Source: a virus | Lineage: Duplodnaviria > Caudoviricetes | Strand: one strand, 5' to 3' | IMG/VR virus record: IMGVR_UViG_3300028048_000002 | Coordinates: 64,001 to 128,000 of that record | DNA: 64,000 nucleotides | Shown here: piece after piece, positions 1 to 64,000 of the stretch | Position numbering within the stretch: the first letter of the stretch is position 1 | How the letters are laid out: every line of letters starts with the position of its first letter | Notes under the pieces: model-generated | The model's input: only the letters and a program-made list of their open reading frames with translations | Told to the model about the DNA's origin: nothing | Databases searched by the model: none | Translations under genes and position numbers: made by a program

Positions 1-1029
1 GTAGACGCTCGTTGCCGTGCTGACGTTCGTCGCGCTGTTGGTCACGTAGTCGCCCACGTGCAATACCTCGCAGAACGCGGCTGGGTCGCCCACGTCATAC
101 GTCCGCTCGCCGTTGGCGGTCACTATGGAGCCGAGTCGGTTCCACACGTCGTTCCCATTGGCGTCGTACCCATGCGACTCGAAAGACGCCATGCGCCGCC
201 CGTCCGCAGCCTGCCTGAGCAGCAGGCGCGAGACCTGCCTGTCGTCCGAGTCCATCATGCGAACGACTCGCGAGACGTTCGCACCCATTGACGGGACACC
301 GCCATAGCTGGCATCGAGGCGCGAGTCGTGCATGCTGATGTGCTTGTCATCCGTGGTCAGGTCGAGCTCGCCGCCGATTGTGGCGTCTCCCGTCACGTTC
401 AATGTGCCACCTAAAGTAGCATTTCCGTCAACTTCAAATCTTTTTGTACCTCCAGAATCTATAGATAATTTTAATGTAGAATATACATCACTTCCAGAAA
501 TTTCTCGTTTAGCTCCCATCGCCATAATAACTTTATCATTAGCTGTATATTGTATATGTAAATATCCTACAGTAGTTCCTTGAGAATCTTCGAAGCCACC
601 TATTTTACCATATTGTATTTCTGACGGAACAGTACCAATAGTTATATTATCTGCAACAACTGGAAATGCAGAATCACCTTCTAGCGTCTCAGCCCATGTT
701 CCATCATTTCGCAAAAACGTTGATGTAGATGTTCCAAATGCAATTCCGCTACGTTTCACCGCATTATTACTCGATGCATCTATTATAACTAATTTATCAC
801 CACTTGCAACAGTCGTATCACTTCCTATTGTTCCAGTACTAGAAATAGAACCATGTGAATGCGATGATGATGCATATCCACTATGTGTATGATTACCTAG
901 TGGTACAGTTGTACTTGTACTTCCAATAGGTAAATCGTAAATTGTATGTTGATGAGAGATTGAAGCAAACCTCAATTTAAGGTCCGCACATACACGAGTG
1001 ATAATTCCTGCAAGATCTAAATCTGCCAT
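1..1029 (-). CDS. Tail fibre protein (partial, runs off window start)
   Basis: Manual translation from ATG 1029: MADLDLAGIITRVCADLK..., HQH/HTH/HSH fibre motifs, open frame to position 1; distal ~400 nt GC-rich; adjacent to other fibre genes. Confidence 0.75.
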   Translation of the reverse strand, partial: MADLDLAGIITRVCADLKLRFASISHQHTIYDLPIGSTSTTVPLGNHTHSGYASSSHSHGSISSTGTIGSDTTVASGDKLVIIDASSNNAVKRSGIAFGTSTSTFLRNDGTWAETLEGDSAFPVVADNITIGTVPSEIQYGKIGGFEDSQGTTVGYLHIQYTANDKVIMAMGAKREISGSDVYSTLKLSIDSGGTKRFEVDGNATLGGTLNVTGDATIGGELDLTTDDKHISMHDSRLDASYGGVPSMGANVSRVVRMMDSDDRQVSRLLLRQAADGRRMASFESHGYDANGNDVWNRLGSIVTANGERTYDVGDPAAFCEVLHVGDYVTNSATNVSTATSVY

Positions 1030-1038
1030 AAATTTTCC

Positions 1039-2586
1039 TTAATCGCCATAATCAATTCCATCATATGTTATTGTACCATTACCTGTAATAGTGTATAAAT
1101 CTTCAACAAATATTGTTTGCCCATCAAAAGCCACTCCACCAGAACATGTAATATTTGAAGAAGTATATGACGCACCCCAACGACCATCTATTAATATTGC
1201 AAGTTTTTCATATACATCAGATTCAAATACAACAATTGTACTACCTGTTGGAGTTGATATTCCCCCAATAGGTGAACCGATTATTGATCCATTTGAATAT
1301 CCGTATATTGAACAGCTACGAAAATCATCTGGAGATATAGGATTAATTAAAGAAACTGTAACTCTTGCCCCGGGAAATGCTGCATCTACAGCATTATCTA
1401 CTTCAGCATCAGTCATACTGACAGAACCACCTACAGTCATATCGCCACTTCCAAGAAGCGATGATCCATTGATTGTCTTGATGTTTGTCCCACTCACGAG
1501 CGTTGCCTGTCTGCTCGTATCTGTTGGGTGTACGTGGTCTTCGCGTGCATACTTCGCGCTGCTGCCCACCGCCGCAGTGCCGTCCATGCTCGGTGTTGCC
1601 GTAGCTGGATCTACACTACTAGAAGGCTCTGACCCTGTCCAAATACGAATACCTGTTCCGTCATGCCAATACACAGGATGCTCTATTTGCAACTCCATGG
1701 ATGTAGCTGAATATGCAGTTCCTAAATGAATGTAAATTTTACCATCTTTAGAGCTTGGCAAGGATTGAACAATATCATTCATTAAAGCACTACCATCAGA
1801 TTGTGGAGTACACCTAAGATATACAGAATCAGCTGCAGTCAAAGAAAACCCAGAGGCCATATAAGAATATCCGATACTACAAGTATACTGTTGCCAGATA
1901 CCTGTTGCACCTAAACCTGTACCAGATGTACAAGTACCATTAGTAGCACGATAAACTATTGGACCAAACGGATCAATTGGACGAGTATTTAACGTTCTGT
2001 TACTTGTAGCATTTGTAGACGTAGAAGTATTTATAGGAACCCATTTAGAACCATCCGAACTTGTAAGCCAAATACGGTACTTATACCCTGTATCACTAGC
2101 AACTTTATTACTGCTATTAGTTCTAAGCTGATACCCAATAGTATTAGTATTTGAATCATACCCTCTATAAATCCACCATCCACCCGCATTGGAGTCTAAA
2201 GTAGAATCATAGATAAACATCATAGTATATGCAGTGTTAAAAATTGTAGACTCTTGAGTTGCATTTGTTAAATTACTGTAACACTTTTTAGCTCCTAAGT
2301 TATTTATATTCACTGTAAACCCAGAAGCGCTTGTAACTACACCATTATGTAAAATGATACATGTTCCGTCTACTAATTGATCTAATCCAGAAACAGAAGC
2401 TGTGTATGCTGTAGAAGTGCTAGTATTATCTACTGTTCCATACAAAAGAGCATTTGATTTATTTGCATTTCCTTGATATCCTTGGGCATAATCTGAATCT
2501 GCTTGAGTCTTAAAAGCTGAGATTAGATTTTTTATTTTTAACCATACTTCAGCTAAAGAAGTTGGACCCAAATATTTATCTGTCAT
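1039..2586 (-). CDS. Tail fibre-associated protein
   Basis: Thr/Ser/Gly-rich; TVNINNLGAK and YAREDHVHPTDTSR / LVSGTNIKTING fibre motifs; N-terminus paralogous to 2596..4995. Confidence 0.75.
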   Translation of the reverse strand: MTDKYLGPTSLAEVWLKIKNLISAFKTQADSDYAQGYQGNANKSNALLYGTVDNTSTSTAYTASVSGLDQLVDGTCIILHNGVVTSASGFTVNINNLGAKKCYSNLTNATQESTIFNTAYTMMFIYDSTLDSNAGGWWIYRGYDSNTNTIGYQLRTNSSNKVASDTGYKYRIWLTSSDGSKWVPINTSTSTNATSNRTLNTRPIDPFGPIVYRATNGTCTSGTGLGATGIWQQYTCSIGYSYMASGFSLTAADSVYLRCTPQSDGSALMNDIVQSLPSSKDGKIYIHLGTAYSATSMELQIEHPVYWHDGTGIRIWTGSEPSSSVDPATATPSMDGTAAVGSSAKYAREDHVHPTDTSRQATLVSGTNIKTINGSSLLGSGDMTVGGSVSMTDAEVDNAVDAAFPGARVTVSLINPISPDDFRSCSIYGYSNGSIIGSPIGGISTPTGSTIVVFESDVYEKLAILIDGRWGASYTSSNITCSGGVAFDGQTIFVEDLYTITGNGTITYDGIDYGD

Positions 2587-2595
2587 AAAATCCCC

Positions 2596-4995
2596 TTAAA
2601 CACAGATAGCATCTACTTCTGCAGCTGTTAATTCTAGCATTGCATCTTGTTTTGCATTTAATTGAGTAATTGTAGCATACCCAGAAAGATCAATATCCGT
2701 TGTACCTATTTTTTCAAACGAACCGGTACTTCCTGATGTAATCCAAATATACTCATCATAAACATTTGACCCACTACCATTATTGCTTATAAGGTATATA
2801 GTGCCTTTAACCCCAGAAGCAGGTAAAGATTCAACAATTTGAAAATCTATTCCAGTAATTTGCGATATTTCACTAGCTATTTCAGCTATTACGAATGCTG
2901 TAGTAGCAATTTGTGTAGTATTTGTACCAACCGCAGCTGTGGGTGCAGTTGGAGTACCTGTGAGCTCTGGGCTTGCCTTCGGCGCTGCCGCTGCCGCGAG
3001 CTTGTAGGCCATCTGCTGAAGGTAGCCGCTGCCCATGTGCACCCACAGCGAGCCGTCGTACGTGAAGATGAGCGTCTCGTATGCGCCCCACGAATTGTAG
3101 GTAGTGCCGTTGTTTATGGTAGACGTAGTTGCACCCGACGGGATGGCGATGTTCTTAGCACCAGTGGAATTGACATTGAGGGTCGGCGAGGCGGCGCTGT
3201 TGCCATACTGGAACTGCACGGCCACCATGACGCCGGCCGCGAGGGCGAAGTCGGTGCTGTCATCCAGCGTCGCGACCTTCGCGGCAGTGCTGGTAGCTGT
3301 GGTGCACTTGGCGGTATAAAGCTTCGACTTCAGGCTCTTGGTCGCATTGGCTTCGATGCCCTCCAACTTGGAGTAGTGAGCTGCTGACATGGAACCTTGT
3401 TGAGAGGCTGTTGCGGATTTAACGTCAAGTAAGACGATGCCGCTCATTGCGCTTACCGTCATCGCTGATGTCGCACTTGCTGGCTCGATGGTTATTGAAC
3501 CGTTGCTATCAGTTGCCGTGAAGCTCTCTCCATCACCATTGTCCAGCTCGAAGAAGCCGAAGTTCGCTCCCGAGTCGATGCCGTTCAGCTTGGTCTTGTC
3601 CGCTGCGGTCATCAACCCGTGGGCGCTCGTGGTGGCGTCAGAATACGTGGTGTCCGTGGCTGCGATTGTAACCTTGTCGTTCGTTGCATCGGGTGTCAGC
3701 GTCACGTTGGAGCCAGCTACCAGTTCCAGAGTGTCAGTCTTTGCGTCCGCTGCAACAGTGGTGCTACCTACCTTCACATTGGAGAAGGCATTTTGGTTAA
3801 CCTCTGCACCAGTTGCAATTCCATTGAGCTTAGTCTTATCAGCACCTGACATTAAGCCACTTGCACCGCCCGCTACTACATCTGAATACGTAGTATCTGT
3901 AGCAGCGATAGTAATTTTGTCGTTTGTATCGTCGGGTGTTAATGTTATATTAGAACCGGCATATAATTCTAAAGTATCTTGCTTAGTATCAGCTGCAACT
4001 GTTGTATTTCCTACCTTTACATTGCTAAAAGCATTCTGATTTACTTCAGCACCTTCTGCTATTCCATTTAGCTTCGTTTTATCATCAGAACTCATTAAAC
4101 CTGCAGCAGTTGTTGAGGCTTCTATACTAGGAATAGTAACAGTATGTTCTGAAAAAGCAGTCAAGTGCCCTGTAGCATTTACTGTACCTGACAAAGCTTT
4201 AAACGTCCCGCCAAACCCTGGAGTTTGATTTGTGGTATCACCTTTAGAAGCAGCTGTAACTCCGGAAGTAGCATGACTTAATGCGACAGAACCAGAAGTA
4301 CCTGAACCAGATAACGGAGAAGTTGTAGTTATTCCTGTTATTGTACCTACATTATTTGTAGCTGTAGTAGCAATAGTTATTTTATCTTCTGTTGCATCTG
4401 GGGTTATAGTAATTAAGTTTCCAGCAACAATTTCTAAGGTATCTTCTTTAGCATCGGCTTCTATTGTAGTTGTACCACTTTTGATTTTACTGAAAGCATT
4501 CTGGTTTACTTCAGCTCCAGTAGCTATACCATTCAACTTAGTTTTATCTGAACCTGTCATTAAACCTGACGTAGCACTGCCTGCTACAACATCACTATAC
4601 GTGGTATCTGTTGCTGCAATAGTTATTTGATCATTTGTAGCATCAGGTGTTAAAGCTACGTTAGCACCTGCTACAAACGTTAAAGTATCACTTACAGCAT
4701 CTGCTTGAATGTTAGTAGAGCCAATAGTTATATTAGAAAAAGCGTTCTGATTAGGTTGAGCTCCACTAGTAATTCCGTTTAATTTAGATTTATCATCAGC
4801 ACTTAAAGCACCAGCAGCAGTTGTAGTAGCAGCTGGAAAAGTAGCCGCACTTCCTAAATTTTCCCCACTTGCGTTTTTAAGCTGTAAACTAACTGTAGTT
4901 GTAGTTGTAGATACTCCAATACTTCTACCAAAATTGGCTTTAATCTTGGACCATACTTCAGCAAGAGCATTTGAACCAACATATTTATCTGTCAT
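2596..4995 (-). CDS. Tail/head fibre protein with ~80-aa internal repeats
   Basis: Repeated DKTKLNGIAxGAEVNQNAFS...DTLELVAG..TPDATNDKITIA units; TGTPTAPTA..TTQIATTAFV fibre motif; C-terminal YDEYIW..FEKIG. Confidence 0.8.
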   Translation of the reverse strand: MTDKYVGSNALAEVWSKIKANFGRSIGVSTTTTTVSLQLKNASGENLGSAATFPAATTTAAGALSADDKSKLNGITSGAQPNQNAFSNITIGSTNIQADAVSDTLTFVAGANVALTPDATNDQITIAATDTTYSDVVAGSATSGLMTGSDKTKLNGIATGAEVNQNAFSKIKSGTTTIEADAKEDTLEIVAGNLITITPDATEDKITIATTATNNVGTITGITTTSPLSGSGTSGSVALSHATSGVTAASKGDTTNQTPGFGGTFKALSGTVNATGHLTAFSEHTVTIPSIEASTTAAGLMSSDDKTKLNGIAEGAEVNQNAFSNVKVGNTTVAADTKQDTLELYAGSNITLTPDDTNDKITIAATDTTYSDVVAGGASGLMSGADKTKLNGIATGAEVNQNAFSNVKVGSTTVAADAKTDTLELVAGSNVTLTPDATNDKVTIAATDTTYSDATTSAHGLMTAADKTKLNGIDSGANFGFFELDNGDGESFTATDSNGSITIEPASATSAMTVSAMSGIVLLDVKSATASQQGSMSAAHYSKLEGIEANATKSLKSKLYTAKCTTATSTAAKVATLDDSTDFALAAGVMVAVQFQYGNSAASPTLNVNSTGAKNIAIPSGATTSTINNGTTYNSWGAYETLIFTYDGSLWVHMGSGYLQQMAYKLAAAAAPKASPELTGTPTAPTAAVGTNTTQIATTAFVIAEIASEISQITGIDFQIVESLPASGVKGTIYLISNNGSGSNVYDEYIWITSGSTGSFEKIGTTDIDLSGYATITQLNAKQDAMLELTAAEVDAICV

Positions 4996-5060
4996 ATAAA
5001 TACCTCCAACGGATGTAGAAATCTAAATTCATTAAAGGTGATAATATGAAAATAAATGAT

Positions 5061-5321
5061 TCAACACATAGTATGATTCCAAAAATCAAGCAATAACTTC
5101 CTATGTAAAATTCCACGATCATAAGGAGAAAATTCAACCTGAATAACTTTATTATTCAATGTAGATAATTGTTTTTCAGCAAAGAACTTACTAGTCCAAT
5201 TACTAATTGTTCCTACAGGAATTTTAAGTTGTTTTGAAATATCTAAAGATGTTTCTCCTGCAAGTATTCTATTGATGGCTTCAGTTCTAATTTCTTCAGA
5301 ATATATGTAATTTCTACCCAT
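5061..5321 (-). CDS. Helix-turn-helix DNA-binding protein
   Basis: YSEEIRTEAI..GETSLDISKQLKIPVGTISNW transposase/TerS-type HTH pattern. Confidence 0.6.
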   Translation of the reverse strand: MGRNYIYSEEIRTEAINRILAGETSLDISKQLKIPVGTISNWTSKFFAEKQLSTLNNKVIQVEFSPYDRGILHRKLLLDFWNHTMC

Positions 5322-5467
5322 AACAATAAATTAGTGTTACAAAATAATAGATTCCATAAAATAAAATTTTACAGAATCTATTAACGAAATGAAATATAAC
5401 TTGTAATTTAAATAGTTGATATTATGGTAACTTTATATTGAATGACTTTGAAGCTCTTACATAGCAG

Positions 5468-5758
5468 TTAATAATCATATCCAAGTCTTTTATGATACTT
5501 AAGATAAGCATCAATGTCAGCTTTAAGCTCAGCTAAATTATAAGAATGACCACTTACTGTCTCTTGCAATTCATCATCTTCATCCGGATCCATCGACCAC
5601 CAATAAGATACTCCATCAATATCTCTATCTTTATACAACTCCGTCAATCTAACTTGTTGATATTTTGGAAGATTTTTAGCTACAGATTGATCTACATCAG
5701 GATTAGATGAAACTTGTATAGGTTTCCTACCTCTAGCAGCTTTGATAACTCGTTTCAT
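5468..5758 (-). CDS. MKRYIK-leader family protein (MKRVIKAA)
   Basis: Start reassigned to ATG 5758 behind GAAGGA; leader variant. Confidence 0.7.
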   Translation of the reverse strand: MKRVIKAARGRKPIQVSSNPDVDQSVAKNLPKYQQVRLTELYKDRDIDGVSYWWSMDPDEDDELQETVSGHSYNLAELKADIDAYLKYHKRLGYDY

Positions 5759-5762
5759 AATT

Positions 5763-6044
5763 CTATCCTTCATATAGTAACAAACCGTTTTTATGATCTA
5801 TATATCCAGAATCTTCGAGACTTTGCATGATGTCTTCATAAAGTTTATCTTCAAGCGCCTCTGTAAGAGTTGCATGAGTAGTGTAAAAATAATCTTGAAT
5901 TTGAGCATAAGTTTCAGATACTACATCATCATAACTAAAAGCTTCTCCACTTTCAATAAAATCTATAGTATTACTTAATGCTTCTTAATAACAAGCATCA
6001 TATACAGATTCGTTTAAACTGCTAGATTTAATATATCGTTTCAT
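5763..6044 (-). pseudogene. MKRYIK-leader gene with in-frame TAA at codon 20
   Basis: MKRYIKSSSLNESVYDACY*EALSNTIDF...LEDSGYIDHK; TAA at 5985-5987; body resembles the C-terminal domain of 6341..6796. Confidence 0.7.
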
Positions 6045-6071
6045 ACCGCACCTCTAATATCTATAATTTTA

Positions 6072-6287
6072 TTAATATTGTTTATCTATCATATCCTCGT
6101 AACAAGCTGAAGTGAGTTCTTCTAGAAAATCAGCAGTTTTATCATCCCAACCACTTGAACCACTAAACCATTCAAGACATTCAACTAAAAGACGACCATA
6201 ATCTTCATAAGTTGTGCAAATTTCGATGATAGTGTCATACATATCACCATCATATTCTTCTACTACTTTATCAAGCATTCCACGCAT
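6072..6287 (-). CDS. Small acidic hypothetical protein
   Basis: ORF with AAGGAG RBS. Confidence 0.6.
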   Translation of the reverse strand: MRGMLDKVVEEYDGDMYDTIIEICTTYEDYGRLLVECLEWFSGSSGWDDKTADFLEELTSACYEDMIDKQY

Positions 6288-6340
6288 TATACTTCTCCTT
6301 AATAAGAATGTAACAACAACTTAAAAATGATATAATCTTT

Positions 6341-6796
6341 CTAGTTAATATATCCTTCAAGTTCTAGTTGATCTAATACAGCATCTTCTATTTCATCCAT
6401 GTCATCAATATCTAGGTGCCCTGCAACTTTTGCAACTTGAGCATAAACTTCATGCCGTATTTCATATTCATCTGCAATATCACCGTAATCGATAGCAGAA
6501 GAAACATTAAGCACAATTTCTTCAATAAGCTGCTGTTTATTCATTGTTTCGTAATAGGTGGATGCTTTAACAGCTTTACCTTTACTTTTAAGATAATCGT
6601 AGTACTTAATAATATCTACAATACTCTTAAAATCAGAATCAGAAATAGTAGGACTGTTATTGTATTCTTGCCACCATGTAAGGATATCATTTGGATCAAG
6701 AGACAATATACCAGCATCATACGCTTCACAAACATGATTTCGGAATTGTGAATCCCACCAACGTGGCTTTCTAGCACATGCAATATATCTTTTCAT
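6341..6796 (-). CDS. MKRYIK-leader family protein (MKRYIACA) with internal VKAS motif
   Basis: Leader variant; two apparent domains separated by KAVKAS. Confidence 0.7.
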   Translation of the reverse strand: MKRYIACARKPRWWDSQFRNHVCEAYDAGILSLDPNDILTWWQEYNNSPTISDSDFKSIVDIIKYYDYLKSKGKAVKASTYYETMNKQQLIEEIVLNVSSAIDYGDIADEYEIRHEVYAQVAKVAGHLDIDDMDEIEDAVLDQLELEGYIN

Positions 6797-6814
6797 AAGT
6801 ATTATCCCCTTTAG

Positions 6815-7078
6815 CTAAAACAAAGATTCATCATCTTCCGCATCATATTCATATGCTGCTTCTTCAAGTTCCTCAGCTGCACGAACAAGATTTTCTCCGA
6901 GAGTTCCGATGTAATTTGCAAGCTCAGTATACGTAGAACAATATGTATATGCACCTCTTACACAGGTTTTAAGTTCGTAAGAAAGATTGTATATATCATC
7001 AAGAACTTCAAAAACTTGATCTAAATACTCTTCATCCCAACCTTCAAGGGAATTTGAAGCTTTAATTGACCTTTTCAT
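6815..7078 (-). CDS. MKRYIK-leader family protein (MKRSIKAS)
   Basis: Leader plus acidic body, AGGAG RBS. Confidence 0.7.
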   Translation of the reverse strand: MKRSIKASNSLEGWDEEYLDQVFEVLDDIYNLSYELKTCVRGAYTYCSTYTELANYIGTLGENLVRAAEELEEAAYEYDAEDDESLF

Positions 7079-7124
7079 ATTAACTCCTGTTTAAAAGACT
7101 TAAAACTTATAAGCGAATATAAGA

Positions 7125-7319
7125 TTAAACGCTAATGTATGCATTGTAATTAAGCGATTTGCAGAAAACCTGACATGAATCTGCTTCAACATCAGTAATG
7201 AGAATATCATGTCCACAGATACAAGTTATCGTGCAGTTCAAGGCATCTTCAAGAGATTCAATATCAGCATGAGTAGAACAATCATGATCACAAACAGGAC
7301 AATGGAAGTAAAATTTCAT
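7125..7319 (-). CDS. Small zinc-ribbon protein
   Basis: CPVC and CICG cysteine pairs, AGGAG RBS. Confidence 0.55.
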   Translation of the reverse strand: MKFYFHCPVCDHDCSTHADIESLEDALNCTITCICGHDILITDVEADSCQVFCKSLNYNAYISV

Positions 7320-7331
7320 ACCTGCTCCTTC

Positions 7332-7574
7332 CTACCAATACTCTATGCTAAGCTTTTCCCTAATCATAGACCACAAGACACATTCATCATCACCGTAGCT
7401 ACCATCAGGCCATTTCTTATTTGCAATCAGATCCAAAACATCTTCAATCTGCTCAAAGGAAAAAACTTGATCATTCTTGATAGCTTCTCGCCTATTATCA
7501 AACGTGGTCTTGCGCATATTGAACTCCTTAAAAATACATAAACAATGTTTGCTCAGATACTCCAAACTTTTCAC
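7332..7574 (-). CDS. Hypothetical protein (true start probably MRKTT)
   Basis: ORF track; AGGAG upstream of internal ATG. Confidence 0.5.
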   Translation of the reverse strand: MKSLEYLSKHCLCIFKEFNMRKTTFDNRREAIKNDQVFSFEQIEDVLDLIANKKWPDGSYGDDECVLWSMIREKLSIEYW

Positions 7575-7743
7575 AAAAGAACTTTACGCGTTTATCTAAT
7601 ACTTCAAGCCAATACTCTGCATTTTCCTTATCATAATCATTTCGATAAATGAAATAGTTAAACCAAGCTTGGCGAATGCTCTTGTTAGCCTTGATGAAAT
7701 TTTCTTCAATAGGAGCGTACAGATCTTCAAATTCTTCAGGCAT
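7528..7743 (-). CDS. Hypothetical protein
   Basis: ATG 7743 behind GGAAGGTGG. Confidence 0.55.
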   Translation of the reverse strand: MPEEFEDLYAPIEENFIKANKSIRQAWFNYFIYRNDYDKENAEYWLEVLDKRVKFFCEKFGVSEQTLFMYF

Positions 7744-7745
7744 TG

Positions 7746-8090
7746 TTAGACCACCTTCCACATCTTTTTAGGTTCAACACCTTGAGGCAGATAACTCCAC
7801 AAGAAATTAGGTTCTTCACAATTGAGAATAGCTTGAGCTTCATCGAGTTTATTTTCGCAAACAAGACGAATAACTTCACGAAGAGCTGCCAACTGGCAAT
7901 TAACAAGTTCTTGTTCTTTAGACAAATAAAACCCGCAGTAACGAGAGCAACCTTCGTAGCGATAAACAAAACCAGGGCTCTTAACTTTCCCACGACAATC
8001 CTTGGGAGGTGTGAGTTGCCCGCGCTTGAATACTTTATACAGAAGATTGCACTGCTTGCGGGTGAAGTAATCGTAACTGAGATAACTCAT
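7746..8090 (-). CDS. Hypothetical protein, probably early
   Basis: AGGAG RBS; directly downstream of a sigma70-type promoter. Confidence 0.6.
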   Translation of the reverse strand: MSYLSYDYFTRKQCNLLYKVFKRGQLTPPKDCRGKVKSPGFVYRYEGCSRYCGFYLSKEQELVNCQLAALREVIRLVCENKLDEAQAILNCEEPNFLWSYLPQGVEPKKMWKVV

Positions 8091-8130
8091 GATAGTCTCC
8101 TTTTGGATCTTTGATTTCTATCATGTAATT

Positions 8131-8159
8131 ATTGTATAGTAAGTTGTTGAAAAAGTCAA
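8131..8159 (-). promoter_or_regulatory. Host sigma70/sigmaA-type promoter
   Basis: TTGACT-N17-TACAAT. Confidence 0.75.
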
Positions 8160-8180
8160 TAGAAAGTTTACATTAATCTG

Positions 8181-8411
8181 CTAATACTCTAATAGTTCCT
8201 CAAACACTCTACGTGTAGCTTCTTGATAACTATCAGACGTTTCATAAGCATTTCCAAACATAACCTCTCCTAGATTTTGAATATTTTCATCATTTCTAAT
8301 ATCTTGAAGAGTCCTCCAATTTGAAAATTGATTATTTCTTATATCTAAAGCTCTATCAACAAAAGAATTAATACTGTCAAATTGATAGTTACTCCTAATA
8401 TAACGTTTCAT
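8181..8411 (-). CDS. MKRYIK-leader family protein (MKRYIRSN)
   Basis: Leader. Confidence 0.7.
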   Translation of the reverse strand: MKRYIRSNYQFDSINSFVDRALDIRNNQFSNWRTLQDIRNDENIQNLGEVMFGNAYETSDSYQEATRRVFEELLEY

Positions 8412-8414
8412 AAT

Positions 8415-8765
8415 CTACCTAACTTGCGGAATCAAATTGTCATCTAATTCATATGGGCCGTAAATAGTATACATCGTACCGTCATCTATAATGATGGTTT
8501 TGATGTGTTGTTTCTTAAACTTACTGAGGTCAATAGGTACTGTTTCATCTGCATAGAAATATTTGCCATCTTGATACTCTATATAGACTGAACCGTCCCC
8601 GCCGTATCCATCAACCCATGATTCTACACATTCAATCGCATATTGAAGAGCACGTTTTCTAGTAACTTCATCTACATGTGCTTCAAATTCACCATCAGTA
8701 TAAATCTTGAGTCCATCCTCTTCTCGCAACTCTAAGATATTTGATGAATTGATATATCGCTTCAT
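8415..8765 (-). CDS. MKRYIK-leader family protein (MKRYINSS)
   Basis: Leader at ATG 8765. Confidence 0.7.
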   Translation of the reverse strand: MKRYINSSNILELREEDGLKIYTDGEFEAHVDEVTRKRALQYAIECVESWVDGYGGDGSVYIEYQDGKYFYADETVPIDLSKFKKQHIKTIIIDDGTMYTIYGPYELDDNLIPQVR

Positions 8766-8850
8766 TACTTCTACCAATCTTAAATATGCTGCTTTTTATT
8801 ACAAGCTTTTCACTCATCTATTCATATATGAATGTTAGGAATTGATTACA

Positions 8851-9210
8851 TTATCTATATCCGTAATTTTCACGAGGTGGATTCCATTCATCTTCCACAG
8901 CCCTACGAACCTGTTCTTTTGTAGGCTCTTTAAAATTCCACCATTCATGAGAATTCAAATAATCTACCGCCTCCTGTGCAGTTTTAAATCCTCCAACACC
9001 TCCGGTATAACCTGAGGGATACGTAAAAGCTATAGAATAAGGATAATTACTAAATCCCATATATATCTTTATACGATATCCATCAATTTTCAACTCATAT
9101 TCAATGCAATGCTGTTCTGCATACTTAGTTTTAAAATCATACTCGTTTACATCAAACATATCAAGAGTCAATAACTTGGTAGAAGTAGCTGACTTTATAT
9201 ATCTTTTCAT
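8851..9210 (-). CDS. MKRYIK-leader family protein (MKRYIKSA)
   Basis: Leader. Confidence 0.7.
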   Translation of the reverse strand: MKRYIKSATSTKLLTLDMFDVNEYDFKTKYAEQHCIEYELKIDGYRIKIYMGFSNYPYSIAFTYPSGYTGGVGGFKTAQEAVDYLNSHEWWNFKEPTKEQVRRAVEDEWNPPRENYGYR

Positions 9211-9219
9211 GAAACTATC

Positions 9220-9591
9220 CTATCTTATGCTATTAGGAAAAATATGTTCATTATTTTTTAGGTGGAACCAAGCTCTCCCACAAAAATCTACTGCATCATA
9301 TGGTTCAAACATAAAATCTATGTCACCAGTATCTCTTTGTACTGCCGTTTCAAATCGTTTAAACAGATTCTTTACGAAAGAATATTCATAAAATTCAGAA
9401 GAACCTATATACTCATTGTAATCCGCTAACCAGATTAAAACAGAACCTTCTACACCATCATCTTCAACACGATAATGAAAATCACAATCATCAAAAAGTT
9501 CTAATTCCGTATTTTTAGAGTCTGCAATAGCTCGATCTAGATGAGGTAATCTCATTTTTAACTCTTTTGCAGCTTTTACATATCTTTTCAT
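9220..9591 (-). CDS. MKRYIK-leader family protein (MKRYVKAA)
   Basis: Leader. Confidence 0.7.
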   Translation of the reverse strand: MKRYVKAAKELKMRLPHLDRAIADSKNTELELFDDCDFHYRVEDDGVEGSVLIWLADYNEYIGSSEFYEYSFVKNLFKRFETAVQRDTGDIDFMFEPYDAVDFCGRAWFHLKNNEHIFPNSIR

Positions 9592-9639
9592 ATTAACGCC
9601 TTTCTTATTAATTTAAAATTTCAAACGATATTAAATTAA

Positions 9640-9852
9640 TCAACATCTAAAAAGAGAATATACAGCTTGCGCAAACCCTGATTTATATGCATTTGTTGCA
9701 GTTGCATAATCGGGATCTTTTAATGAAAGCTCATATATTCGTCTGCTACTATCATACATATATGTATCGCCTTTACTAAGGGTCATTGCTTTATCCCATC
9801 CAGCGTTAAATTCTGAATTGGTATCACGAGAAGATTTGATATAAATTTTCAT
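9640..9852 (-). CDS. MKRYIK-leader family protein (MKIYIKSS)
   Basis: Leader, AAGGAG RBS. Confidence 0.7.
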   Translation of the reverse strand: MKIYIKSSRDTNSEFNAGWDKAMTLSKGDTYMYDSSRRIYELSLKDPDYATATNAYKSGFAQAVYSLFRC

Positions 9853-9906
9853 ACTAACTACTCCTTACATAAATTTTATCTTAATTGGTATCCTATTTCA
9901 TAATTA

Positions 9907-9957
9907 TCAAGTTGGATCATTTAAATATGATCTATTTGATTTAATATATTTTCCCTC
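9907..9957 (-). pseudogene. Decayed MKRYIK-leader gene remnant
   Basis: AAGGAG RBS followed by GAG GGA AAA TAT ATT AAA TCA AAT (EGKYIKSN...) with no start codon and an early TGA. Confidence 0.45.
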
Positions 9958-10054
9958 TAGTTCTCCTTATTTAATAATTTAGCAACTTAACTTACAAATA
10001 CCATAAAGTATAATAGTTACAAAGTCAATAGTAATTGAAATATCTTATTTCAAG

Positions 10055-10387
10055 TTATTCTGAATCTTCGTAATATCCACAATTTGCGCATGCTTTAGAT
10101 TCTGAATCATAATAATCTGCAACACCACATTGAGGACAAGGTGTTAAATCAACAGATCTAGAATTTCTAAACCGATTAATAGCATATTTAATAAACTTGT
10201 CAATGCAATCTCTAGCTCCAGATTCTACTTCTGTTTGAGTATAACCAAAACCCGAAGCTTTAATAGATTTAATGTCTATAGCATCAGGAACTACAAATAC
10301 ATATCCTTTATTTTTAGGCGCAATCACATATTCAATTCCAAAATATTCGGACTTAAAAGATTTTGATGCTTTAATGTATCTTTTCAT
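10055..10387 (-). CDS. MKRYIK-leader family protein with C-terminal zinc ribbon
   Basis: MKRYIKAS; CPQC..CANC. Confidence 0.7.
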   Translation of the reverse strand: MKRYIKASKSFKSEYFGIEYVIAPKNKGYVFVVPDAIDIKSIKASGFGYTQTEVESGARDCIDKFIKYAINRFRNSRSVDLTPCPQCGVADYYDSESKACANCGYYEDSE

Positions 10388-10402
10388 TTACACCTCCAAA
10401 CA

Positions 10403-10714
10403 TTACAAAACTAATTTTTCATATTCTATATTATTTGCATCTAGTAGATGTTCAAGATCAACAATATAAAGGAGTAATTTTCTATTTTCTTCTTTTACTT
10501 CATCTAGAAGTTCTTGAGCTTGTTCAAGCTTCTCTGAAGTATTTTGAAACTGTATCATAGCAGCTTCTTTTAGTTTTAACGCATCTTCTATATTTGAACT
10601 AGCAACATCTGCTTTAGTTTTATTTCTATTTACAACCGCATTTATAACAGCAACAATCGCACCGCCTCCACAAGCGGTTAAAATAGATACTAAAAATGTA
10701 ACATCAGAACTCAT
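10403..10714 (-). CDS. Membrane-anchored coiled-coil protein (holin-like)
   Basis: N-terminal TM segment with GGG followed by coiled coil. Confidence 0.5.
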   Translation of the reverse strand: MSSDVTFLVSILTACGGGAIVAVINAVVNRNKTKADVASSNIEDALKLKEAAMIQFQNTSEKLEQAQELLDEVKEENRKLLLYIVDLEHLLDANNIEYEKLVL

Positions 10715-11163
10715 TCAGAACCCTCGTTATTTATAAATTCATCTGTAAGAACTTTTTTGTATCGTTTAATGTCTTCATGGGTATTTTTCACATATAGATA
10801 TTCATCTACAAGCAAAAATATTAGTAAAAACTGACCAAAGGCATCAAGCAGTATATAATACAATACCGGATTAAATAAATCTAATATTTCATAGTCTAAA
10901 AGTACCTGAGGGATGAAACTAAAAATTTCAATAACAATAATGCTAAAAAGCAATTTATCATACGGACCTCGACCTTTAATTCTAGCTAAAATTAGTTGTC
11001 CGTATAGCACAAATCTAACTACACATAATATTCCATTAAGATGTGCAAACATTTCTCCATAGAAACTTTGCATTAATGTAAATACATTAGATACCATTAA
11101 TAAGCTATATAAGAAAATGAATCCATATTTTCTTATTCTAAACCATTTTAAATAGCGTGACAT
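10711..11163 (-). CDS. Multi-pass membrane protein
   Basis: About four hydrophobic segments. Confidence 0.55.
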   Translation of the reverse strand: MSRYLKWFRIRKYGFIFLYSLLMVSNVFTLMQSFYGEMFAHLNGILCVVRFVLYGQLILARIKGRGPYDKLLFSIIVIEIFSFIPQVLLDYEILDLFNPVLYYILLDAFGQFLLIFLLVDEYLYVKNTHEDIKRYKKVLTDEFINNEGSE

Positions 11164-11285
11164 ATCACCCTCACATAGTTATGACTATGGTGTATCTTAT
11201 TGATATATATGGTTACAAAAATTAAAAAAATCGTAAGAAAATATGCTTCTTACGATTTAAATATATAGTATATCTTAGGATATAC

Positions 11286-11507
11286 TTAGTCATAATAATG
11301 TCTAACAGATCTCTTAGTTGCTTCAATAGCTGTATCTAAAATCTTATCAAGCCAACGTTTAAACTCAGGTTTCTGATCCTCTAATTCAATTCCCAATCTA
11401 AGGTAATTATCTTTAAGTTCTATGCATAAAAGATCAATAATTTCATCTTCTGCTAGAAAATCATGTTTAGTGGGTGTTAGTTTTTCTGAAGAAACGATGT
11501 ATTTCAT
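11286..11507 (-). CDS. Leader-variant protein (MKYIVSS)
   Basis: Shortened leader variant. Confidence 0.55.
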   Translation of the reverse strand: MKYIVSSEKLTPTKHDFLAEDEIIDLLCIELKDNYLRLGIELEDQKPEFKRWLDKILDTAIEATKRSVRHYYD

Positions 11508-11510
11508 TAT

Positions 11511-11990
11511 TTAATCCTTAACTCTTTCATACCAAGTATTTTGATACCTAACTGCAGTAACTTCACCATTTTGTAATTCAACATCTTGCAGTAAATAATA
11601 ATTATCGTTAGAATAGGCTGAACAATCAACATGTTGTGAATTTTCAGCTCTATGCTTTACCCCATCTTCATCTACCCATATATTTCTACTTATAGCTAGC
11701 ACTTGCTTATATTCATCCATAACAGCTGGATCCAACATCATGTCACCGGGAAATATAGGAATGCCTTCACAATCAACAGGTACTGCTTCATACTGTACAC
11801 CAAAAACATCAAGAGGTTGTCTATGTTTTGCTACTTTTTCGACTCTTTTACAGAAATCGAATAACTCAAAAAACTCATCTTCAACATCATCTACAAGAGT
11901 TTCCAAAACATGCTGGGTATGACTTGATAAAGTAGAATTATAAAGCCTGTTACGAAGCTTATCAATGCTTTTCATATTCACCCTTAACAC
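11511..11990 (-). CDS. Hypothetical phage protein
   Basis: ORF track; PVDCEGIPIFPGD motif. Confidence 0.55.
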   Translation of the reverse strand: MLRVNMKSIDKLRNRLYNSTLSSHTQHVLETLVDDVEDEFFELFDFCKRVEKVAKHRQPLDVFGVQYEAVPVDCEGIPIFPGDMMLDPAVMDEYKQVLAISRNIWVDEDGVKHRAENSQHVDCSAYSNDNYYLLQDVELQNGEVTAVRYQNTWYERVKD

Positions 11991-12072
11991 CTAGGTATTA
12001 TACTGATATAATTAAATTTCTACGAAGCTGCATATACACGTTTTATGATATATCCTAACTGTCTATACTAAA

Positions 12073-12489
12073 TTACACTACCGTAAGTTTTCCAAAAGAT
12101 TTTGCTTCAAAAACAGCAAGTTGAAACTCTTCAGAAGCCAATTTAGATTTCAAATTTGCTATCCTAGATTTAATCAACTCAATTGCAAGATTCTTAGCTT
12201 TATCTTCATTGTCCTCATTCAAGGTTACATAAATGGCTTTTCCAGCACCTTTAGCCTTATCCAAGATAACGTCATCAGCACCGATAAACCCACCAATAGC
12301 TTTACCACTCTTATAAATTACTTTAGAATCTTCCAAGCACTTAAAATTAAATTTTACTTTATCAAATGGGCCATATTCAAAAGTAGGCTGCTTAATAGCG
12401 GTTACTTCAAATGTGTACTTAGTTACTTCCAACTTGCCTTGAACAGCTTCGAAAGAATACCTATAAATACGATCACCTACGTTAAACAT
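12073..12489 (-). CDS. Hypothetical protein, probably early
   Basis: AGGAGG RBS, consensus promoter upstream; C-terminus resembles the remnants at 16986 and 17839. Confidence 0.65.
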   Translation of the reverse strand: MFNVGDRIYRYSFEAVQGKLEVTKYTFEVTAIKQPTFEYGPFDKVKFNFKCLEDSKVIYKSGKAIGGFIGADDVILDKAKGAGKAIYVTLNEDNEDKAKNLAIELIKSRIANLKSKLASEEFQLAVFEAKSFGKLTVV

Positions 12490-12526
12490 GCTATCTACCT
12501 CCTACTTATAGATTATCTATAAACCG

Positions 12527-12555
12527 ATTATAACCTATCTAAATAAAAAAGTCAA
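12527..12555 (-). promoter_or_regulatory. Host sigma70/sigmaA-type promoter
   Basis: TTGACT-N17-TATAAT. Confidence 0.8.
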
Positions 12556-12594
12556 TAGTAGTTTAATAAATACAAAACTATTATGTACACCGTA

Positions 12595-14319
12595 TTAACG
12601 TAGATCAGAAGATGTTAAGCAAATTACAAACTCAGAACTTTTTCTAAAATGAGATTGATATTTCAGTTCTTCTACAATATTAGCTTTATATTTATAAGTT
12701 TTATCAACTACAAATAAATAATATTTGCATTTAAATCTAGATATAATGATATCAATCCATTCATCGCAAGATTTAGTTATTTGATTATTACCTGTTAAGT
12801 ATATTTCGGAATTTCCATAAGGAGGACATGTAAATAAACTTTCATATTCTCCCCTTGAACTAAAAATATCTTTACATTTAAGTCTTACATCTATATTGTG
12901 AAACTTACAAAGTTGCTTGCTTTCTTCTATAGTTTCTGCTCTAATATCTTGCCCAATGTAAGATTTACCTAAACTAGCAGATCCTAGTAATCTTCCAGAA
13001 AACCCAGAAAACGGATCAAAGATTTCTACTACATTATTAAGATATTTTGATATTAAATATTTAGCTAAAACTGGATTAAACACAGATACTTTTGGTGCAA
13101 TTTTAGAAATATTAAAACCTTGTAAAACTTTAGATGGATCTACATTATCAATATATACTAATCTATTTGCAATAGATTTTTTTAACAACTCATCATCATA
13201 CCATGCATCATAAACAGATGGTTTATTGTATACATGACAATGCCAAATAGATTTATGAAATTGTCGAATAGAGGATAATCCATACCAACAACCTGATTTG
13301 TAGTTAGCAGTGTCATAGCTTATTAATTTTGCATAGTCTTTAAGTAACCTAGAATCTGAATAATTTGGATACGGAAAATCTATACTCCTGCACCATGTAA
13401 AGATTTCACCTTCATAATTAAATATATCAAGCTTTTGAGTTATCAATACAAGTAATTGATTTAATCCTCTCTCAAAATCATCTTCTTGTATAATTAAAAA
13501 CTTAGTACCTTCAGGTACAAGTTCTAATCTACGAATATCATTTTCAGGTAACACCCATAAACCATCAGGATCATCTAAATACCCGTGATAAAAACTCCCA
13601 TCGCAATCTATAAGAATTTTATACTCAGGAATATATAAATCAAATGAATGGGTAAAAGTCTCTCCTTGTATTATATATTCAGTTTCATATACGATTTTAT
13701 ACTCATTTAAAATAGCATGTAACCGTTTCTCTAAACTGCTAGGATTGTTTTTATACGCCAAGGCTGCTTTGCTACGTACTTCTTTACTCCCTATAGGTGC
13801 AACACTACCATATCTTTCAAGATTAGTCTTTTGCATTTTATCATTACGTCCAGGAATCTGAGAAGTATACTCCACTCCGTATTTATTTAAGCACGTTTGT
13901 TTACATTTTTCTTGAAACCAATTTGCTTGTACTGGCCAATCTACTCCATACTTTTCTCTAAAAATCTGTTTAGATTTTTCTTTAATCAAATCCGATTGAG
14001 CTGCATGCTTTACTCCATATCGCTTTAAATTAGTTTGCTCTTTCTTCTTCTGAAGTTCTTCAGATTGTTGAGAAAACGGGACACCAAATCTTTTGACCAT
14101 TGTGCGTTCTCTAAGTAACTCGGCACACTTTGTAGAACACGTTTGTTTATCTTTATTGACCCAGTTTATTTCAAACCGATTACCACAAACAACACAATCT
14201 TTATAATGAATATTATCACAATATCTTTGAGCATTATAATTAGGTATGAATTCTTGTCCACACAATTTACATATTTTCTTTTTTGGCATAATATACCTTT
14301 CAAAAATAATCATTGACAA
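12595..14319 (-). CDS. Fusion: zinc ribbons + KYG repeats + PD-(D/E)xK (Vsr/DUF559-like) endonuclease + amino-DNA methyltransferase
   Basis: CxxC pairs; xxKYGV repeats; FDLYIP..ILIDCDGSFYHG nuclease motif; FDPFSGFSGR (SAM-binding) and FTCPPY (catalytic-type) motifs. Confidence 0.7.
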   Translation of the reverse strand: MSMIIFERYIMPKKKICKLCGQEFIPNYNAQRYCDNIHYKDCVVCGNRFEINWVNKDKQTCSTKCAELLRERTMVKRFGVPFSQQSEELQKKKEQTNLKRYGVKHAAQSDLIKEKSKQIFREKYGVDWPVQANWFQEKCKQTCLNKYGVEYTSQIPGRNDKMQKTNLERYGSVAPIGSKEVRSKAALAYKNNPSSLEKRLHAILNEYKIVYETEYIIQGETFTHSFDLYIPEYKILIDCDGSFYHGYLDDPDGLWVLPENDIRRLELVPEGTKFLIIQEDDFERGLNQLLVLITQKLDIFNYEGEIFTWCRSIDFPYPNYSDSRLLKDYAKLISYDTANYKSGCWYGLSSIRQFHKSIWHCHVYNKPSVYDAWYDDELLKKSIANRLVYIDNVDPSKVLQGFNISKIAPKVSVFNPVLAKYLISKYLNNVVEIFDPFSGFSGRLLGSASLGKSYIGQDIRAETIEESKQLCKFHNIDVRLKCKDIFSSRGEYESLFTCPPYGNSEIYLTGNNQITKSCDEWIDIIISRFKCKYYLFVVDKTYKYKANIVEELKYQSHFRKSSEFVICLTSSDLR

Positions 14320-14335
14320 GTATATTATAGTATAT

Positions 14336-14391
14336 ATGAATATAAAACTAAAGTTGAGACTTCATATCCCAACTTTAGTTTTATATTTCAT
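14336..14391. terminator. Long inverted repeat / intrinsic terminator
   Basis: AATATAAAACTAAAGTTG...CAACTTTAGTTTTATATT, 18-bp perfect stem. Confidence 0.55.
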
Positions 14392-14503
14392 CAGGAACTT
14401 TAAAATATTCCTAACTTAGTGTTTAATCCGATGGTACAGGTACTGGACCTGCAGGAGAGCGGGGAGGGTAAATCCTTAATTTAATACACATATAATTTCA
14501 AAT

Positions 14504-14755
14504 TTATAAATCCCACGAATCATCTTCCCAAGGATCATGCAACGAATTAAATAACGGATATTCACAATCTTCATCATAAACTATGAAATACTCTCCATCT
14601 TGTAATTCGTAAAAACTATTTTCAATTACTTGACGAAGTGTAAGGTTATAACAATCTCTGGCAACTTCTCTATCAGTATTTATATCGCAAAATTGAACAT
14701 TATACCAATTTCATGTATCGTAATATTCATCAGATGATTTAATATATCTTTTCAT
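14504..14755 (-). pseudogene. MKRYIK-leader gene with in-frame TGA at codon 15
   Basis: MKRYIKSSDEYYDT*NWYNVQFCD...DDSWDL*; GAGG RBS; TGA at 14711-14713. Confidence 0.7.
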
Positions 14756-14815
14756 TTTAACCTCGTATTAATTTTCATTCATGTATTACTGAATTAAAAA
14801 GTCAATACCAATATA

Positions 14816-14851
14816 ATAGGGGCCAGTGATATTAAATTACTGGCCCTGTTT
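14816..14851 (-). terminator. Intrinsic terminator after tail tube gene
   Basis: GGGCCAGT...ACTGGCCC hairpin with T-rich tail. Confidence 0.65.
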
Positions 14852-14863
14852 ACTAATTTAATA

Positions 14864-15424
14864 TTACTGAAGATCCGATGACGTTAGATAAATGGCTTTA
14901 GAAATGTGGAACGGTACACTTACTTTAACAACTTCTCCACCTTGTTGATTATAATCACCGTTATCTAATTGGCCAATCCAGGTACCCGGACACCTGATAC
15001 CATCTCTAATATTTCCTTGTCCATCATACCTTAAGAAGTAAACTTGACGCATATATTCTGACGGTAACCCCATACGCTCAGTCTGAGGATCATATATCTG
15101 TCTACGCCATTCTCTCAAGCTTTCGAGAACATTAGGTTCACAGAAACAGTTAAGCGTCCAAGTTACTTCACCATAATCTACTTTTCCTGGGAATTTAATT
15201 AAACCGTTACCATAATGGACAGTAATTGCATCTTGAGATTCAGAAATATTTCCAACAGTATCAGTTGATAACGTTAGAAGATCACTAAACTCAGTAGGTG
15301 AGCTTCCGTCCATGTTATAAATACGTACCTCGAAATTATTAGTCGTTAGGGGCACATAATTGTCAATACCTAACATATGATTTGTGCCTAGGTAAAGGGG
15401 AGTAAACATATTCTTTCCTTTCAT
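14864..15424 (-). CDS. Tail tube protein (T4 gp19-like)
   Basis: NNFEVRI, IKFPGKVDYGEVTWT, LREWRRQIYDP..G...YMRQ, GTWIGQL..GDY pattern of contractile tail tubes. Confidence 0.8.
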   Translation of the reverse strand: MKGKNMFTPLYLGTNHMLGIDNYVPLTTNNFEVRIYNMDGSSPTEFSDLLTLSTDTVGNISESQDAITVHYGNGLIKFPGKVDYGEVTWTLNCFCEPNVLESLREWRRQIYDPQTERMGLPSEYMRQVYFLRYDGQGNIRDGIRCPGTWIGQLDNGDYNQQGGEVVKVSVPFHISKAIYLTSSDLQ

Positions 15425-15584
15425 TTCAATATATTGAATACTGAAATAATGTAAGATTACATATCATAAATTATTATATAAAAGTTAGATATTATTACAT
15501 ATGTTGAATTTAGAAACCGATTAATTCAATACTGTATACCTAATTTAGATATTCACATTAATACATCGTTAGAAAATTTAACTA

Positions 15585-16259
15585 TTAGTACTCTTCATCA
15601 TCGATAGCATATTGAGAATCATTTAGAATATTTTCCAAATATTGTTTGTACATTTTTTTAAATGTTGCTTTAGTTTTAGATTGAATAGCTAATTCAATTA
15701 CATCTTCATTAAACATCTGATAATCATAATTTTCAGCAAGCTTTTGTTTAAAATCTGATGAATAAAACCAAATACCTCCCATACCCATTTGTGTGGAAGG
15801 TTCTAACACAACTCCTAATGTATCTTCAACTTCTTGTTGTATTTTTTCTAATTCCTCCCCAGCATCAGTTTGTGAATACAATGAATCAATTCCATCATTA
15901 GATTCTTGTTCTAGTTGATTACGCAGACCTTTCCATCCCCCTATAGGTATTTCCATTTGTATATAAAAATACAAAGAGTTAGAATAAAGACCTTGACCAG
16001 CTTCAATATTTGGATCATCTGTATATTTTAATAATTCAGATTTTAACTGTTCATCATATATTTTTTTATCGTGTTGAGATAAAATAATATCAGTAGAATA
16101 GTCATACCCAGTAAATTTTTTTCCTTTATCTGTATATGTATATTTTTTTATATTCTTTAACTCTATAGTACGACCTAAAACTTTAGAAAATAAATTTGCA
16201 ATTTGTTCTTTAGTTAATGGAATTGATTTAGATTGATTTGCTTTAATATATCTTTTCGT
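15585..16259 (-). CDS. MKRYIK-leader gene with ACG in place of ATG; C-terminal EPS-Q-GxG domain
   Basis: ACG AAA AGA TAT ATT AAA GCA AAT; frame open for 95 codons into the annotated 15585..15974 ORF. Confidence 0.6.
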   Translation of the reverse strand, partial: TKRYIKANQSKSIPLTKEQIANLFSKVLGRTIELKNIKKYTYTDKGKKFTGYDYSTDIILSQHDKKIYDEQLKSELLKYTDDPNIEAGQGLYSNSLYFYIQMEIPIGGWKGLRNQLEQESNDGIDSLYSQTDAGEELEKIQQEVEDTLGVVLEPSTQMGMGGIWFYSSDFKQKLAENYDYQMFNEDVIELAIQSKTKATFKKMYKQYLENILNDSQYAIDDEEY

Positions 16260-16321
16260 GTTTTACTCTCACCCCGTTTTCAAGTCCAGAAAGAATTCTA
16301 AAAATCTGAAGCCAATCACTA

Positions 16322-16633
16322 TTAATATTCTTCATTGTCATCAAAATCATACCAATCATAATCATAATAATGATTATGAACTATAGATCTAACAGAATTA
16401 CAAAATTCTTTGTTATCATAATCGGCAAATGGCAGCAAACTTTCGTAAATTCCGTCATCATCCATTTCAGTTATAATCAAAATGACATGCTCAAGTGTAA
16501 CTTCATATGCATCATCTTCACAATATTCTGGATAATTCTCCCAAATTTGATAAAGAATATCCAACGTAAGATCTTCTAGTAATTTTTCAGATATTCTGTT
16601 ATCACTGTTTGCAGCTTTGATATATCTTTTCAT
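16322..16633 (-). CDS. MKRYIK-leader family acidic protein
   Basis: MKRYIKAA. Confidence 0.7.
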   Translation of the reverse strand: MKRYIKAANSDNRISEKLLEDLTLDILYQIWENYPEYCEDDAYEVTLEHVILIITEMDDDGIYESLLPFADYDNKEFCNSVRSIVHNHYYDYDWYDFDDNEEY

Positions 16634-16680
16634 AGCTTATTCCTACTCAAATACGTATTCATTAAGAACAACTTATCATC

Positions 16681-16966
16681 TTACAAAGCCTTCAAAGCTC
16701 GATTTACCCCTCTAGATATCTTACGCATGCCAGCATCAATTTCACCTTCGGTATCATCACCGTAGAAGTCAAATTCCGAATAAGATTTTCCCTATACCCA
16801 TTGACCATTTACACTTACATCAAACTCATAATGCAAGTTACCATCAGACCCAAAGTATGGTATCCCACGTAGGATTTTTCTCTTCTAATCTTTCACAAAT
16901 TTCATTAGGAACTAACGCATCTGGCACTTGTCCACTTACTTTTGAAGCTTTAATGTATCTTTTCAT
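16681..16966 (-). pseudogene. MKRYIK-leader gene with frameshift and TAG
   Basis: MKRYIKASKVSGQVPDAL... stops early; the shifted frame continues YFGSDGNLHYEFDVSVNGQWV*GKSYSEFDF...KAL*. Confidence 0.6.
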
Positions 16967-16985
16967 GTTTTTCCTTAAACTAAAG

Positions 16986-17159
16986 TAACATTACTTATTT
17001 ATTAAAAATTATTTTTAAGTCTTCATAATGATCTAGATCAGATTTTATATCTCGAATTTTTTCATCAAGATATTCAGATACAAGAAACTTTGCTTTTTCT
17101 TCATCATTTTCTTTTAGAAGGACGTAAATGATGTAATTAGAAATTCTCTATTTATCTAT
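16986..17159. repeat. ~175-bp direct repeat, copy 1 (gene remnant)
   Basis: Similar to 17839..18013; minus strand encodes YVLLKENDEEKAKFLVSEYLDEKIRDIKSDL without a start. Confidence 0.8.
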
Positions 17160-17192
17160 AATAGTAATTATTTAAATTAAAATGTTAACAGT

Positions 17193-17819
17193 TTAATACT
17201 CCTCATCGTAATCTTCATCATAATAACCATAATCCGAAATATCGTCATAGAATTTAGCTTCTACGTCATCGTTGATTTCATCTCCAGGGAACTTATGCTC
17301 CATGTCTTTTTCAAACAATTCAAAAGCTTTATCATGAAAATCAGATCCAGAAAGCTCCCAATAAGCTGGATTATCGTTTACTATTTCAACATACTTAACA
17401 ACATCAAACTCATTTCCAGTTGAATCCGGTAATCCATGTATTACATAATCTTCAATAGTCTTTGCATATGCTCTCCTATTACGTTGTCCATTACGTTGTG
17501 GTTGAGGTGTTTTTTCTTTAAGAATTTCACGAATCTTCTTCATCTGTTCCTTACCGTATCCTGATTTGAGAATTTGATGAATCTGCCACATCTGAAGATT
17601 ATCGTATTCCGGGTCTGCATACCAAGATACGTCAACACCTTCTTCGAGGCCTCTGCGAATCTCATACATCTGATCCTTATCGTATTTCGGATCTGCGTAC
17701 ACAGATACGTCAAGGCCGTCTTCGAGACCATCGCGGATTTCTTTCATCTGCCACTTATCAAACACACCCATATTTTTGTAATCTTCAATTGTTTTTGCTG
17801 CTTTGATATATCTTTTCAT
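17193..17819 (-). CDS. MKRYIK-leader protein with 26-aa YADPKY repeats (2)
   Basis: MKRYIKAAKTIEDY; DVSxYADP repeats; acidic tail. Confidence 0.75.
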   Translation of the reverse strand: MKRYIKAAKTIEDYKNMGVFDKWQMKEIRDGLEDGLDVSVYADPKYDKDQMYEIRRGLEEGVDVSWYADPEYDNLQMWQIHQILKSGYGKEQMKKIREILKEKTPQPQRNGQRNRRAYAKTIEDYVIHGLPDSTGNEFDVVKYVEIVNDNPAYWELSGSDFHDKAFELFEKDMEHKFPGDEINDDVEAKFYDDISDYGYYDEDYDEEY

Positions 17820-17838
17820 ATTTTTATCCTCCATAAGA

Positions 17839-18013
17839 TAACATTACTCATTTATTAAAGATTGAGTTTTAGATTTTCATAATAATTTAGATCAGATTTT
17901 ATATCTCGGATTTTTGTATCAAGATAATCAGATACGAGCGACTTTGCTTTTTCTTCATCGTTTTCTTTTAGAAGGACGTATATGATGTAATTAGAAATTC
18001 TCTATTTATCTAT
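17839..18013. repeat. ~175-bp direct repeat, copy 2
   Basis: Similar to 16986..17159; partial third copy at ~18852..18910. Confidence 0.8.
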
Positions 18014-18089
18014 TTAAAATAAACAAGTTAACTGAGAAAATTCATTAAATTGAAAAATTCATCATATCAATATCAGAAAATTGATATTA

Positions 18090-18839
18090 TCAATACTCTA
18101 CATCGTCATAAAAATCATTCAAACTATATTCATCATCGAAATAAATAGGTTCAGATGTTCCTGCAAACTTCTCACGCATATATTTAACTTCATCTATCAT
18201 ATCAGGTATTTCAAATGCATGATGAGATCCTACGGATTCAAAGCAAACGTCAAGTGCCGCATCTTTAATCTGAGATATATCTGTTGGATCATCATAATAA
18301 TCAGGATCTTCTATAAACGATTTAACTACATCCTTTAAGTATGCCCACGAATACAAATCCAATTCCTGTGTAGCTACTTCAATTACCTTATCTCCGAGTA
18401 AAGCGCAATATTCAGAATCCAAACCATCTGATTTAATGGTTTGAATAATCTTAGATTTTACATCTTTTGCTTCTTTAGAAGTTTCACCTACTCTATTTTT
18501 CTTTTCTTTAAGGTTTTCACGAAGCTCCTTCATCTGCTTCCAACTATATTTCGGATCTGCATATACCGAAACATCAAGACCCTTTTCGAGACCTTGATAA
18601 ATCATGAGCATCTGGTATTTATCATATTTTGGGTCTGCGTACCAAGATACGTCAACACCATTTTTGAGTCCTACAAAAATCTGAAGCATCTGGTCTGCAT
18701 TATATTTCGGGTCTGCATATATAGATACATCAACCCCCTCTTCGAGACCTCTACGGATCCAGCGCATCTGGTCATCATCAAAAACACCCATCTGTTCATA
18801 ATCTTCAATTGTTTTTGCAGCTTTGATATATCTTTTCAT
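18090..18839 (-). CDS. MKRYIK-leader protein with 26-aa YADPKY repeats (3)
   Basis: Leader + repeats + unique acidic C-terminal domain. Confidence 0.75.
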   Translation of the reverse strand: MKRYIKAAKTIEDYEQMGVFDDDQMRWIRRGLEEGVDVSIYADPKYNADQMLQIFVGLKNGVDVSWYADPKYDKYQMLMIYQGLEKGLDVSVYADPKYSWKQMKELRENLKEKKNRVGETSKEAKDVKSKIIQTIKSDGLDSEYCALLGDKVIEVATQELDLYSWAYLKDVVKSFIEDPDYYDDPTDISQIKDAALDVCFESVGSHHAFEIPDMIDEVKYMREKFAGTSEPIYFDDEYSLNDFYDDVEY

Positions 18840-18974
18840 GTTTTGTCCTTTCATAAGATAACTTTGCTTATTTATTAAAGATTACTTCTCACACCTTCAT
18901 AATAAGCTAGTGTAGTTCCCTTCTCTTGAAGTTTTGATATTTATTACTACATACATATTATATAATATGTTACA

Positions 18975-20081
18975 ATGAAAGTTGGTGAGAACATGAAAAA
19001 ATGTCAATACTGTAATAAAAAATTTGAACCTAGAAATAATAGACAAAAATACTGTGAGGGTCCTCATATTAGAATCTGCCCTGTATGCAAGAACGAATAT
19101 TTAGAGAAAGACAATTGGCAACTTCAATTTCCACCACATGCTTGTTCTTATAAATGCAGGGGAATTCTACAGTCTCAAACTAAAGCTAACAAACCTAAGA
19201 AGAAAAGAAAGCTTATCCAACTATTAGAAGATAATCCTCAATATATAGATAAATTTGATTCAGCTAACATATTAAATAGAGGTAAACTAATATATGAACT
19301 TGAAAAACTTCTTCAAGATAACAACATTCAATATATGCTGCCTATCCATATTGAGAATGAAAGATATGACGTTTGGTTAAAAGCTTCGAATACTGTTTTA
19401 TTTGTAGCGGAGTTTTCAGAAGACATCAACCACAATCGTAATAAAGTAAAATTAGCAGAATCAAAAGGATACAATTGCTTCATTATCTACCCTTGGGATG
19501 ATTTAAATAAAATAGTTCAACAATTTAGACCAAAAGTGAAAGTTGATTTAGACAAATGTTCACTATTCAGACTGAATAGAAAACCTTCAAACGAGTTTTT
19601 AAATAATTATCATCTACAAAATTCATGTAGAAATCAATTATCGTTTTGGGGTATTGTTAGAGAGAATGAAATCCTTCAGATAATAACATTTGGTAAACCT
19701 AGATTTTCTAAAAATCACTCTATTGAGATAATGAGATATTGCACCAAACCTGAAATTAAAATTGACGGTAACTACATAAACTTGTTTTATGGAGTCCAAG
19801 CACTGCAATATTTGCAAAATGTAGTTGGATATGAACAAATTGGAAGGTTCCAGGATTTTAACTTCGAGCAACTTGGATTCATCTTACAAAAAACAACCCC
19901 ACCACAAGAAGTATGGTCAAAAGAAAACAAGCACATAACAGCTTCTTTGCTACGTGCTCGCGGATACGATCAATTATTTAGTACTAATTACGGGAAGGGT
20001 GTTAGTAATGAGATGTTGATGTTACAGAATGGTTGGTTACCTGTTTACGATTGTGGGCAGAAGGTTTTTGTATTTAGATAG
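18975..20081 (+). CDS. Hef-like free-standing homing endonuclease
   Basis: Zn-ribbon N-terminus; FLNNYHLQ, ITFGKPRF, IEIMRYC, GWLPVYDCGQKVF motifs; only credible plus-strand gene. Confidence 0.7.
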   Translation: MKVGENMKKCQYCNKKFEPRNNRQKYCEGPHIRICPVCKNEYLEKDNWQLQFPPHACSYKCRGILQSQTKANKPKKKRKLIQLLEDNPQYIDKFDSANILNRGKLIYELEKLLQDNNIQYMLPIHIENERYDVWLKASNTVLFVAEFSEDINHNRNKVKLAESKGYNCFIIYPWDDLNKIVQQFRPKVKVDLDKCSLFRLNRKPSNEFLNNYHLQNSCRNQLSFWGIVRENEILQIITFGKPRFSKNHSIEIMRYCTKPEIKIDGNYINLFYGVQALQYLQNVVGYEQIGRFQDFNFEQLGFILQKTTPPQEVWSKENKHITASLLRARGYDQLFSTNYGKGVSNEMLMLQNGWLPVYDCGQKVFVFR

Positions 20082-20111
20082 GATTAAATTTACAACAACC
20101 TTAATCCTATC
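20077..20111. terminator. Bidirectional terminator between convergent genes
   Basis: GATAGGATTAA...TTAATCCTATC inverted repeat. Confidence 0.55.
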
Positions 20112-20134
20112 TATAAATGCATCTTTTTTTACTC

Positions 20135-20911
20135 CTACTCCTCAAATGCGTACTCGTTGAGAATATTCTCGAGATAAGCTCGATACTTCTTTTTGAACTC
20201 AGTTTTGTTTTTGGATTCAATGGCTATATCTATTGTTTCGTTGTTAAAGGTTTGGTAATCATAATTGGAAGCTAGTGTACTGTCATCTTCATTAGACAGG
20301 AACCAAATACCTCCTTGCCCGCCCTGTATTGAGGGTTCTAGCCAAATTCCGAGCGCGTTTTCAACTTCTTGTTGAATGGATTCAAGTTTTTCACCCGCCT
20401 CTGTTTGCTCATACAAGGGATCAATTCCGTCTTCAGCTTCACGTTGTAAGTTATTTACAAGTGATTTCCAGTTAATGCGTTTTGATTTACCTGCACCTTC
20501 TAATTCTTCACGGATTTGCTTCATCTGCTTATTATCATATTTCGGATCTGCATACTGGGAAACATCTAAACCTGAGGAGAGGCCGTAACGAATTTGCCTC
20601 ATCTGCTTCCAACTATATTTCGGATCTGCGTACACAGATACATCAAGACCTTTTTCAAGACCCTCACGGATCTCCCACATCTGCTCCCAATCGTATTTTG
20701 GGTCTGCGTACACAGATACATCGACACCGTCTTCAAGTCCTTGAAGAATCTGACCCATCTCCATAGATCCAAATTTCTTAGGGTCTGCGTACACAGATAC
20801 ATCAAGACCCTTTTCGAGACCATCACGAATCTTCTCCATCTGGTACCTATCAAACACACCCATGTTTTCATAATCTTCAATTGTTTTTGCGGATTTTATG
20901 TATCTTTTCAT
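20135..20911 (-). CDS. MKRYIK-leader protein, 4 YADPKY repeats + EPS-Q-GxG domain
   Basis: Leader, repeats, WKSLVNNLQREAEDGID...LEPSIQGGQGGIWF. Confidence 0.75.
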   Translation of the reverse strand: MKRYIKSAKTIEDYENMGVFDRYQMEKIRDGLEKGLDVSVYADPKKFGSMEMGQILQGLEDGVDVSVYADPKYDWEQMWEIREGLEKGLDVSVYADPKYSWKQMRQIRYGLSSGLDVSQYADPKYDNKQMKQIREELEGAGKSKRINWKSLVNNLQREAEDGIDPLYEQTEAGEKLESIQQEVENALGIWLEPSIQGGQGGIWFLSNEDDSTLASNYDYQTFNNETIDIAIESKNKTEFKKKYRAYLENILNEYAFEE

Positions 20912-20965
20912 TTTTACCTCATATAAATGTCGAATCTTATACGAAATTTATACGCATATTTAAGA

Positions 20966-21127
20966 TTATTTTATCTGAATAACAACTTCATCTGGTTTAT
21001 CATATGGATAATTTGAATCAACCCAAACTGTTTCGATTACTTCTTCAATATTTAGCATATAGTCATCTACAACTCGTAAATTTGGATTAAATTCCTGCAG
21101 CTTTTCAATAAGGTCTTTGACTTTCAA
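20966..21127 (-). CDS. Small hypothetical phage protein (MKVKDLIEKLQEFNPNL...)
   Basis: Manual translation, TTG start, 53 aa. Confidence 0.55.
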   Translation of the reverse strand: MKVKDLIEKLQEFNPNLRVVDDYMLNIEEVIETVWVDSNYPYDKPDEVVIQIK

Positions 21128-21212
21128 TTTAAAGCCCTAATTCTTCAAGTGTTTGATAACAATCAGATGCATTTATATATCCATCTTTAGATAATTTAGC
21201 CATTCATAACGT

Positions 21213-21764
21213 CTACTTAGTCATTTTTTTAATCCAACCTTGTACTTGATCATCAATATCTTCAATTGCATCTAAATATGAATTATAGATTTTATTATTT
21301 ACAATAATTGTTTTAGCATAGGGGATTAAACTTTTTCCATGTGTAAATTTGAGTAATTCTGGTGATTTTAATTCTTCCTTTTTGTTCTTCTGCTGTTTTT
21401 TAGTTCTATGTGCTTTATGATTTGAAATTCTTAAACGTAATCTAAATTTTAAAACTATATTACCTGCATTATCTTTAGCTAAGAAATTATAGTAATATGA
21501 ATTATTTTCAGAAGTATCAAAATATGTAAGTTCTAATCCGTAATTATCTATCAACAAGTCTTCTACAGACTCAACAAAATCTTCATAATCAGCAAGAAGC
21601 TGCTCAGAAATTATCGCATCTTTATCTCCAGGAATTACTTCACCATCAGGAATATACAAACCTTTATAGCTAGCAGATAAAATTTCAAAATCTTGATAAG
21701 CTTGTATTACTACATCAATCTCTTTTATTTGAGTTTGTATATTAGATTTAATATATCTTTTCAT
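21213..21764 (-). CDS. MKRYIK-leader family protein
   Basis: MKRYIKSN; AAGGAGG RBS; LRISNH motif. Confidence 0.7.
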   Translation of the reverse strand: MKRYIKSNIQTQIKEIDVVIQAYQDFEILSASYKGLYIPDGEVIPGDKDAIISEQLLADYEDFVESVEDLLIDNYGLELTYFDTSENNSYYYNFLAKDNAGNIVLKFRLRLRISNHKAHRTKKQQKNKKEELKSPELLKFTHGKSLIPYAKTIIVNNKIYNSYLDAIEDIDDQVQGWIKKMTK

Positions 21765-21880
21765 CTTAACCTCCTTAGCGGTTTAGCAATTGATAGAAGT
21801 AATCTAGCATCTAAGGCTACTAGAAATCTGCGTCCAGACTGTCCTTCTATCAATTGTTATTAACGAAGATTGAGATTAAA

Positions 21881-22531
21881 TTAATATTTTTTAAATTCTG
21901 ATCTTAAATTACGGCGATACTCAGACAAATTCTTAGATTTTAATATTATATTCATCATAGTATATAACCATTCTTGATAATCTAGTTCATATAACGCTTC
22001 ACCATATTTATTCATTACTAGCATAACCCCTTCACCAGCTTGAGTGCTTCCTTCAAAGTATATCCCTAGATTATTTGCTTCTGTATTTATTATACCATTA
22101 AAATAATTAGCTTCTTCTGTATCATCATCTAAACCATAATCAGAATTTTCTAAGGCTTGAACCATTGTTATCCATTTACTTGATTTACTTTTATTTTTAT
22201 TTTCTAATGATAATTCTTTACTATCTTCTCTATTTTTCGCAGCACGATATGCATTCAATATATCTGAATATCCGCAACTATCATAAAAATTTTCGGATCT
22301 TTTATATACTTCAGGAAAATCTTGCATAAAAAGTTCTTTTGCAAGAGTTCGTTTACTAAACATAATTATATCATAGATGCTATCCTCTGAAATATTAGGA
22401 TATTCTCTAAGTATTTCTGATTCTAATGTTTCGAAGTCAGGAAAAGGCGTATCATAAAGTATATTATTTTTTACATATTTTTCAAGTCCTTCATATACAA
22501 AATTTTCTGAAGCTTTGATGTATCTTTTCAT
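21881..22531 (-). CDS. MKRYIK-leader protein with divergent EPS-Q-GxG domain
   Basis: MKRYIKAS; FEGSTQAGEGVM...DYQEW. Confidence 0.7.
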   Translation of the reverse strand: MKRYIKASENFVYEGLEKYVKNNILYDTPFPDFETLESEILREYPNISEDSIYDIIMFSKRTLAKELFMQDFPEVYKRSENFYDSCGYSDILNAYRAAKNREDSKELSLENKNKSKSSKWITMVQALENSDYGLDDDTEEANYFNGIINTEANNLGIYFEGSTQAGEGVMLVMNKYGEALYELDYQEWLYTMMNIILKSKNLSEYRRNLRSEFKKY

Positions 22532-22534
22532 AAC

Positions 22535-23314
22535 TTACTCCTCAACTGCATATTCTTCGAGAATATTCTCGAGGTAAGCCTTATAACGTTTTTTATACTC
22601 AGTCTTATTTTTAGATTCAATAGCCATGTCTACCGTGTCTTCGTTGAAGGTTTGGTAATCGTAGTTGGAAACTAATGTGCTATCATCTTCACTCGATCGG
22701 AACCAGATGCCGCCCCTCCCAGCTTGTACTGAGGGTTCGAGCCAAATTCCGAGAGCATTTTCAACTTCTTGTTGGATTGATTCAAGTTTTGAACCCGCAT
22801 CTGTTTGCTTATACAGGGAATCAATTCCGTCTTCAGCTTCACGTTGTAAGTTATTTACAAGTGATTTCCAGTTAATGCGTTTTGATTTACCGGCACCTCC
22901 TGATTCGAGACCTTTACGGATTTCAAGCATCTGTTCCCAATCATATTTCGGATCTGCATACTGGGAAACATCTACACCTGAGAAGAGGCCATAAAGAATT
23001 TGCCTCATCTGTGATCTAGCATATTTCGGATCTGCATACCAGGAAACATCTACACCCATATTGAGGCCGGACCAAATTTCGTGCATCTGTTCATAATCGT
23101 ATTTCGGATCTGCATACACCGATACATCTAAACCCTTTTGAAGTCCATAACGAATTACCTTCATCTGTTCCCAGTCATATTTCGGATCTGTATACCAGGA
23201 AACATCTACACCGTCTTCAAGGCCTATACGGATTTCTCTCAGCTGCTTATCATCAAACACACCCATAGCTTCATAATCTTCAATGGTTTTTGATGCTTTA
23301 ATGTATCTTTTCAT
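22535..23314 (-). CDS. MKRYIK-leader protein, 4 YADPKY repeats + EPS-Q-GxG domain
   Basis: Close paralogue of 20135..20911. Confidence 0.75.
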   Translation of the reverse strand: MKRYIKASKTIEDYEAMGVFDDKQLREIRIGLEDGVDVSWYTDPKYDWEQMKVIRYGLQKGLDVSVYADPKYDYEQMHEIWSGLNMGVDVSWYADPKYARSQMRQILYGLFSGVDVSQYADPKYDWEQMLEIRKGLESGGAGKSKRINWKSLVNNLQREAEDGIDSLYKQTDAGSKLESIQQEVENALGIWLEPSVQAGRGGIWFRSSEDDSTLVSNYDYQTFNEDTVDMAIESKNKTEYKKRYKAYLENILEEYAVEE

Positions 23315-23380
23315 GTTTTTCCTTACTTACTTAATAGAAGGTATTTGTTTATGAATAAACTAACTACCTGTAAATGCATC

Positions 23381-23950
23381 TTAATATTGTCCATAACCTT
23401 CAAATACATCAGCTAAGTATGATTCAATATCATCTGGATACTCAATATTTGCTGCATCTAGCTTCTCAAGCATTTCATCAATACAAGCATCTTCAAATTC
23501 GTCATCCCATAAATCTGTAGTGTCATTAAGATATGAAATAACTTCGTCTTTATAGCGATTTACAAACTGCTCAACATCTTCTCCAGGCCAATCTTCATCT
23601 TCATCATCCGAAGCACAGATGTTAGTTGATGCAGAAACCCATGTAAACTGTTTCAATTGATCTATAATCGCTTGAGGATTAGAAATTTTACTTCTATTAG
23701 CATCTTCAAGTATATCGATATATTCTTCAAGTCTAGCGATCAAATTCTCAGATTCTGAAATACTATATCTAATCTTTCTCTTAATATCATCCTCAGCTTG
23801 ACGATATTTTTTCGGATCTGAAATTGTAATTAGATTTTCTAGCTCATCTATAATCCGCTGTCTAGATGCTGTATAATTTCTAGGAGCTGGATTATTATAA
23901 TATCTTCCATATGCACGACCAGAAGCTGATTTAATATATTTTTTCATCAT
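23381..23950 (-). CDS. MKRYIK-leader protein (MMKKYIKSAS) with internal VSAS/ICAS motifs
   Basis: C-terminal acidic domain shared with 27566..28447. Confidence 0.7.
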   Translation of the reverse strand: MMKKYIKSASGRAYGRYYNNPAPRNYTASRQRIIDELENLITISDPKKYRQAEDDIKRKIRYSISESENLIARLEEYIDILEDANRSKISNPQAIIDQLKQFTWVSASTNICASDDEDEDWPGEDVEQFVNRYKDEVISYLNDTTDLWDDEFEDACIDEMLEKLDAANIEYPDDIESYLADVFEGYGQY

Positions 23951-24031
23951 TAAAATCTTCCTATCTTTTAACTGGTACATCTATAATTACATAAGGTTAC
24001 ATAGCTATATTCACATCTAGAAAACATCTTT

Positions 24032-24451
24032 CTAAAGTTTATATACATAGTGTCCGTTTTCATCTATTCGACCACGACGACGAAGTTCATCAATAGTAGA
24101 TTCATCTCCCCCTAAATCAAAAATCGCATCATCGATGTCAACATCACTCATACCTGAATCAATCCAGTCGTCTAATTGTGAGTCTACTATATCTACTATA
24201 AGAGACGATTCCGATTTATTTACAACATTCGAAAGTAAATGTGTCAGTTCTGCAATTATATTAATAAGTTGTTGTTTATTAACTCCTGTAAGAAATCCGT
24301 CAGGTCCTTCATCGCTTTCCTGCGCACCATTATCAATTAAGATTTCTTCGACTAACTGAGTATCGCAATATTGCATTGCATAGTCATAAACAAACATCAC
24401 AGCATCTTGTAAAGCCGAAATGCTTGAAGCAGCTTTAATATATCGTTTCAT
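24032..24451 (-). CDS. MKRYIK-leader family protein
   Basis: MKRYIKAAS. Confidence 0.7.
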   Translation of the reverse strand: MKRYIKAASSISALQDAVMFVYDYAMQYCDTQLVEEILIDNGAQESDEGPDGFLTGVNKQQLINIIAELTHLLSNVVNKSESSLIVDIVDSQLDDWIDSGMSDVDIDDAIFDLGGDESTIDELRRRGRIDENGHYVYKL

Positions 24452-24568
24452 ATCTATCTTCTTTCTTACTACTTGAGCCTAGTCAAAAACTTCCGTTGAT
24501 TTAATATAAAGATTATAAATTATGAAATTACAACAATTATCACTTCTTATTATTTTTATATGTTGGAA

Positions 24569-25336
24569 TTAGATAAACGTTAATTCAATATTACCTGTAC
24601 CCGAAGATAATTTCAATACATAATTATCAGAATTAAATTTTTCTAGTATTGAAAGTACGTATTCTTTTATTTTTCTATTGTACCTTTTTGCTAAATGTTG
24701 ATTTTGACTGCCGAGATCTATATAACCTGTCCACGTTAATCTGAAATTATAATTATTTAATTGATCTATTTCTTCTGGTAAGAATACATTGTTGTAATTA
24801 ACAGCACTTAGAAGAGTTTTACCTGTATATGTTTTATCACCTGTAGGTATTTTCGGTCCACTTAAAATAAATTTGTTTTTATTCTTTTTAGTTACTAAGG
24901 ATTCATCAAAAGGCTTATCTGAAATAACGTTAAATATTTCTTCTAAAATATCTAACGCTTCTTCAAATTTATCATTTTTAGAATTTACTTTTAGATATTT
25001 TTGACGTAATAGTTGTCTTTTTCGATTAAACTCACTTCTAGACATATGACCTCTAGCAGTTGTTATGTATTCATAATTATCATAGTCAGCTAAACCAAAT
25101 TCAACTACACTATCATAGTCATAACCAGAATTTAAAGATTCTTCTAAATAAGCTTTTAAATCATCTACATATGCGTAATCTGCCCAAATATCTCCAAGGT
25201 CTTCGTCATTATATATTTCTATACCACCGTTTTTAATTGAAATTTTACATCCTTGGTCTCGTTTAAACTTGATCGCATCTTTAAATAACGTATCAATATA
25301 TTCATATTCAAATGATGCTTTAATGTATCGTTTCAT
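24569..25336 (-). CDS. MKRYIK-leader family protein
   Basis: MKRYIKAS at ATG 25336. Confidence 0.7.
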   Translation of the reverse strand: MKRYIKASFEYEYIDTLFKDAIKFKRDQGCKISIKNGGIEIYNDEDLGDIWADYAYVDDLKAYLEESLNSGYDYDSVVEFGLADYDNYEYITTARGHMSRSEFNRKRQLLRQKYLKVNSKNDKFEEALDILEEIFNVISDKPFDESLVTKKNKNKFILSGPKIPTGDKTYTGKTLLSAVNYNNVFLPEEIDQLNNYNFRLTWTGYIDLGSQNQHLAKRYNRKIKEYVLSILEKFNSDNYVLKLSSGTGNIELTFI

Positions 25337-25632
25337 TATTTCCACCAATCATCGCTATTTTGCTTTTTATTCCAGGCTTTCCAATCCTCTAGTTCTAATG
25401 CAGTCGTATTAGAAGGAATCCAGAAACCTTGAGATGTATATTTAAGCTTAGACCATTTATCTCCTAAATTAGCCCATAATGAACCATCGTTACTCTCATA
25501 TACTTGTAAATCATCATAATTCTTTCCCCAATAAGAAAACGATACAGTTTCATTTGTAGGTTGTAATTCAACTTCTTTATTACCATGAAATTGAGTTTTA
25601 ACTGTAATTGATGATCTTATGTATAGTTTCAT
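25336..25632 (-). CDS. MKRYIK-leader family protein (MKLYIRSS)
   Basis: Leader variant at ATG 25632. Confidence 0.65.
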   Translation of the reverse strand: MKLYIRSSITVKTQFHGNKEVELQPTNETVSFSYWGKNYDDLQVYESNDGSLWANLGDKWSKLKYTSQGFWIPSNTTALELEDWKAWNKKQNSDDWWK

Positions 25633-25713
25633 ATGATTAATCATCTCTCTACTAAATCTAAAAGATGGTGTTCTCGAGCACCTAAGCTATTAGAAACCAC
25701 CAAAGATTATCTT

Positions 25714-26415
25714 TCACATCCTATCTGCGCGGGTGTTCCATGCAGTTATAGCTTCGGCTTCAGATGGATAATTGTCTATGAAATGCCCGTGGCTTTGTTC
25801 GCTCTGCAAATCCGATTCGCAGAAAACACCATAGACCTTACAATCATCGTCGTATTCGAGCACTTTCACGCTTGCTTCTCCCCCGCAGAAAGGACAAAGC
25901 TCCGTTACCTTCCTTCCACAGCCTAGCTCGGCGATTCTCGCAATCGCGTCATCTGATGTGTGTCCGTCCCATTCGGGCGCGTACTCACGCTCCTTGCAGT
26001 CGAACATCTCCCAGTACGGGTCGAGGTCGTAGTGGTACGTGGCCTGGCCTTTCGGAGTATCGATACCGACTATGAACATGCCGTCGTACATCGTGCCGTC
26101 GTGGTGCTTGAGAGCTTTCCACGCAAGCTCTCTATGGTCGCGTACAATCACACTGAACAGCACCGCCCTGTGATGGTACAGCTCGTTGAACGTGTGGTAT
26201 CCGTCACTCGTGTTACCGTTGATTTCGCTCCCCAGCGTCGCGGCTATGGCCTGCTCGGGCGTGACCGCCATTATCAGCTTCGCGCTAGGTGTGAGCTGCA
26301 TGGCTGTGAAGCCGTTCCAGCTCGTCTCGCACGCGCCCATGTGGTCGTTCGTCGTGTACTCGATGCCGCGCTCTGTTAGCTTGGCACGCAGCTCGGTCGT
26401 TCGGTTGTCGATCAT
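25714..26415 (-). CDS. WDGH-motif domain fused to Lar-like (restriction alleviation) zinc finger; GC-rich
   Basis: SDGYHTFNELYHHR..APEWDGHT; CPFCGGEA..C..AITAWNTR. Confidence 0.65.
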   Translation of the reverse strand: MIDNRTTELRAKLTERGIEYTTNDHMGACETSWNGFTAMQLTPSAKLIMAVTPEQAIAATLGSEINGNTSDGYHTFNELYHHRAVLFSVIVRDHRELAWKALKHHDGTMYDGMFIVGIDTPKGQATYHYDLDPYWEMFDCKEREYAPEWDGHTSDDAIARIAELGCGRKVTELCPFCGGEASVKVLEYDDDCKVYGVFCESDLQSEQSHGHFIDNYPSEAEAITAWNTRADRM

Positions 26416-26495
26416 CGCGCTACCTCTCAATAAATAACAACAGTCCAATAAAGTTCAAAGCGCATATCAACAAAGCGATGATTATTGCGATCGCG

Positions 26496-26729
26496 CTAGG
26501 CTTCGCACACTTCTATGTCTATTACGCGTGTATTCCATTTCTTTGCAGCTGCTTCAATAGCGTCTACGGGTGTCTTATATCCACATCTGCTTGTTTCAAG
26601 ATTGAAATTACATTCTGGACAATGTGTGTATGCTGACCACGATTCATCACCTAACACATTTGTCCATCGTTTTGGCAAAGGTTCCCCTACTTCGTTTCCA
26701 CAAAACGGACACGGTTTCAGCTCGATCAT
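26496..26729 (-). CDS. Lar-family restriction alleviation-like protein
   Basis: ELKPCPFCG...CPEC...AAKKWNTR. Confidence 0.65.
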   Translation of the reverse strand: MIELKPCPFCGNEVGEPLPKRWTNVLGDESWSAYTHCPECNFNLETSRCGYKTPVDAIEAAAKKWNTRVIDIEVCEA

Positions 26730-26792
26730 TCGCTCTCTTCTTTCACCTCGACCTCAAAAGAATTCGCGTTATATTTACTTACCCATTTTTCC

Positions 26793-27563
26793 TTACAGTC
26801 TACATAAATTCGTAAGATAACTCTCGTAGCTTGATTTGAATTCAGCTTCATTTGAAGCGTTTGCGGCTAAATAAAAGATGTCATTGTTGAAATCATTATA
26901 ATCATAATCTTCCACCAAAGCTTCATCAGTAGAATTATCCCAAATCCAAACGCTACCGACTCCAGCTTGAACTGAGGGCTCTACGTAAATATCGAGTCTT
27001 TCTTCTACTTGCTTACATAAGCTGTTTAAATACCTTCCAGCTTCTGTTTGTTCATATAAAGAATCAATACCGCTTTCAGCTTCACTTTCTAACTTATCGA
27101 AGAGTGATTTCCAGATGGGTGTTGATTTTTTCTGAGGCTTGAGCAAACCCTGCAGCTCCCAACGAATTTGCTGCATCTGCGACCAACTATATTTCGGATC
27201 TGTATATAAAGATACGTCAACACCGGATTCGAGACCTTTGCGAATTTGCTCCATCTGATGGTCATCATATTCCGGATCTGCATATTGGAAAACATCTATA
27301 CCGGATTCGAGGCCTCTACGAATTTCCCTCATCTGCGACCAACCATATTTTGGATCTGCGTACTCAGATACGTCAATACCGGATTCGAGGCCGCGACGGA
27401 TTTCAATCATCTGCGACCAATCATATTTCTTTGGATCTGCGTACACAGACACATCAACACCGTTTTTGAATCCTTCACGAATCTGATCCATCTGATTTCT
27501 GTCAAAAACACCCATATTTTCGTAATCTTCAAGGGTTTTTGATGATTTTATATATCTTTTCAT
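26793..27563 (-). CDS. MKRYIK-leader protein, 4 YADPKY repeats + EPS-Q-GxG domain
   Basis: Leader, repeats, VEPSVQAGVGSVW. Confidence 0.75.
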   Translation of the reverse strand: MKRYIKSSKTLEDYENMGVFDRNQMDQIREGFKNGVDVSVYADPKKYDWSQMIEIRRGLESGIDVSEYADPKYGWSQMREIRRGLESGIDVFQYADPEYDDHQMEQIRKGLESGVDVSLYTDPKYSWSQMQQIRWELQGLLKPQKKSTPIWKSLFDKLESEAESGIDSLYEQTEAGRYLNSLCKQVEERLDIYVEPSVQAGVGSVWIWDNSTDEALVEDYDYNDFNNDIFYLAANASNEAEFKSSYESYLTNLCRL

Positions 27564-27565
27564 AA

Positions 27566-28447
27566 TTAGTATCTTTCAAACATATCAACTAAGTAAGATT
27601 CAACATCATCGGAAACATACAAGCCTTGCTTCTCTAACATATCAATCATCTTATCTATACATTCATCTTCAAAATCCTCATCCCCAAGGTCTGTTGTATC
27701 ATTTATGTAAGAAACAACTTCATCTTTATGTTTTTCTGCGAATGCAATTGCTTCTTTATAATCTTCATCTCCGTTGAGAATATTCTCGAGGTAATCCTGG
27801 TAACGTTTTTTGAACTCAGTCTTATTTTTAGATTCGATAGCCATATCTATTGTGTCTTCGTTAAACGTTTGGTAATCGTAATTGGAAGCTAGTGTGCTGT
27901 CATCTTCACTCGAATAGAACCAGATACCTCCCCTCCCAGCTTGTATTGAGGGTTCTAGCCAAATTCCGAGAGCATTTTCAACTTCTTGCTGGATGGATTC
28001 GAGTTTTGAACCCGCATCTGTTTGCTTATAAAGGGAATCAATTCCATCTTCTGCTTCTCTTTGTAGCTGATTTACAAGTGATTTCCAGTTTAAACGTTTT
28101 TGTTTTGTGGGTTTTTCGAGGCCTTTACGGATCTTGCTCATCTGCTCCCAATCGTATTTTAGATCTGCGTACACAGAAACATCAAGACCTTTTTCAAGAC
28201 CCTCACGGATCTCCTCCATCTGCGCAGAATTAAATTTCGGATCTGCATACCAAGATACGTCAACACCTTTTTCAAGGCCTTCGCGAATCTCGCTCATCTG
28301 TGCCCAAATGTATTTTGGATCTGCGTATACAGATACGTCAACACCTTTTTCAAGGCCTTCGCGGATCTCGTTCATCTGATACTCATTAAATACACCCATG
28401 TTTGCATAATCTTCAATTGTTTTTGCTGCTTTTATGTATCTTTTCAT
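27566..28447 (-). CDS. MKRYIK-leader protein, 3 YADPKY repeats + EPS-Q-GxG domain + acidic domain
   Basis: Modular paralogue; KDEVVSYINDTTDL domain shared with 23381. Confidence 0.75.
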   Translation of the reverse strand: MKRYIKAAKTIEDYANMGVFNEYQMNEIREGLEKGVDVSVYADPKYIWAQMSEIREGLEKGVDVSWYADPKFNSAQMEEIREGLEKGLDVSVYADLKYDWEQMSKIRKGLEKPTKQKRLNWKSLVNQLQREAEDGIDSLYKQTDAGSKLESIQQEVENALGIWLEPSIQAGRGGIWFYSSEDDSTLASNYDYQTFNEDTIDMAIESKNKTEFKKRYQDYLENILNGDEDYKEAIAFAEKHKDEVVSYINDTTDLGDEDFEDECIDKMIDMLEKQGLYVSDDVESYLVDMFERY

Positions 28448-28492
28448 TTTTACTTATCCTTTTTATTTATTAAACCAAGCAATTTCATCTAG

Positions 28493-28873
28493 TTATGCAT
28501 AATCTTTTAAATAATATTTAGCTTCATCCCACTTCCTAATAGCTTTATCATATCCATATAGTAACCAATATCTGATAGCTTTCATTTTTCTCCAAGTATA
28601 TTTAGGATTCATATATTCTTCTACATCTACACCATCAATTAAACCCATACGAATCTGACCCATTTGTTTTGCATCAAATCTTGGATCTGCATATATATCA
28701 ACATCTACATTATCTGAAAGTCCTAATTTAATTTGATGCAATTGATCTTTTGTAAATCCTTGTTCTTCATATTCAGACATTATCATTTTATACCCAGCAG
28801 ATTTTTCTCTACTAGATAATTCTGGAAAAGGCTTATTCCAATTACGATAAGATGCTTTAACATATATTTTCAT
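28493..28873 (-). CDS. MKRYIK-leader protein (MKIYVKAS), 2 divergent YADP repeats
   Basis: DVDIYADPRF, DVEEYMNPKY. Confidence 0.7.
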   Translation of the reverse strand: MKIYVKASYRNWNKPFPELSSREKSAGYKMIMSEYEEQGFTKDQLHQIKLGLSDNVDVDIYADPRFDAKQMGQIRMGLIDGVDVEEYMNPKYTWRKMKAIRYWLLYGYDKAIRKWDEAKYYLKDYA

Positions 28874-28910
28874 ATAGTACCTTCTTCTATATATAGCATT
28901 TATTATACTG

Positions 28911-28939
28911 ATTGTAAGTTATAACACAATATAAGTCAA
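28911..28939 (-). promoter_or_regulatory. Host sigma70/sigmaA-type promoter
   Basis: TTGACT-N17-TACAAT. Confidence 0.7.
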
Positions 28940-28955
28940 TACTAAACTAAAAAAT

Positions 28956-29438
28956 CTAATCTACTTCATTATCCGTACAGTAGTATATTCCATCAGAAGG
29001 AATTAATTCTTTTGCAATATCTTGATAAAGTGTAGAAGTAAGCCCATGCAGATCTCCAGCATTATCGCTATAATACTGAACTACTTCCTTCTTGAATGAT
29101 ACAAAACACATAGGATTAGATAATTCATCAAATTCAATGGTTTGAATATCTACAACAGCTGGATTCCCTTCAAAAGCTTTCTTTACTATTGAAGCTTTCC
29201 AGTTATCTAAATTTGCCGGAATTACATTAATTAATACTTCTACATTACCAAACTGCTTAGTCATAGGAAGCAACTGAGCAATAGCTTCAGCTTTAGAGGC
29301 ATTATCTACATAAACTTTTAAAATTAAATTATCATCATCAAACTCTACATTAACTTCAGGATCAACTCCAAACAAAGCATCAACTTGACGATAATATACC
29401 TCCCAAGGTGCAGAAAGACTTAGATTCTCATTAAACAT
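28956..29438 (-). CDS. Hypothetical phage protein
   Basis: ORF with AGGAG RBS. Confidence 0.6.
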   Translation of the reverse strand: MFNENLSLSAPWEVYYRQVDALFGVDPEVNVEFDDDNLILKVYVDNASKAEAIAQLLPMTKQFGNVEVLINVIPANLDNWKASIVKKAFEGNPAVVDIQTIEFDELSNPMCFVSFKKEVVQYYSDNAGDLHGLTSTLYQDIAKELIPSDGIYYCTDNEVD

Positions 29439-29470
29439 TGTTACTCCTATCTTATATTTTTGAAATTATT

Positions 29471-29707
29471 CTAGAGTCTATCATACACAGACTTTACGTG
29501 ACCATTTCGTATATACGATTTAGCCTGACCTATTAAAGCTTTAAAATAATCCATACACGATTCAGCAGCTTCATCTAAAGTTAGCCCATAATCCTCACAC
29601 AAATTTAATAAATTGCCTTCAATATCTTCTAGAAGGTCTTCTTCAGATAATAAATTTCTAGGATCAGTTTCTACATATCTTGTATTTGCAAAAACTTTTT
29701 TCTTCAT
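29471..29707 (-). CDS. Possible leader-variant protein (MKKKVFAN)
   Basis: Basic N-terminus ending V-x-A, acidic body. Confidence 0.5.
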   Translation of the reverse strand: MKKKVFANTRYVETDPRNLLSEEDLLEDIEGNLLNLCEDYGLTLDEAAESCMDYFKALIGQAKSYIRNGHVKSVYDRL

Positions 29708-29728
29708 AATAAACTCTCCTTAATAGTA

Positions 29729-30622
29729 TTATTCTGTAACAGCAGGTCCAATCGTAATGACTGGTCTTACACCATTAGATTCATTAGCTGATCTAGATCC
29801 TAATTGACCATATTCATTTATGCGATAAAATTGTGTATCCGAACGAATAGTTCTAAGCCAGAATCCTGTTCTGGATTCGGCTTCTGGCATTAACAATTGA
29901 GGATCAAATGCAAAAGCTGGAAATTGAGTGGAATCTGAACCTACTTCAAAATGCGGTCCCAAATGCACTCCCAAAATTTCAATAACTGAAGGGATACGAA
30001 TATCCCCACGATACCAGTCACCTGCAGTTGCCTCCCCACCACTTGAGGCAGAAGTTAGATAATGCTTAGAAGAAGATAAAGACATTCCACAGTTAAGATT
30101 AAGCAAATAACTAGAAATAGCTGAACTATAAGAATCTAAAAGAGCACTATAAATGGTAGTACCAACATACCCACTAGTTGTAGTGGAAAAAACATCATTC
30201 ATAGGTAACGTACCTATGGGTGCATCTGGCATTAATGTTATAGTATGTCTAGTTATAGGTGAAGAAATTTGAGATTGCCCTCTATTGAATTCTAAATCTA
30301 ATCCAACAATCGTATATTTTACTTCAGTTCTTGAATCTACAGTGCAGCTGTAAACTATGGTCTGGTCGATAACTTCAGAAGTAAGCTGGAATTTTGGAAA
30401 TCTAAAATAATCACCTACAAATACATCATTAAAAAGATTTGATGCATCTGTTAAAGAATCATATAGCCGAACTGTAGAATCACTAGAAATTAAATATGAT
30501 ACATCTTTTCTTCTATAGATAGAATTATGGGCTGCTGCAGTTTTTGGCATCCAAGGATTAATATCTTTAATAGCATTCCAGACTTTATTCAATCCGGGTT
30601 CATCTAAAAATCTTAAAGACAT
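29729..30622 (-). CDS. Fibre-associated protein (DUF6273-like C-terminus)
   Basis: FLDEPGLNKVWNAIK N-terminal motif; AAHNSIYR, VGDYF, FWLR, GVRP motifs. Confidence 0.6.
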   Translation of the reverse strand: MSLRFLDEPGLNKVWNAIKDINPWMPKTAAAHNSIYRRKDVSYLISSDSTVRLYDSLTDASNLFNDVFVGDYFRFPKFQLTSEVIDQTIVYSCTVDSRTEVKYTIVGLDLEFNRGQSQISSPITRHTITLMPDAPIGTLPMNDVFSTTTSGYVGTTIYSALLDSYSSAISSYLLNLNCGMSLSSSKHYLTSASSGGEATAGDWYRGDIRIPSVIEILGVHLGPHFEVGSDSTQFPAFAFDPQLLMPEAESRTGFWLRTIRSDTQFYRINEYGQLGSRSANESNGVRPVITIGPAVTE

Positions 30623-30676
30623 AAATAATATACCTCCAGATACTATTGTTTCATTGATTTAAGTACAATGTCTGCC

Positions 30677-31858
30677 TTATGATGTACTTACATCTGTATA
30701 TTTACCAACATTTCCAGAACTTACAGGTTTTACTGCGCCGAAAGCTACCCAATTTACAGAAACAGAAACGTTATCGGTAGTTGAAGCATTATAAACTCTG
30801 ATCTTAAAACTAGAAGTAGAAGCAGAATGCACAGATATTGATAGCCCAGCACTAACTTTAGCTGCTTCCTCAGCAGAACCTCCGGACGCTGTACCAGAAA
30901 AACAAGCAAGAACAACAGGAGCAGCAGCATAAGTAGGTATATATGCTTTTCCTGTATATGATGTACTATTAATTGTTGTACCAACATCTGCTTGATTTGA
31001 AAACGTTACTGTTACATCTTTATATGTATTTTTATCTACATCTGAAACTGTAACGTTGCCATATCTAATACCAGCCAACTCCGGAAATAGAGGTACTGAT
31101 TGATAAAATGCAGTAGAATCTGAAACCCTATAAGTTCGTCTATGAACTCCAGGCCAACCTGAACCCTCTTTAGTTACAAATACACCTAGTTCATTAGTTG
31201 TTGAGTAATTATCATAGTAATTTGTTACAGACATACCAGAAAACGTAGGTCCAGATTTCTGTATTAATGTTCTAAATCGTCCTACCACATGATCTTCAGA
31301 ATCACGAGCCTCTATAATTATAGACTTATCAACATCATCCGTTATGCCGTTATAGATACTGGTAGATCCATCAGAAACTGTTCTAGCTTGTATATTAGCT
31401 TTTGAAGTATATCCAATAAGACTATGGCTAGCATTTTCAGCAGCATCTATTTTAGAAATTCTAGTAATCGTCCCAGAAGTTATCTTAGAAGCTGGTAACT
31501 CGGGTATCAAAGAAGTTGTAAAAACTCCAGAAGTTATCTTAGAAGCTGGTAAATTTGGAATTCTATTTATATTCAACGTACCGGATGTTATTTTAGAAGC
31601 ATCAAATCCTGAAGTTTCTAAAGATGCAATTCTTGCTTCAATACTAGAAATACTTAAAAGTTTATTTCCCTGTCTAATACCTAAAAACTGCGATTCTCCC
31701 GAAGCATTAGTAGACTGCACAATTAATGCATTATAAATTCCTCTAAATACTTCTTCAGAAGTTATTTTTTCATCAGAGTTAGAATCTAAAGACATTACCA
31801 CTTCAGCTAATTGCCTAGACGTAAATTCAATTTGATTCAACTCATCTTGTGTTGTCAT
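30677..31858 (-). CDS. Tail fibre/receptor-binding protein
   Basis: LPASKITSG repeats; C-terminal VTF..PVV..SFKIRV..VNWVAFG lectin/gp53-like beta domain. Confidence 0.7.
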   Translation of the reverse strand: MTTQDELNQIEFTSRQLAEVVMSLDSNSDEKITSEEVFRGIYNALIVQSTNASGESQFLGIRQGNKLLSISSIEARIASLETSGFDASKITSGTLNINRIPNLPASKITSGVFTTSLIPELPASKITSGTITRISKIDAAENASHSLIGYTSKANIQARTVSDGSTSIYNGITDDVDKSIIIEARDSEDHVVGRFRTLIQKSGPTFSGMSVTNYYDNYSTTNELGVFVTKEGSGWPGVHRRTYRVSDSTAFYQSVPLFPELAGIRYGNVTVSDVDKNTYKDVTVTFSNQADVGTTINSTSYTGKAYIPTYAAAPVVLACFSGTASGGSAEEAAKVSAGLSISVHSASTSSFKIRVYNASTTDNVSVSVNWVAFGAVKPVSSGNVGKYTDVSTS

Positions 31859-31924
31859 AAAATACCTTCCATCAAGAACTACTATAGTATGATGGAAGGT
31901 TGGTGAAAGTTGATTTATGAAATA

Positions 31925-32290
31925 TTATAAATCTATATCATTATCTAGAATATTGGGATCTGGAGATTCTTCTTTATCCTGGAAGTGATCGGGGTATAAC
32001 GAAACAATTGCAGATTCAATTACATCTGTAGGTAATTCAAACCCAGTTGTACCGTACTGTATGTATATTTTTGCATTATCTTTTTTTATACTAGCTAAAT
32101 TTATTACAATATTTTTTACATCTTCTTTCTGCATAACTTGTTCATTATCAGTATCTTTAGAAGGTTTTTCTGATTTAAATGCATTTTTAATTATTAAGTT
32201 TGTTTGATAATAATTGAATGCACAAAATACTAAAATCATAAAAATTACAATGCAAATGATAAACATTAAAGATACACTACTATCCATCAT
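31925..32290 (-). CDS. Membrane-anchored hypothetical protein
   Basis: N-terminal TM helix. Confidence 0.55.
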   Translation of the reverse strand: MMDSSVSLMFIICIVIFMILVFCAFNYYQTNLIIKNAFKSEKPSKDTDNEQVMQKEDVKNIVINLASIKKDNAKIYIQYGTTGFELPTDVIESAIVSLYPDHFQDKEESPDPNILDNDIDL

Positions 32291-32417
32291 TCTGCCTCTT
32301 TATCATCTTTTTCTTATATGCTCTTTTACAAAATTCATTAAAAATTCGTTTAAGATATTATTAAAGGAGACTACCGTCATGTTTAGATTAGCATCTGTCT
32401 TTTGAAATACCGCTTTA

Positions 32418-32768
32418 CTAAATACCACGAGTGGAAGTTATTAGGTATTCTAATAGACGATTTTCATATGATTCAAAAGGACAATGCTTAGACATTACAG
32501 AATTAAATTTTCCAGAATTACCAAAGAGTTTCTTAGCGCAACAGAGTAAGAACCCACGTTGTTTGTCGTAAACATCCCCATAAGCACAAGTCACTACAGT
32601 CTTTGTCCCATCATTCCACAAGATAATCGTAGCAGGATCATTATAAATTACCTTTTCAATATCTAAGTATAGGCACTTATCTAATTTGATAGTAATTCCA
32701 TGTTTTTTCTCATAATCAATAGATGTAATTTCAGTTGGAGCCGACGTAATCTGATTAGCATTAATCAT
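32418..32768 (-). CDS. Conserved-looking hypothetical phage protein
   Basis: IEKVIYNDPATIILWNDGTKTVV motif. Confidence 0.6.
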   Translation of the reverse strand: MINANQITSAPTEITSIDYEKKHGITIKLDKCLYLDIEKVIYNDPATIILWNDGTKTVVTCAYGDVYDKQRGFLLCCAKKLFGNSGKFNSVMSKHCPFESYENRLLEYLITSTRGI

Positions 32769-32819
32769 AGTATTTTTACCTCTCTATTATCTTAAAAGTG
32801 CTAACAACTATATTAACGA

Positions 32820-32925
32820 TTATTTGTATACATATACAGCTTGACCGCAATCATAAACAGGTAACCAGCCGTTTTCTAACATAAGTTCATCATTAGACTT
32901 ACCTTTTCCATAAGTTGTATTAAAT
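32820..32925 (-). pseudogene. C-terminal remnant of a Hef-like homing endonuclease
   Basis: FNTTYGKGKSNDELMLENGWLPVYDCGQAVYVYK* matches the C-terminus of 18975..20081. Confidence 0.75.
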
Positions 32926-32955
32926 GTTGGTGTAATAAAGATATTGAAACAATAA

Positions 32956-32981
32956 AAGAGGGCCTAAAATTAGACCCTCTT
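32956..32981 (-). terminator. Terminator after tail sheath gene
   Basis: AAGAGGG..CCCTCTT hairpin followed by T-tract on minus strand. Confidence 0.6.
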
Positions 32982-32999
32982 AAGAAATGTGTATGAAAA

Positions 33000-35270
33000 T
33001 TAAGCTCTGAATTGATCAAGATCAACACTTGGCGGAAGAGCGATGAGGTCAATTGAAATGTCGTTGATGACACCCTCAACCACTAAGTAAATCTTACCAA
33101 CTACACTATTTGCATTAACATTATCTAAACCGTTAATGTCAGCAGCCATCCGGATGTAATAGTCTTTAATAGCTCCAACATTACGCATTGTATCAAGTAA
33201 CGGTGACATTCCTGCGTAGAACGCATTGTATGCTTGATCATTATTGTAATTAAAAGTAATTCCGATACCGCATCTATATGCTAAATCTTCAATAGCATTT
33301 ACAAGTTTTCTTGTAGAAAGATTCGCAAGAGCTTGATAAGTTGCGGGAGGAACTTCGAATAACGTTGAATTACCCCAAATAGTTACACCTAAGTCGGGAA
33401 TCTGAGTAATGCAGTTAATTCCTACACCTTCAAGGCTTTGCCAAACATCTAAGTACTTCTTAGAAATGTTGTAATCTAGCTTTCCAATGCGGAGATTGTG
33501 CTTACGAGATGTAGGCAGCTGCCATTCGTATTGACTCGTTTGATTCTTAATCATCGCTCTATCAATAAGGAGAGCTAAGAAAGAAGGAGAAGCAATAGCT
33601 TGCTTGGAGGTTCCAGCATAAGCAAATCTACCCCAAGGTGCGAATAAAGCTGAATGGCTTGCATAATAAGAACCTTCAGTAATAAGTTCTACAGAAATGC
33701 GTCTACTTAATCTCTGAGCATACCCCATCTTTATGTCATTAGCAGCATCATCTTGAAGTGCTTCATTATAAATTGTATTTCTAGTTATTGATCTTGGAAT
33801 GTCCAGATAGGCAGTAGCACATCTGCTTACATAAGCTACATCCATAAGACGTGCATGTAAGGGTGAGACATCGTTGATGTCAACTGTTTTAGTATCATCA
33901 TCAAATAGGAATTTAAAGTCTTGATCATCCCAACCAGGAACAATAATTCTATTAGGATTATATGCTAGCTTATCTTCCAAAGTTCCTAGAATTGTATAAG
34001 CAGTATTAAACATCCACTCTCTAAATACAATAGCATCAGCTTTAACTTTACTTACATTCTGTTGATTTGAAAGTAATGCATTTAAGCCATGAGTTAGATA
34101 TTCAGTATTGTTAGCAATATTTATAAGTTGGTTGTTTGTAGGATTAGCTCCATATGCAGACCAGGCATAACGATACTGAGCATATTCAATAGCTTTATTA
34201 AGTGAAGCTGCTACTGAAGTTTCAGATACCGGTAAATCGCTGCCATCATGAAGACGTCCTGTTATAAGCTGATTGATAGTGTTATATGTAATATATGTTA
34301 ATTCAGGAAATGCTGTAAGGACAGGAGCCCAAATGGTGTTGAAATCAGCTGTACTTAGAGAATCTTCAAGAATGCTTCCAGTGTCAATCAATTCTCCGGG
34401 AAGAACTAGATTATCAGTATCAGGAGCAGTAGAAGTTTCAAAAGTTAGGAATCTAGAATCAACTTCGTTGATATGTAGAATCGTATCTGTAGCATTATCA
34501 ACATCAAAGACAAAATTAATGTTTTCAACAGAAGTACGAATACCTGCAGTAGATTCCACATAAACAATGCAATTCCAATACGGAATAATTTCACCTGAGG
34601 TAGAAGATCTTAAAAGTTTACGTAATGAAACCCTTAATTGATTACCAAAACTGCCAAGATACTTACCCTTAATGGTAAACCATCCCTGGATCGTATAAAC
34701 AGATGTGGTTGTAACAAGTTTATAATTATAAGTAGTCTCATTACCTTCCTCACCCTCAACTACAGGGGGCACCAGAGGTTCAACTACATTTTGAATAATT
34801 GTTACCGTACCGGCAGTTTTATCAGGAGTTACCACAAAGGGAGTCTCAACAACAGGCTCAGATTCATACTTTTGCTCAACAGGTTCTGCAGTTTCAATAT
34901 TGATAAACGGCATGTCAATCTGAGCTGCAGCACCAGTAGCTATACGAGAAACAAGAATATCATAACCAGAAGTTAATAAAGTCATAGCCATCTGATATGA
35001 ATAATCTTGATGCTGAATATACTGAGTAGTAGGTCCTCTAAACGTAGATACAAAAGACTCTAAGCCTTCTTGATTTGACTTAAATCTAGACCAAACAACA
35101 GATTCAAGTCTTTCATCGTTTATACTACCTGCAACATCATTTGAAGATCTATCATCTTCAAAACCCGGTCCCCAGCAAGCTGTAATAGGAAATGCTACAG
35201 TAGCATAAGAAGAATTTCCCACATTATAGGTATAATTCTGGGAAATCTCATTAATGGTAATATTTGCCAT
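33000..35270 (-). CDS. Contractile tail sheath protein
   Basis: ITINE N-terminus, GKYLGSFGNQL, GINCI..GVTIWGNSTL, LSTRKLVNAI sheath motifs. Confidence 0.85.
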   Translation of the reverse strand: MANITINEISQNYTYNVGNSSYATVAFPITACWGPGFEDDRSSNDVAGSINDERLESVVWSRFKSNQEGLESFVSTFRGPTTQYIQHQDYSYQMAMTLLTSGYDILVSRIATGAAAQIDMPFINIETAEPVEQKYESEPVVETPFVVTPDKTAGTVTIIQNVVEPLVPPVVEGEEGNETTYNYKLVTTTSVYTIQGWFTIKGKYLGSFGNQLRVSLRKLLRSSTSGEIIPYWNCIVYVESTAGIRTSVENINFVFDVDNATDTILHINEVDSRFLTFETSTAPDTDNLVLPGELIDTGSILEDSLSTADFNTIWAPVLTAFPELTYITYNTINQLITGRLHDGSDLPVSETSVAASLNKAIEYAQYRYAWSAYGANPTNNQLINIANNTEYLTHGLNALLSNQQNVSKVKADAIVFREWMFNTAYTILGTLEDKLAYNPNRIIVPGWDDQDFKFLFDDDTKTVDINDVSPLHARLMDVAYVSRCATAYLDIPRSITRNTIYNEALQDDAANDIKMGYAQRLSRRISVELITEGSYYASHSALFAPWGRFAYAGTSKQAIASPSFLALLIDRAMIKNQTSQYEWQLPTSRKHNLRIGKLDYNISKKYLDVWQSLEGVGINCITQIPDLGVTIWGNSTLFEVPPATYQALANLSTRKLVNAIEDLAYRCGIGITFNYNNDQAYNAFYAGMSPLLDTMRNVGAIKDYYIRMAADINGLDNVNANSVVGKIYLVVEGVINDISIDLIALPPSVDLDQFRA

Positions 35271-35578
35271 TATTTCTCCTCACTATTTTCATTTTCAGAT
35301 TTAACTTCATCATCGCTGGAAGGTTTCGAGCTCTGTGTTGTTTTGTTGATAGAAGGTTTAGTAGTACGTTTTGTATACTTACGCTTAGGCTTTTCAGCTG
35401 CTTTAGCAATTTCTTCTGTTTTCAATTCTGCAACAACAGACTCTTTAGGATTTTTACCTTCAAAAACTCTAATAATTCCAAAAGATTTAATATATCCGGG
35501 AAAATCTTTTATTTCTCCTGGTGCTAAATCAATTCCATAAAATGTTCGAGTTGAATATCCGCAATTCTTATACTTCAT
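35270..35578 (-). CDS. Small basic morphogenesis-region protein
   Basis: ORF; Lys/Ser-rich C-terminus. Confidence 0.55.
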   Translation of the reverse strand: MKYKNCGYSTRTFYGIDLAPGEIKDFPGYIKSFGIIRVFEGKNPKESVVAELKTEEIAKAAEKPKRKYTKRTTKPSINKTTQSSKPSSDDEVKSENENSEEK

Positions 35579-35588
35579 ATTACCTTCC

Positions 35589-36182
35589 TTACAGTGTTTC
35601 TATTTCAATAACATTACGTTTTAGATGTACAGGAGTATAATGAATTAAAACACATCCCTCACAATTTAACTGAATAGAAGATTGATACAGTTGCCCAGAT
35701 TCAGTATACTGTGAAATTCCAGATTGCTTTTGTATACCATATCCTTTGTCAAGAGTTATACCAAAACTAATGTCTCTTCTACTTTCATATGGAATTTTGA
35801 TTTTAAGAAAATACATTGATCCATATTTAAAAATAATCTCACGAAGAATCTCATCCATGTCAGTTTGATTTGTAGTCATAACAGATAACACATAGGATAA
35901 AGATATAGGATATGATTTTTCATTATAGATATTATTTTTAACTTTATCAAATACCGCAGGTACTCCTTTTATGCTTTTAGTAAAATTAGTAAGAGTCTCA
36001 TCTATCTGTACATCATTTCTATCTAATGCTACAAGCGGGAAGGATATAGCATCTTCCTGTAGCTGAGCTGCAACTCCAAGAATCTGTTCAGGTCCTATGA
36101 CTCGGACAACAGGATGAGCTAAGTCTTCATTAAAAGACTTGCTTAAATCATCTACAATAGCGTTGTCATATAAATAAATCAT
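35589..36182 (-). CDS. Tail completion/terminator protein (T4 gp15-like)
   Basis: FPLVALDR, PISLSYVL..DMDEILREI; upstream of sheath. Confidence 0.6.
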   Translation of the reverse strand: MIYLYDNAIVDDLSKSFNEDLAHPVVRVIGPEQILGVAAQLQEDAISFPLVALDRNDVQIDETLTNFTKSIKGVPAVFDKVKNNIYNEKSYPISLSYVLSVMTTNQTDMDEILREIIFKYGSMYFLKIKIPYESRRDISFGITLDKGYGIQKQSGISQYTESGQLYQSSIQLNCEGCVLIHYTPVHLKRNVIEIETL

Positions 36183-36188
36183 AAACCC

Positions 36189-36974
36189 TTAATCATCAAA
36201 AGTGCATATAGAAGTTACATCCGAAGACGTCATTGCATCAATAGTGAAATCTGAACCTAGTGGATCCCATGCAGTTCCAGTCCAAGCTACGTTCATACCA
36301 GGACCACCGTAAGTTGACTCATTTACAATGTTATATACATCACCTACAGTTAAATTTGAAGAAGGTAAGTCAGAGGCGTTAGTAACTGAACCTTTAAATA
36401 TGTATGCAGAAGATACAGCAGCAGAAATTAAGCTGTTTACATCAGAAGCTGTTTGATATCCAGCACCGTTAGTAAGCTGATTATTATTTGTAGGTACAGA
36501 TATATTAACATTTTTATTAGTTATTGTTTGAGAATTTCCGTTTACAGAAATCGAGCTAATAGCATTAACTTCTGCTCCAGTAGCTACACCATCTAACTTA
36601 GCTTTATCTGTAGAACTGAGTAACCCAGATGCTGATGTAGTAGCCTCAGAATAAGTTGTATCAGTAGCCGATATGGTTAATGTTTTATTTGAAGCATCCG
36701 CTGCTAACGTAACATTTGAACCATTTATAAATTCAAATGTGTCTGTTTCAGAAGTAGCTGCTACAGTTGTAGCACCATACTTCATATATGAATAAGCATT
36801 CTGATTACCGTAATCACCTGGGCTCATATTAACAAGCTTAGTTTCAATCTCATCAGTAAAGTCATTAGTAGATAACCCTTTTCCTGCTTCTTTTTTTACA
36901 AAGTTTTGTTTAATTAACGCCCATAATACGGCAAGACCTTGGCTATCTAGAAACTTTCTGGTATCTTTAGGCAT
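36189..36974 (-). CDS. Head/neck fibre-like protein
   Basis: FLDSQGLAVLWALIK, GKGLSTNDFT, DKAKLDG repeat shared with 2596..4995. Confidence 0.65.
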   Translation of the reverse strand: MPKDTRKFLDSQGLAVLWALIKQNFVKKEAGKGLSTNDFTDEIETKLVNMSPGDYGNQNAYSYMKYGATTVAATSETDTFEFINGSNVTLAADASNKTLTISATDTTYSEATTSASGLLSSTDKAKLDGVATGAEVNAISSISVNGNSQTITNKNVNISVPTNNNQLTNGAGYQTASDVNSLISAAVSSAYIFKGSVTNASDLPSSNLTVGDVYNIVNESTYGGPGMNVAWTGTAWDPLGSDFTIDAMTSSDVTSICTFDD

Positions 36975-36983
36975 ACTGTCTCC

Positions 36984-37232
36984 TTAATTGCAAATATCGA
37001 AAATATCTAAAGTAGATAATGGTGTCATTAAATCTTGTTTAGTATCTAATTCATCATCAAATTGATTTAAGGTAGCCGTCAAACCTGTAATAGAAGTTAT
37101 AGGGTGACAATCTGTATCATCACGTTTAAGTAATACATTATGCTCAGGATAATCGGTTCTCGGCGCTGATACAATAGTACCTTTAATTACCCCTTCACGT
37201 TGAATTTTCCCTATAAGACGTTGTTCATACAT
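36984..37232 (-). CDS. Small fibre adaptor-like protein
   Basis: HPITSITGL..LDTKQD..LSTLDIFDIC. Confidence 0.5.
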   Translation of the reverse strand: MYEQRLIGKIQREGVIKGTIVSAPRTDYPEHNVLLKRDDTDCHPITSITGLTATLNQFDDELDTKQDLMTPLSTLDIFDICN

Positions 37233-37234
37233 AT

Positions 37235-38167
37235 CTAAAAAGTCACCTCTTCAGAAAGTATAAATCTAGCTGGCCCTATTACAGTATAAACATCTCCAGA
37301 TGCTAAAGTTAATTGAACATCATACCAGTACAAGCCATAAGATAGCGGTGAAGTATCAGAACCCTCAATTCTGAGAGTAAACTCGGGTATTTCTTTTTGA
37401 ATTAACGTATTTTCAGAATTCTTTGATTTTTTAACACTAAATACAAGTTGATCTCCAGATTCCCTTTGATATTGAGTGCCATCCTCTAGAAATACATCTA
37501 GTAAAAATTCAGCAGTATCGCCTCTAGTTACTTCTATATCTGACCCAGAAACACGTAGCATAAGTGACCCTGAATTATTCCCCACGATATTACTTGTAAA
37601 TGTTCGAACTTTTCTAGTTCTCCGATATTTTGTACTTGTAGTTATATAATCACCTCTATAATCCAGAGGCTGCTTTATAAAATGTTCAGAAGTATTGAAG
37701 GTTCTACTAACCTCTTCTTTAGTTCTACCTACTACCTGTTTTTCATAAACAGGTATAACTTGACATACAATATGATCGGGAGATTGTATGTCATAAGAAA
37801 TTTCAGTTACCTTAAAAATTCGTTCTGGTAATTCAGTAAACTGTCCAGCTATTTTAAAAATAGAATCTTTTTGAACATGCGGTAAATGAAAGCTACAATG
37901 AATTAAAAACGGTAATTCAGAATTATTTTCTACTACCCACCCAAGACGCTTAAAAGTTTTAACTTTAGGAGAACCCTCAAAAAATATCTGAGTGTTTATA
38001 GGTAAAGAATATTGGTCTACAATAGCTTCACCTTGTTGGTTAGTTTGTGTGATGTTTGGATACATATAAACACATTCAATACCTCGAAGTTTTAAAGCTT
38101 CATCATACCTGTTACGAATCAGTTTTATATCTTCATCAATTAAATTATGCAATCTATCCAAACTCAT
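37235..38167 (-). CDS. Neck/head-closure protein (T4 gp14-like) with C-terminal BppU-like domain
   Basis: EALKLRGI..YMY, TFKRLGW N-terminal part; IEVTRGDT..YWYDVQL C-terminal part. Confidence 0.55.
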   Translation of the reverse strand: MSLDRLHNLIDEDIKLIRNRYDEALKLRGIECVYMYPNITQTNQQGEAIVDQYSLPINTQIFFEGSPKVKTFKRLGWVVENNSELPFLIHCSFHLPHVQKDSIFKIAGQFTELPERIFKVTEISYDIQSPDHIVCQVIPVYEKQVVGRTKEEVSRTFNTSEHFIKQPLDYRGDYITTSTKYRRTRKVRTFTSNIVGNNSGSLMLRVSGSDIEVTRGDTAEFLLDVFLEDGTQYQRESGDQLVFSVKKSKNSENTLIQKEIPEFTLRIEGSDTSPLSYGLYWYDVQLTLASGDVYTVIGPARFILSEEVTF

Positions 38168-38172
38168 AACAT

Positions 38173-38793
38173 TTAACCTTCGTCTTCGTAATTAGCAAGT
38201 ATTTGATCAATATCCATAACAGAATTATAAAGCCAATCCCACCGATATTGAGAAGCATAAGCTAAACCGGAAACGTTAAAAGCAGAACCTTGTACTAATG
38301 CAGTTTCCCACTCTATTCTTGAAGGTGAATAGTTTGAATTGATCCAATCAGGGTTCTCTTTAACATTAAAAGCTGTAACATACCATCTTGTATCATCTAA
38401 ATTATTATTTTCATAAACAACACATAATCTAAGTTTATCGTAATTCAGACCTTGAATAGTCTTAAGTAGATTAACTTGTCCTGAAGATAAATGAGCTTCT
38501 TCAGTAAATGATACGTAAAACCCATAACGCTTTAACTCATTTAACAGAGTAGAAGAATGCATGATATCTGATTCTTCTTTAGTTATATCCGTAACTAACT
38601 CACCCTTAGGATCTATAGTATATGCCATCAAAGTACCATAAACCGGATGCATAACTGCAACCTTCAGACCTACAATATCGTCGTTTTGGATATAACTAAA
38701 TACTTTAATTTCCAAATCGGGAGAATTATTTGATTTGCATTCTGTTAATTGCGACCACGCAGAGATATTATACTGCAGTATTGAATTCTCCAT
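38173..38793 (-). CDS. Hypothetical protein
   Basis: ORF track, tightly packed. Confidence 0.6.
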   Translation of the reverse strand: MENSILQYNISAWSQLTECKSNNSPDLEIKVFSYIQNDDIVGLKVAVMHPVYGTLMAYTIDPKGELVTDITKEESDIMHSSTLLNELKRYGFYVSFTEEAHLSSGQVNLLKTIQGLNYDKLRLCVVYENNNLDDTRWYVTAFNVKENPDWINSNYSPSRIEWETALVQGSAFNVSGLAYASQYRWDWLYNSVMDIDQILANYEDEG

Positions 38794-39121
38794 AATTCAT
38801 TTCTTCCTTAGTTCTTTGAACATATCTACGCATCTCTTCTTGAAACGGTACTAAATCTGAAGTAGACGATACAGGATATTCAGAAAAATATCTAGCTATC
38901 AAATCAATTTTTAACTTAAAGTAAAGTAATTTAGCTTCACTATCAGATAACTCTGGATGTTTTTCAATAAAGATGAAATACCTTGTAACTACAGAGCTGC
39001 AAGCTTTATGTACAACCGGATTATCTTGTTGTAAATCTGCTTCTAAAAGTGTTTTAAAGTTAGTTGCATTGTATTTTTTCAATTCTTGAAAAAACAAGTC
39101 GCATAAATTAGAACCCTTCAT
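38768..39121 (-). CDS. Hypothetical protein
   Basis: ORF track. Confidence 0.55.
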   Translation of the reverse strand: MKGSNLCDLFFQELKKYNATNFKTLLEADLQQDNPVVHKACSSVVTRYFIFIEKHPELSDSEAKLLYFKLKIDLIARYFSEYPVSSTSDLVPFQEEMRRYVQRTKEEMNYGEFNTAV

Positions 39122-40595
39122 TCATTTCACCTTCCTCTACATCAAGCTTCCAGCTCATCACATCAGATGCAATTTCTGGGAACTCTTCACTCAATGCTTC
39201 AACTAAAGCTTTTTGGAAGGGTTCTATATCTGTTATACCTAAAGACTTCAACATTTCAATCATCTGCATAGCTTGACCTACAGCTGCATCTCGTTTTTCT
39301 GATACTACTGTAGATAATGTGGTAACAATAGGTTGCATCTTTAAAATATATTTATCAACCATACCTGACATATTTCTTTGTAAGAAATACTTGTTAATAG
39401 CGTCACGCCAACCTGAAATATAAGCAGTTTCAAGTCGTTGTAAAGCATTAGCGTATAATGCAGATCTTTGAGACAATACAGAGCCTGCACCACCTAAGCC
39501 TTCATTAGATGAGAAGTTCATAGCTTCTTTAGGTACACCTAATACCGATAACTTCTTATCCTGATAGTGATTTAAAAGATCAGACTCAGCTTCAGTAGTA
39601 TCTGCCATGTTTAAATCTGTAATGTCGATAGGTGAAGCACCGTTATTCATAGGAATGAATATCAAGTTATTAGGACTTTGTGGATTAACAAAACTTTGAG
39701 CATCTCCCGTACTTGTATTCAAAGCTAGTTGTTGCTCAATAACTTGTTTCATTTCTAACAGTGTAGCAGCAACTTCTGTTTCATCTTCTAAATCGCCACA
39801 TTCTACAGCTATAAACCTTACAACTTTAGTAAGAGATGATAATAATAAAGCATCTTCTAGCAGACTTAAAGTCTGTGTAGGTTGAAGAGCCTTTTCCATT
39901 AGAGGATTAGCAAATTTGATGTCATATTCAGATATCTCACCAGTAGAATCTGTTACCTCAATCGTGTAATCCCCTAATAACCCACCCATAGAAAAGTGGA
40001 TTACAGATTCTGGTGGATATACAACGTACTTAGACTTATCATCTTCAGGTTCGAAAATGTAGCCAAACTCTTTTCCTTGCTTATATAAATGCACAATATT
40101 TTCCGGTGGAATTTTATAAGATGGTACTATATCATATACTGAATCCGGAATAGTGTTGTTGTCTAATGCAACATGCATTGCACTATACTCTTGTACGTAT
40201 TCTTTATACATATCAGTTGTAGGTATGTATAAATTTCCTATGGTAGCTAATTCCAATATATGATCTCTAGCATATGCGTTTACGTCCCAACGCTTAAATA
40301 ATTCGTTTACAATTTCAGCTACATCCTTTGAGTTATCATCTACAGGAACTGCCCAAATAATATTTCCCGAAGCGTTAGAAACAGTAGCATCCGTTGCATA
40401 ATATGATAAAGCTGTAGCTACTTGTGAATCTTGTGCTAAAGATCTCATAGAATCAATCTGATTACGTATTGTTGTTATTGCAGAATTTGATCTTAAATCT
40501 GAAAGACGATACAAAGATCCAGCTGTAGCGCTTCTTAGCCAAGAGGGTGCTGGTTTTTCTTTTGGAAATAATCTGTCCCAAAGTCTATTTGCCAT
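39108..40595 (-). CDS. Portal protein (T4 gp20-like)
   Basis: VATALSYYATDAT, LSLLEDALLL, KKLSVLGVPK motifs; 495 aa near terminase. Confidence 0.8.
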   Translation of the reverse strand: MANRLWDRLFPKEKPAPSWLRSATAGSLYRLSDLRSNSAITTIRNQIDSMRSLAQDSQVATALSYYATDATVSNASGNIIWAVPVDDNSKDVAEIVNELFKRWDVNAYARDHILELATIGNLYIPTTDMYKEYVQEYSAMHVALDNNTIPDSVYDIVPSYKIPPENIVHLYKQGKEFGYIFEPEDDKSKYVVYPPESVIHFSMGGLLGDYTIEVTDSTGEISEYDIKFANPLMEKALQPTQTLSLLEDALLLSSLTKVVRFIAVECGDLEDETEVAATLLEMKQVIEQQLALNTSTGDAQSFVNPQSPNNLIFIPMNNGASPIDITDLNMADTTEAESDLLNHYQDKKLSVLGVPKEAMNFSSNEGLGGAGSVLSQRSALYANALQRLETAYISGWRDAINKYFLQRNMSGMVDKYILKMQPIVTTLSTVVSEKRDAAVGQAMQMIEMLKSLGITDIEPFQKALVEALSEEFPEIASDVMSWKLDVEEGEMNEGF

Positions 40596-40632
40596 ATCAA
40601 CTCCTTATACATCAATATGATACAAGGTATGT

Positions 40633-42156
40633 TTAAACAAGATCTTCATCAATTTCGTATCTACTGAAAAATTCCGATTCATTAAAAACTGGAAGACCTT
40701 TAGATTCAATATATTTGATATGACTTCCATTGATATTTTCAGGAATATCCCCTATTATTGCACAATCAGCTGCTACATAATCTGTAATTTTTGCGGAATA
40801 ACTTCTTAAAATAGCTGAAACTTCTTCTATATTTCCATGTGAAAACTTTCCAGTTAGATATATGTTTTTATCTCTAAATATAGGACTACCATCAAATTTT
40901 TTAAGTTCAGAAGATACAACTACATTTGTATACAAAAGAATATCTTTTACACAGTTTCTATTATATACATCAGAAAACCAATTAACTAATTCATTATTTT
41001 TTAAATTGAGATCAATTTCTATAAAATTACAATGATCCATATAATATTCTATAGTTTCCCATGAATTATTACACCGTGTGCAATATTCATATATCACAGA
41101 TCTATTACGGACAGCTGAAATTGGTATGATGGCATCAAGTAACTGATAATAAGATATATTTATTTCGAAATCTTGATAGCAACTCAACCCTAATATATCA
41201 CTAAATACCGTTAAGTTTTTATTCTTAACATTATCCATATATACATCATAAGAAATTTCGGGTAAGTTTAAACCTCTCAAAAAATGCAGTATATCAAAAT
41301 AAGATCTTGATAAACAATGAATATCCCCACATCTTGAAAATTCATCAAATGCAATATAGTGCTTACCGCAAATGGAACATGTTCTATTAAATTGCATTAT
41401 ACTTAAAGAAGCTTTTGGGTATGTTTGAATGATTAGACCATTAGCATCAAATTCAACAATACTCCCAGTAGATAAACTCCAATAATCGAACATGTAAGAA
41501 GAAATGTAATACTCAGATTGCAGCACCATGGTTAACTTACATTGTTCATATCCTTGGTTATCTAAAAATCTATTATAATGTGTTATCTTATCTCTGTGTT
41601 TAGTCAAATAACCAAAAAAGCTATTTGTACCTCTAAATATGAAGTATCCAAAAACATCTTCATAATTAAAAGCAGTATCTTGAAGTTGATTTCTGATATA
41701 TAATTCAACATCACTATTAGCTATAACAAACCCAGGAATTAATAAAAATCCGTTCCTATTTAACCAATTTCTTATTTGCATAGAACCTACAAAATTCATA
41801 TTTTTAGCTTCCATGCTAACTGCAAAAAAGTTAAAATTATAGTTTTGATGAATATCAGATTTAATAGAAGGAAAAATACAGGTAGGTAACGAACCTAACA
41901 CTTCATCATATTTTTTACCTGTGTATACCACACCTCGTACAAACACCGTGCCGTTTTTAGCGTCTACATGAAGCGGCAGTTTACCATATTTAATTAAATC
42001 ACCTAAAAGTTGTTTATCAGGATCACCTAAATTTGATTCAAAGCCCTCCCAAACTTTTACAATCTTTCCCGATTCATCATACTGGATGGTGATAGGTAGA
42101 CCTAGAGGTAGAGGTTCAACATAGTCTCCTGCTTTCAGAAGGTTTCTAGTAAGCAT
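40633..42156 (-). CDS. NAD-dependent DNA ligase-like protein lacking catalytic KxDG
   Basis: YVEPLPLGLPITIQY in place of EPKxDG; VRGVV, CSICG..C..HC zinc finger, C-terminal BRCT-like IYLTGKF. Confidence 0.65.
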   Translation of the reverse strand: MLTRNLLKAGDYVEPLPLGLPITIQYDESGKIVKVWEGFESNLGDPDKQLLGDLIKYGKLPLHVDAKNGTVFVRGVVYTGKKYDEVLGSLPTCIFPSIKSDIHQNYNFNFFAVSMEAKNMNFVGSMQIRNWLNRNGFLLIPGFVIANSDVELYIRNQLQDTAFNYEDVFGYFIFRGTNSFFGYLTKHRDKITHYNRFLDNQGYEQCKLTMVLQSEYYISSYMFDYWSLSTGSIVEFDANGLIIQTYPKASLSIMQFNRTCSICGKHYIAFDEFSRCGDIHCLSRSYFDILHFLRGLNLPEISYDVYMDNVKNKNLTVFSDILGLSCYQDFEINISYYQLLDAIIPISAVRNRSVIYEYCTRCNNSWETIEYYMDHCNFIEIDLNLKNNELVNWFSDVYNRNCVKDILLYTNVVVSSELKKFDGSPIFRDKNIYLTGKFSHGNIEEVSAILRSYSAKITDYVAADCAIIGDIPENINGSHIKYIESKGLPVFNESEFFSRYEIDEDLV

Positions 42157-42172
42157 TTGAACTCCTTTCTAA

Positions 42173-44083
42173 TTATTTATTGAACCGATTAAAACCAAAT
42201 ATTGCCGAAACATCGGAATATTTTTTGCTTACATTACCCGTATTTGCTACTCTCATAGCCTTTACAGCTGTTTTTGTAGATATAGGTACCGAGGGATTAG
42301 ATAAGATAGCTGACCATACAGCCCCTGCAAACGAGTCGGCCTCATCCTTTTTTCCACCTGCTGGGTGATCACATTTACCTGTAGTTGCATCACGCTGTAA
42401 ATGAATCAACTCATCTTGAAGCTCTTCACAATCTAGCATATCAATTCTCTGCTCAAGTAAGACAGATCTCAAAGCCATATATCCGTCAGGAGTCCTATCA
42501 AGAGATAATTTATCAACTTGACCAAAGCCTTGATTTTCAAGTAATTGCGCTAAATACTCACTCTGAAATTGGTCCCTAGTTATTTTTTCTACGTTAAACT
42601 TAGATTTTCTTAACCATACAATAAAAGTTAGTATTTTATCATAAGGAATTTTATCCCCTCTAGGAGCTTCCAAAGCTATAGAAAATATATGTGTAAACGT
42701 AGGAACAGAAATAGTTGAACCACCTACGTCAATGTCTTTTCTACCTGTAACTGCAACTCCTGATATGCCTGTTCTGTCAGTATTCAAAGAGAGGTCTAAA
42801 TGTATAAACATAGGGCATTTTTTAAACCCAATATCGATAACTTCATCATGAAAAAACTCTTCAATAGATAGCGTATCTTTCGTCCCAATCTGTAAAACTT
42901 CGTTAAAGAATGGGTTTTTGCGATTACCTATACACGAATCTAAAAACTCTTGTGTAATAAATGATAAAGTACCGGGAATTGAAATACCTGCAATATCTCG
43001 TAACGCTATATCAAAATCGGCTAAAAATCGAGTTTTATTGTCTTCAGGTACATCTAATAATTGGTATCCTTGAGCTATTAACTCTTGCAATCCTTCAGCA
43101 TCTACATCATCAGAAACTACAAAACTTCTAAGTTTTTTACCACCTAAAGCAATTTTGAACTTTTTATCTGAAGAATATTTAGATGCTGGCCACACTTCCC
43201 ATTGGGGTCTATCAAAGATGTACATGTGTTCATTTCTAGCTTCCCTCTGTTGTTGTATGTAATTTTCCATAAAATCAGAATCGCTATTTTTTGATGAAAT
43301 TACATAAAGTTTACCAAATACTTCACCATTCTTTACAAATGTACCAGTTACACGTGCAACAAGTGTATCATATTTAGCTTTCATACGTTCTTTTGATTTT
43401 TCAATATCTTTAATACCGGCTTGACTAAAATTTACCTCATCAAAAACAGTTAAAAATGTAGCTTTTCCAAGTGCATGTGAAGCATCTGAACCTGCTTCAA
43501 TAGAAATTAAACCCCCTTCAGGAATATATGTAGGATGAGCCTCACTTTTATTCATTTTACCATGCTCCATAAACCATGGAGACATAGCTATGGTGCTATT
43601 CATCTCTCTATATGCTACACCCTTTGCTAAGGTAGCTGTTAAGTTAAAAAAGAATATTGAAATAGTTGTTACTGACTTTAAACTAAAATATTTTTGTGGA
43701 TCTCGTAAACACATAAGACGATATAACTGATAGCATGCATCTGAAACAGCTGTTGATGTTTTACCTGTACGAGTAGCACCTGTAAATACAATTTCATAAT
43801 ACTGATTACCAGTACGTTCTAATTCAAGCATAGTCTCTAACCATACCGGGTAAATAGCTTTACCGTTATCGTTGGTTTTTCCTAAGTAATTATCATCTGT
43901 TAAGAATGTATATTTGTCTACAGGAATTTCTTTATAATCTTGTAGCCATAAATCTTCATAAGTTTTAGAATAACCGGTATCAGAAATTTCTTCTAATATA
44001 CTAATTAACAAACTTTGTTCATATTTTGAACAAGATTGATATATTCTTTTTATGCGTGTAAGCACATCTTGATAATCAGGCAT
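42173..44083 (-). CDS. terL: Terminase large subunit
   Basis: Walker A GATRTGKT, Walker B TVFDE, ISS motif, nuclease HLDLS...DHP..GKKDEADS. Confidence 0.9.
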   Translation of the reverse strand: MPDYQDVLTRIKRIYQSCSKYEQSLLISILEEISDTGYSKTYEDLWLQDYKEIPVDKYTFLTDDNYLGKTNDNGKAIYPVWLETMLELERTGNQYYEIVFTGATRTGKTSTAVSDACYQLYRLMCLRDPQKYFSLKSVTTISIFFFNLTATLAKGVAYREMNSTIAMSPWFMEHGKMNKSEAHPTYIPEGGLISIEAGSDASHALGKATFLTVFDEVNFSQAGIKDIEKSKERMKAKYDTLVARVTGTFVKNGEVFGKLYVISSKNSDSDFMENYIQQQREARNEHMYIFDRPQWEVWPASKYSSDKKFKIALGGKKLRSFVVSDDVDAEGLQELIAQGYQLLDVPEDNKTRFLADFDIALRDIAGISIPGTLSFITQEFLDSCIGNRKNPFFNEVLQIGTKDTLSIEEFFHDEVIDIGFKKCPMFIHLDLSLNTDRTGISGVAVTGRKDIDVGGSTISVPTFTHIFSIALEAPRGDKIPYDKILTFIVWLRKSKFNVEKITRDQFQSEYLAQLLENQGFGQVDKLSLDRTPDGYMALRSVLLEQRIDMLDCEELQDELIHLQRDATTGKCDHPAGGKKDEADSFAGAVWSAILSNPSVPISTKTAVKAMRVANTGNVSKKYSDVSAIFGFNRFNK

Positions 44084-44088
44084 AAGGT

Positions 44089-44619
44089 TTACACCTTTTC
44101 AGAATTTGATTCCAATGCTCTCAATTCAGATAATATTGCACCAGCGTTCTCTCTAAGCATGTGTCGATCAGAAGTATCTAAGTCTATAACATTAGCTGCT
44201 ACAGGTGTAGCCGCTTTGACCGAACTAAATGCAGGATACTGATCTATATCTAGATATGCTGTTAGCAGCTTATTAGATTCAATGATAGATTTCTGCAACT
44301 TTTCTTGTATAGCCAGTAATTTAGTTATATTACCGAATCCACCAGAATCTAAATCAGCTAACTCTGAATCAATAGATCTATACAAAGTTGATTCAAGTTT
44401 GTCCATTAAATCTAAATATTGAACAATACGCATAACTTGATGATATGCTCTTAACAATGTTACTTGTTTCATAGCAGTTACCGCTGAAAGCGGATCATCA
44501 AGAGATGCAGATAATAATGAAATTTTCATACGATCAATTGCTTCACGTTTTAATGAAGCAATTGGATCATGCTCATATTCAACGACTTGGCCACCAACGG
44601 TTTCAGCAGCTTCATCCAT
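44089..44619 (-). CDS. Possible terminase small subunit
   Basis: Helical 176-aa protein directly upstream of terL; positional inference only. Confidence 0.4.
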   Translation of the reverse strand: MDEAAETVGGQVVEYEHDPIASLKREAIDRMKISLLSASLDDPLSAVTAMKQVTLLRAYHQVMRIVQYLDLMDKLESTLYRSIDSELADLDSGGFGNITKLLAIQEKLQKSIIESNKLLTAYLDIDQYPAFSSVKAATPVAANVIDLDTSDRHMLRENAGAILSELRALESNSEKV

Positions 44620-44631
44620 ATAATCACTTCT

Positions 44632-44892
44632 TTACTTTAAATCTAGCAAAACAACACTCAAATTAGCAATAGCATCTCGTGCAATTTCATCATTCTCTGC
44701 ATTTTCAGCTAAACACTTAATAGCTTGCATAATATTGTCACAAGCATCGCCGTAAATAGATACACAAGATTCAGGAAGCTCTTGGATACCTTCTGCATCA
44801 TTAATATCTTCAGTAGAATTCACCTTTCTATTAATTTTTATAGGTTTAGCTTCACAAGCAGATTTTACTCCAGACTTCTTAGAAACTTTCAT
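44632..44892 (-). CDS. Hypothetical protein with VKSA/VNST motifs
   Basis: ORF; basic N-terminus resembling the leader cleavage motif. Confidence 0.55.
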   Translation of the reverse strand: MKVSKKSGVKSACEAKPIKINRKVNSTEDINDAEGIQELPESCVSIYGDACDNIMQAIKCLAENAENDEIARDAIANLSVVLLDLK

Positions 44893-45190
44893 CTATACTA
44901 TCCTTTCGAGTACGTGTATTTAACTTAGCATACATAGTTTCACTATTATTTAAGATTTCCTCAAAATCATCAAATTTTGAAAATAGCTCATCATCGTTTT
45001 TTACGTATTGCTCACACATATATTTTAAAAATGCAAAAGCAGCTTGAATTGCTTCAATAGAAGGAAAAGCTTTATATACAGCAATTTCTAAATCTGCAAT
45101 ACCTTCAACGATGCTTAAAGGCCATACATATGATCTTAAACTTTCATACAACTTTATATAACTATTTTGAATTTGTTTAGCTGATACCAT
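44879..45190 (-). CDS. Hypothetical protein
   Basis: ORF track. Confidence 0.55.
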   Translation of the reverse strand: MVSAKQIQNSYIKLYESLRSYVWPLSIVEGIADLEIAVYKAFPSIEAIQAAFAFLKYMCEQYVKNDDELFSKFDDFEEILNNSETMYAKLNTRTRKDSIDESF

Positions 45191-45191
45191 A

Positions 45192-45380
45192 TCAGTAACT
45201 CCTCATAAAGTACGAATTGATTAAACCATCTAAATCAAAAACATCTAAGTCATTATGTTTTTTAACAAATTCTAACTCATGTTTTATGTCAAGATCTTTT
45301 TGCATCATTAAATAATCCACAAAAACACATTCAAAACAACTAAAAGGTTCAGATATTTCCTCTTTAATCGTTTGAAGCAT
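45192..45380 (-). CDS. Hypothetical protein
   Basis: ORF track. Confidence 0.5.
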   Translation of the reverse strand: MLQTIKEEISEPFSCFECVFVDYLMMQKDLDIKHELEFVKKHNDLDVFDLDGLINSYFMRSY

Positions 45381-45690
45381 TGTAAATATCCCTAATCTTA
45401 ATAACTAAATCTTTATGTCTAATATCAATATCCTTAAGTTTTTTACTTTTAGAAATATATACATCATAAAAAGCTTGAATACTTTCAACGCTATCAGACA
45501 ACTGATCTAAAGTAGGTATCTTTATAACTTCTCCTCCAGCATATCTACATAAATTTATCAATTTTTCATGACCTAATAAAGTGAATAACTCAGGTAACCA
45601 AGAAAACTCATCAACATTGTACAATGGTCGCATTAAACTTAGTAAATACGCAAAATCTAGTTCTTCTTGTAGCGGTAATTTATTATTCAT
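45364..45690 (-). CDS. Hypothetical protein, possibly Mor-like regulator
   Basis: LINLCRYAGGEVIKIPT resembles the Mor dimerisation segment. Confidence 0.4.
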   Translation of the reverse strand: MNNKLPLQEELDFAYLLSLMRPLYNVDEFSWLPELFTLLGHEKLINLCRYAGGEVIKIPTLDQLSDSVESIQAFYDVYISKSKKLKDIDIRHKDLVIKIRDIYNASND

Positions 45691-46429
45691 TATGAACTTC
45701 GTTTAATTGTGATGGATGAAAATAATTTGATACCCAAGTAACCGTAAATATAGCTGCGTTAGAGTTTCTATCAACTCTATTGAAATCTAAGAAATAATAA
45801 TTAGATAAATTAATTACATCTATTATTTTGTCCAAAATTTTACTTATATCTACATCATCTTTATAATATATCCAAAGCTCATTAGAATTTGAACTCTTTA
45901 AAGCAGCATAAAGTGCTCCACAGGTTTCTTCTCTTAAATTAAGTGTACCAGGTAAAGTTGTAAGGACTTCAGATATATCTTGAATTGTTATATAAGTAGA
46001 AGCATGAATACTACTTGATACTTCAGTTTCATCAGATTCTGTAGCTTCACCAGCATCTTGATTAGACTTTGCTGTATCCTCAGAAGCATCGGCTTCTTTA
46101 GATTCGTCCTCTTTCGGGGTGAATTCCATCTTACTATTTGATGATCTTTTTGATAAAGTACTAGGTGAAGCTTTAGGAACAGCATTTTTTGTTGCTTCAG
46201 ATTCCTTAGACGATTCAGTATCTTTAGAAGTATCTACATCGTTTACTTCAGAAAAATCTTCTAATTTCTCATCCTCTTCCTTTGATTCAGGAGATTCAAG
46301 ATATTTAGGGTCAATATACTGTGATAACTGTTTCAGTAATGGCTGATTCAAAGGGTTGTTAACTTCCGCTAATATCTTTGCTTGACGTGAACTACCTTTA
46401 AATAGCTTTGAAGATAGAATCCAATCCAT
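45683..46429 (-). CDS. Hypothetical protein with acidic disordered linker
   Basis: E/S/D/K-rich middle ending SSSIHAS. Confidence 0.55.
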   Translation of the reverse strand: MDWILSSKLFKGSSRQAKILAEVNNPLNQPLLKQLSQYIDPKYLESPESKEEDEKLEDFSEVNDVDTSKDTESSKESEATKNAVPKASPSTLSKRSSNSKMEFTPKEDESKEADASEDTAKSNQDAGEATESDETEVSSSIHASTYITIQDISEVLTTLPGTLNLREETCGALYAALKSSNSNELWIYYKDDVDISKILDKIIDVINLSNYYFLDFNRVDRNSNAAIFTVTWVSNYFHPSQLNEVHNE

Positions 46430-46434
46430 ATTAT

Positions 46435-46848
46435 TTATCCCTCAACTTCCGCAGAATCTAAATAATCTCTATCCATATAGATATATTCCTGCTCCGGGTT
46501 GTCTGTCTGTATTTCGTAACAGAAGTATTGATACCATAAATCTTCAGTTACATTGTTTTTAAATTGTATTCGATAAACATGCATACCTACATCTAAGTTT
46601 AAATCAGCAGTTTTAATATCTACCCAAGGATGGCCTGGACCTGACCATGTATAACTTTCTAAAGATTTACCACCAATTTCAGATATATCCTCAATCGACA
46701 AATAAGAAATATCCGAAGCTTCTATATAAATATGCATATAAGTTTCTAAACATTCTAAATTATAAATCTTAGAATGAAATGACAATTCAGCTTTATTAGA
46801 AGCTTTAAGAACATTGGCATGATATATATTGTCAAAATCATAATACAT
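46435..46848 (-). CDS. Hypothetical protein
   Basis: ORF track. Confidence 0.55.
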   Translation of the reverse strand: MYYDFDNIYHANVLKASNKAELSFHSKIYNLECLETYMHIYIEASDISYLSIEDISEIGGKSLESYTWSGPGHPWVDIKTADLNLDVGMHVYRIQFKNNVTEDLWYQYFCYEIQTDNPEQEYIYMDRDYLDSAEVEG

Positions 46849-46855
46849 ACGTAAA

Positions 46856-47071
46856 TTACTCCGGAAGCTGTACTAACCACAACTGTGTAACAGGGCAAGG
46901 TATCAGCAATCTAGAAAATCTAGATAATTTGCAACCTTTTGACTCAAAGTATTCTTTATCTTCATCAGTTAGGGGATGCTGCCAATACGCAAAAGCTTCA
47001 TTAAACTTTTTACTATCTTCTAGCAACTTGTCTATCATAGCTTCATGAATATCTGTTAAAGTAGTTTCCAT
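46856..47071 (-). CDS. Hypothetical protein
   Basis: ORF with GGAG RBS. Confidence 0.5.
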   Translation of the reverse strand: METTLTDIHEAMIDKLLEDSKKFNEAFAYWQHPLTDEDKEYFESKGCKLSRFSRLLIPCPVTQLWLVQLPE

Positions 47072-47163
47072 ATACTCTCCGAACTATATATTTTACTACA
47101 CTCTATATCAAAAAAGGTTCTGACTTACTATCAGAACCTATTATTAAAATTTACATCATGATT

Positions 47164-47415
47164 TTATTTATTAAAAGAAATATGCATCAAATCCTTTAAA
47201 AATTCTTTTTTATATTTAGATTGAGTTCTTAATAATACATATTTCTCTCCAGAATCTTTAGAAGATTTTATTTGAACTGGACTTGAATTTATTACACTAA
47301 GTACGTTGCCATCGTTGTCATAAATAGTTTTAGATTTAGTTCTTATATTCCTTTTACTGCTGATTTCATAATAATTTTCATATCCTGGAATTTCTATCCA
47401 AATTTCTTTAGACAT
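47164..47415 (-). CDS. NUMOD4-domain protein without HNH
   Basis: EIWIEIPGYENYYEISSKRNIRT. Confidence 0.65.
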   Translation of the reverse strand: MSKEIWIEIPGYENYYEISSKRNIRTKSKTIYDNDGNVLSVINSSPVQIKSSKDSGEKYVLLRTQSKYKKEFLKDLMHISFNK

Positions 47416-47433
47416 TAAACCTCACTAAACCTT

Positions 47434-48453
47434 TTAGAACAGTTTCTTTTGCACTACTAAGTTTTTTGGATCATATTTGAACCTAGTATTAGATAAGATT
47501 TGAATTGTTTTAATAGAGATTGCTACACGAACGTCATTCTTTTCAGGAAGCCAATCTAAAATATCATCACCCTCAAACCCATATTTTCTTGCAAAATCTA
47601 AAGTTACACCAATAGATTCAAGTTCATCTCTTAAAAGTTGAATATTTCCAGCATCTGCAGAATCAAGAAAACTCATATTAGATTTAGTTTTTACAGATCT
47701 GGACTTCTTAGTAATAGAAATGATTCCAAAATTTTGAGTAAATATCTTATTATATCCACTGATTAATCTGTGTGAAATAGAATCTGCGCTATAGCATGGA
47801 AACTTAGACATAGCATTTAATGACGTAAACCCATATACATGAGTTTTCACATTAGGATTAGAAGAAGCTTTTATGATATCATACATATCTTTCAGATAAA
47901 GCATTCTAGCAGATACAGACGCATCATTAGCAGGTGATAAACCTATGTATTCAAGTTTATCTCCGTCTTCATCTACATACTCTAACATACGTTTAAGATA
48001 TTTCGTATCTTCACCAAAATGATATACCGGCATAATTTTATGCTTATCAGAAACTTTTTTCCTCATATGCAAAAAATTATTCCAAGAAGCTTCTGCAGAA
48101 TCTATATAATCTTGAGGAGTTTTAGATTGTTTAAATTTACCAGGAATAGTATCTAATTGAGCAAATACATCTGCTTCATCTATGATAGTATTTATGTATT
48201 CAATATATTCATCTTGAGTGGTAGTAGCTTTACCTGTATGAACACTAAAAGCTCCGCTATCTACAAAACACCATCTGCAAAATCCTTCTTTTTTCCATTC
48301 TAACATCTGTTTTACACCTGAACGATCTAGTTGTGTGCACAACATATCTAAAGGCTGAAAATCAACTAAATCAAGAAGCATATCATGCATAGTATTAGTT
48401 AAATTTCCGGAAAACACATATCTAAAATTTACATTATCTTTAATCATCTTCAA
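47434..48453 (-). CDS. TGT-fold protein, DpdA-like (7-deazaguanine DNA insertion)
   Basis: FVDSGAFS, QLDTIPG, MPVYHFG, THVYGFT, SADS motifs. Confidence 0.65.
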   Translation of the reverse strand: MKMIKDNVNFRYVFSGNLTNTMHDMLLDLVDFQPLDMLCTQLDRSGVKQMLEWKKEGFCRWCFVDSGAFSVHTGKATTTQDEYIEYINTIIDEADVFAQLDTIPGKFKQSKTPQDYIDSAEASWNNFLHMRKKVSDKHKIMPVYHFGEDTKYLKRMLEYVDEDGDKLEYIGLSPANDASVSARMLYLKDMYDIIKASSNPNVKTHVYGFTSLNAMSKFPCYSADSISHRLISGYNKIFTQNFGIISITKKSRSVKTKSNMSFLDSADAGNIQLLRDELESIGVTLDFARKYGFEGDDILDWLPEKNDVRVAISIKTIQILSNTRFKYDPKNLVVQKKLF

Positions 48454-48640
48454 TCTCCTGTAGAAAACGGGTCATAGATTTGAAAAACTTTTTTATATTT
48501 AACTTATACTTCTTATTATTAAATATTAGATACACATTTGCTGAAGAATCTAAATTGAAAACCACACTAGATACAGTATCACGTTTAGATACCTTTGTAT
48601 ACTTATCTTCTGGATATGTATAATAATTGAAGCTTTCCAT
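48440..48640 (-). CDS. Hypothetical protein
   Basis: ORF track. Confidence 0.45.
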   Translation of the reverse strand: MESFNYYTYPEDKYTKVSKRDTVSSVVFNLDSSANVYLIFNNKKYKLNIKKFFKSMTRFLQEIEDD

Positions 48641-48644
48641 AAAA

Positions 48645-49421
48645 CTATCCTTTCAAAGAAAGTACAAGTTTACTTAAAACAGCATGTTCTGAAATAATAT
48701 CCTGTTCTAATGACATTAAAGCTGATAGTATCTTAAAACGATCATTTGGATCTTGCCAGGTAGCAAAAATGACCTGCAAACCTAATTTTACATCTAATTT
48801 AGAGTTATCTGGAAAGTGTCCTAATTGCCAAATAATCTGATCAATAGATTGGGACCAAAATTTTTCAGATGTAAAAGCTTCATAATATTTCAACTTATCT
48901 AAAGACAGAGCCATTACATTTCTAATATCAGATAATGACTTACATGCATCATACACTTCTAAAGTATTTACTAATTCATATTTTCTAGCATCCAAGCTTC
49001 TTGCAAAGACGTTCAAAGATTCTTTATCTGGATGATTTAAATTAACCTGTATAGATCTACTTAAAACTGTAGATGTTAATTTCGAAATGTTGTTACATGT
49101 GATAATAACATATACATTTGGAAGAGGCTCTTCTAAATATTTTAAAATTACTTGAGAAGCAGCCGGTACCCCTTTATCTAAATTCTCTATACATATAACT
49201 TGATTTTCTGATAATTTATAGCTATCAGAAATAAGCTCCTTTAAGTTTGCTACCTTTGGAGCGATGCTATGAAACGTAAAAATATGTAAATATTTGGCAA
49301 ACTCATTAGCTAAATAAGTTTTACCTGATCCTGCAATTCCTGATATAATTATACTATGCCTATCACTATCAGCTAATTTCTTTAATTCTTGTATCGCAGA
49401 ACTTTGATAAGATAGCTTCAC
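48645..49421 (-). CDS. Clamp-loader subunit, HolB/delta-prime-like
   Basis: GIAGSGKT, ILKYLEEP, TVLSRS. Confidence 0.7.
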   Translation of the reverse strand: MKLSYQSSAIQELKKLADSDRHSIIISGIAGSGKTYLANEFAKYLHIFTFHSIAPKVANLKELISDSYKLSENQVICIENLDKGVPAASQVILKYLEEPLPNVYVIITCNNISKLTSTVLSRSIQVNLNHPDKESLNVFARSLDARKYELVNTLEVYDACKSLSDIRNVMALSLDKLKYYEAFTSEKFWSQSIDQIIWQLGHFPDNSKLDVKLGLQVIFATWQDPNDRFKILSALMSLEQDIISEHAVLSKLVLSLKG

Positions 49422-49422
49422 T

Positions 49423-50322
49423 CTACACCAACTTAAATTTTAATAACCCGCATACATAAATTAACGAAGTATACACAGAATATGAAGAATTCATCCTTAA
49501 CTGTTCAAGTTGATTATATGCTATATCAAACATCGTTACCAAACTTTGAAAGCTCCATAAAGAAGCAAAAGGTTTGGCATACGAATCAGATCTAGGGTTT
49601 TCTATAAATTTAATCATATCTAAGTATGCGCTAAAAATATCATAATATAGCTGACTTAAATCACCTTCAAACGAATCAATGAACTTCACACATAAATCAA
49701 AATCTCTAGAAAGTATAGCTTGCTTAAATTCTTGCTTATCATAATTATACTTATATCCAAATAATGATTCAATTTCATGAGCACTTAATGAATGCACAAT
49801 ATTAGAAGGCAAATACGAAAGTAGATTACATATCAATTTTGATTTATAATAATCTTCACTGATACGAATAACAGTATCTATATGCATTTCAGATAACATA
49901 GGGAATTGAACAACTAAATGCTTTTTTATAACTTTATCAGATAAAGCATTTACTCTAACAGTATTTTCAGGAAAATACGTATCTAACTTACGCTCAGATT
50001 TATCATCATAATAAATCCCTACTACTGTTCCCAAAAATTTAGCTTTAAACAAATCTCTAGCTAAAGTACCAGATAAATTAGATATAAATGCGGAATCATA
50101 CCGTATAAGATGAAGTTGTTTAGATTTAGGTATAAGAGATTTTTGCTTAACGCTACTTAACAATTCAGAAAAACTTGTATACTCACAATATTTATTTTCA
50201 TATATTTCTATTAATTTAGAAATATATTCAATTTTTACCCCATATTCAGGACCCGTAAAAAAATAGATAGAATCAGGACATCCTGAGTAAATGCTTTTAG
50301 CACAAGCTTGAATGGTTTGCAT
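49423..50322 (-). CDS. Clamp-loader subunit, HolA/delta-like
   Basis: IYFFTGPEYG N-terminus, QKSL motif, size and context. Confidence 0.55.
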   Translation of the reverse strand: MQTIQACAKSIYSGCPDSIYFFTGPEYGVKIEYISKLIEIYENKYCEYTSFSELLSSVKQKSLIPKSKQLHLIRYDSAFISNLSGTLARDLFKAKFLGTVVGIYYDDKSERKLDTYFPENTVRVNALSDKVIKKHLVVQFPMLSEMHIDTVIRISEDYYKSKLICNLLSYLPSNIVHSLSAHEIESLFGYKYNYDKQEFKQAILSRDFDLCVKFIDSFEGDLSQLYYDIFSAYLDMIKFIENPRSDSYAKPFASLWSFQSLVTMFDIAYNQLEQLRMNSSYSVYTSLIYVCGLLKFKLV

Positions 50323-50786
50323 TATTCTAATCCAATATATTGCTTAAATTCCATAACATTCAATATCATGAACAACTGTTCATATCTTTGAAATATTAAC
50401 ACTTTATCAAAAGACTCTAGAGAAAAAGAAATAGAGCTTTTTGAAGAATAATCAGGAATATTTGAAATATCTGATTCAATCAATACAGGAGATTTAAACA
50501 TAACATATGTATTCTGTAACTTTTTAGATCCATCATCAACAAATAATACAGGTTCTTTAAATTGAGAAATTGCTTCTTGATCTATCTTATCCCACACATT
50601 AAAGTAAAAACAGATTTTATGATTAGGTTCTATGTGAGTTTTGCATTCGCCCAACCAGCTATCCGATTTAACATCTCCCGGATACAACGGTCTACATCCA
50701 CTTCCGGATATTACTGTCCATCCTAAAAAATCAGCTATTAAAGTTTCTTGTAATTTTGAATGGTGTTTATAATTATCTGAAATCAT
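50322..50786 (-). CDS. Holliday junction resolvase-like PD-(D/E)xK nuclease
   Basis: SGSG..PGDV..WLGECKT. Confidence 0.65.
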   Translation of the reverse strand: MISDNYKHHSKLQETLIADFLGWTVISGSGCRPLYPGDVKSDSWLGECKTHIEPNHKICFYFNVWDKIDQEAISQFKEPVLFVDDGSKKLQNTYVMFKSPVLIESDISNIPDYSSKSSISFSLESFDKVLIFQRYEQLFMILNVMEFKQYIGLE

Positions 50787-50791
50787 TATAT

Positions 50792-51916
50792 TTATCCATT
50801 TATATCTGATTCAATGAAATCTTTCAAACTATTGAAATACACAGGATGTGTTTCAAGATATTCATAAACACGAGGAAGTCCATTTATTTTAACAAGCTTC
50901 CCATCTTCTTCTAATATTTCGCCAGTTTCAGGAGATATCAAACTGAACCATGCTCCAGCTTTCCTAATTAACCCATATTTCTTTATAGCTAACTGCGCAT
51001 AGTCCATTTCCGGTTTGATACCTGATTGACTTAGTAAATAATACGAAGCATTTTTACGATCATTAGGAGCACTCTTCTGCTTCAGCAATCTAACTTTAAT
51101 TAGATATCCTGCAGGATCTTCCGTTTTCTGTGGAAGTTCATTCCCTACAATGTCAATTGGATTACCTAAGCTAAATAGCATGCGAAGTGAGCTATAAAAC
51201 TTGATAGCTTGTCCCCCAGGGGTTTGTATCACATAAGGATTATCCATATTATCTCGTATCTGATTAATCATCAGAAGAGTTGTATGATACCTAGTTAGTA
51301 GCGGAACTATTTTTCTACAAAATATAGTCATCAACCCTGCAAGACTAGCAACAGTGCGTTCGCCAAATTTTTTCTCTAATTCAGCTTTGGGTACTAAAGA
51401 AGGGATAGAATCTAAAACAATAAGGCCTACTTCGTTAGTCTCAATCATCTCTTGGACCATCTGAAGTATATCCTCAGCAGGAACATCTGGTGGTTGCATA
51501 ATACTAATATCAGAATTAACAATTCCTAATGTTTCAGCCCAAGCCATATCAAAAGAATGCTCAAGATCAATATATAAAACTTTTCTAGGACCTGCTTCTT
51601 CTAATTCAGCTAATTCGTACTTAGCTTCCTTAGTCTCGCAATGAGCTCTAAGTTCTTCACATCGATCTTCCCATTCTTGCTTAAATATATTTAATGAATT
51701 CTTACATAAGTCAATACTTGTACTGCTTTTTCCTCCCCCAGGAGCTCCACAGAATTCTGTAATCTTATCTCTAGGTATTCCTCCATATGTAGCAAAATTC
51801 ATAAGAGGTGAGCTAAATGGGAGTTTTTTACCACGAGAAGCATTAGCTCCGTCCATGAGGCCTGGTGCATTCCAAGCTTTCTTCTTTTGTTTAATTATAT
51901 CATCAAATGAAGACAT
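50792..51916 (-). CDS. recA: RecA-like recombinase
   Basis: GGIPRDKITE.CGAPGGGKS, YIDLEH, VLDSIPSL, INQIR, TPGGQAIKFYSS, KAGAWF. Confidence 0.9.
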   Translation of the reverse strand: MSSFDDIIKQKKKAWNAPGLMDGANASRGKKLPFSSPLMNFATYGGIPRDKITEFCGAPGGGKSSTSIDLCKNSLNIFKQEWEDRCEELRAHCETKEAKYELAELEEAGPRKVLYIDLEHSFDMAWAETLGIVNSDISIMQPPDVPAEDILQMVQEMIETNEVGLIVLDSIPSLVPKAELEKKFGERTVASLAGLMTIFCRKIVPLLTRYHTTLLMINQIRDNMDNPYVIQTPGGQAIKFYSSLRMLFSLGNPIDIVGNELPQKTEDPAGYLIKVRLLKQKSAPNDRKNASYYLLSQSGIKPEMDYAQLAIKKYGLIRKAGAWFSLISPETGEILEEDGKLVKINGLPRVYEYLETHPVYFNSLKDFIESDING

Positions 51917-52461
51917 TATTTAATATACTCCTTATGCGATATACTATCATAATCAGGTAAGTCAGTTACAGATTCTCCAGATGTACCTACAAGTTCTGAT
52001 TGCTTTCTTGAAGTCCAAATTTTCTTAGCACTCATAATCAATTCTTTTGAAAGCGAAATTTCCGATTCTACTCTATTTATAACGACCGTATAAGCTTTAA
52101 TCAACAATTCATCATCTAAGGTAGCCGATTCTGCTTCTTCTTTTTTCTTAACTTGCGAAGTTGCTGCACTATTTTGAATTATATCCGACTTGGCTTTCTT
52201 TACTTCAATCTTTATTGCTTCCAAGGATATTTTAAAATTGTTCAAAACTTCAGAAACTTCGAACAATTTAAGAGGTAAATATACTAATATCTGCTCCAAT
52301 TCAGCATCTGTGATTGCTCTATATTTTGAACCCATTCTTTCAATTAATTCATGAACATCTTCAAAATACCAGCTAAAATTCTTTTTATAAGTTTCTGTAA
52401 GCCACGACTCTACATCTTCTCTATAGGATTCATATTTAAGATCAAGTTCTGTTAAAGCCAT
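51916..52461 (-). CDS. Helical hypothetical protein (possible recombination mediator)
   Basis: Coiled-coil protein coupled to recA. Confidence 0.45.
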   Translation of the reverse strand: MALTELDLKYESYREDVESWLTETYKKNFSWYFEDVHELIERMGSKYRAITDAELEQILVYLPLKLFEVSEVLNNFKISLEAIKIEVKKAKSDIIQNSAATSQVKKKEEAESATLDDELLIKAYTVVINRVESEISLSKELIMSAKKIWTSRKQSELVGTSGESVTDLPDYDSISHKEYIK

Positions 52462-52462
52462 G

Positions 52463-54307
52463 CTACCTCCGTTGGCATAAATACGATAACGCTACTTCTT
52501 CCATATATTCAGTCTTAGAAATTTTTGAAATCAATTCAATCAAAACTTGCGATAGAGATAAACATATTTGAGCATGCTTTTCAGTATAATTAGAAATCTT
52601 ATCTTTGTAATAACTAGGTATCATAGTTCTATTTATATCATGTAAAAATACATACTTAGCGATATTAATTACAAATGATTGAAATCCTTCAAACCACTGA
52701 ACAAAATTTATACCTGAATTATATACTTTTGAAATAATCAGCATAATTGCTGAATTATCTTTTTTGGCGTAAGCATTTAACAAGCTAAAATAATCATCAT
52801 ATTCTGGTATATTTAAAGAATACTTTAACGTTTCTTGAGTGATATTAGTGTCATAAATTAATGCTTTATCTAAAAGCGTAAGAGCATCTCTCATTCCACC
52901 TTTAGCTAATTTCGCCAAGAAACTAATAGCATCATCTTCATATGTTATATTTCTACCTTCAAGATTTTCTTGTTCAATAACATACTTTAATCTAGATTCT
53001 ATTCCTTCTAAACTGATATTTGACAATTGAAATACTTGAACTCTAGATATAATAGTTGCAGGAATTTTTTCAGGGTTTGTAGTTAATAAAACAAACACAG
53101 TTTTTGCAGGCTGTTCTTCTAAAACTTTGAGCATAGCTTGCCACGATTGAGAACTTAATACATGAACCTCATCTAGAATAAAAACTTTGTATTTACATCC
53201 AATTGGATATTGCTGTGCTTGCTGCACAATATTTCTGATAGCTTCTACCCCATTATTAGAAGCTGCATCAACTTCAATAGGTTCACCTACACCTTCATTT
53301 AGCATGTTAGCTATAATACGGCCTGACGTAGTATTATGTGTAGGTGTAAATCCATCAGAAATATACGTATGATCATCATGATCAATCTTGATACATTGGC
53401 AATTTTGCTTACCAATATAGGTTATAGATGTAATTTCTTTAATGAGATAATCTAAATTAACATCCTCAACTTTAGGATAAAATAGTTTATTATAAATATA
53501 ATCAGTTAAAGAAATTACATGTCTGGTTATATTTATTTCTCTGTTGTTTTCAAACCACTTGGATTCAAATATTTGATCTATACAACCTAACGAACGTATA
53601 AAAAAGCTTAAATTATCAGAAATTTCTTTATCATACGAAGGAACATTTAACAATAAAGTATATGAAGGTCTCATATCGGGAATAGTTAAATCAAGAAGTT
53701 TTCGAAAAAATTCAACTCTCTTTTCAATAGAATTATAAAAATAATCTCGCTCAAATGTCCTCAAAATTGTAAGAACTTGATTTAAATCTAGATCCAAATT
53801 AAGAGAGGTTTCTTTCCAATTTACTAATGGGCATTTAACATAAAACTTAGCAGATCTATATCCTGTATCAACATCTAAAGCTGCATTATATAAATTGATT
53901 AAATCTGAAGTAACAATACTTAAACTAGCTGGTCCAGATTCGTAAACAGCAATAATTTCATTTATGTGTTCATCAGAAACTTCTATGAAAGTACCATCTG
54001 AAAATGTTATTTGAAATGTGTCTAAATATCCTTGAGGATATATTCCAGATATTTCGCCTATATTTCCATTTGCTGTAAATACTTTAATACCTTCCTTGGT
54101 ATCTCTCATAGGAATAAACCCATCACAAGTAAGCACTAAACTGTGTAAAGGTTGTGCTTTTCCAGTACCTCGGGGACCTACAAGTAAAAAATTCCTATTT
54201 GGCAAATTTTCTTGTTTACACATAGATTCTAAAATTGTAACTACATTTGTCTGCTCCGTTAACTCTGAAAATGATTTAGGCCGATATTTAAGAGCAAGAT
54301 TATCCAT
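52463..54307 (-). CDS. dnaX: Clamp-loader ATPase, DnaX (gamma/tau)-like, intein-containing
   Basis: LALKYRPKSF, GPRGTGK/TT, EVDAASNNGV, ILDEVH, GGMRDAL. Confidence 0.85.
   Translation of the reverse strand: MDNLALKYRPKSFSELTEQTNVVTILESMCKQENLPNRNFLLVGPRGTGKAQPLHSLVLTCDGFIPMRDTKEGIKVFTANGNIGEISGIYPQGYLDTFQITFSDGTFIEVSDEHINEIIAVYESGPASLSIVTSDLINLYNAALDVDTGYRSAKFYVKCPLVNWKETSLNLDLDLNQVLTILRTFERDYFYNSIEKRVEFFRKLLDLTIPDMRPSYTLLLNVPSYDKEISDNLSFFIRSLGCIDQIFESKWFENNREINITRHVISLTDYIYNKLFYPKVEDVNLDYLIKEITSITYIGKQNCQCIKIDHDDHTYISDGFTPTHNTTSGRIIANMLNEGVGEPIEVDAASNNGVEAIRNIVQQAQQYPIGCKYKVFILDEVHVLSSQSWQAMLKVLEEQPAKTVFVLLTTNPEKIPATIISRVQVFQLSNISLEGIESRLKYVIEQENLEGRNITYEDDAISFLAKLAKGGMRDALTLLDKALIYDTNITQETLKYSLNIPEYDDYFSLLNAYAKKDNSAIMLIISKVYNSGINFVQWFEGFQSFVINIAKYVFLHDINRTMIPSYYKDKISNYTEKHAQICLSLSQVLIELISKISKTEYMEEVALSYLCQRR
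53333..54157 (-). mobile_element. Intein (275 aa) in the DnaX Walker A motif, Ala-initiated
   Basis: GTGK|AQPLHSLVLT...CQCIKID..FTPTHN|TT. Confidence 0.85.
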
Positions 54308-54311
54308 TAAT

Positions 54312-55100
54312 TTATCCCCACTGCTTACAAGTAGATTTATAGTTGCAATATTTACACCAATAATCACCTTTATCTAGTCGTTTTGGTGCAATATTATTTT
54401 TAACACAATCCATTACATAATACATTCGCTGAAAAATTTCATTCATCTCATAATCTGTTACAGTAATTTCATAGCACTTTAAATCACCATAAAGCCGATC
54501 TTGATATAACACTAAAGCTTTGTGCAAATTTAATAACGAACAATAACATTTAATTTGATCTATATGCTGCGGTTTAGGCTCTTTTAACACTTTAAAGGAT
54601 TGATATTCCGAAGTTTTAATTTCTAGTAAATAAAATTCACCTGCAATCTTAAGTATCCCATCACAAGAAAACTTTACAGGTGGATTAAAAAATTCAATTT
54701 GTGTTTCTAGTTCTCCAGAATTTCTTATGGTATAATCATAGGGTTCTACAGGTGGTTTATGAACTACTGTTAGAAACGTAGCAACATCTACCCATTGATC
54801 TCCAATAGCTTCTTTAAGGTTTCTTTGAATTTCTTGGTGACAAGCTGTTCCGAGCATCGCAGAAAACTCTAAACTGAAATCTATTGAAGGATTAGCATCT
54901 GGTTGAATACCTCGTAATCTAAAAAAAGAAAGTCTATCACACCTAAAAGATGAAGGAGCAAAAGTTTTTGAATGTATATGATGTTCTTGTAAACTATATC
55001 TATCTTGAAGTATATTTTTGTATAAATCAATGAAATTAGAACTTACAGTAGAATTAAATTTCACACCGTTATTTATAGGTTCAATAGGCTTAAATCCCAT
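54312..55100 (-). CDS. Cas4-like PD-(D/E)xK exonuclease
   Basis: PSSFRC, GTACH, CDGIL..LEIKT, HIDQ..Y, CKYCNYKSTC. Confidence 0.75.
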   Translation of the reverse strand: MGFKPIEPINNGVKFNSTVSSNFIDLYKNILQDRYSLQEHHIHSKTFAPSSFRCDRLSFFRLRGIQPDANPSIDFSLEFSAMLGTACHQEIQRNLKEAIGDQWVDVATFLTVVHKPPVEPYDYTIRNSGELETQIEFFNPPVKFSCDGILKIAGEFYLLEIKTSEYQSFKVLKEPKPQHIDQIKCYCSLLNLHKALVLYQDRLYGDLKCYEITVTDYEMNEIFQRMYYVMDCVKNNIAPKRLDKGDYWCKYCNYKSTCKQWG

Positions 55101-55112
55101 AAAATCAGCCTC

Positions 55113-56213
55113 TTAAGACTCAACACCTGCTAGCATAGCTTCCATATTGTCAGTCCACATAATAATACCTACAGCTTCATCATTTTGAATCAAAGGACAT
55201 AATGCAACTTCTGATTCATCCATATGAGAAATTAGATCTTTGAGCAAAGAAATTTTAAATACGATGGTGAAATCTTCAAAAGGATTATCAATATTCACAG
55301 CACAATTTACATTGTCATTGTAAAGCAGGAAAGTAGAATCTTTTGCAGATATGCTAATTGTATCATCTGCTGAAGATGTAAACAGTTCAGCCTGGTTGAT
55401 ATACTTAGAGATTACATCGAGATTAATTGCTATATATTCTTCAGATTTTGCAAAAAGATCTAAAATGATAGATGAACTGTAATCACCTACACCTGCATCT
55501 TCTTCATACTTCGGCATGAACTCACAGATATAAGTATATGGATCAGTATCTACAACAAGTTCATATGATTTACCGAGATTTATGATTTTAGAATCTTCAG
55601 GAACTGTAGTTAAAAGATTTACTACGGTATCTGTAAGTAAACAGGTGCTGTCAAGCTGTGCTTGGTTGGAATGCGTAAAGATGCTATTATCAAAATCACC
55701 TACAAGGACATTTCCATCACTACTTACCCAAACATTGGTGTATACGGGATGAATAAATGACATCGCAATCGCATACATCTGCTGATTTTTAATAAAATTC
55801 CAGCCAGCCGCATCAATTTCTTTCCTATAGTCAGAAGCCTCTGAAGGTGTAGGCCTTGATAATTCCATATCACTATCCGCAACTTGAGGTAAAGTAAATT
55901 TAGAAGTATTAGAATAAATCACCAATCCATTTTCATTAATTTCAAATTCAACCAAATCACTGTCAAGTGTTTTCATCAAATTTTTAAATAAAATGCTATC
56001 AACGAAAGTATGATATTCACCCTCATCTGAACTTTGACCCTTTACTAGAAGTTCAGATTTAATAGAAGAGGCTTCAGTATTTATACGTAATAAATTTTCT
56101 TGGATAGTTAATTCTACAATACAACTTTTTTGATAAAATTTTGTAATGTTTGAAGAAATAATACTTAAATCTAAACCTTCTAAAATAGGTTGGGTATTAG
56201 CTTTAAACTTCAT
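55113..56213 (-). CDS. Sliding clamp, DnaN (beta)-like
   Basis: 366-aa acidic protein with beta-clamp-like periodicity between PolA and the clamp loader. Confidence 0.6.
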   Translation of the reverse strand: MKFKANTQPILEGLDLSIISSNITKFYQKSCIVELTIQENLLRINTEASSIKSELLVKGQSSDEGEYHTFVDSILFKNLMKTLDSDLVEFEINENGLVIYSNTSKFTLPQVADSDMELSRPTPSEASDYRKEIDAAGWNFIKNQQMYAIAMSFIHPVYTNVWVSSDGNVLVGDFDNSIFTHSNQAQLDSTCLLTDTVVNLLTTVPEDSKIINLGKSYELVVDTDPYTYICEFMPKYEEDAGVGDYSSSIILDLFAKSEEYIAINLDVISKYINQAELFTSSADDTISISAKDSTFLLYNDNVNCAVNIDNPFEDFTIVFKISLLKDLISHMDESEVALCPLIQNDEAVGIIMWTDNMEAMLAGVES

Positions 56214-56223
56214 TTAATTCCTC

Positions 56224-59200
56224 CTAAATATTTCCTTGTTCAACTCTAGCCTCTATGTTATCAATAAATGAATCTTTAGCTACATGATAACGATGACAAT
56301 AATCATCTATAGCACTAAGCAATTCAGGTGAAGATAAACCTGAAACTCCATGAGCAGCATCACCTATAGGTTTATTACCATTTTCATCTTTAAACACAGG
56401 CAAATCATAACCCATCTCAACAAGATGCCACTGTATCCAACTACAGGCATTTTCATCATCTAAATTAATAAATTGAGGTTTCGAAAATTTACAAGGTAAT
56501 TCTAAGCCATACCATCTATATGAAGCAGTAACATCGCATTTAATAGGAAATGGCAAGAACGAACCTGCTTGCTCCATATCCTCCTTTAAAACCTGTGCAC
56601 CCTGCTCCCATTGATCTGCAGGAACTTGCGCCACAATTTCATCATGAACAACTGTAAGGACTTCACCTCCGATATCTTGCCATCTAGTATCATTCATAAC
56701 ATTAATAAGAGCTATTTTAGTAAAATCAGCAGCAGATCCTTGAATAATAGAATTACCTGTTATATAATACTTTCCGTTTCTTCGTGCAATCCAGGTCCCT
56801 TTTTCTGTGGTAGGACACCAAACTGTATCTACATATTCTTCAGATTTATCCATTAAATCAATTCTAGCTGTTTGATTAAGAACTTTTTTAGAAGCAGTAA
56901 CTTTCCAGAATTTCTTATCAGGTTTCTTTTTATATGTCTTTATTTCTTCTCGTTTATTACTGACTTCTCCACACATTAAGCAGATAAGTTGAAACTTATC
57001 TGCAATCTCTTCAGATTCAAAAGAAATACAACCACCTTTTGCATAATTATCACGACAATATGAAAAAATGCAATTTGCAGAATAAGGACCTAATGCCATG
57101 ATGTCTGAAATACTAATATCATTTTTAAACAGCTTAACTGCAAAATTTTCAACATCAATAGTTTGATTTTCGTTGATATGCTGTAAAGCTAAACGCAAAA
57201 TATGATATCTAGGTCTGTGAAATCTTAAAATATGCTCAGTTTCATAAATTCGTACATTATTGGTGTCGAAATTACGCATCACCCATCGATGATTTTCTGT
57301 ACAAACAGCATCAAAAGAAGTGGTTGAAAGATGCCATACTTTGATATCTCGAGAATCATGTTTTTCTATATTTATAGCTTTAATATGATCTAAAACTAAT
57401 TCATTTGAATCTAAAGAATATGAAAGAATTTCTTCACCTTCAGCTAATTCATCATAATGCTTCCAACCCTGCGTTGTGAGAATTTCAGTTTGAACATCAA
57501 CACAATTTACGCATTGTCTTTTAGCATCATTAATTTTTGGACGATTATTTATCACTTTAATTGATTCCTTTTCGTACAACTCTTTCATACGCTTAGCAAT
57601 TTGACCAAAATATTTATATTTACTAAACTCTTTTCGAAGCTCAGATAAACGATATTCAGGTATTCCAGATTCTCCATTTAAAGTATTTAAGTCTAACGGA
57701 TCAATTTCAGGATTTACATACCCAGCAAGCGGCGTAAATTCAAATTCATCAAGCATCATATCTGGAAGATGTCTGCGACGTCCTAAGATAGTTTCCGTAT
57801 ATCCGTACTTTCTTGCAAAAGCTTGAGATTGTATCATCAAACGTTCTAATTCAGGAAATGCTCGCATAACAGAATCATATACTCGCTGGGCTTCTGTAGT
57901 TTTTTCCTCATCCGTCATATCATCTCTATGATTATATAACTGCTGACCTATAGAAGGAACAGATCTGCCATAAGTAATTCCTAACACAATTGTTTTTGCT
58001 TCATTTCTTCTTGCTTTTCCTTCAGGTTGATATTCACCCGTCTCTGGATTAAACTCTAAACATTCTTCATAAGCTTTTTTAAATGCAATACTTGCAATAG
58101 TAGCATATATATCTCTACCATTTTTAAAAGCATCAATCATTGAAGCAGCATTAGCTACAAACGCAGTAAGTTTAGGCTCTTGCTGAGAAAAGTCACTTCC
58201 AATCATGATTTTTCCCGGATCTGCCCTAAACATTTGCCGAATATCACCTAGTTTTGCAGGAATATTCATAAGATTAGGATCTGAAGATGACATTCGGCCC
58301 GTTCCGGCGCCAATTTGTCTAAAATTCGCATGAATCTTTCCATCGTGACTTACAGCTTCAGGTAATTTATCTACAAATGTGCTTATATTTGTTGCTAAAC
58401 TTCTTACCTCTACAATTTTATCAGTAATAGGTTTATTAAAATCTTTAAGTATTTCAACCCCAGTTGATTCTTTTCCTTGAGGCTTAGGTAGCTGCAATAG
58501 CTCATAACATAGGAATTTTACATGCAAAGGAGATCTAGGATTAAAATCAGCTCCAGAGGAAAAAGGAGCTTTTTTAGTTGAAATATGCACATTATTATCT
58601 AATACATCCTGAACCATAGTTCTGAGTTCAAGCATTTCTTTATCGTAAATTTCATGATACTTTACCTGCAATCTTGAAGCACGATCTTGATCAATATACA
58701 TTCCCGTACGTTCGATAGATTGAATTATTGAAATAAGAGGAAATTCAACTTGCCAAATTAACTCAGAAATATTTTCTAGATGATTTCTTTTACATTTTTC
58801 ATTATTTTTAAGTGTATATGGAAGCTGCCATACAAATAATTCATACGTGATTTTAGCATCATTGGCAGCATACAATTTTGCAATTTCCGGTTTACAATAA
58901 GGGAACAAAGAAGGAGAAAAGAAATCAGAAAATCTTTTAGGATCTCCTTCCCCTTTCAATACATATTTATTGTAAAGTTCTTTTAACCCATTATGTAATT
59001 CATTTTCCTTTAAGCATCTCCAAGCTAAAATTACATCATAGTAACAAGACGGACATAAATCAACCTTTAAATCTTTCCAAATCATATATAAGTCAAAATT
59101 CGCATTAGCAAAGATCAATTTAGTATTAGCATCAACAAATCTTTGGAGCTCTTTACCTACAGTATTATAATCAAGTTGATTTTTATATTCATCTTCAAAG

Positions 59201-59544
59201 ATAGGAATTCGATGCTTCATAGGAATGTAGCACTCAACCCCGTCAGGATAATACAACGAAGCACCTACAATATAATCTTGATTTCTATCAAGACCAGTTG
59301 TCTCAGTGTCTATCCCTACATAGCCACAAGAGATAGCAGCAGTTACATATTCATGCAACTGCTGCTCAGATTCAATTAGTATAGCAAGACTATCACTAAA
59401 ATACTCTTGTACAGCTTTAGAAGAGGAATTTAACTCATCATTAATAGAAGATACTTTTTTTGGAGATTTGGGAGCTTGTACAGCTTTACTCTTCTTAGCT
59501 ATATCGTTAATTTTGTCAATTTGAGAAGTACTGAATAGCCCCAT
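56224..59544 (-). CDS. polA: Family A DNA polymerase with 3'-5' exonuclease and intein
   Basis: IDTETTG, TGRMSSSDPNL, DFSQQEPK, RNEAKTIVLGITYG, IQGSAAD, VHDE. Confidence 0.9.
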   Translation of the reverse strand: MGLFSTSQIDKINDIAKKSKAVQAPKSPKKVSSINDELNSSSKAVQEYFSDSLAILIESEQQLHEYVTAAISCGYVGIDTETTGLDRNQDYIVGASLYYPDGVECYIPMKHRIPIFEDEYKNQLDYNTVGKELQRFVDANTKLIFANANFDLYMIWKDLKVDLCPSCYYDVILAWRCLKENELHNGLKELYNKYVLKGEGDPKRFSDFFSPSLFPYCKPEIAKLYAANDAKITYELFVWQLPYTLKNNEKCKRNHLENISELIWQVEFPLISIIQSIERTGMYIDQDRASRLQVKYHEIYDKEMLELRTMVQDVLDNNVHISTKKAPFSSGADFNPRSPLHVKFLCYELLQLPKPQGKESTGVEILKDFNKPITDKIVEVRSLATNISTFVDKLPEAVSHDGKIHANFRQIGAGTGRMSSSDPNLMNIPAKLGDIRQMFRADPGKIMIGSDFSQQEPKLTAFVANAASMIDAFKNGRDIYATIASIAFKKAYEECLEFNPETGEYQPEGKARRNEAKTIVLGITYGRSVPSIGQQLYNHRDDMTDEEKTTEAQRVYDSVMRAFPELERLMIQSQAFARKYGYTETILGRRRHLPDMMLDEFEFTPLAGYVNPEIDPLDLNTLNGESGIPEYRLSELRKEFSKYKYFGQIAKRMKELYEKESIKVINNRPKINDAKRQCVNCVDVQTEILTTQGWKHYDELAEGEEILSYSLDSNELVLDHIKAINIEKHDSRDIKVWHLSTTSFDAVCTENHRWVMRNFDTNNVRIYETEHILRFHRPRYHILRLALQHINENQTIDVENFAVKLFKNDISISDIMALGPYSANCIFSYCRDNYAKGGCISFESEEIADKFQLICLMCGEVSNKREEIKTYKKKPDKKFWKVTASKKVLNQTARIDLMDKSEEYVDTVWCPTTEKGTWIARRNGKYYITGNSIIQGSAADFTKIALINVMNDTRWQDIGGEVLTVVHDEIVAQVPADQWEQGAQVLKEDMEQAGSFLPFPIKCDVTASYRWYGLELPCKFSKPQFINLDDENACSWIQWHLVEMGYDLPVFKDENGNKPIGDAAHGVSGLSSPELLSAIDDYCHRYHVAKDSFIDNIEARVEQGNI
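56752..57504 (-). mobile_element. Intein (251 aa) in PolA
   Basis: QCVN|CVDVQTEILTTQGWK..CTENHRW..VWCPTT..ITGN|SIIQG. Confidence 0.85.
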
Positions 59545-59559
59545 AACGTTTAACCCCGC

Positions 59560-60243
59560 TTAAAAATCTACTTTATCTTCAGATGCAATATCGCTTTCAA
59601 GAGAAGATTCTAGAATATCAGGCATTTCAGAAACTTGAGTAAGCTTTCTAGGTGAAAGCTTATATTCAGGCATAGAATCTACATCTACCGAAGCGTTAGA
59701 ACTAGTAGCACTGAGATGCTCATTATAATCTTGAGAAGTCCAATCTTTACAGATAGAATTGTAGTATTCAGGAAACTCTACATCCAACTTGCTCAAAATA
59801 CCTTCATAATCTAACACATTATTCTTACCAATAGCTTGAATACTGTATCTAGTATTAATATCACCTGCAGCCCCATGTCTAGTGATTCTAAATACAAATT
59901 CAGAGGGATTAGGAAACTTAGAAAATACATCATTTTCTAATTGCTGCTGGAACCTGATAGACCTATCCCAAAATAAAATAGTATTTGATTCAATTACATA
60001 TAAAGGAATAAAGAGTTTTGGCTGAACTCGAATATTACGTTCACATGCAGGGCAAGATCGTGACCCTAAACATTGAACATATCCTGAATGATTTTCAGAT
60101 TTGATATAATGAGTATCACACATAAGCACATCTTGAATACTCTTGTACATGAAAATTACATCAGCACTATCTCCATCATTCTTCAGTAGAAACATTCCGG
60201 AATACCGCTCATTATTATATTCAGTAATCGATTTAAATGCCAT
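59560..60243 (-). CDS. Single-stranded DNA-binding protein (gp32-like)
   Basis: FLLKNDGDSA, H..C..CPAC zinc motif, FRITRHG..TRYS, acidic tail ending DF. Confidence 0.7.
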   Translation of the reverse strand: MAFKSITEYNNERYSGMFLLKNDGDSADVIFMYKSIQDVLMCDTHYIKSENHSGYVQCLGSRSCPACERNIRVQPKLFIPLYVIESNTILFWDRSIRFQQQLENDVFSKFPNPSEFVFRITRHGAAGDINTRYSIQAIGKNNVLDYEGILSKLDVEFPEYYNSICKDWTSQDYNEHLSATSSNASVDVDSMPEYKLSPRKLTQVSEMPDILESSLESDIASEDKVDF

Positions 60244-60302
60244 ATTATTTACCTCCTGTATTCTTGACATTTAACGGCGTCAAAAGATATTAACGATATT
60301 AA

Positions 60303-60758
60303 TTAAAATTCTTTTCTCCAAGTTACATAAGAACTTGCAGTTTCTCTAAGTTTTGTTTCTTTCAAATGAACATCTGAATAATTAGATTCAATAAAAGAAT
60401 CAACTACCTGAGAAATATGCTTTAAGATATTTTCTACAGACACAGAACCTCGTATTGGGTAACAACTTACATTACATGCGTTAAAGGCTGTAGTAACTAA
60501 AACTTGTTTTTGATCATTTACATCGTATAAAAATTGACCCTCAGGAGAAGCTTCCTTTAAAATTTTCTTAAAAATTTTGAAATCAATCAATTTATTTGAA
60601 GTATTATCAGGAAGACCTTGAACAGTAGCTTCGAGTTTATACTGATATGCATTTAATCTATATTTCTCAGATCCAGTATTATCTATATATTTATCTAAGT
60701 AACAGCAAGAAAACTCAGTTCTTTGAGTTACTTCTAAGGCAGCATCAGATTTTTGCAT
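60303..60758 (-). CDS. QueD/PTPS-fold protein lacking the metal-binding histidines
   Basis: TEFSCCYL, LNAYQYKLEATVQG, LIDFKIFK, SVENI, LRETASSYV follow the QueD layout. Confidence 0.55.
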   Translation of the reverse strand: MQKSDAALEVTQRTEFSCCYLDKYIDNTGSEKYRLNAYQYKLEATVQGLPDNTSNKLIDFKIFKKILKEASPEGQFLYDVNDQKQVLVTTAFNACNVSCYPIRGSVSVENILKHISQVVDSFIESNYSDVHLKETKLRETASSYVTWRKEF

Positions 60759-60796
60759 TTATATCTCCTAAATCATTACACAAAAAGATGCTAGAG

Positions 60797-60878
60797 TCCG
60801 GGTGGAGGGATTCGAACCCTCATGCTCAAAGAGCGGCAGATTTTGAGTCTGCGATGTATGCCGTTCCATCACACCCGG
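60797..60878 (-). tRNA. tRNA-Leu(CAA), no encoded CCA
   Basis: Anticodon arm GCAGA-CTCAAAA-TCTGC, long variable arm, GGTTCGAATCC. Confidence 0.85.
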
Positions 60879-60899
60879 ATTCTAGCATCTCTTTAAATT

Positions 60900-60973
60900 T
60901 GGAGCAGATGACGAGAATCGAACTCGCATCTAAAGCTTGGAAGGCTTCTATTCTACCATTGAACTACATCTGC
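60900..60973 (-). tRNA. tRNA-Gly(TCC)
   Basis: Cloverleaf, loop CTTCCAA, CCA end. Confidence 0.9.
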
Positions 60974-60974
60974 T

Positions 60975-61050
60975 TGGTAGGGGATGAAAGAATCGAACTT
61001 TCAACATACGGGTTATGAGCCCGGTGTTCTAACCATTGAACTAATCCCCC
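60975..61050 (-). tRNA. tRNA with CAT anticodon (Met or Ile2)
   Basis: Cloverleaf, loop CTCATAA, CCA end. Confidence 0.85.
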
Positions 61051-61061
61051 TCTTATAATAT

Positions 61062-61141
61062 ATCACCTTTTGATTTAAACAAATACATTGCAGAAATTTA
61101 TTTAAATCTTTAACGGACTAGCAGAATTTACCGAGGGTGAT
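61062..61141 (-). ncRNA. Unassigned three-way-junction RNA, copy A
   Basis: ATCACC-CT-CGGTAA..AGTCCG-TTAAA-[13-bp stem]-AAAA-GGTGAT; homologous to 63279..63347. Confidence 0.6.
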
Positions 61142-61191
61142 TATATCCGCTATGTAATATCTTAGTATATTATAACGATGCAAGATAGCTA

Positions 61192-61270
61192 CTAAGGAAA
61201 TACTTACGCTAGCAAAGCTGACTGAAAACAAAATTAATCTATCTGATGCAACTAGCGTATCATCACTTAG
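61192..61270 (-). ncRNA. Y RNA-like element 1
   Basis: CTAAG-TGATGA-TACGCTAG-TTGCATC...CTAGCGTA-AGTATTTC-CTTAG; motif repeated four times around the TROVE gene. Confidence 0.65.
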
Positions 61271-61343
61271 TATTTATTATATTTTCAAGGTTAATCATAT
61301 ACGTATTAACGAATAGATTATAAATTTATATAAATAAACTAGC

Positions 61344-61479
61344 TTGAGGAAACACTTAAATCAGCATTACAATAAGCGCTCTTCCAGACCTGAGCTAATG
61401 AGCACATTCATGCCTATACAGGATTCGAACCTGTGACCTCTCGATTTCCATTCGATGCAACTGATTTATCATCACTCAA
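61344..61479 (-). ncRNA. YrlA-type Y RNA with permuted tRNA-like domain
   Basis: Same terminal module enclosing T arm (CAGGTTCGAATCCTG), a closed acceptor-like stem, then D arm (TAGCTCAG..GGAAGAGC). Confidence 0.75.
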
Positions 61480-61495
61480 ACAACTTATTTAATTA

Positions 61496-62971
61496 TCAAT
61501 ATACGTAATATCTTACTATATCTAATAACGATTTTGTTTCATCCTCTTGAATTTCAATTATCTTAAACACAACATCTGTAAGTGCTGTGATATATGAAAT
61601 ATCAGATCGCGTTGAAACAACTTGACTATGATAGTTTCCAAGGTCAAAGCTATAAATGTGAGAGGGTCCGTAGTTATCTACATATTTCCTCCATAAGCTG
61701 TTTGCAGACCTGCTACTATCTGCGTAGTACGACCATCGACTACCATCCATAACTTGCATATCTGAAAACAAGAATACTCTGTCATAATGCTTATCTAACA
61801 TATTGAATACTGTTGAAATTTCAGTACCATATCCAAGACCCTCGTTTTTTGCAAGCATTGAAATTAACTTAAATTGATTGCCTGCTGTAAACGTATCTTT
61901 TTTCCACTTCTTAGCCTTCGTCCCAAATTTAATAAAATCAACATTAGACCTAAATCCAGAAACTAAGAATGCAGAAGCATAAACTGCACACAATTCTTTA
62001 ATCGTCAAAGAACTGTTCTGGCTAAATCGAGAATCCATAGACCCGGAAACATCAAGGACTACAAGTGTATTCCCGTCAAGATACGGCATATTTCCTGTGG
62101 AAATCTCAAACGCTTCTGACAATGCTGTCTCAACATAGAGCCCAATTCCTTCTTGGTTAAGCGTCTTCCAAGCAGTGTAAATTTGAAGCGGCCAAACTAG
62201 TGATTTCTTGATTGCAGCCTCATTTATAATTTGAGGGACAAGGTTCTCTTTGATCCAAGAACTGGAAGCAAAAGAACATTTGCAGATATTACGAAGATTT
62301 CTGAGAAGTGCAAGATACCCGAGCTTTTTCTCTTCAACCAAACGCTTCCATTCTGATTCTTTTTCTTCCACTGATTTCGCTGAAGAAATTTTTACTTCCC
62401 AAGTATCCGGAGTCTCTAAGGTTCCTTTCTGATATTGATCTATTGCATCAGATTTTGCATGAGTGATATTGATGATATCATGCATGTTATATTTATGATT
62501 TCGCATAGGATATTTGCCAATTTGATAGGCTGAGAGCGAACTGAGGTAATCCGCAACCCCTCGGATTAAAGCATGAGAACGCTTACCACCGAGATGATCT
62601 ACAGCAGCAAATACTTCACCTACACCATCAGGTCGATGAAAATACTTAGCATAAAAATTGCGCTTATCTTTCCACTGGACGCCATTGAGTATAGCGGCAG
62701 TAAGCTCAGAAATTGAACGCATTCCAAGTTCATTACGTGCATATACAGCAGCTGTACCTATGAGCTCTGGAGAATATTTAGAAATCATTTGGTTAGTCAA
62801 ATCTACAAACCTAGATTCTTGTTCCTCAGCTGACTCGTAGAATCGAGGTTGAAGAATTGAAGAAAAGATTGCGTTACTCCATTCATCCTCTAGATACTTT
62901 GAGTATGCTACTCCTCCCTCAAAAGTAGCAGTTTTCCGAACGTTGATGTTCTTTTCATTGAACTTGCTCAT
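61496..62971 (-). CDS. TROVE-domain / Ro60 (Rsr) RNA-binding protein with vWA domain
   Basis: TFEGGVAY, YARNELGMRS, TPDTWE, LGYLALLRNLRN, VLDVSGSM (MIDAS), GYGT, FSDMQ. Confidence 0.9.
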   Translation of the reverse strand: MSKFNEKNINVRKTATFEGGVAYSKYLEDEWSNAIFSSILQPRFYESAEEQESRFVDLTNQMISKYSPELIGTAAVYARNELGMRSISELTAAILNGVQWKDKRNFYAKYFHRPDGVGEVFAAVDHLGGKRSHALIRGVADYLSSLSAYQIGKYPMRNHKYNMHDIINITHAKSDAIDQYQKGTLETPDTWEVKISSAKSVEEKESEWKRLVEEKKLGYLALLRNLRNICKCSFASSSWIKENLVPQIINEAAIKKSLVWPLQIYTAWKTLNQEGIGLYVETALSEAFEISTGNMPYLDGNTLVVLDVSGSMDSRFSQNSSLTIKELCAVYASAFLVSGFRSNVDFIKFGTKAKKWKKDTFTAGNQFKLISMLAKNEGLGYGTEISTVFNMLDKHYDRVFLFSDMQVMDGSRWSYYADSSRSANSLWRKYVDNYGPSHIYSFDLGNYHSQVVSTRSDISYITALTDVVFKIIEIQEDETKSLLDIVRYYVY

Positions 62972-62984
62972 TGCAATCACTCCT

Positions 62985-63049
62985 TACAAGGAAACTTATG
63001 TAGAAAGTAGCTTCTCCTATACGATGTAACTCTCTACTCATCACTTGCA
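62985..63049 (-). ncRNA. Y RNA-like element 3, abutting the Ro60 RBS
   Basis: GCAAG-TGATGA-GTAGAGAG-TTACATC...CTTTCTAC-ATAAGTTTC-CTTGT then AAGGAG. Confidence 0.65.
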
Positions 63050-63060
63050 TCAATGGAAAT

Positions 63061-63146
63061 TTAGATGCTGGAAATAACTTAATCAGATAAAGTAGCATAA
63101 TTTCAAGTTATCTATGAAGTAACTGATCAATCATCACAGCATCTAA
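63061..63146 (-). ncRNA. Y RNA-like element 4
   Basis: TTAGATGCTG-TGATGA-TTGATCAG-TTACTTC...CTGATTAA-GTTATTTC-CAGCATCTAA. Confidence 0.65.
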
Positions 63147-63196
63147 TTTCTATATGTATATAATATAACGAACTTTAAATTTCGATATAAATCTAT

Positions 63197-63270
63197 TGGC
63201 TGCGCGACCAGGATTCGAACCTGGATAGCTGGAACCAAAATCCAGAGTCCTGCCGTTGGACGATCGCGCA
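63197..63270 (-). tRNA. tRNA-Gln(TTG)
   Basis: CTGGA-TTTTGGT-TCCAG anticodon arm, CCA end. Confidence 0.9.
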
Positions 63271-63278
63271 GCATTATT

Positions 63279-63347
63279 TATGCCTTTTGCAATAGCTACC
63301 GAAGCAACTAAGCTTTAACAGACTCTCCGAAGATTACTGAGGGCATA
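63279..63347 (-). ncRNA. Unassigned three-way-junction RNA, copy B
   Basis: TATGCC-CT-CAGTAA-TCTTCGGAG-AGTCTG-TTAAA-[stem, cUUCGg]-AAAA-GGCATA. Confidence 0.6.
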
Positions 63348-63361
63348 TACTGAATAACTAT

Positions 63362-63435
63362 TGGAGCCGATAGCAGGAATCGAACCCGCATATACGCATT
63401 ACAAGTGCGTTGTTCTACCATTAAACTATATCGGC
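63362..63435 (-). tRNA. tRNA-Thr(TGT)
   Basis: ACGCA-CTTGTAA-TGCGT, CCA end. Confidence 0.9.
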
Positions 63436-63436
63436 C

Positions 63437-63525
63437 TGGCGGAGGATGTAGGATTCGAACCTACGGAGGCTATTAACCTCGACAGTTTTCAAGACTGCTT
63501 CCTTAGACCTCTCGGACAATCCTCC
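63437..63525 (-). tRNA. tRNA-Ser(TGA)
   Basis: GCAGT-CTTGAAA-ACTGT, long variable arm, GCCA end. Confidence 0.9.
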
Positions 63526-63589
63526 ATATTAAAGAACTCCATGTATACTCCAAATCTATAATTAATACAGAAATAATCTGCTAACTATC

Positions 63590-63665
63590 TGGTGGATCCG
63601 GTGGGACTCGAACCCACGGTCTCGAGATTAAAAGTCTCTTGCTTTTCCATCTAAGCTACGGATCC
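63590..63665 (-). tRNA. tRNA-Lys(TTT)
   Basis: GGATCCG/CGGATCC acceptor stem, loop CTTTTAA, CCA end. Confidence 0.9.
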
Positions 63666-63668
63666 AAC

Positions 63669-63743
63669 TGGTGCCCCTTGTAGGACTCGAACTCACGGTC
63701 TTAGTATTAAAAGTCCTTTCTTTGCCAACTAAGCTACGGAGTC
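63669..63743 (-). pseudogene. Degenerate tRNA-Lys(TTT)
   Basis: Similar to the adjacent tRNA-Lys but acceptor, anticodon and T stems mispaired; CCA retained. Confidence 0.6.
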
Positions 63744-63773
63744 TTTTCAACTATCTTATAAATATGTAACAAA

Positions 63774-64000
63774 TTACTTTTTCATCCAATTGTAAGTTCT
63801 ACCTCGTCTAAATCCTTCAGGAATTTTATCGTTCTTATTTATCTTCTTATTCACATCCCCATTAGTTATCCAAATTGTTCCATATTGGGAATTTGAAGCA
63901 TCTAAAGCTTTTAACGAATTCAAACGATTTTCTTCTTTTTTAGTTTCTAATAATTTGTGCATATCTATACGTGGCTGCACATTTAAATTTTCAAGCTTTT
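63774..64000 (-). CDS. C-terminus of a probable homing endonuclease (partial)
   Basis: GTIWITNG..NKKI..IPEGFRRGR DNA-binding tail; frame open to window end. Confidence 0.55.
   Translation of the reverse strand, partial: KLENLNVQPRIDMHKLLETKKEENRLNSLKALDASNSQYGTIWITNGDVNKKINKNDKIPEGFRRGRTYNWMKK

Follow-up and report, generated by a model that had tools for sequence, protein, structure and literature searches.

A seven-residue N-terminal peptide, M-K-[R/K/I]-Y-[I/V]-[K/R]-[A/S], heads a large set of genes in this phage, and comparison of the encoded proteins makes it probable that the peptide is a capsid-targeting leader of the T4 type, re-coded for an assemblin-like head protease. Within the window (the whole stretch of 64,000 nucleotides analysed here, from a genome of 162,817 bp) it opens 23 intact genes for proteins of 70-293 aa, all on the minus strand, and four decayed copies; a second tagged array of ~10 genes lies outside the window (genome positions 3645-7748), and 32 tagged members were counted genome-wide. 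A sequence-only reading of the window had proposed such a leader on ~25 intact and five decayed open reading frames; the leader was borne out, the counts came out slightly lower, and two of the starts it had put forward, 29707 (MKKKVFAN) and 11507 (MKYIVSSE), were too weak for inclusion.

The whole-genome motif scan that the same reading had suggested was run on all six translated frames, and yielded 26 copies of the tag core K[RKIL]Y[IV][KR][AS][ASN], 24 of which directly follow a start Met, every one on the coding strand. No internal copy of this seven-residue core was present in the six frames of the whole genome, and the chance expectation of the leader core among the 3,126 candidate starts is estimated at ~0.002. 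Direct reading of the 32 N-termini revealed polar or acidic residues immediately after residue 8. A Sec, Tat or lipoprotein signal peptide was considered and rejected, since none of these N-termini has a hydrophobic core of at least 10 residues after the basic N-region.

Behind the tag, ~22 of the 32 members are singletons, eight window genes are paralogues with LRV-like repeats and one further pair is related, so that "mostly unrelated", as the bodies had been described at first, is only partly right and too strong for the window. Repeat-family genes lie at 28493..28873 (MKIYVKAS, 126 aa, LRV-like), 27566..28447 (MKRYIKAA, 293 aa), 26793..27563 (MKRYIKSS, 256 aa), 22535..23314 (MKRYIKAS, 259 aa), 20135..20911 (MKRYIKSA, 258 aa), 18090..18839 (MKRYIKAA, 249 aa) and 17193..17819 (MKRYIKAA, 208 aa), and the product of 21881..22531 (MKRYIKAS, 216 aa) has only its C-terminal domain in common with them. 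Singletons occupy 25336..25632 (MKLYIRSS, 98 aa), 24569..25336 (MKRYIKAS, 255 aa, no match in Pfam or PHROG), 24032..24451 (MKRYIKAA, 139 aa), 23381..23947 (MKKYIKSA, 188 aa), 21213..21764 (MKRYIKSN, 183 aa), 16322..16633 (MKRYIKAA, 103 aa), 10055..10387 (MKRYIKAS, 110 aa), 9640..9852 (MKIYIKSS, 70 aa), 8851..9210 (MKRYIKSA, 119 aa), 8415..8765 (MKRYINSS, 116 aa) and 8181..8411 (MKRYIRSN, 76 aa); the gene at 9220..9591 (MKRYVKAA, 123 aa) has a single homologue, in a relative. Variant tags open the genes at 6815..7078 (MKRSIKAS, 87 aa), 6341..6796 (MKRYIACA, 151 aa) and 5468..5758 (MKRVIKAA, 96 aa). The decayed members, also on the minus strand, are at 16844..16966 (MKRYIKAS, stop after 40 aa), 14711..14755 (MKRYIKSS, stop after 13 codons), 5985..6044 (MKRYIKSS, stop after 18 codons) and 15585..16259, the last decayed or non-canonical, with a Shine-Dalgarno sequence, ACG in place of ATG, KRYIKAN and an open frame of 223 codons.

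The phage encodes a head protease fused to its own scaffold. A model of the N-terminal 165 aa (pLDDT 87) best matches T4 gp21 (5JBL; TM 0.66, 23% identity), with herpesvirus proteases next (E about 1e-3), and hence the predicted fold is that of gp21 and assemblin. The protein matches the PHROG head maturation protease at 3.8e-21 and Pfam S77 at 23.5-24.7 bits, under the family cut-off of 27, and for the capsid protein Pfam Gp23 scores 54.9 bits, above the cut-off. Comparisons of the capsid, scaffold and core proteins, a scan that had likewise been proposed for capsid and scaffold propeptides and for related phages, indicate that the enzyme would cut at [IV]-x-[A/S]|small rather than at the L/I-x-E of T4. 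Across 43 capsid proteins the N-terminal stretch is basic and variable up to an invariant [IV]-[TMN]-[AG]|ATNT boundary, ~30 residues ahead of a VFGSVAM block aligned with the GVQPM block of T4, which we take to be the region where gp23 is cut; the predicted mature N-terminus is A67 (ATNT...). The protease-scaffold contains 10 copies of the motif [IV]x[AS][ASG] (2.3 expected, z 5.3) and the capsid protein nine (3.2 expected), which makes them the top two of 211 proteins, with the same pattern in relatives, and neither the reversed motif nor T4's [LI]xE is enriched. The scaffold sites keep their position inside a variable coiled coil, and a conserved IAAS directly follows the protease domain, while a conserved VTAS lies near the scaffold C-terminus. 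Moreover, a small acidic head protein has basic flanking tails that end in [IV]-x-A and V-x-A|S in all orthologues. The end of the tag, I-K-[A/S], equals this putative protease motif [IV]-x-[A/S], which is low in information, an estimated ~3% of random 8-mers containing one.

A clade of uncultured gut/rumen phages has kept the tag, and the host is probably a Firmicute of gut or rumen. We collected 57 IMG/VR loci with a capsid protein 60-67% identical to that studied here; these contigs also carry exact DNA matches to the back-translated tag, and the relatives added 129 tagged proteins to the set. In MAGs of 1.8-4.0 Mb, nearly all tag matches belong to the phage contig and share one strand (0-1 matches for a reversed-pattern control). 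Of five further contigs with the tag, three have a gene for the same capsid protein and two have a single tag match each. No close relative was found in the phage collection, and no cultured clade member with proteome data was found. BLAST sorts the 161 tagged proteins of the clade into 124 clusters, of which 105 are singletons, and the PHROG matches of 150 tagged proteins come to only seven families, annotation being absent from nearly all. The tag is portable, since proteins of unrelated fold carry it. Homologues of DUF5662 start with MKRYIKAS and a variable linker or with an MKRVI-type tag, or are untagged, the untagged one in a different phage without tagged neighbouring genes, and some tag variants lack the small residue at position 7 (for example MKRVINMNPR and MKRVMKHNPR). 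In the AF2 model of a tagged homologue, tag and linker form an unstructured tail (pLDDT 54) ahead of the domain (pLDDT 93).

In the capsid-targeting mechanism that we propose, the first residues, MK-x-Y, would confer affinity for the assembling prohead core, and the last three, [I/V]-x-[A/S], would be recognised by the gp21-fold head protease, which would cut ahead of a small residue in the style of herpesvirus assemblin and not after Glu. Once the seven-residue tag had been clipped off inside the prohead, the bodies, most of them small and acidic, would remain alongside the DNA and pass into the next host upon infection. We infer that tagged proteins would be cleaved, packaged and ejected, and would act as cargo. 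That the protease, with a herpesvirus-type Ala|Ser specificity, and the tag load ~30 different proteins per genome into the capsid, to be delivered together with the DNA, is a tentative proposal, which may well turn out otherwise. The analogy with T4 capsid targeting, drawn in the sequence-only reading, gained from the gp23-type capsid, the gp21-fold protease, the identity of the tag end with the putative cut motif, the portability of the tag and the operon insertions described below; packaging, cleavage and injection are predictions drawn from it. For an anti-defence role there are thin hints, namely one SAM-lyase match, two GNAT matches and neighbouring untagged Lar-like genes. Counting against capsid targeting, internal [IV]x[AS][ASG] motifs are not depleted in the tagged bodies (67 observed, 53.5 expected, as in other proteins), and depletion would be expected if any exposed site were cut. 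The acidity of the bodies, the tag variants with no small residue at position 7, the low information of the motif, the sub-threshold S77 match and a likeness to the T4 leader confined to M-K-x-Y also count against it.

The promoters bear on when tagged proteins are made. Strong host-type promoters stand at the head of both arrays, in the window a sigma-70-type TTGACT-N17-TACAAT at 28911..28939, and two more on the same minus strand lie at 12527..12555 (TTGACT-N17-TATAAT), ahead of an untagged gene within the region, and at 8131..8159 (TTGACT-N17-TACAAT), within the array; no late promoters were identified. A caveat raised earlier over one such promoter was right, and holds for both arrays. Because T4 ipI, ipII and ipIII sit directly behind early-type promoters, we do not count this against capsid targeting. 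The promoters would also fit early cytoplasmic takeover proteins, of which acidic bodies (median pI 4.7 for the tagged proteins) are typical, and the tag, given its match to the protease motif, might then be a head-protease substrate site and no packaging signal, trimmed late for regulation or as a by-product. We consider this unlikely: loss of seven disordered residues would seldom alter activity, and the conserved Tyr4 lies outside the minimal cleavage motif. In T4, whose gp21 cleaves behind L/I-x-E, targeting depends on residues 4 and 7 of the leader and processing on residues 8 and 10, the equivalent of Tyr4 thus being a targeting residue (PMC9026906). Moreover, tagged genes in relatives are inserted in structural operons, in the head operon adjoining the protease (L016, L122 and L045) or in the baseplate operon (L141).

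A role of the tag in expression or stability that is unrelated to the protease, whether as an A/U-rich start boosting translation or as a signal for a host chaperone, an AAA+ adaptor or the N-end rule, has a rather low probability. Of the 32 members, 30 have AAA as second codon, compared with 75% genome-wide, and the tagged arrays resemble early gene blocks, as such a role would have it. However, codons vary synonymously at all positions of the leader (Arg AGA/CGA/CGT/CGG/AGG; Ile ATT/ATC/ATA; Tyr TAT/TAC; Ala/Ser GCN/TCN/AGT), with Ala/Ser exchanges, and a Shine-Dalgarno sequence is the sole element common to the 45 nt upstream of tagged genes. Selection therefore acts on the peptide and not on the DNA, as had been read from the window at the outset. 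Tyr4 is invariant in at least 90% of 150 tagged proteins, DUF5662 homologues outside the clade lack the tag, and an expression signal would leave its coincidence with the motif of the capsid, scaffold and core proteins unexplained.

Most genes in the genome have no assigned function and could include another phage enzyme or transport system for which the tag is the recognition sequence, and which modifies or exports many proteins. This seems to us improbable, as a radical-SAM gene is absent (the complete genome gave no PF04055 match; 14 of 14 control genomes positive), the tag is without the hydrophobic core of a signal peptide, and the head protease is the sole partner found with a matching motif. 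That the tag is a relic of common descent, kept at the N-terminus of one family otherwise diverged beyond recognition, is scarcely credible: the eight true paralogues in the window and arrays that look like tandem duplications would suit it, but unrelated Pfam folds are tagged across the clade (GNAT, DUF5662, LRV, SoxZ and SAM lyase), and DUF5662 includes both tagged and untagged members, with differing linker lengths.

If capsid targeting is the correct reading, the loaded set would amount to ~15% of the genes of this phage, drawn from a pool of >120 families, a tag-addressed cargo repertoire larger than any other known, and one regular expression would list >120 families of candidate virion-delivered effectors in uncultured gut/rumen phages. 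Tag and protease specificity would have shifted together, the combination of an Ala|Ser code with a protease fused to its scaffold would tie capsid maturation in phages more closely, in evolutionary terms, to that in herpesviruses, and the seven-residue label could serve to load proteins of choice into phages that infect gut Firmicutes.

Compared with known systems, the arrangement is closest in outline to the internal proteins of T4: a short N-terminal peptide on unrelated small proteins, starting M-K-x-[Y/F] and ending in the cut motif (in this phage a putative one) of a gp21-type protease, with early-type promoters, an accessory-gene setting and rapid turnover of bodies between related phages. 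The T4 N-termini read MKTYQEFIAE in IPII and IPIII and MKTFKEF...ITE in IPI, and T-even internal proteins are diverse except for the targeting sequence (PMC3012670). The tag here is nonetheless shorter (7-8 residues, 10-19 in T4), has only M-K-x-Y in common with MKTYQEFIAE, would be cut after Ala/Ser instead of Glu, and marks ~30 genes per genome rather than three. The bodies here are acidic, those of T4 basic, IPII and IPIII being basic DNA-binding proteins. Herpesvirus assemblin (the pUL26 family) shares the protease fold, the position of the protease N-terminal to the scaffold and, as putative cleavage sites here, [IV]-A-A|S after the protease and V-T-A|S near the scaffold C-terminus, although the closest structure here is T4 gp21 and the host is a bacterium. 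We know of no herpesvirus in which the site serves as an N-terminal cargo tag. Giant phages of the phiKZ-like/SPN3US kind also have many head-packaged proteins processed by a gp21-related protease, but after Glu, and we know of no short N-terminal tag shared by their ejection and inner-body proteins. The herpesvirus release site, Y-L-Q-A|T, in turn resembles the Y-I-K-A|S of the tag, and the maturation site is V-Q-A|S (PMC4498786).

The tag, an N-terminal MKRYIKA/S-type peptide of 7-8 residues carried by small phage proteins, was charted over the whole virus record, which comprises 162,817 bp (33.4% G+C) with direct terminal repeats and an estimated completeness of 100%, and holds nearly all its genes on the minus strand; the window spans its bases 64001-128000. 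When every ORF start was matched to the regular expression MK[RKIL]Y[IV][KR][AS][ASN], one-residue variants also being accepted, 23 intact tagged genes emerged on the minus strand at window positions 5468-28873; a second array (array-1, genome positions 3645-7748) contributed 10 more. Four decayed copies are also present in the genome: two are cut short by early stops, a third is a stump of 40 aa, and in the fourth ACG replaces ATG behind an intact Shine-Dalgarno sequence. The leader that the sequence-only reading had seen on many window genes is hence borne out. Translated in all six frames, the complete genome contains the seven-residue core 26 times, in 24 cases directly after a start Met, these 24 all on the coding strand, and never inside a protein, which is the result of the genome-wide scan that this reading had proposed. 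Tag codons vary synonymously at each position, Ala and Ser are exchanged, and the 45 nt upstream of tagged genes have only a ribosome-binding site in common, so that conservation is at the level of the peptide and not of the DNA, as had been claimed. Y4 is the best conserved residue after M1 and K2. The further claim that the bodies are mostly unrelated holds for the ~22 of the 32 own tagged members that are singletons in BLASTP of bodies, but not for eight window genes whose bodies form one repeat-protein family in an all-against-all BLASTP (matched later to Pfam LRV in a relative), nor for two array-1 genes that are also related. No match above family cut-off was returned by Pfam and PHROGs scans of 17 different own tagged members, and a literature search found no paper with the string MKRYIK.

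No close relative was found in the phage collection, where the best capsid match (27% identity) was to Bacillus phage HSE3, whose capsid N-terminus is acidic and T4-like and which has no tag array. Capsid proteins 60-67% identical are encoded at 57 IMG/VR loci, and an exact search with the back-translated tag retrieved 55 stretches, of which many share a contig with one of those capsid loci; of five other contigs bearing the tag, three also code for this capsid protein and two had one tag match each. In metagenome-assembled genomes of 1.8-4.0 Mb with such a phage contig, the tag pattern was almost confined to that contig and to one strand (0-1 matches with the reversed pattern as control). The tag is a character of this clade of uncultured gut and rumen phages. 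Clade loci yielded 129 additional distinct tagged proteins, and the 161 from the own genome and relatives together fell into 124 BLAST clusters, 105 of them singletons, with a median length of 119 aa and a median pI of 4.7 after the tag. In the Ruminococcus callidus ATCC 27760 chromosome, a ~145-kb island (~1.430-1.575 Mb, L129-L138; 36-39% G+C versus 47-49% around it) encodes a capsid protein (61% identity) and a protease-scaffold, both of the clade type, together with the tag variants MYRYIKAA, MKRYIKSG and MKIYRKSKTVSAS. This island may offer a cultivable system and a clue to the host of the clade.

Upstream of the gene for the Gp23-like capsid protein, genome positions 15532-16998 encode a protein of 488 aa with an N-terminal domain followed by a coiled coil. 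Since its profile search against PDB sequences gave coiled coils only, the protease was placed by fold search: the model of residues 1-165 (pLDDT 87) matched best T4 gp21 (5JBL; TM 0.66, rmsd 2.0 Å, 23% identity) and, ranked after it, herpesvirus proteases. His59 and Ser114 are invariant across 24 relatives, and the protease is fused to its own coiled-coil scaffold, as in herpesvirus pUL26. When the protease domain was modelled in complex with residues 1-40 of one tagged protein, the prediction scored 0.02, which leaves binding neither supported nor disfavoured.

The putative cleavage code of this head protease, [I/V]-x-[A/S] before a small residue, is suggested independently by three classes of protein. 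Among 43 aligned capsid sequences, the N-terminus is variable, basic and indel-rich up to an invariant boundary, [IV]-[TMN]-[AG]/A-T-N-T (I64-T-A/A67 in the own capsid protein, the slash marking the boundary), which lies ~30 residues upstream of a VFGSVAM block that we take to be the counterpart of the T4 GVQPM block, where gp23 of T4 is cut. When all 211 proteins were ranked by enrichment of [IV]x[AS][ASG] relative to each protein's own composition, the protease-scaffold came first (10 motifs versus 2.3 expected, z 5.3), followed by the capsid protein (9 versus 3.2); these two lead in nearly every relative. The same ranking gave no enrichment for the reversed motif, a Leu/Met variant or the T4 [LI]xE. 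Motif sites in the protease-scaffold alignment occupy fixed columns amid an otherwise variable coiled coil, among them a conserved [IV]-A-A-S that immediately follows the protease domain and a V-T-A-S close to the scaffold C-terminus. A small acidic head protein (genome 12572-12892 and orthologues) has its acidic core flanked by a basic tail on either side; in all orthologues the N-tail ends in [IV]-x-A and V-x-A-S precedes the C-tail. It is likely an internal core peptide precursor. The tag itself ends in I-K-[A/S]-[A/S], matching the motif, which longer tag variants retain further along (for example MKIYRKSKTVSAS and MKKFTKHPITAS).

Sequence comparison also shows that the tag is portable between proteins. 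Pfam matches among 150 tagged proteins were to LRV (6), DUF5662 (2), GNAT (2), SAM lyase (1) and SoxZ (1), some being confirmed in individual scans, and only 7 PHROG families were matched; neither phmmer with T3 SAMase nor 30 single Pfam scans traced the SAM lyase match to a particular protein. DUF5662 is the clearest case of portability: among 120 database homologues, some begin directly at a conserved EYxxYLxxHIxGV block, some have MKRYI[KR][AS]S joined to it by a 5-20-residue linker, and a third group has a start of MKRVI type. One homologue without the tag belongs to a different phage, of 178 kb, where its neighbouring genes all lack the tag too; a tagged one is inserted into a clade member's baseplate operon. 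In the AlphaFold model of a tagged DUF5662 protein (mean pLDDT 93), the first ten residues average 54 and residues 1-14 have no secondary structure, the tag being modelled as an exposed tail. H, HD, H and HH residues are invariant in DUF5662 (L101:6351-6884, in a relative, and homologues P0004-P0123), and fold search with the model gave only weak matches to HD hydrolases, HD-GYP among them; DUF5662 may be a phosphohydrolase. In the unrelated phage (L139:8875-9561), the accessory block that contains the untagged DUF5662 also encodes a GNAT as well as a member of the Tad3 (anti-Thoeris) family.

Strong TATTGACTTT-N17-TATAAT promoters stand at the heads of both arrays, and some within them, which would fit early expression. 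Only strict TTGACT-N17-TAnnnT sites are informative, a sigma-70 consensus scan over the array being at background level (123 sites versus 112 expected). The T4-type late promoter TATAAATA is not enriched (26 on the coding strand versus 20 on the other), and the TCGTTAATA box that precedes several genes is not assignable to a promoter class. T4 ipI, ipII and ipIII likewise lie directly downstream of early promoters, of GTTTAC type, and the array promoters therefore do not separate the models. In three relatives (L016, L122 and L045), tagged genes are inserted beside the protease in the head operon.

Most of the strong TATTGACTTT-N17-TATAAT promoters (genome 162069, 146378, 138766, 129901, 49731, 42757 and 8082; window 8159) have a conserved (C)ATATCAA(A/T)A(A/C)TC box 15-25 nt downstream, which may be a common 5' leader element of early transcripts. 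Mid-array, window 25714-26729 holds two untagged genes that each encode a Lar restriction-alleviation domain, in one case together with a WDGH domain, in a 2-kb bin of 43% G+C (~33% elsewhere); the pair looks like an imported anti-restriction cassette. The sole sizeable plus-strand ORF within the array (window 18975-20081; 368 aa, no Pfam match) has terminator-like hairpins near its 3' end and may be a mobile insertion. Three proteins at window 1039-4995 and 29729-30622, the first two within a 44-45% G+C patch, share an N-terminal M(T/S)xKY(L/V)G...L..VW..IK start that may resemble that of tail fibres.

On balance, we favour the reading that the tag is the T4 capsid-targeting principle in a new form, probably re-coded for an assemblin-like Ala/Ser protease. 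Counting against clipping of a targeting tag by the phage's own gp21-fold protease are the acidic cargo, the lack of a small residue at position 7 in some tag variants, the low information of the protease motif and an avoidance test in which internal motifs were not depleted from tagged bodies. No radical-SAM partner gene is present in the complete genome.

T4 IPII and IPIII start with MKTYQEFIAE and IPI with MKTFKEF...ITE, its ITE being retained 19 residues in, like the motif kept at a distance in the longer tag variants here. T4 gp21 cleaves after L/I-x-E, and residues 4 and 7 of the T4 sequence serve targeting, and 8 and 10 processing (PMC9026906). Outside this sequence, T-even internal proteins are diverse (PMC3012670), and it has been suggested to be a general loading route for various proteins in T4-like phages (PMC9026906). 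Herpesvirus pUL26, a protease-scaffold fusion with release at YLQA-T and trimming at VQA-S (PMC4498786), appears to fit in both layout and cleavage code those proposed here.

Follow-up and report, generated by a model that had tools for sequence, protein, structure and literature searches.

Seven neighbouring repeat genes

The window, a 64,000-nucleotide stretch of an uncultured 163-kb cattle-gut phage, contains 22 complete units of a 26-residue repeat in seven neighbouring minus-strand genes. Numbered in coordinate order, g1 to g7 carry 2, 3, 4, 4, 4, 3 and 2 units, and in all seven the array ends in a half-unit cap. A sequence-only reading had proposed these counts, all behind a shared leader, and anchoring on the QMxxIRxGL helix confirmed them: among 30 helices, 22 belong to complete units and the last of each array to the cap, with g1 additionally containing one degenerate unit (g1.3). 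The phage's common leader MKRYIK opens all seven proteins, in g7 as the variant MKIYVKAS, and MKRYIK[AS] or close variants head approximately 23 otherwise unrelated ORFs of the phage genome. The units are preceded by a conserved N-cap, KTIEDYxxMGVF. The proteins have 126-293 aa and contain the repeat and at most one further domain, CTD-A. At the C-terminus, four of the genes encode CTD-A and two a unique acidic tail, whereas one has no such module. Each protein is modular, comprising an 8-residue leader, the N-cap, two to four units with the half-unit cap and an exchangeable C-terminal module. Tandem Repeats Finder (TRF) detected period-78 arrays in six of the seven genes, with 72-80% matches; g7 is too short and too diverged for the program.

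Read in the direction of transcription, the array starts with g7 (28493..28873, minus strand), which encodes the variant leader, a 30-aa linker and two diverged units plus cap (repeat region 28556-28756), without a further domain; this protein is basic (pI 8.9). The strand's best sigma-70-like site, TTGACT-17-TACAAT (28911..28939, minus strand), lies in the gap directly upstream of g7. This site is defined by similarity to the consensus alone, and in a promoter scan of the region the number of sigma-70-like sites was not above shuffled expectation. The g6 gene (27566..28447, minus strand) encodes leader, N-cap, three units plus cap (28112-28390; TRF 28112-28378), CTD-A (27755-28087) and a 67-aa tail. 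In g5 (26793..27563, minus strand), four units plus cap follow leader and N-cap (27147-27506; TRF 27162-27462), and the CTD-A (26796-27113) is diverged, with 48% identity to those of g3, g4 and g6. The same layout with four units plus cap and CTD-A is found in g4 (22535..23314, minus strand; repeat region 22901-23257, TRF 22903-23236; CTD-A 22538-22870) and g3 (20135..20911, minus strand; repeat region 20495-20854, TRF 20510-20841; CTD-A 20138-20470). Leader, N-cap and three units plus cap make up the repeat part of g2 (18090..18839, minus strand; repeat region 18504-18782, TRF 18545-18750), whose C-terminal region is unique and ends in DDVEY. Finally, g1 (17193..17819, minus strand) encodes leader, N-cap, two complete units, the degenerate unit and cap (17514-17762; period 78 in TRF at 17588-17759), and its unique acidic tail ends in DEDYDEEY.

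Related modules also occur nearby, all on the minus strand. A stand-alone CTD-A copy without leader or repeats (15585..15956) is 59-64% identical to the CTD-A of g3, g4 and g6 by blastp. A leader protein with a different N-terminal part (21881..22531) contains a diverged CTD-A (25-29% identity, blastp E 1e-9 to 3e-6). In another leader protein (23381..23947), the C-terminal 69 aa match the g6 tail (51% identity, blastp E 3e-20), which shows that modules are common to different leader genes. The array also encloses two Lar-type restriction-alleviation genes.

Sequence and predicted fold of the unit

The unit has the register Y/F1 D2 x3 x4 Q5 M6 x7 x8 I9 R10 x11 G12 L13 E14 x15 G16 V/L17 D18 V19 S20 x21 Y22 A23 D24 P25 K26. 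Columns 5, 6, 9, 12, 13, 16, 18, 19, 22, 24 and 25 are at least 91% conserved and columns 3, 4, 7, 11, 15 and 21 have an entropy of 2.3-3.4 bits, in a table of 23 rows because the degenerate unit g1.3 is still counted. This matches the nearly invariant scaffold with variable positions described earlier, and each of the tripeptides given as examples (DWE, SWK, DNK, NAD, ARS, IWA, GWS and DDH) is present. A profile built from two-unit pieces reached E values down to 1.5e-282 against unrelated database proteins; the repeat is therefore far beyond chance. Tryptophan makes up 9.8% of residues at the variable columns and 1.2% genome-wide, an 8-fold enrichment (p = 9e-9). Column 3 frequently holds tryptophan across the whole family (14-33%), so its role may be a structural one and not that of an interface residue. 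Six of the seven proteins are acidic, with a pI of 4.4-4.7 and a net charge of -15 to -29. Individual units vary irregularly in charge, from -5 to +2, and the only acidic positions conserved family-wide are E14 and D18, both explicable as helix caps.

AlphaFold2 predicted g4 to be a helical solenoid (pLDDT 89.7), in agreement with the fold suggested from the sequence; CTD-A alone was modelled with pLDDT 94.8. Each unit of the g4 model consists of a 12-residue helix (columns 3-14) and a helical turn of 3-4 residues (columns 19-22). With successive residues 100 degrees apart, columns 3, 14, 7, 11, 4 and 8 cover 0-140 degrees and the conserved columns 12, 5, 9, 13, 6 and 10 cover 180-340 degrees. 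Helix geometry thus supports a model in which the variable helix columns lie on the arc facing away from the hydrophobic core, in line with the proposal that variable sites form one face. The split was found again across the whole repeat family, but alone it proves nothing because any solenoid has a fixed core and a variable surface. In this model the helix would bury M6, I9 and L13, and the G-x-D-V-S-x-Y-A-D-P turn would lock each unit to the next. The opposite helix face (columns 3, 4, 7, 8, 11 and 14) and columns 15 and 21 would be solvent-exposed and free to change.

Foldseek searches of the PDB with the whole g4 model or CTD-A returned nothing at E<=0.001. A wide VIA-align search with the repeat domain returned mostly designed helical repeats (Z<=8), plus weak rows for BurrH, KorB-HTH, PPR and LRV; we did not accept these as homologues, as all are under the stated noise level for helical repeats. 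The best Z in the CTD-A fold search was 4.8, and several sigma-factor region-2 rows at Z 3.5-4.8 were not read as homology. The structural neighbours of CTD-A in the ESM Atlas were DUF5688, FlaG and DUF3848, at a TM of about 0.5 or lower.

One of the closest comparisons is with LRV (PDB 1LRV; PF01816) and short HEAT-like repeats, solenoids of 24-30-residue units that alternate an alpha-helix with a short (3-10-like) helix. The predicted AlphaFold2 secondary structure would fit such a pattern, but 1LRV matched at only Z 4.0 with an rmsd of 7.9 over 123 residues. The repeat however has its own motif, QMxxIRxGLExGxDVSxYADPK(Y/F), in a unit of 26 residues. By hmmscan, the seven proteins had no match to HEAT/LRV families (PF02985, PF13646, PF01816) at E<=1, and hhalign of the repeat profile with HEAT/LRV-bearing relatives gave a probability of 0.9%. 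TAL effectors and BurrH have a two-helix unit of 33-35 residues with a base-reading hypervariable di-residue, forming a basic DNA-binding array. The unit described here is shorter. Its arrays are mostly acidic, which makes direct reading of nucleic acid unlikely; the BurrH (Z 5.3) and AvrBs3 (Z 4.2) matches are within helical-repeat noise.

Distribution and diversification of the repeat family

Pfam, PHROGs and NCBIfam contained no family for the seven proteins or their bacterial relatives. The 26-residue repeat is a family unnamed in protein-family databases and without a PDB relative. A PDB sequence search returned one 19-residue match, to phiKZ TubZ (3ZBP residues 265-284, E 0.03), which we took as chance because the phage genome has no tubulin. 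Motif strings of the repeat gave no match in a literature search. Against cultured and deposited phages, megablast of the region found no match and tblastn only three unannotated faecal phage records. We regard as spurious the Pfam label PF10950 (Organ_specific) that some relatives carry: g3 scores 17.2 bits against a cut-off of 22.5 bits, and in long relatives the score sums many weak repeat matches, with no stretch passing alone.

A search with the repeat profile recovered 3,787 representative protein clusters at E<=1e-3 and 2,355 at E<=1e-10, mostly from Bacillota and their mobile elements. Phages, plasmids and conjugative elements of Firmicutes commonly carry the repeat. The seven genes are part of a large unnamed family of 26-residue helical-solenoid repeats typical of Bacillota mobile DNA. 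Its fusion partners are ArdC-N with a zincin MPTase (and LPD25), Toprim with PBECR4, RadC, LPD18, DUF3846/3849, YodL and FapA. FapA_N + FapA fusions account for 25 of the 96 top-scoring members and 26 of the 75 repeat ORFs in bacterial genome loci; the cellular FapA-like fusion proteins are from Lachnospiraceae. The YodL fusion adjoins an LPD11-SNF2 giant protein and a relaxase, and further repeat proteins are flanked by ParAB, primase and relaxase. Other paralogue sets comprise five tandem genes in a 274-kb phage contig and three genes in another contig. In the Finegoldia magna plasmid pFMC, six repeat-bearing genes lie beside ssb; ssb-carrying leading regions are known to be anti-defence islands (PMC11541004). 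On other contigs, proteins with the same MKRYI(K/R) leader and CTD-A carry HEAT/LRV arrays (P0051-P0059) or an LRR_5 array (P0084) in exactly the place of this repeat, indicating that the repeat fills a binder slot.

The sequence-only reading had also proposed that the family is diversifying and is reshuffled by recombination between 78-bp units. Units within the genome share 46-86% DNA identity and synonymous sites among the 22 are saturated (pS 0.57-0.78), so per-site dN/dS did not demonstrate diversifying selection here: omega at variable columns was approximately 0.5-1.8, indistinguishable from 1. The paralogues are old (dS 0.5-1.3). Between g3 and g4, dN was 3-fold higher in the repeat region than in CTD-A at equal dS. 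Omega at variable columns was 0.4-0.75 in one orthologue group. The proposal does hold for a set of young paralogues in another phage, where variable-column omega was 2.3-4.1 (Fisher p down to 1.5e-6) and scaffold omega 0.1-0.3. Reshuffling likewise stands in part. The seven genes have gained and lost whole units and their unit order is non-colinear, and close orthologues elsewhere are one unit apart or mosaic. No recent unit recombination was visible in this genome: units share exact tracts of at most 9-36 nt, and the nearest relative of each unit is in another paralogue, not next door, so the unit events here are old. Contig mapping gave joints at 85% likeness, which may reflect cross-mapping between units.

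Possible roles of the repeat proteins

The chances are about even that the array is a protein-recognition surface which directs accessory proteins to targets in the host, probably to act against the host or its defences, with paralogues for different targets or variants. We infer binding indirectly, from the HEAT/LRV and LRR_5 arrays found in the same slot and from the tryptophan enrichment at variable columns; to this extent the earlier description of the family as binders is upheld. Expanded repeat families are known from host-parasite conflict, as in the ankyrin-repeat proteins of poxviruses and Legionella and in TAL effectors. Like these, the repeat occurs in multiple paralogues per genome that differ in repeat number, its scaffold is fixed while surface positions vary, and one lineage has signs of positive selection; it differs in fold and sequence family.

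The repeat is tied to anti-defence by association alone. Polyvalent proteins, which belong to phages and conjugative elements, have been proposed to travel with invading DNA and counter host defence (Iyer et al. 2017, PMC5512222), a study in which the 26-residue repeat is not described. The repeat occurs inside some polyvalent proteins, beside ArdC-N, MPTase-PolyVal, LPD11/18/25, YodL, RadC and PBECR4. The seven phage proteins, by contrast, are small, with one array, at most one domain and no recognisable enzyme. Taking at least two effector domains in one large polypeptide as the criterion, the relatives P0121, P0122 and P0125 are polyvalent and the seven are not. More tentatively, the unit could be a new family-level building block of Bacillota mobile elements, a re-targetable, channel-passing recognition module of DNA-accompanying proteins, with selection on one helix face keeping paralogues diverse so that each would neutralise a different host defence or hub protein, although we hold this fuller account to be doubtful. 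Such proteins would enter with the invading DNA, as phage cargo behind the leader, conjugative polyvalent proteins or products of leading-region genes. An elongated, locally folded solenoid would suit passage with DNA through a narrow channel such as a phage tail or conjugation pore.

The shared leader recalls the internal proteins of T4, with their capsid-targeting sequence, and the inner-body paralogues of phiKZ, where otherwise unrelated small proteins, encoded together in one variable region, likewise have a short N-terminal peptide in common. The T4 proteins are however not repeat proteins. If leader-loaded, the seven could be inert internal head or scaffold-like proteins in which the repeat is a soluble elongated spacer with a neutrally drifting surface. 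The many unrelated ORFs sharing the leader, the age of the paralogues, an omega close to 1 here and its lower values in the orthologue group are consistent with this, as is a T4 gp21-type (Peptidase_S77-like) frame elsewhere in the genome (G000:C1:16627-16947), the only protease candidate, which scored 24.7 bits, under the 27-bit cut-off. We nevertheless regard inert cargo as unlikely, given omega significantly above 1 in the young paralogue set, tryptophan on the exposed face and the frequency of the repeat outside phages, in conjugative polyvalent proteins and cellular FapA fusions. The site upstream of g7 weakly hints at early rather than late expression.

Two further explanations appear improbable. 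The acidity of six proteins, the Lar genes within the array and the association of the repeat with ArdC-type anti-restriction proteins and ssb regions would fit a negative solenoid that imitates nucleic acid and titrates restriction enzymes or other defence proteins that bind DNA. ArdA and Ocr, however, imitate the B-DNA backbone with a regular surface array of carboxylates, and the irregular unit charges, the basic g7 and the two conserved acidic positions attributable to helix caps argue against such mimicry; Pfam, PDB-sequence and fold searches revealed no likeness to ArdA or Ocr. It is similarly improbable that mobile elements captured the N-terminal repeat domain of Lachnospiraceae FapA-like proteins and compete for its partner. 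The abundance of FapA fusions is in line with this, and columns 7, 8 and 11 of the helix face vary less in cellular FapA fusions than in mobile-element proteins, fitting a fixed partner. Yet the repeat is also present on mobile elements in hosts without such fusions (Negativicoccus, Finegoldia, Mycoplasmopsis and Desulfosporosinus), and a single conserved target fits poorly because the phage paralogues differ most on the helix face of these columns.

Helical repeat arrays such as ankyrin, TPR, HEAT and TALE are a standard route to new binding specificities in both parasites and hosts. Here, a previously unnamed unit with thousands of members is concentrated on the entry-stage proteins of mobile DNA (phages, plasmids and integrative elements) in Firmicutes of gut and rumen. 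With a name and a profile for the repeat, many "hypothetical" genes of gut viromes and plasmids could be annotated and candidate anti-defence loci flagged in organisms where few are known. The repeat is a compact 26-residue scaffold with defined variable positions, and the young paralogue set with omega above 1 provides a concrete place to study array diversification.

Architecture and predicted fold of the repeat arrays

Seven minus-strand genes carry the 26-residue helical repeat: g1 (17193-17819), g2 (18090-18839), g3 (20135-20911), g4 (22535-23314), g5 (26793-27563), g6 (27566-28447) and g7 (28493-28873). Units were located by anchoring on the QMxxIRxGL helix, which was found 30 times in these genes. 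Twenty-two of the 30 helices continue into a full GxDVSxYADPK turn, giving 2, 3, 4, 4, 4, 3 and 2 complete units from g1 to g7. Every array closes with a half-unit cap formed by the last helix, and g1 holds one additional degenerate unit. All seven proteins begin with the MKRYIK leader, in the variant form MKIYVKAS in g7, and g1-g6 then have a conserved N-cap, KTIEDYxxMGVF. TRF detected period-78 arrays in six of the seven genes. With unit columns numbered 1-26, conservation was at least 91% at scaffold columns 5, 6, 9, 12, 13, 16, 18, 19, 22, 24 and 25, whilst entropy reached 2.3-3.4 bits at variable columns 3, 4, 7, 11, 15 and 21 and was intermediate at columns 2, 8 and 14. Helix anchoring, column conservation and TRF thus bear out the sequence-only reading in its description of seven ORFs and 22 units, including their array sizes, leader and scaffold/variable split. 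Trp made up 9.8% of variable-column residues here compared with 1.2% genome-wide (p = 9e-9), and its use at column 3 is a family-wide habit (14-33%).

Four array proteins end in acidic-aromatic tails: DEDYDEEY in g1 (17193-17260), DFYDDVEY in g2 (18090-18150), and DFDDNEEY and IDDEEY in two neighbouring ORFs (16322-16380, 15585-15640). Similar endings (DYDEDYGDDFGDL) occur on repeat proteins of an unrelated phage group (loci L011-L029). The C-terminal tips of SSB and T7 gp2.5 dock on partner proteins, and the tails of the array proteins may be seen as reminiscent of them.

The arrays had been proposed to form a solenoid, and this was supported by an AlphaFold2 model of g4 (alignment of 30 sequences, mean pLDDT 89.7). 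Each predicted unit consists of a 12-residue alpha-helix at columns 3-14, then a helical turn of 3-4 residues at columns 19-22. CTD-A, the C-terminal domain of g3-g6, follows the array as a separate domain of two helices, three strands and two helices; modelled by itself it reached pLDDT 94.8 and pTM 0.88. At 100 degrees per residue, variable columns 3, 14, 7, 11, 4 and 8 cover 0-140 degrees of the helix and conserved columns 12, 5, 9, 13, 6 and 10 cover 180-340 degrees. From this geometry the variable helix positions would form a solvent-exposed stripe opposite the core, consistent with the earlier suggestion that variable sites might share one face.

Foldseek returned nothing at E<=0.001 among solved structures for either the repeat domain or CTD-A. 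With an exhaustive aligner the repeat domain scored Z<=8 against designed helical repeats, 5.3 against BurrH, 5.0 against the KorB helix-turn-helix and 4.0 against an LRV protein, and CTD-A scored Z<=4.8. These values do not exceed the noise level given for helical proteins, and no solved structure is a convincing relative of either domain. Residues 265-284 of PDB 3ZBP (phiKZ tubulin TubZ/PhuZ; YADPEKYDFDQMHFVINGLS) give a near-perfect single copy of the repeat's loop-helix junction (E 0.03), a match that is probably due to chance because the phage has no tubulin gene.

Genomic setting

The source record is complete, with 162,817 bp and direct terminal repeats. PHROG matches in the genome include tail sheath, portal, large terminase, DNA polymerase, clamp loader and a UvsX-like recombinase, identifying a large myovirus-like phage. 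Several bovine gut metagenomes contain near-identical DNA. Short contigs in a bovine gut RNA library match parts of g1, g2, g3, g4 and g6 exactly, which does not prove transcription. The top sigma-70-like site of the minus strand lies directly upstream of g7, with which the array begins; site counts were not above chance.

The leader heads approximately 23 ORFs of the genome, the majority within 6-29 kb of the window. GC content is around 30-34%, with a single 43% GC island at approximately 26-28 kb. Between g4 and g5 this island holds two minus-strand genes, one with a WDGH domain and Lar restriction-alleviation homology (25714-26448) and the other of the Lar restriction-alleviation family (26496-26729). 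Both lie inside the leader-gene array and lack the leader. The island has the appearance of foreign anti-restriction genes inserted recently. The sole plus-strand gene inside the array (18975-20081) encodes 368 aa with a Cys-rich N-terminus and no Pfam match. Terminator-like hairpins lie at its 3' end on the minus (19927-19961) and plus (20041-20060) strands, and the gene may be a selfish insertion.

An element of roughly 40 nt (TCTTTAATAAATRAGYAATGTTAYYTTA...) is conserved ahead of three leader genes, in the upstream intervals 17820-17930 (g1), 18840-18900 (g2) and 16967-17077 (ORF 16844-16966). For g1 and ORF 16844-16966 the likeness is longer, approximately 110 nt, and reaches into the end of a small ORF lying upstream, which suggests duplicated two-gene cassettes.

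Descent, reshuffling and selection

The 22 units share 46-86% DNA identity (mean 67%), and synonymous differences amongst them are saturated (pS 0.57-0.78). The nearest relative of a unit is usually not adjacent to it but in another paralogue (g1.1 with g6.1, g1.2 with g6.2, g3.3 with g6.3, and g3.4 with g4.4 and g5.3), indicating that the arrays descend from old gene duplications. Unit identity was 0.70 within genes and 0.66 between genes. Unit order departs from full colinearity: in g3 and g4 the SSGLDVSQ-type unit comes last, whereas in g5 it is the third of four, and the partner of g4.2 is g3.3. These departures and the whole-unit length differences show that units were gained, lost or exchanged in the past. 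Exact tracts common to units reach at most 9-36 nt, a marginal substrate for homologous recombination, and comparison of exact tracts and unit identities gave no sign of a recent recombination event between units of g1-g7. For the proposed reshuffling between 78-bp units, these signs point to old events; ongoing recombination was not seen in this genome.

In another sample (run X4), a contig of 889 nt matches the g6 CTD-A/g5 start region (27502-28090) at 94% identity and continues on both sides into units fitting g2 and g3 best (joints to 18659 and 20615). Either a strain whose units are assorted differently or cross-mapping among similar units would account for it.

Between g3 and g4, dS was equal in the repeats (0.85) and CTD-A (0.82), whereas dN was 0.30 in the repeats and 0.10 in CTD-A. 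When split by column, scaffold omega in this genome was 0.04-0.14. Variable columns had dN of 0.7-1.4 against a regional dS of 0.6-1.5, and their omega is therefore approximately 0.5-1.8, not distinguishable from 1.

In orthologues of the L011-L029 group of near-identical phage contigs, omega was 0.4-0.75 for variable columns and about 0.04 for scaffold columns; a unit is missing from one allele, and the final two units of another are mosaic. Among paralogues of two other phage contigs (L026/L030), scaffold codons are nearly fixed to one synonymous codon despite the split codon usage of their own contigs (Gly12 GGT in 28/34 units vs 27% background; Leu13 CTT 33/34 vs 34%; Gln5 CAG 25/34 vs 26%). 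Because background usage is split, their low dS (0.14-0.27) reflects recent ancestry or homogenisation, not codon bias. Variable columns of this set had dN of 0.59-0.74 and omega of 2.3-4.1, against scaffold omega of 0.1-0.3, with one-sided Fisher p values of 3.7e-6, 1.5e-6 and 1.8e-4 for three gene pairs. Five paralogues at a further locus (L002) gave omega of 0.6-1.5. Diversifying selection, or selection preserving differences against homogenisation, is thus demonstrable where copies are young, and selection is heterogeneous across lineages. The sequence-only reading had called the family diversifying; this is upheld in the L026/L030 relatives, but is not measurable in the window's own old, saturated copies.

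A family of mobile-element repeats and its likely role

The repeat has no match in Pfam, PHROGs or NCBIfam, its motif was absent from the literature searched, and a survey of polyvalent proteins (Iyer et al. 2017, PMC5512222) does not mention it. A profile built from 15 two-unit pieces and searched against 1.84 billion representative proteins matched 3,787 at E<=1e-3; the stricter cut-offs of E<=1e-10 and E<=1e-30 retained 2,355 and 649. Some of the matched proteins contain 14 two-unit matches. Neighbours in the ESM Atlas are "hypothetical" and for the most part in viral clusters; an Organ_specific label on some is spurious. Bacterial genome loci with the repeat are almost all from Bacillota, with carriers in Lachnospiraceae, other Clostridia, Erysipelotrichaceae, Negativicoccus, Tissierellia, Desulfosporosinus, Peptacetobacter, Mycoplasmopsis and Spiroplasma.

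Long relatives fuse the repeat to ArdC-N and a polyvalent zincin peptidase, with or without LPD25, to Toprim and PBECR4, or to RadC. Among the 96 best matches, 25 are FapA_N plus FapA fusions, LPD18, LPD25, PBECR4, DUF3846, DUF3849, DUF7666 and NT5C are single cases, and the remainder have no further Pfam domain. In Desulfosporosinus a relaxase lies between two repeat proteins, downstream of ParA, ParB and primase, and in a Clostridia MAG a YodL-repeat protein sits between an LPD11-SNF2 giant protein and a relaxase. Finegoldia magna plasmid pFMC (L123, NC_010371.1 18365-36724) carries six co-directional repeat paralogues of 3-10 units, with common N- and C-termini, that adjoin ssb. Anti-defence islands have been documented in leading regions that carry ssb (PMC11541004), a setting that the pFMC array may share. 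The pFMC paralogues, all annotated hypothetical, alternate with two copies of another 225-aa paralogue, and two TnpB genes are nearby. A two-unit protein of 83 aa is encoded on a Clostridium perfringens plasmid, with an ArdC-like gene a few kilobases away.

Large phage contigs also carry tandem sets. A 274-kb viral contig has five tandem repeat genes (5-11 units) and a second has three (4-10 units), both sets sharing the N-terminus MNNLNLNIEQF; this start is found at L026 533-1681, L030 142-2707 and L002 4632-9331. The tandem proteins at these three loci end in RLNLNLN-like tails resembling the start of the next gene. On a 159-kb contig, two repeat genes begin with an MKKYIK leader.

Within the phage genome the 26-residue repeat is confined to g1-g7. 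CTD-A occurs in g3, g4, g5 and g6 and as a stand-alone copy (15585-15956); a diverged CTD-A follows a different N-terminal part at 21881-22531, and the C-terminus of 23381-23947 matches the tail of g6. On other metagenomic contigs the same leader and CTD-A surround HEAT/LRV (P0051-P0059) or LRR_5 (P0084) repeats instead. The HEAT/LRV arrays have no detectable homology to the 26-residue repeat (hhalign probability 0.9%). The only local match in that comparison was the first helix of CTD-A (LQREAEDGID vs IREGLEKGLD), suggesting, without significance, that CTD-A may open with a degenerate unit. That one repeat class can replace another in a fixed slot offers the strongest architectural reason to regard the array as an interaction module, and this architecture supports the binder role proposed earlier.

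Other explanations of the arrays were weighed against this role. That they are inert capsid cargo or a spacer is unlikely. Outside the window, at G000:C1:16627-16947 of the phage genome contig, a 494-aa frame resembles the T4 gp21-type prohead protease family Peptidase_S77 (24.7 bits vs a 27-bit cut-off, E 1.1e-6); this sub-threshold match bears on the leader as a protease-removed capsid tag, and speaks neither for nor against it. An acidic DNA-mimic decoy is quite improbable. Mimicry of a FapA-type host protein also seems a rather improbable explanation. The variability pattern is not confined to this phage, as FapA fusions, leader proteins from other contigs and other mobile-element proteins vary most at the same columns. 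Entropies at helix-face columns 7, 8 and 11 were 2.7, 1.2 and 2.8 bits in FapA fusions, clearly the least variable, compared with 3.7, 2.6 and 3.4 bits in the leader proteins and 3.8, 2.5 and 3.7 bits in the other mobile-element proteins. Trp enrichment and the higher variability of these columns outside cellular FapA fusions point to an interaction surface.

We consider, with moderate confidence, that the array most likely serves as a protein-binding module that can be re-targeted, carried by accessory proteins that probably act against the host. With g1-g7 this phage provides one local example of an extensive, unnamed family of 26-residue solenoid repeats in the mobile elements of Bacillota.

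Follow-up and report, generated by a model that had tools for sequence, protein, structure and literature searches.

A conserved, uncatalogued family of small structured RNAs in phage tRNA arrays and a tail operon

We analyzed a stretch of 64,000 nucleotides (hereafter, the window) from a 162.8-kb phage genome, in which a tRNA island also encodes a phage Ro60/Rsr gene and YrlA-like Y RNAs. Two look-alike elements, copy A (61141-61062, i.e., 61062..61141; 80 nt) and copy B (63347-63279, i.e., 63279..63347; 69 nt), lie in this island, and both read as RNA on the window's minus strand, which also encodes all of its tRNA genes. Copy A ends 11 nt before tRNA-Met(CAT) (60975..61050; 70.2 bits) and copy B 8 nt before tRNA-Gln(TTG) (63197..63270; 58.6 bits), exactly as had been noticed from the sequence; upstream, tRNA-Thr(TGT), whose CCA is encoded (63362..63435; 73.8 bits), ends 14 nt before copy B. 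These three minus-strand tRNAs were called by both ARAGORN and the Rfam tRNA model. Neither copy is covered by any open reading frame of at least 50 amino acids, and no variant letters were found inside either of them in four sequencing runs.

On the minus strand, copies A and B share the layout P1 - CU - P2(CRG..UA..AGY..CYG) - UUAAAG - P3 - CAAAA - P1′, which bears out the common architecture described in the original prediction. Copy A reads AUCACC CU CGG-UAAAUUCUGCUAGU-CCG UUAAAG (35-nt hairpin) CAAAA GGUGAU, with the 5′ strand of P1 at 61141-61136, J1/2 (CU) at 61135-61134, the P2 arm at 61133-61114, J2/3 (UUAAAG) at 61113-61108, a long AU-rich P3 hairpin of 35 nt at 61107-61073, J3/1 (CAAAA) at 61072-61068 and the 3′ strand of P1 at 61067-61062. 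Copy B reads UAUGCC CU CAG-UAAUCUUCGGAGAGU-CUG UUAAAG (23-nt hairpin) CAAAA GGCAUA; here, the P1 strands occupy 63347-63342 and 63284-63279, J1/2 (CU) 63341-63340, the P2 arm 63339-63319, J2/3 (UUAAAG) 63318-63313, the 23-nt P3 hairpin 63312-63290 and J3/1 (CAAAA) 63289-63285, and both the inner end of P2 and P3 carry the c(UUCG)g tetraloop already recognized in this copy. The stems are compensatory, as claimed: P1 is wholly different in sequence and paired in both copies, P2 exchanges CGG/CCG in copy A for CAG/CUG in copy B, and the P3 sequences are unrelated. A pattern of the shared core matched exactly twice in the window, at copies A and B, compared with no match in 100 shuffles, and these two were also the only matches in the whole phage genome. 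The minimum-energy fold of copy A by itself consists of P1, P2 and P3 (z = −3.0).

Nine more distinct members were found in uncultured phage contigs, bringing the family, with copies A and B, to only 11 sequences; these come from about 10 phage records, and some are close relatives. Five (L003, L005, L008, L010 and L106) lie beside genes related to the window's Rsr and PolA, and the others (L113/L114, L130, L126 and L127) were obtained from pattern scans of IMG/VR. All further members keep the fixed strands in the same order and differ in their stems. The consensus is a three-way junction of about 63-106 nt. Its closing stem P1 has 3-9 bp with an invariant innermost C-G, and the junction strands are CU (J1/2), U(U/G)AAAG (J2/3) and (C)(A/G)AAA (J3/1). 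P2 combines a CRG/CYG stem with a conserved internal loop (5′-UA-N opposite N-AG-Y) and a small capped hairpin, whereas P3 is freely exchangeable and replaced by two hairpins in one member. About 25 nucleotides of the junction and loop are invariant. The likeness of the GUAA/AGUC arm to a T-loop, suggested earlier, did not hold, because this arm is the internal loop closed by a UUCG-type tetraloop cap.

A covariance model built without copy A (R1) recovered the left-out copy with 44.9 bits (E = 3e-9) and scored copy B at 82.2 bits; against model R2, copy A reached 62.1 bits. The 31-nt core of copy B differs from the L003 and L008 copies by a single compensated pair. The members from the tail-gene operon scored weakly (L126, 19.5 bits; L127, 16.8 bits), and the pattern by which they were found itself fixes part of the motif. 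RNAalifold predicted the same three-way junction that we had derived by hand. In an alignment of five sequences, 91% of the cells were paired, with double changes at eight pairs; with seven sequences, 92% were paired and compensatory (double) changes occurred at 13 of the 18 pairs, which none of 500 shuffles reached, and the paired fraction fell to 24-51% in slid alignment controls. In addition, 13 G-U cells would read A-C on the opposite strand, indicating that the folded strand is the tRNA-sense RNA. The relatives and the covariation thus back the view of a conserved structured RNA with fixed junction strands and swappable stems, and copies A and B are two members of a conserved, so far uncatalogued phage family of small structured RNAs.

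The absence of a known family, also part of the original prediction, was confirmed against Rfam 15 (4227 models), which gave no overlap with copies A and B at the gathering threshold and none at E <= 10 when 60700-64000 was searched; at E <= 1, nothing overlapped the elements of L003, L008, L106, L113, L126, L127 and L130. BLAST of the element against 50,697 GenBank phages returned no match, and a strict core pattern found nothing in IMG/VR beyond the known copies. The element is not a tRNA, as ARAGORN and Rfam call only its neighbors and it consists of three helices with UUCG-type tetraloops. Its junction strands, CU, U(U/G)AAAG and (C)(A/G)AAA, are not the CUGANGA/GAAA of the hammerhead, for which Rfam also gave no match. 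An HDV-like or theta fold was rejected because the spacers between CCA and P1 cannot be aligned and are mostly not complementary to J2/3 (only that of L008 pairs), and no HDV-family model of Rfam matched. By-eye likenesses to these ribozymes, to pistol, hairpin-ribozyme loop A, UAA/GAN and sarcin-ricin loops, to the 23S GTPase-associated three-way junction, to the 3′ handles of CRISPR repeats (xUGAAAG) and to armless tRNAs all failed across the 11 sequences.

Several pattern matches were not counted as members. The UUAAAG plus CAAAAGG pattern also retrieved a GC-rich sequence (L011-L013, L015, L016 and L104, including a Prevotella MAG; 13 bits), L014 (20 bits) and L105 (12.6 bits), all of which lack the AGY loop strand and any tRNA context and were regarded as undecided or as chance matches. 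Candidates L123-L125, L128 and L129 from the last pattern scan resemble coding sequence and scored at most 19 bits.

The element always lies on the sense strand of its neighbors, usually as a single copy per genome, with two in the window. Most members are linked to tRNAs: 9 of the 11 are in tRNA arrays, in the orientation of the tRNA genes and separated from a tRNA by 7-14 nt. A position just 5′ of a tRNA, in contrast, applies to only four of the 11 (copies A and B, L008 and L113), which end 7-11 nt before one; others follow tRNA-Gly after 8-14 nt, and the next tRNA is either 37-108 nt distant or missing. The slot in the array varies, being before tRNA-Met and between tRNA-Thr and tRNA-Gln in the window and after tRNA-Gly in its relatives, and the spacers between element and tRNA (7-14 nt) are as unconserved as those between tRNAs. 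The element thus mostly occupies its own "gene slot" in the array and behaves like a gene. The remaining two members lie in a tail-gene operon of siphophages, between the major-tail-protein gene and that of the tail assembly chaperone (G005 and G006), and the loci fetched contained no tRNA. By tblastx, record G001 has no proteins in common with the window's genome; it encodes a tail protein of the siphophage type and a GH25/CW_7 lysin. Likewise, G004, a complete 133-kb phage, has no homolog of the window's PolA. Overall, the element is spread over at least four unrelated phage lineages from gut and rumen and over two kinds of transcript, and no partner protein co-occurs with it across the contexts that were read, which counts against a protein-binding role.

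Phage tRNA arrays are known to contain RNAs other than tRNAs, almost none of which has a known function. Among these are the stable RNAs RNAC and RNAD (species 1 and 2) of T4, non-tRNA genes of about 120-140 nt in the T4 tRNA cluster whose function has gone unexplained for decades. Like them, the element is a structured non-tRNA gene in a phage tRNA cluster, with the same orientation as the tRNAs; it is presumably transcribed together with them and set free when they are processed. It is nevertheless unrelated to them in sequence and fold, being smaller (63-106 nt) and built as a three-way junction with fixed junction strands; unlike RNAC and RNAD, it also occurs outside tRNA arrays, in the tail operon. 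What is new is a compact, strongly covarying and previously uncatalogued RNA shared by phage tRNA arrays and a tail operon. Its fold and fixed nucleotides, together with its presence in four unrelated lineages and two kinds of transcript, argue that selection has acted on a portable function of the RNA itself, and this distribution disfavors a by-product of one phage's biology.

We tentatively favor, at rather less than even confidence, the reading that the element is a stable small RNA cut from heavily transcribed precursors, with a junction and P2 loop that bind a protein. It would be transcribed within a very highly expressed precursor, either the tRNA operon or the 3′ end of the major-tail-protein message, and released by the RNase P cut 5′ of the next tRNA together with 3′-end processing of the upstream RNA; exonucleases would then trim it back to P1, and a stable small RNA would persist. 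The invariant junction strands and the internal loop of P2 may form a protein-binding surface, so that the RNA could act as a decoy, a sponge or an RNP scaffold, with P3 perhaps a mere structural cap or cargo. The partner would be a protein other than the Rsr (Ro60) encoded alongside in the window. Since tRNA arrays and the tail operon are both strongly transcribed, the contexts fit an RNA that needs abundance. For L126 and L127, however, a cis role at the 3′ end or in the stability of the tail-protein message would be at least as natural. A strongly conserved junction is also typical of ribozymes and aptamers.

Such a cis role could extend to the whole family, with the folded junction recognized by a host or phage ribonuclease (of the RNase III, Y, E or P kind) or blocking exonucleases and thereby setting the ends of the flanking RNAs as a kind of punctuation, which we consider possible but doubtful. 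The spacing agrees with this, as the element always starts shortly after the end of the upstream gene (8-14 nt past the CCA of a tRNA in six members, 10-11 nt past the stop codon of an ORF in L113 and L130, and 20-55 nt past the ORF of the major tail protein in L126 and L127), four members end just ahead of a tRNA, and the closing stem of L127 continues into a U-run. Conversely, U-runs are absent in 10 of the 11 members, a promoter and terminator scan performed no better than on shuffles, and a hairpin would be enough for simple end protection, without the need for about 25 invariant junction and loop nucleotides. Moreover, arrays have 8-17 tRNA junctions and a genome generally has a single element, which makes it unlike a general aid to tRNA processing. 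If it were a processing signal only, it would reveal how phages organize their tRNA and late-gene transcripts. The places of the element in gut and rumen phages, beside tRNAs and between late genes, are those of phage hammerhead and twister ribozymes. The niche is also that of theta ribozymes, minimal HDV-like RNAs found directly 3′ of tRNA genes of Caudoviricetes in animal gut viromes (10.1101/2023.06.13.544163), and it raises the idea, improbable in our view, of a new class of small self-cleaving ribozymes that would separate the RNAs of phage polycistronic transcripts in a similar role. The element's size, its stems, exchangeable and capped by UUCG, and its fixed junction strands are typical of small nucleolytic ribozymes, and both theta ribozymes and the element are small conserved RNAs placed 3′ of phage tRNA genes. 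Theta ribozymes, however, form a nested double pseudoknot and cut at their own 5′ end, whereas the element is unknotted and the pairing between 5′ spacer and core that an HDV-like fold requires is not conserved. Because the spacers vary, as does the outer end of P1, a cut at the element's own end would have no conserved site. The hammerhead core (CUGANGA and G12 of GAAA) is missing, with A at the place of G12 in window-type members, no known ribozyme family matched even at E <= 10, and the prior for any new motif being a ribozyme is low. We give little credence to the bolder formulation that the invariant CU, U(U/G)AAAG and (C)RAAA strands of the junction, with the UA/AGY loop of P2, form the catalytic core of a new self-cleaving ribozyme, or of an RNase-independent "punctuation" RNA, that cuts tRNA and late-gene precursors of gut and rumen phages. 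Should the element turn out to be a ribozyme, or to act as a decoy for a defense protein or a host factor, the phage-host repertoire would gain a new RNA tool.

A ligand-sensing, riboswitch-like aptamer or another cis-regulator of downstream genes appears very unlikely. The element resembles purine-riboswitch-type aptamers in its size of about 70 nt and its three helices around a conserved junction closed by P1; the QueD-like - SSB-like - PolA operon of the window clade always has one copy upstream of it, and in L126 and L127 the element is 35-55 nt upstream of the RBS. Unlike those aptamers, it has UUCG caps instead of a loop-loop contact, junctions of 2/6/5 nt, and neither an expression platform, in the form of alternative pairing or a terminator, nor a consistent downstream gene. 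The genes that follow are unrelated between contexts (tRNAs, the tail chaperone and the QueD-like gene), tRNA genes intervene before the QueD-like - SSB-like - PolA operon, only tRNA-Gln and Y-like RNAs lie downstream of copy B, and no riboswitch model of Rfam matched. We consider it just as unlikely that the element is a further Y-RNA-like partner, which would bind the phage Rsr and tether it to an effector as YrlA/YrlB do. An Rsr/TROVE gene flanked by YrlA-like RNAs is found no more than about 600 nt from the element in the window, L003, L005, L008 and L010; Rsr-bearing bacteria as a rule encode more than one Y RNA (PMC4201824), and the element core contains GUCCG, part of the vertebrate GGUCCGA motif. 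However, GUCCG varies (GUCUG, GCCCG) only as the paired strand of P2. YrlA-type Y RNAs (RF02553; Chen et al. 2014, PMC4201824) are likewise small and modular, with a conserved frame and exchangeable parts, but the element has neither their T-arm/D-arm module nor their long 5′/3′ terminal stem. The GNCGAAN0-1G motif of Y RNAs, thought to bind Rsr (PMC4201824), is found in none of the 11 element sequences, nor is an arm of the GUUCGAAUC type; a near-form of the motif does occur in the neighboring YrlA-like RNA (AUCGAAUG). Accordingly, RF02553 matches this neighbor at 61355-61467 (28.9 bits; cut-off, 69 bits) and L003:2450-2559, in both cases outside the element. The TROVE gene is absent from element-bearing G004, a complete genome, and from five other element-bearing records (G001-G003, G005 and G006), and the element is missing from 79 plus six other phage Rsr loci, the 79 fetched from IMG/VR; the Rsr subclade of 58-62% identity lacks it. 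Its presence in TROVE-less phages and absence from other Rsr loci show that it is independent of Rsr; this distribution already largely refutes a Y-RNA partner, and setting the element apart guards against over-interpreting the Ro60/Y-RNA system.

A recurrent ATCGTTA(A/T)TA motif occurs four times in the window against 1.4 expected, which is no clear enrichment. The one RNA-library run with the region (X2, a metatranscriptome) contained 48% of its words, and the contigs, which are no proof of transcription given a low depth of 2-7 that was alike for coding and non-coding parts and possible DNA carry-over, covered parts of Rsr and, with no differences, copy A (60953-61242).

The window covers the central 64 kb of a 162,817-bp phage genome from IMG/VR that is complete and carries terminal repeats; cattle gut or rumen is the source of most public sequencing runs that contain this stretch. 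The sequences of copies A (61141–61062) and B (63347–63279) of the three-way-junction RNA are exactly those first described; copy A ends 11 nt and copy B 8 nt before the following tRNA, and copy B has its two c(UUCG)g loops, also as described. The window ORF scan found no ORF covering either copy, and their shared core matched these two sites only, both in the window (0 expected) and across the whole genome. All genes near the copies are minus-strand genes. Read in the direction of transcription, the array runs from a weak tRNA-like sequence (63672–63743; 20.1 bits with the Rfam tRNA model, under the cut-off, and uncalled by ARAGORN) through tRNA-Lys, -Ser and -Thr, copy B, tRNA-Gln and a Y-RNA-like sequence of about 215 nt to the gene for Rsr (494 aa, TROVE/Ro60, 61496–62980; Pfam 8e-16). 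A YrlA-like RNA, a permuted tRNA mimic (61355–61467; RF02553 28.9 bits, below the cut-off), and a second Y-like RNA follow, then copy A and tRNA-Met, -Gly and -Leu. Between the array and the family-A DNA polymerase (PolA) lie a QueD-like 6-pyruvoyl-tetrahydropterin synthase ORF (60303–60758; Pfam PTPS 9e-8, phrog_2389) and an SSB-like ORF (59560–60270; phrog_14578, 6e-23), an order kept in six fetched loci (L003, L005, L010, L106, L108 and L109).

The Rsr protein has numerous metagenomic homologues, and the contigs of its closest relatives (63–82% identity; L003/L004, which are one sequence, and L005, L008 and L010) carry one element copy each, 8–14 nt 3′ of tRNA-Gly(UCC). A covariance model (R1) trained on copy B and these four elements recovered the left-out copy A (44.9 bits, E 3e-9), in agreement with the original observation of two covarying copies, and gave two hits only on the whole phage genome. 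The PolA neighbourhood and less strict pattern scans of IMG/VR supplied further members, the collections being searched by exact patterns or via neighbouring proteins. Locus L106 (PolA 69% identity) keeps the QueD-like/SSB-like/PolA synteny around a slot without Rsr, and its element has an additional hairpin and a 9-bp P1. The L113 and L114 members lie on 44-kb fragments (G001 and G002) and the L130 member in a complete 133-kb phage (G004). Those of L126 and L127 scored more weakly (19.5 and 16.8 bits); their 3′ part, GUGAG-AAA-G, is shared with L113 and was unselected by the search. In total, we obtained 11 distinct sequences, several of them from related phages and two weak by model score; each genome has a single copy apart from the window's, which has two. 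PolA itself is interrupted in two relatives: in L005 (4485–8419) two PolA ORFs flank an AcrVA2-like ORF that has a weak intein hit, and in L106 (8001–12447) about 900 nt separate two PolA matches.

The consensus comprises P1 (3–9 bp), CU, P2 (CRG [UA-N, small capped hairpin, N-AG-Y] CYG), U(U/G)AAAG, P3 (a variable hairpin whose loop is usually UUCG), (C)(A/G)AAA and P1′. RNAalifold returned exactly this structure from a MAFFT alignment of five sequences, in which 91% of cells were paired, with double changes in 8 pairs. A model-guided alignment of seven sequences gave 92% and double changes in 13 of 18 pairs; it was fitted to the model and is thus biased towards it, whereas the five-sequence alignment is not. 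No shuffle (0/500) reached either alignment's values, and pairing fell to 24–51% when partners were slid. Pair 2 of P1 does not vary within the window clade, where it is C-G, but is G-C in L130, L126 and L127, and the G-U cells (n = 13) mark the tRNA-sense strand as the folded one. Together with the lack of an ORF, these results show that the element is a selected RNA structure and not a chance similarity.

Nine of the 11 members lie within tRNA arrays, on the tRNA strand and at most 14 nt from at least one tRNA; four end 7–11 nt 5′ of a tRNA, six begin 8–14 nt 3′ of a tRNA's encoded CCA, and the slot within the array shifts among relatives. The L113 and L130 elements begin 10–11 nt 3′ of an ORF stop. 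The related siphophages L126 and L127 have no tRNA in the locus; there the element separates the gene for the major tail protein (phrog_2645, E 1e-99 or better) from the region of the tail assembly chaperone, and the tape measure gene follows downstream. By tblastx, G001 has no proteins in common with the window's genome; its genes include one for a siphophage tail protein and one for a GH25/CW_7/PG_binding lysin of a type typical of Gram-positive-host phages. G004 lacks a PolA homologous to that of the window. The carriers thus do not form a single lineage. Near the L113 element, 7–10 nt 3′ of it, is a tRNA (3301–3371 (−), equivalent to L116:1423–1493) whose anticodon loop carries GUU and whose T-loop (AGCGUUA) and D-loop are odd; this tRNA scored 50.1 bits with Rfam and was missed by ARAGORN. 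Free-standing homing endonuclease genes (HNH/NUMOD4, GIY-YIG) also sit between tRNA genes of element-bearing arrays (L106:5268–6092 (+); L113:2605–3222 and 5019–5972 (−); L130:7344–7946 (+)).

No member matched Rfam 15, so the original failure to assign a known family holds, and ARAGORN made no tRNA call on the element. Bacterial Y RNAs have a T-arm, a long terminal stem and a GNCGAAN0-1G motif (PMC4201824); all three are present in the window's YrlA-like RNA, the motif in near-form, whereas the element has none of them and was rejected as a Y RNA. Nor does a role as an Rsr partner RNA, suggested by adjacency in the window, fit the distribution, which largely refutes it: no TROVE gene occurs in the complete genome G004 or five other element-bearing records, and no element occurs in 79 IMG/VR phage Rsr loci or in the Rsr subclade of 58–62% identity. 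A tie to Rsr is thus disfavoured, and we regard partnership as very improbable; the adjacency reflects the tRNA-island make-up of one phage clade.

Our preferred reading, held tentatively, is a processed, stable small RNA. Host tRNA and mRNA processing enzymes would release the element from a precursor transcript, and the freed RNA would act in trans, with the invariant junction and P2 loop as a protein-binding surface and P3 exchangeable. We favor this reading because the element is single, movable, tRNA-sized and closed by a protective stem, and in this behaves as a stable-sRNA gene would and not as a general processing aid, and because its locations, tRNA operons and the major-tail-protein message, are those of the phage's most heavily transcribed RNAs. 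RNA-library contigs span copy A at low, uniform depth, from which expression is not demonstrable. A cis-acting processing or stability signal, which we consider somewhat less probable, would best fit the tail-operon members, but leaves one copy per array and about 25 fixed nucleotides unexplained. Theta ribozymes offer a precedent for a new self-cleaving ribozyme, an idea by analogy that seems unlikely; the junction strands are incompatible with a hammerhead core, and the 5′ spacers are unconserved and, outside L008, lack the complementarity to the core that an HDV-like/theta fold needs. A riboswitch-like sensor is highly doubtful, as the downstream genes are inconsistent between contexts and no expression platform was seen.

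The closest known RNAs are RNAC and RNAD, unexplained stable RNAs of the T4 tRNA cluster; YrlA-type Y RNAs are close by neighbourhood only. We rate the element as a novel family, outside Rfam, within the little-understood class of phage RNAs embedded in tRNA arrays.

Further RNAs flank the Rsr gene besides the YrlA-like one (approximately 61190–61270 and 62985–63150, minus strand). The Rsr-flanking RNAs have a common frame, GUGAUGAU..AGUU(A/G)CAUC ... UUUCC, which also adjoins Rsr in L003, L005, L008 and L010. In addition, a recurrent motif some 35 nt long, CGTTA-N9-12-(T)AAC(C/T)TTGAAAAT(A), lies directly 5′ of several tRNA or Y-like RNA genes in the window's phage clade (L106:6070–6106, L008:2085–2124, L003:530–563 and approximately 61285–61325 (−) in the window) and may be a promoter for individual RNA genes.

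What the first reader, a model, noticed from the sequence alone, without database searches (positions are those of the whole stretch)
61192..63146. Phage-encoded Ro60 flanked by four Y-RNA-like elements inside a tRNA island
Seen: four elements (61192, 61344, 62985, 63061) share stem-GUGAUGA-8 bp stem-UU(G/A)C(A/U)UC...stem-(A/G/U-rich)UUUC-stem. Stem sequences differ but stay complementary, and each carries a different insert. Two lie on each side of the TROVE gene. Established: bacterial Ro60 binds Y RNAs encoded beside it, functioning in RNA decay and stress or repair. Inference: a modular RNP with one protein and four interchangeable RNAs, possibly countering host tRNA-targeting defences.
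Basis: partly seen in the sequence, partly recalled or inferred. Interest (0 to 1): 0.8.

Follow-up and report, generated by a model that had tools for sequence, protein, structure and literature searches.

The report
Phage Ro60 with four Y RNAs
A complete 163-kb phage encodes the RNA-surveillance ring protein Ro60 flanked by four small RNAs that share one conserved, covarying "handle" but carry different inserts; they form a divergent, uncatalogued branch of the known Y RNA partners of Ro60, also present in cultured phages such as crAss001 and Bacillus phage G.

Summary
Four minus-strand elements lie at 61190-61272, 61342-61481, 62984-63050 and 63064-63146. They share this plan: a 7-10 bp stem, a bulged U, 2 bp, a U-rich asymmetric loop, an 8-9 bp stem, UU(A/G)C(A/U)UC, then a variable insert. 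They are the only four copies in the complete 162,817-bp phage genome.

A covariance model finds the same handle at more than 130 sites beside Ro60 genes of phages and bacteria. Every site is on the Ro60 strand. About 91% of cells are paired (about 47% when the partners are slid), and every pair shows compensatory changes.

The protein is a true Ro60 by Pfam, fold and MIDAS motif. Element B is a YrlA-type permuted tRNA mimic. A, C and D are short, YrlB-like forms.

Phage Ro60 with several Y RNAs is already known (Chen 2014; Thermus phage phiLo 2025). New here are the handle sequence, which lacks the canonical CGAA motif and falls below Rfam's YrlA threshold; arrays of up to seven copies; and whole tRNAs as cargo in relatives.

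Ro60 binding is inferred, not shown. The anti-defence idea has no support.

This scan has already reported similar handle-plus-cargo arrays beside Ro60-like genes on other DNA.

The parts
63061..63146 (-). Y-RNA-like element D. Outer stem of 10 bp, bulged U, 2 bp, internal loop, 8-bp stem, UUACUUC, 35-nt insert. It lies 51 nt downstream of tRNA-Gln.
   Evidence: fold z -3.1; 69 bits; 65 bits, E 5e-14
62984..63050 (-). Y-RNA-like element C. It has the smallest insert (22 nt). The 3' strand of its outer stem runs into the Ro60 Shine-Dalgarno sequence AAGGAG (62985-62980).
   Evidence: E 3e-4, not in the seed; 39 bits, E 7e-7
61496..62971 (-). Ro60 / TROVE protein, 491 aa, with ATG at 62971-62969. 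HEAT-repeat ring plus a vWA domain with an intact MIDAS motif.
   Evidence: Pfam TROVE 8e-16. PHROG 850. Family profile against PDB: 9KOP 1.7e-40, 1YVP 4e-10. AF2 model pLDDT 81.7, TM 0.63-0.74 to Ro60 structures. Invariant D307, S309, S311, T383 and D404.
61342..61481 (-). Y-RNA-like element B. Same handle, carrying a permuted tRNA-like domain: T arm, closed acceptor-like stem, D arm. This is the YrlA architecture. It starts 14 nt after the Ro60 stop codon.
   Evidence: Rfam YrlA 28.9 bits, E 0.0014, below the gathering score of 69. R1 34.9 bits, not in the seed. R2 43.5 bits. Sequence read.
61190..61272 (-). Y-RNA-like element A. Same handle, with a 38-nt insert that forms a weak hairpin.
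   Evidence: fold z -2.3; 63 bits; 56.5 bits
63197..63665 (-). Upstream half of the tRNA island: Lys(UUU), Ser(UGA), Thr(UGU), Gln(UUG).
60796..61050 (-). Downstream half of the tRNA island: Met(CAU), Gly(UCC), Leu(CAA).

Best explanation
The four elements are phage-encoded Y RNAs, the non-coding RNA partners of the Ro60 ring protein encoded between them. Each consists of a constant docking handle and a variable second module. The handle is formed by the RNA's own 5' and 3' ends. It comprises a 7-10 bp helix ending in G-C, a bulged U, two more base pairs, a U-rich asymmetric internal loop, an 8-9 bp helix, and then a nearly invariant single-stranded UUACUUC. It has the same topology as the Ro60-binding stem of bacterial YrlA. 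Its bulge-plus-GA core resembles the Ro60-contacted GGUC[C]GA of animals and GN[C]GAA of bacteria. Its UUAC occupies the position of the conserved YUAY kink of YrlA. Element B carries a tRNA-shaped module of YrlA type. A, C and D carry short, mostly unstructured loops of YrlB type. Inferred mechanism: the RNAs are made from the same strand as the tRNA island and the Ro60 gene, probably as part of its transcripts. Ro60 binds the handle on its outer surface. The second module then either tethers Ro60 to a partner, such as host PNPase or a tRNA-binding enzyme for B, or simply occupies and gates the ring. Element C, whose helix abuts the Ro60 ribosome-binding site, may additionally couple Ro60 synthesis to the amount of free Ro60. 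Shown here: the family, its structure, its genomic linkage to Ro60, and the identity of the protein. Inferred: binding, expression, partners and biological role.
For: Structure: on 86 distinct family members, 91.7% of cells form pairs, against 54% in shuffles and 47-51% with slid partners. All 18 pairs show compensatory changes. The two pairs after the bulged U were not part of the search model, yet they pair in 80/81 and 84/85 sequences and switch GA:UC, GG:CC, AG:CU and GU:AC.

Linkage to Ro60: all 93 hits in 80 Ro60-centred phage loci lie on the Ro60 strand and upstream of the gene. All 36 hits in 80 bacterial or MAG Ro60 loci lie on the Ro60 strand. Hits also lie beside the TROVE genes of crAss001, Bacillus phage G and a 635-kb phage.

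RNA-first test without Ro60 ascertainment: of 15 pattern hits in IMG/VR that pass the helix check, 13 lie on contigs that encode Ro60. The other two lie on fragments that are 15% and 64% complete. In contrast, 62 of 65 chance hits have no Ro60.

Kinship with YrlA: the long-insert members score below threshold on Rfam YrlA (window B 28.9 bits; L026 37.7; L054 34.8; L003 34.3). The Rfam YrlA consensus has the same layout: a 6-bp stem, a 5/8-nt internal loop, a 7-bp stem, then CUAC. YUAY is conserved in YrlA (PMC4201824), and its UA forms a conserved kink (bioRxiv 10.1101/312249).

Protein: a full-length Ro60 fold.

Precedent: Thermus phage phiLo Ro60 binds two upstream Y-like RNAs and forms a complex with host PNPase (PMC12135203). 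[quoted passage not shown]
Against: There are no expression or binding data for this phage. The canonical Ro60-recognition motif GNCGAAN0-1G / CGAA is absent from the handle; it reads UGAYGR instead. No element reaches Rfam's YrlA gathering score. In one related clade the arrays lie about 17 kb from Ro60 and on the other strand, so adjacency is not obligatory. Some scaffolds carry complete tRNAs, which a pre-tRNA processing role could explain equally well. No promoter or terminator signal stands out above shuffles.
Confidence: 0.8

Rival explanations
1. The handle is a processing or stability cassette of phage tRNA operons. In this reading a leader-trailer helix is recognised by RNase III, RNase P, RNase Z or another factor and marks small RNAs and tRNAs for excision or protection. 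Its link with Ro60 would then be only that both sit in tRNA islands.
For: Complete tRNAs that score above Rfam's tRNA threshold sit inside the handle in relatives: L018 58.4 bits, L073 57.7, L034 39.5. Copies are packed 8-17 nt apart, like a polycistronic precursor. In one clade, arrays of 4-7 copies sit beside tRNA-Leu about 17 kb from Ro60. M. smegmatis YrlA is cleaved by RNase P (PMC4201824).
Against: Ordinary tRNAs in the same islands have no such handle. The handle is found next to Ro60 in bacteria and phages whether or not tRNAs are nearby, for example L003, L054 and L037, which have no tRNA within 3 kb. In the RNA-first search, handle-bearing contigs carry Ro60 in 13 of 15 cases. The invariant UACUUC and the bulged helix point to a specific protein ligand and match YrlA's layout.
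Confidence: 0.08
2. The RNAs are decoys or shields against host tRNA-targeting defences such as anticodon nucleases. In this reading they display tRNA or anticodon-loop look-alikes on a Ro60 platform.
For: The location is inside the phage's only tRNA island. B mimics the tRNA elbow. The insert of D can form a 4-bp hairpin whose 7-nt loop, CUUGAAA, equals the anticodon loop of the phage tRNA-Ser(UGA). Some relatives carry whole tRNAs as cargo.
Against: B lacks an anticodon arm altogether. Across 52 distinct short inserts, anticodon-like 7-nt loops are not enriched: 1 observed, and 13 of 100 shuffles reach that number. Most inserts are predicted to be unfolded. The hairpin in D is not stable on its own. 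The phage has no RtcB, and the only RNA-ligase-family hit is a sub-threshold match (17.9 bits, cut-off 27) inside a 674-aa frame of unassigned function.
Confidence: 0.07
3. The elements are cis-acting leader and trailer structures of the Ro60 mRNA that control its translation or stability, rather than free-standing small RNAs.
For: The helix of C abuts the Shine-Dalgarno sequence. B starts 14 nt after the stop codon. In 8 loci of the closest clade the last copy ends 8-17 nt before the start codon, with the ribosome-binding site at or inside the 3' strand of the helix.
Against: This cannot explain arrays of 4-7 copies far from Ro60 and on the other strand. It cannot explain tRNA-like or tRNA cargo, or copies separated from the gene by 100-760 nt. 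At most it is an extra role for the copy nearest the gene.
Confidence: 0.05

Closest known systems
YrlA / YrlB Y RNAs of bacteria and phages with Rsr (Ro60) (Rfam RF02553; Chen et al. 2014, PMC4201824)
   Same: They are encoded next to Ro60 on the same strand. The 5' and 3' ends pair into a long stem interrupted by an asymmetric internal loop. A YUAY motif follows the stem. One RNA per genome carries a permuted tRNA-like domain (T arm, closed acceptor-like stem, D arm), and the others are short hairpin forms. There are several Y RNAs per genome.
   Different: The handle reads G-U-GA-YGR ... UUACUUC ... UUUC-C instead of GNCGAAN0-1G. A covarying bulged-U helix is evident. No member reaches the Rfam gathering score (best 37.7 bits against 69). 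Copy number reaches 4-7 per genome. Some relatives carry a complete, unpermuted tRNA as cargo.
Thermus phage phiLo Ro60 with Yrl1 and Yrl2 (NAR 2025, PMC12135203; PDB 9KOP, 9L5Y)
   Same: A phage-encoded Ro60 with more than one Y-like RNA gene beside it. This is the closest solved structure to this protein family (E 1.7e-40; TM 0.67-0.71). It provides experimental precedent for binding and for a complex with host PNPase.
   Different: The phiLo RNAs were identified by their CGAA motif, and my model finds no hit at that locus. There are two RNAs, both upstream, against four here, two on each side. Protein identity is about 22-27%.
Animal Y RNAs with Ro60 (Xenopus Y3-Ro60 structure 1YVP)
   Same: A terminal helix with a bulged pyrimidine followed by G-A, as in GGUC[C]GA, serves as the Ro60 site. 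A variable second module binds other proteins. There are two to four paralogous Y RNAs per species.
   Different: There is no sequence similarity beyond the bulge-GA core. The second modules and the transcription system differ.
Handle-plus-cargo RNA arrays beside Ro60-like or DUF2828-type proteins, reported earlier by this scan on other phages (e1-5935525, e1-5790182, e1-5378700, e1-5635721)
   Same: They have the same logic: tandem small RNAs with one constant handle and different, often tRNA-like, inserts next to a Ro60-type ring protein.
   Different: Those notes describe other handle motifs, such as CWGCAA or YACAGC, and very diverged Ro60-like proteins. Here the protein is a plain Pfam TROVE Ro60 and the handle is the UGAYGR/UUACUUC type. 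I did not compare the handles directly.

Membership tests
Ro60 / Rsr (TROVE) protein | TROVE domain detectable by sequence | tested here: met
   Pfam PF05731 at 8.2e-16, 58.6 bits against a cut-off of 23. The family profile hits Ro60 chains 9KOP, 1YVP, 9NEN and 2NVO.
Ro60 / Rsr (TROVE) protein | HEAT-repeat ring plus a C-terminal vWA domain with a MIDAS motif | tested here: met
   The AF2 model (pLDDT 81.7) aligns over its full length to Ro60 structures at TM 0.63-0.74. D307-x-S309-x-S311, T383 and D404 are invariant in 30 relatives.
Y RNA (generic) | The 5' and 3' ends pair into a long stem with a bulged helix, and the rest is a variable module | tested here: met
   Two helices and a bulged U, with 18 covarying pairs. 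Inserts range from 18 to 115 nt.
Y RNA (generic) | Encoded near Ro60 and on the same strand (bacterial and phage Y RNAs) | tested here: met
   Window: 14 nt downstream and 13 nt upstream of the gene. All 137 model hits in Ro60-centred loci lie on the Ro60 strand.
Y RNA (generic) | Physically bound and stabilised by Ro60 | not testable with these tools
   Needs EMSA or RIP with the phage protein.
YrlA (Rfam RF02553) | Score at or above the curated gathering threshold of 69 bits | tested here: not met
   Element B scores 28.9 bits. Relatives score 29-38 bits. None passes at the gathering threshold in the window or in 18 bacterial or MAG Ro60 loci.
YrlA (Rfam RF02553) | GNCGAAN0-1G motif in the 5' strand of the stem | tested here: not met
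   The handle reads (A/C)G-U-GA-UGA. Only the pyrimidine-GA core is shared. B has a CGAA further in, but it is not conserved in the family.
YrlA (Rfam RF02553) | Conserved YUAY after the stem, followed by a T arm, a closed acceptor-like stem and a D arm | tested here: met
   This holds for element B only: UUGC, then the T arm ACAGG-UUCGAAU-CCUGU, a closed stem, and the D arm GCUC-AGGUCUGGAA-GAGC. UUAC is nearly invariant in the family. A, C and D lack the tRNA-like part.
Box C/D (k-turn) RNA | RUGAUGA paired with a conserved CUGA box | tested here: not met
   The snoR41 hit scores 21 bits against 40. CUGA is present in only 2 of the 4 elements, as part of a variable stem, and is not conserved in relatives.

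The most novel reading that the evidence does not exclude
The handle is a general Ro60 docking tag that phages attach to any RNA cargo, from nothing, through a T arm and a permuted tRNA mimic, to a whole functional tRNA. The phage Ro60 would then be a chaperone, sorter or shield for the phage's own tRNA-like RNAs, or a display platform for decoys against host tRNA-directed immunity, rather than a decay factor. The series of cargo types would also document how Y RNAs arise from tRNA genes.
Probability: 0.12. Interest if true: 0.85.

Novelty: new variant of a known kind. Interest (0 to 1): 0.55.

Why it matters
Ro60 and Y RNAs are a conserved RNA-surveillance particle and a major human autoantigen. 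Their role in phages is almost unstudied; only the Thermus phage phiLo system has been examined.

This work defines a handle that Rfam's YrlA model does not capture at its curated threshold. The handle marks candidate Ro60 partner RNAs in large gut-type phages, in Bacteroidota chromosomes and in two cultured phages: crAss001, whose TROVE gene is an early gene with no known RNA partner (PMC8375218), and Bacillus phage G. That makes the phage Ro60 question directly testable in the laboratory.

The bulged-U helix with two covarying pairs and the invariant UACUUC give precise mutations for binding studies. Relatives with whole tRNAs inside the handle bear on the proposal that YrlA evolved from tRNA transcripts.

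Tried and rejected
I therefore could not inspect the closest Ro60 relatives (70-82% identity, P0002-P0005), and covariation rests on relatives at 51% identity or less.

A single-protein scan of IMG/VR found nothing; the profile scan worked. The exact sequence pattern alone is rarely conserved in relatives, so a covariance model was needed.

Rfam finds only tRNAs at the gathering threshold.

Box C/D or k-turn reading: rejected (CUGA is not conserved).

Anticodon stem-loop decoy idea: not supported by the loop statistics.

RNA-repair context: there is no RtcB, and only a weak ligase-family hit.

Sigma-70 promoters and intrinsic terminators are not above shuffles. A 20-nt repeat lies upstream of B and downstream of A (D13), but a longer consensus built from it gave only one hit.

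The weak model hit at 2677-2765 lies inside a tail-fibre gene and is taken as chance.

The resemblance to Dictyostelium Class I RNAs raised in earlier scan notes could not be checked, because the held paper does not print the 11-nt motif.

Two reviews (PMC10870794, PMC6047535) and the supplements of Chen 2014 are not held. I therefore cannot exclude that some members, for example those of Bacillus phage G, were already listed there as YrlA.
Full report
WHAT IS THERE. The window is part of a complete phage genome: 162,817 bp, with direct terminal repeats, and the window covers 64001-128000. In its last 8 kb every gene is on the minus strand. These are family A DNA polymerase, SSB, a QueD-like protein, three tRNAs, the Ro60 locus and four more tRNAs. 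The polymerase is most similar to those of Clostridium, Streptococcus and Bacillus phages. The closest Ro60 genes in genome collections sit on MAG contigs binned as Bacilli, Bacillales or Clostridium. A Bacillota host is therefore likely.

THE PROTEIN. ORF 61496-62971(-) has its ATG at 62971-62969 and AAGGAG 8 nt upstream. It matches Pfam TROVE. A profile of 30 relatives hits the Ro60 of Thermus phage phiLo (E 1.7e-40) and the Ro60 of Xenopus, human and Deinococcus. An AlphaFold model (pLDDT 81.7) superposes over its full length on those structures at TM 0.63-0.74. The MIDAS residues are invariant. It is a bona fide Ro60.

THE FOUR RNAS. On the minus strand the elements are:
- D at 63146-63061
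- C at 63050-62984
- B at 61481-61342
- A at 61272-61190

All four have the same plan: an outer helix, UGAUGA, an 8-bp helix, UU(G/A)C(A/U)UC, an insert, the return strand of the 8-bp helix, 8-9 nt ending in UUUC, and the return strand of the outer helix. The sequence pattern alone occurs four times in 64 kb, and only there. The refined covariance model finds exactly these four in the whole genome.

COMPARATIVE EVIDENCE. The Ro60 family has thousands of members. A profile scan of IMG/VR returned 80 loci. A descriptor scan showed the same architecture in tandem copies just upstream of Ro60 in many of them, with completely different stem sequences.

Model R1 was built from nine copies. It found window elements B and C, which were not in the seed, and gave 52 hits in the loci. 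Model R2, built from those hits, gave 93 hits. Every one lies on the Ro60 strand and upstream of the gene, with up to five per locus.

Pair counts show 91-92% of cells paired, against 51-54% in shuffles and 38-51% with slid partners. Compensatory changes occur at every pair.

Inspection of the '6-nt loop' showed that it is a bulged U followed by two more pairs. These switch together: GA:UC, GG:CC, AG:CU, GU:AC and UG:UA. The two pairs were not in the model's structure, yet they pair in 80/81 and 84/85 distinct sequences.

The consensus handle is: a 7-bp helix ending in G-C; a bulged U; 2 bp; an asymmetric U-rich loop (3 nt against 6-7 nt); an 8-9 bp helix; and then W-U-A-C-U-U-C, of which UACUUC is almost invariant.

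BREADTH. The model also hits the following:
- Two sites in the gene-free gap just downstream of the TROVE gene gp96 of crAss001.
- Five sites in the gap upstream of the TROVE gene gp540 of Bacillus phage G.
- One site upstream of the Ro60 of a 635-kb uncultured phage.
- Nothing at the phiLo locus.
- 36 sites in bacterial or MAG Ro60 loci, including Saprospiraceae, Mucilaginibacter, Xanthocytophaga and Prevotellaceae. All are on the Ro60 strand, either upstream or downstream of the gene.

One phage clade (Ro60 at 48% identity) has no copy near Ro60. Its arrays of 4-7 copies lie about 17 kb away on the other strand, beside tRNA-Leu.

An RNA-first search removes the Ro60 ascertainment. I looked for a sequence pattern in all IMG/VR contigs and then applied a helix check. 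Of 15 structure-positive hits, 13 lie on Ro60-encoding contigs and 2 lie on incomplete fragments. Of the 65 pattern-only hits, 62 have no Ro60 nearby.

RELATION TO KNOWN Y RNAS. The Rfam YrlA consensus has the same layout: a 6-bp stem, a 5/8-nt internal loop, a 7-bp stem, CUAC, and then the tRNA-like part.

Chen et al. 2014 describe a GNCGAAN0-1G motif in the 5' strand that resembles the animal GGUCCGA. They also describe a conserved YUAY after the stem, at least two Y RNAs per bacterium, and YrlA in 22 phages. The UA of YUAY forms a conserved kink.

In the present family UUAC sits at the YUAY position. The bulged pyrimidine plus GA echoes [C]GA, but the CGAA motif itself is absent. No member reaches the YrlA gathering score.

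Long-insert members, including window element B, carry a T arm, a closed acceptor-like stem and a D arm, and score 29-38 bits on YrlA. Short members resemble YrlB.

Phage Ro60 with two upstream Y-like RNAs that bind it, and a complex with host PNPase, were shown for phage phiLo in 2025. The kind is therefore known, and this is a distinct variant.

CARGO. Inserts fall into four classes:
- tRNA-like with T and D arms
- T arm only
- short, A/U-rich and mostly unfolded
- in some relatives, a complete unpermuted tRNA that ARAGORN and Rfam both call: Lys(UUU) at 58.4 bits, Pro(UGG) at 57.7 bits and Ile(UAU) at 39.5 bits

Anticodon-loop look-alikes are not enriched among the short inserts.

HOW IT MOST LIKELY WORKS. 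Ro60 docks on the handle. The second module decides what the particle does: B would tether it through its tRNA-shaped domain, and A, C and D would act as gates or other tethers. This follows the established modular model of Y RNAs and the phiLo precedent. It is an inference for this phage.

The helix of C runs into the Ro60 Shine-Dalgarno sequence. The same holds in eight related loci. This suggests, weakly, feedback on Ro60 translation.

The phage has no RtcB, so the Salmonella-type repair-operon context is absent.

LIMITS. There are no expression or binding data. The strand-specific and position-specific clustering, and the pairs that were not modelled yet covary, make chance or alignment artefact very unlikely.

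This scan has already reported comparable handle-plus-cargo arrays beside Ro60-like genes in other genomes. The general phenomenon is therefore recurrent. The present case is the version with a canonical TROVE protein and a UGAYGR/UUACUUC handle.

Noticed in passing
window 61051-61150 (-) and 63271-63361 (-): Two gene-free stretches lie immediately 5' of tRNA-Met and tRNA-Gln. They share a 3' block, CAAAAGG(U/C)(G)AUA, and an outer helix that differs in sequence but stays complementary (AUCACC/GGUGAU against AUGCC/GGCAU). They may be a second small-RNA type or a pre-tRNA leader. Earlier scan notes e1-5688151 and e1-5688159 flagged this as well.
   Followed up: partly
window 61151-61170 and 61502-61521 (minus strand reading ATATA(C/G)TAAGATATTAC(A/G)TA): A 20-nt repeat at 90% identity lies about 20 nt upstream of element B. 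A second copy lies about 20 nt downstream of element A, in front of the 61051-61150 stretch. It may be a phage promoter or a processing signal. A CGTTAT box also precedes D, B and A at varying distances.
   Followed up: partly
window 63667-63742 (-): A degenerate near-copy of the neighbouring tRNA-Lys gene (77-88% identity over two blocks) that ARAGORN and Rfam do not call. An earlier follow-up (e1-5688160) attributes this region to an endonuclease cassette that split a tRNA gene.
   Followed up: no
L073:1489-1905 and L074:1720-2134: GOLLD RNA (RF02032, 277-281 bits) lies about 1 kb upstream of Ro60, between handle-type RNAs and tRNAs, in two distant phage contigs. GOLLD, Y-like RNAs, tRNAs and Ro60 thus share one island.
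   Followed up: no
L093 (Bacteroides phage crAss001, NC_049977) 5093-5176 and 5669-5808; L096 (Bacillus phage G) 1707-2343: These cultured phages carry the same handle family in unannotated gaps beside their TROVE genes. In crAss001 a 144-nt stretch that scores 46.6 bits on the tRNA model lies between the two copies.
   Followed up: partly
G002:C1:25904-27530 and equivalents in G001, G003-G005 (contigs of L011, L012, L013, L016, L022): One clade of about 140-kb phages has arrays of 4-7 handle RNAs next to tRNA-Leu(CAA), unlinked from Ro60 (about 17 kb away, on the other strand). In these phages the Ro60 gene has its own TTGACA-N17-TATAAT promoter.
   Followed up: partly
L110 and L112 (Saprospiraceae MAG contigs), 1-2960: Arrays of roughly 12-18 tRNA genes lie directly upstream of Ro60 and a handle RNA on long contigs assigned to bacteria. 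Ro60 sitting in tRNA arrays is therefore not confined to phages, or else these are integrated elements.
   Followed up: no
window 60303-60758 (-): A QueD-like (6-pyruvoyl-tetrahydropterin synthase fold) gene lies directly downstream of the tRNA island (Pfam 9e-8).
   Followed up: no
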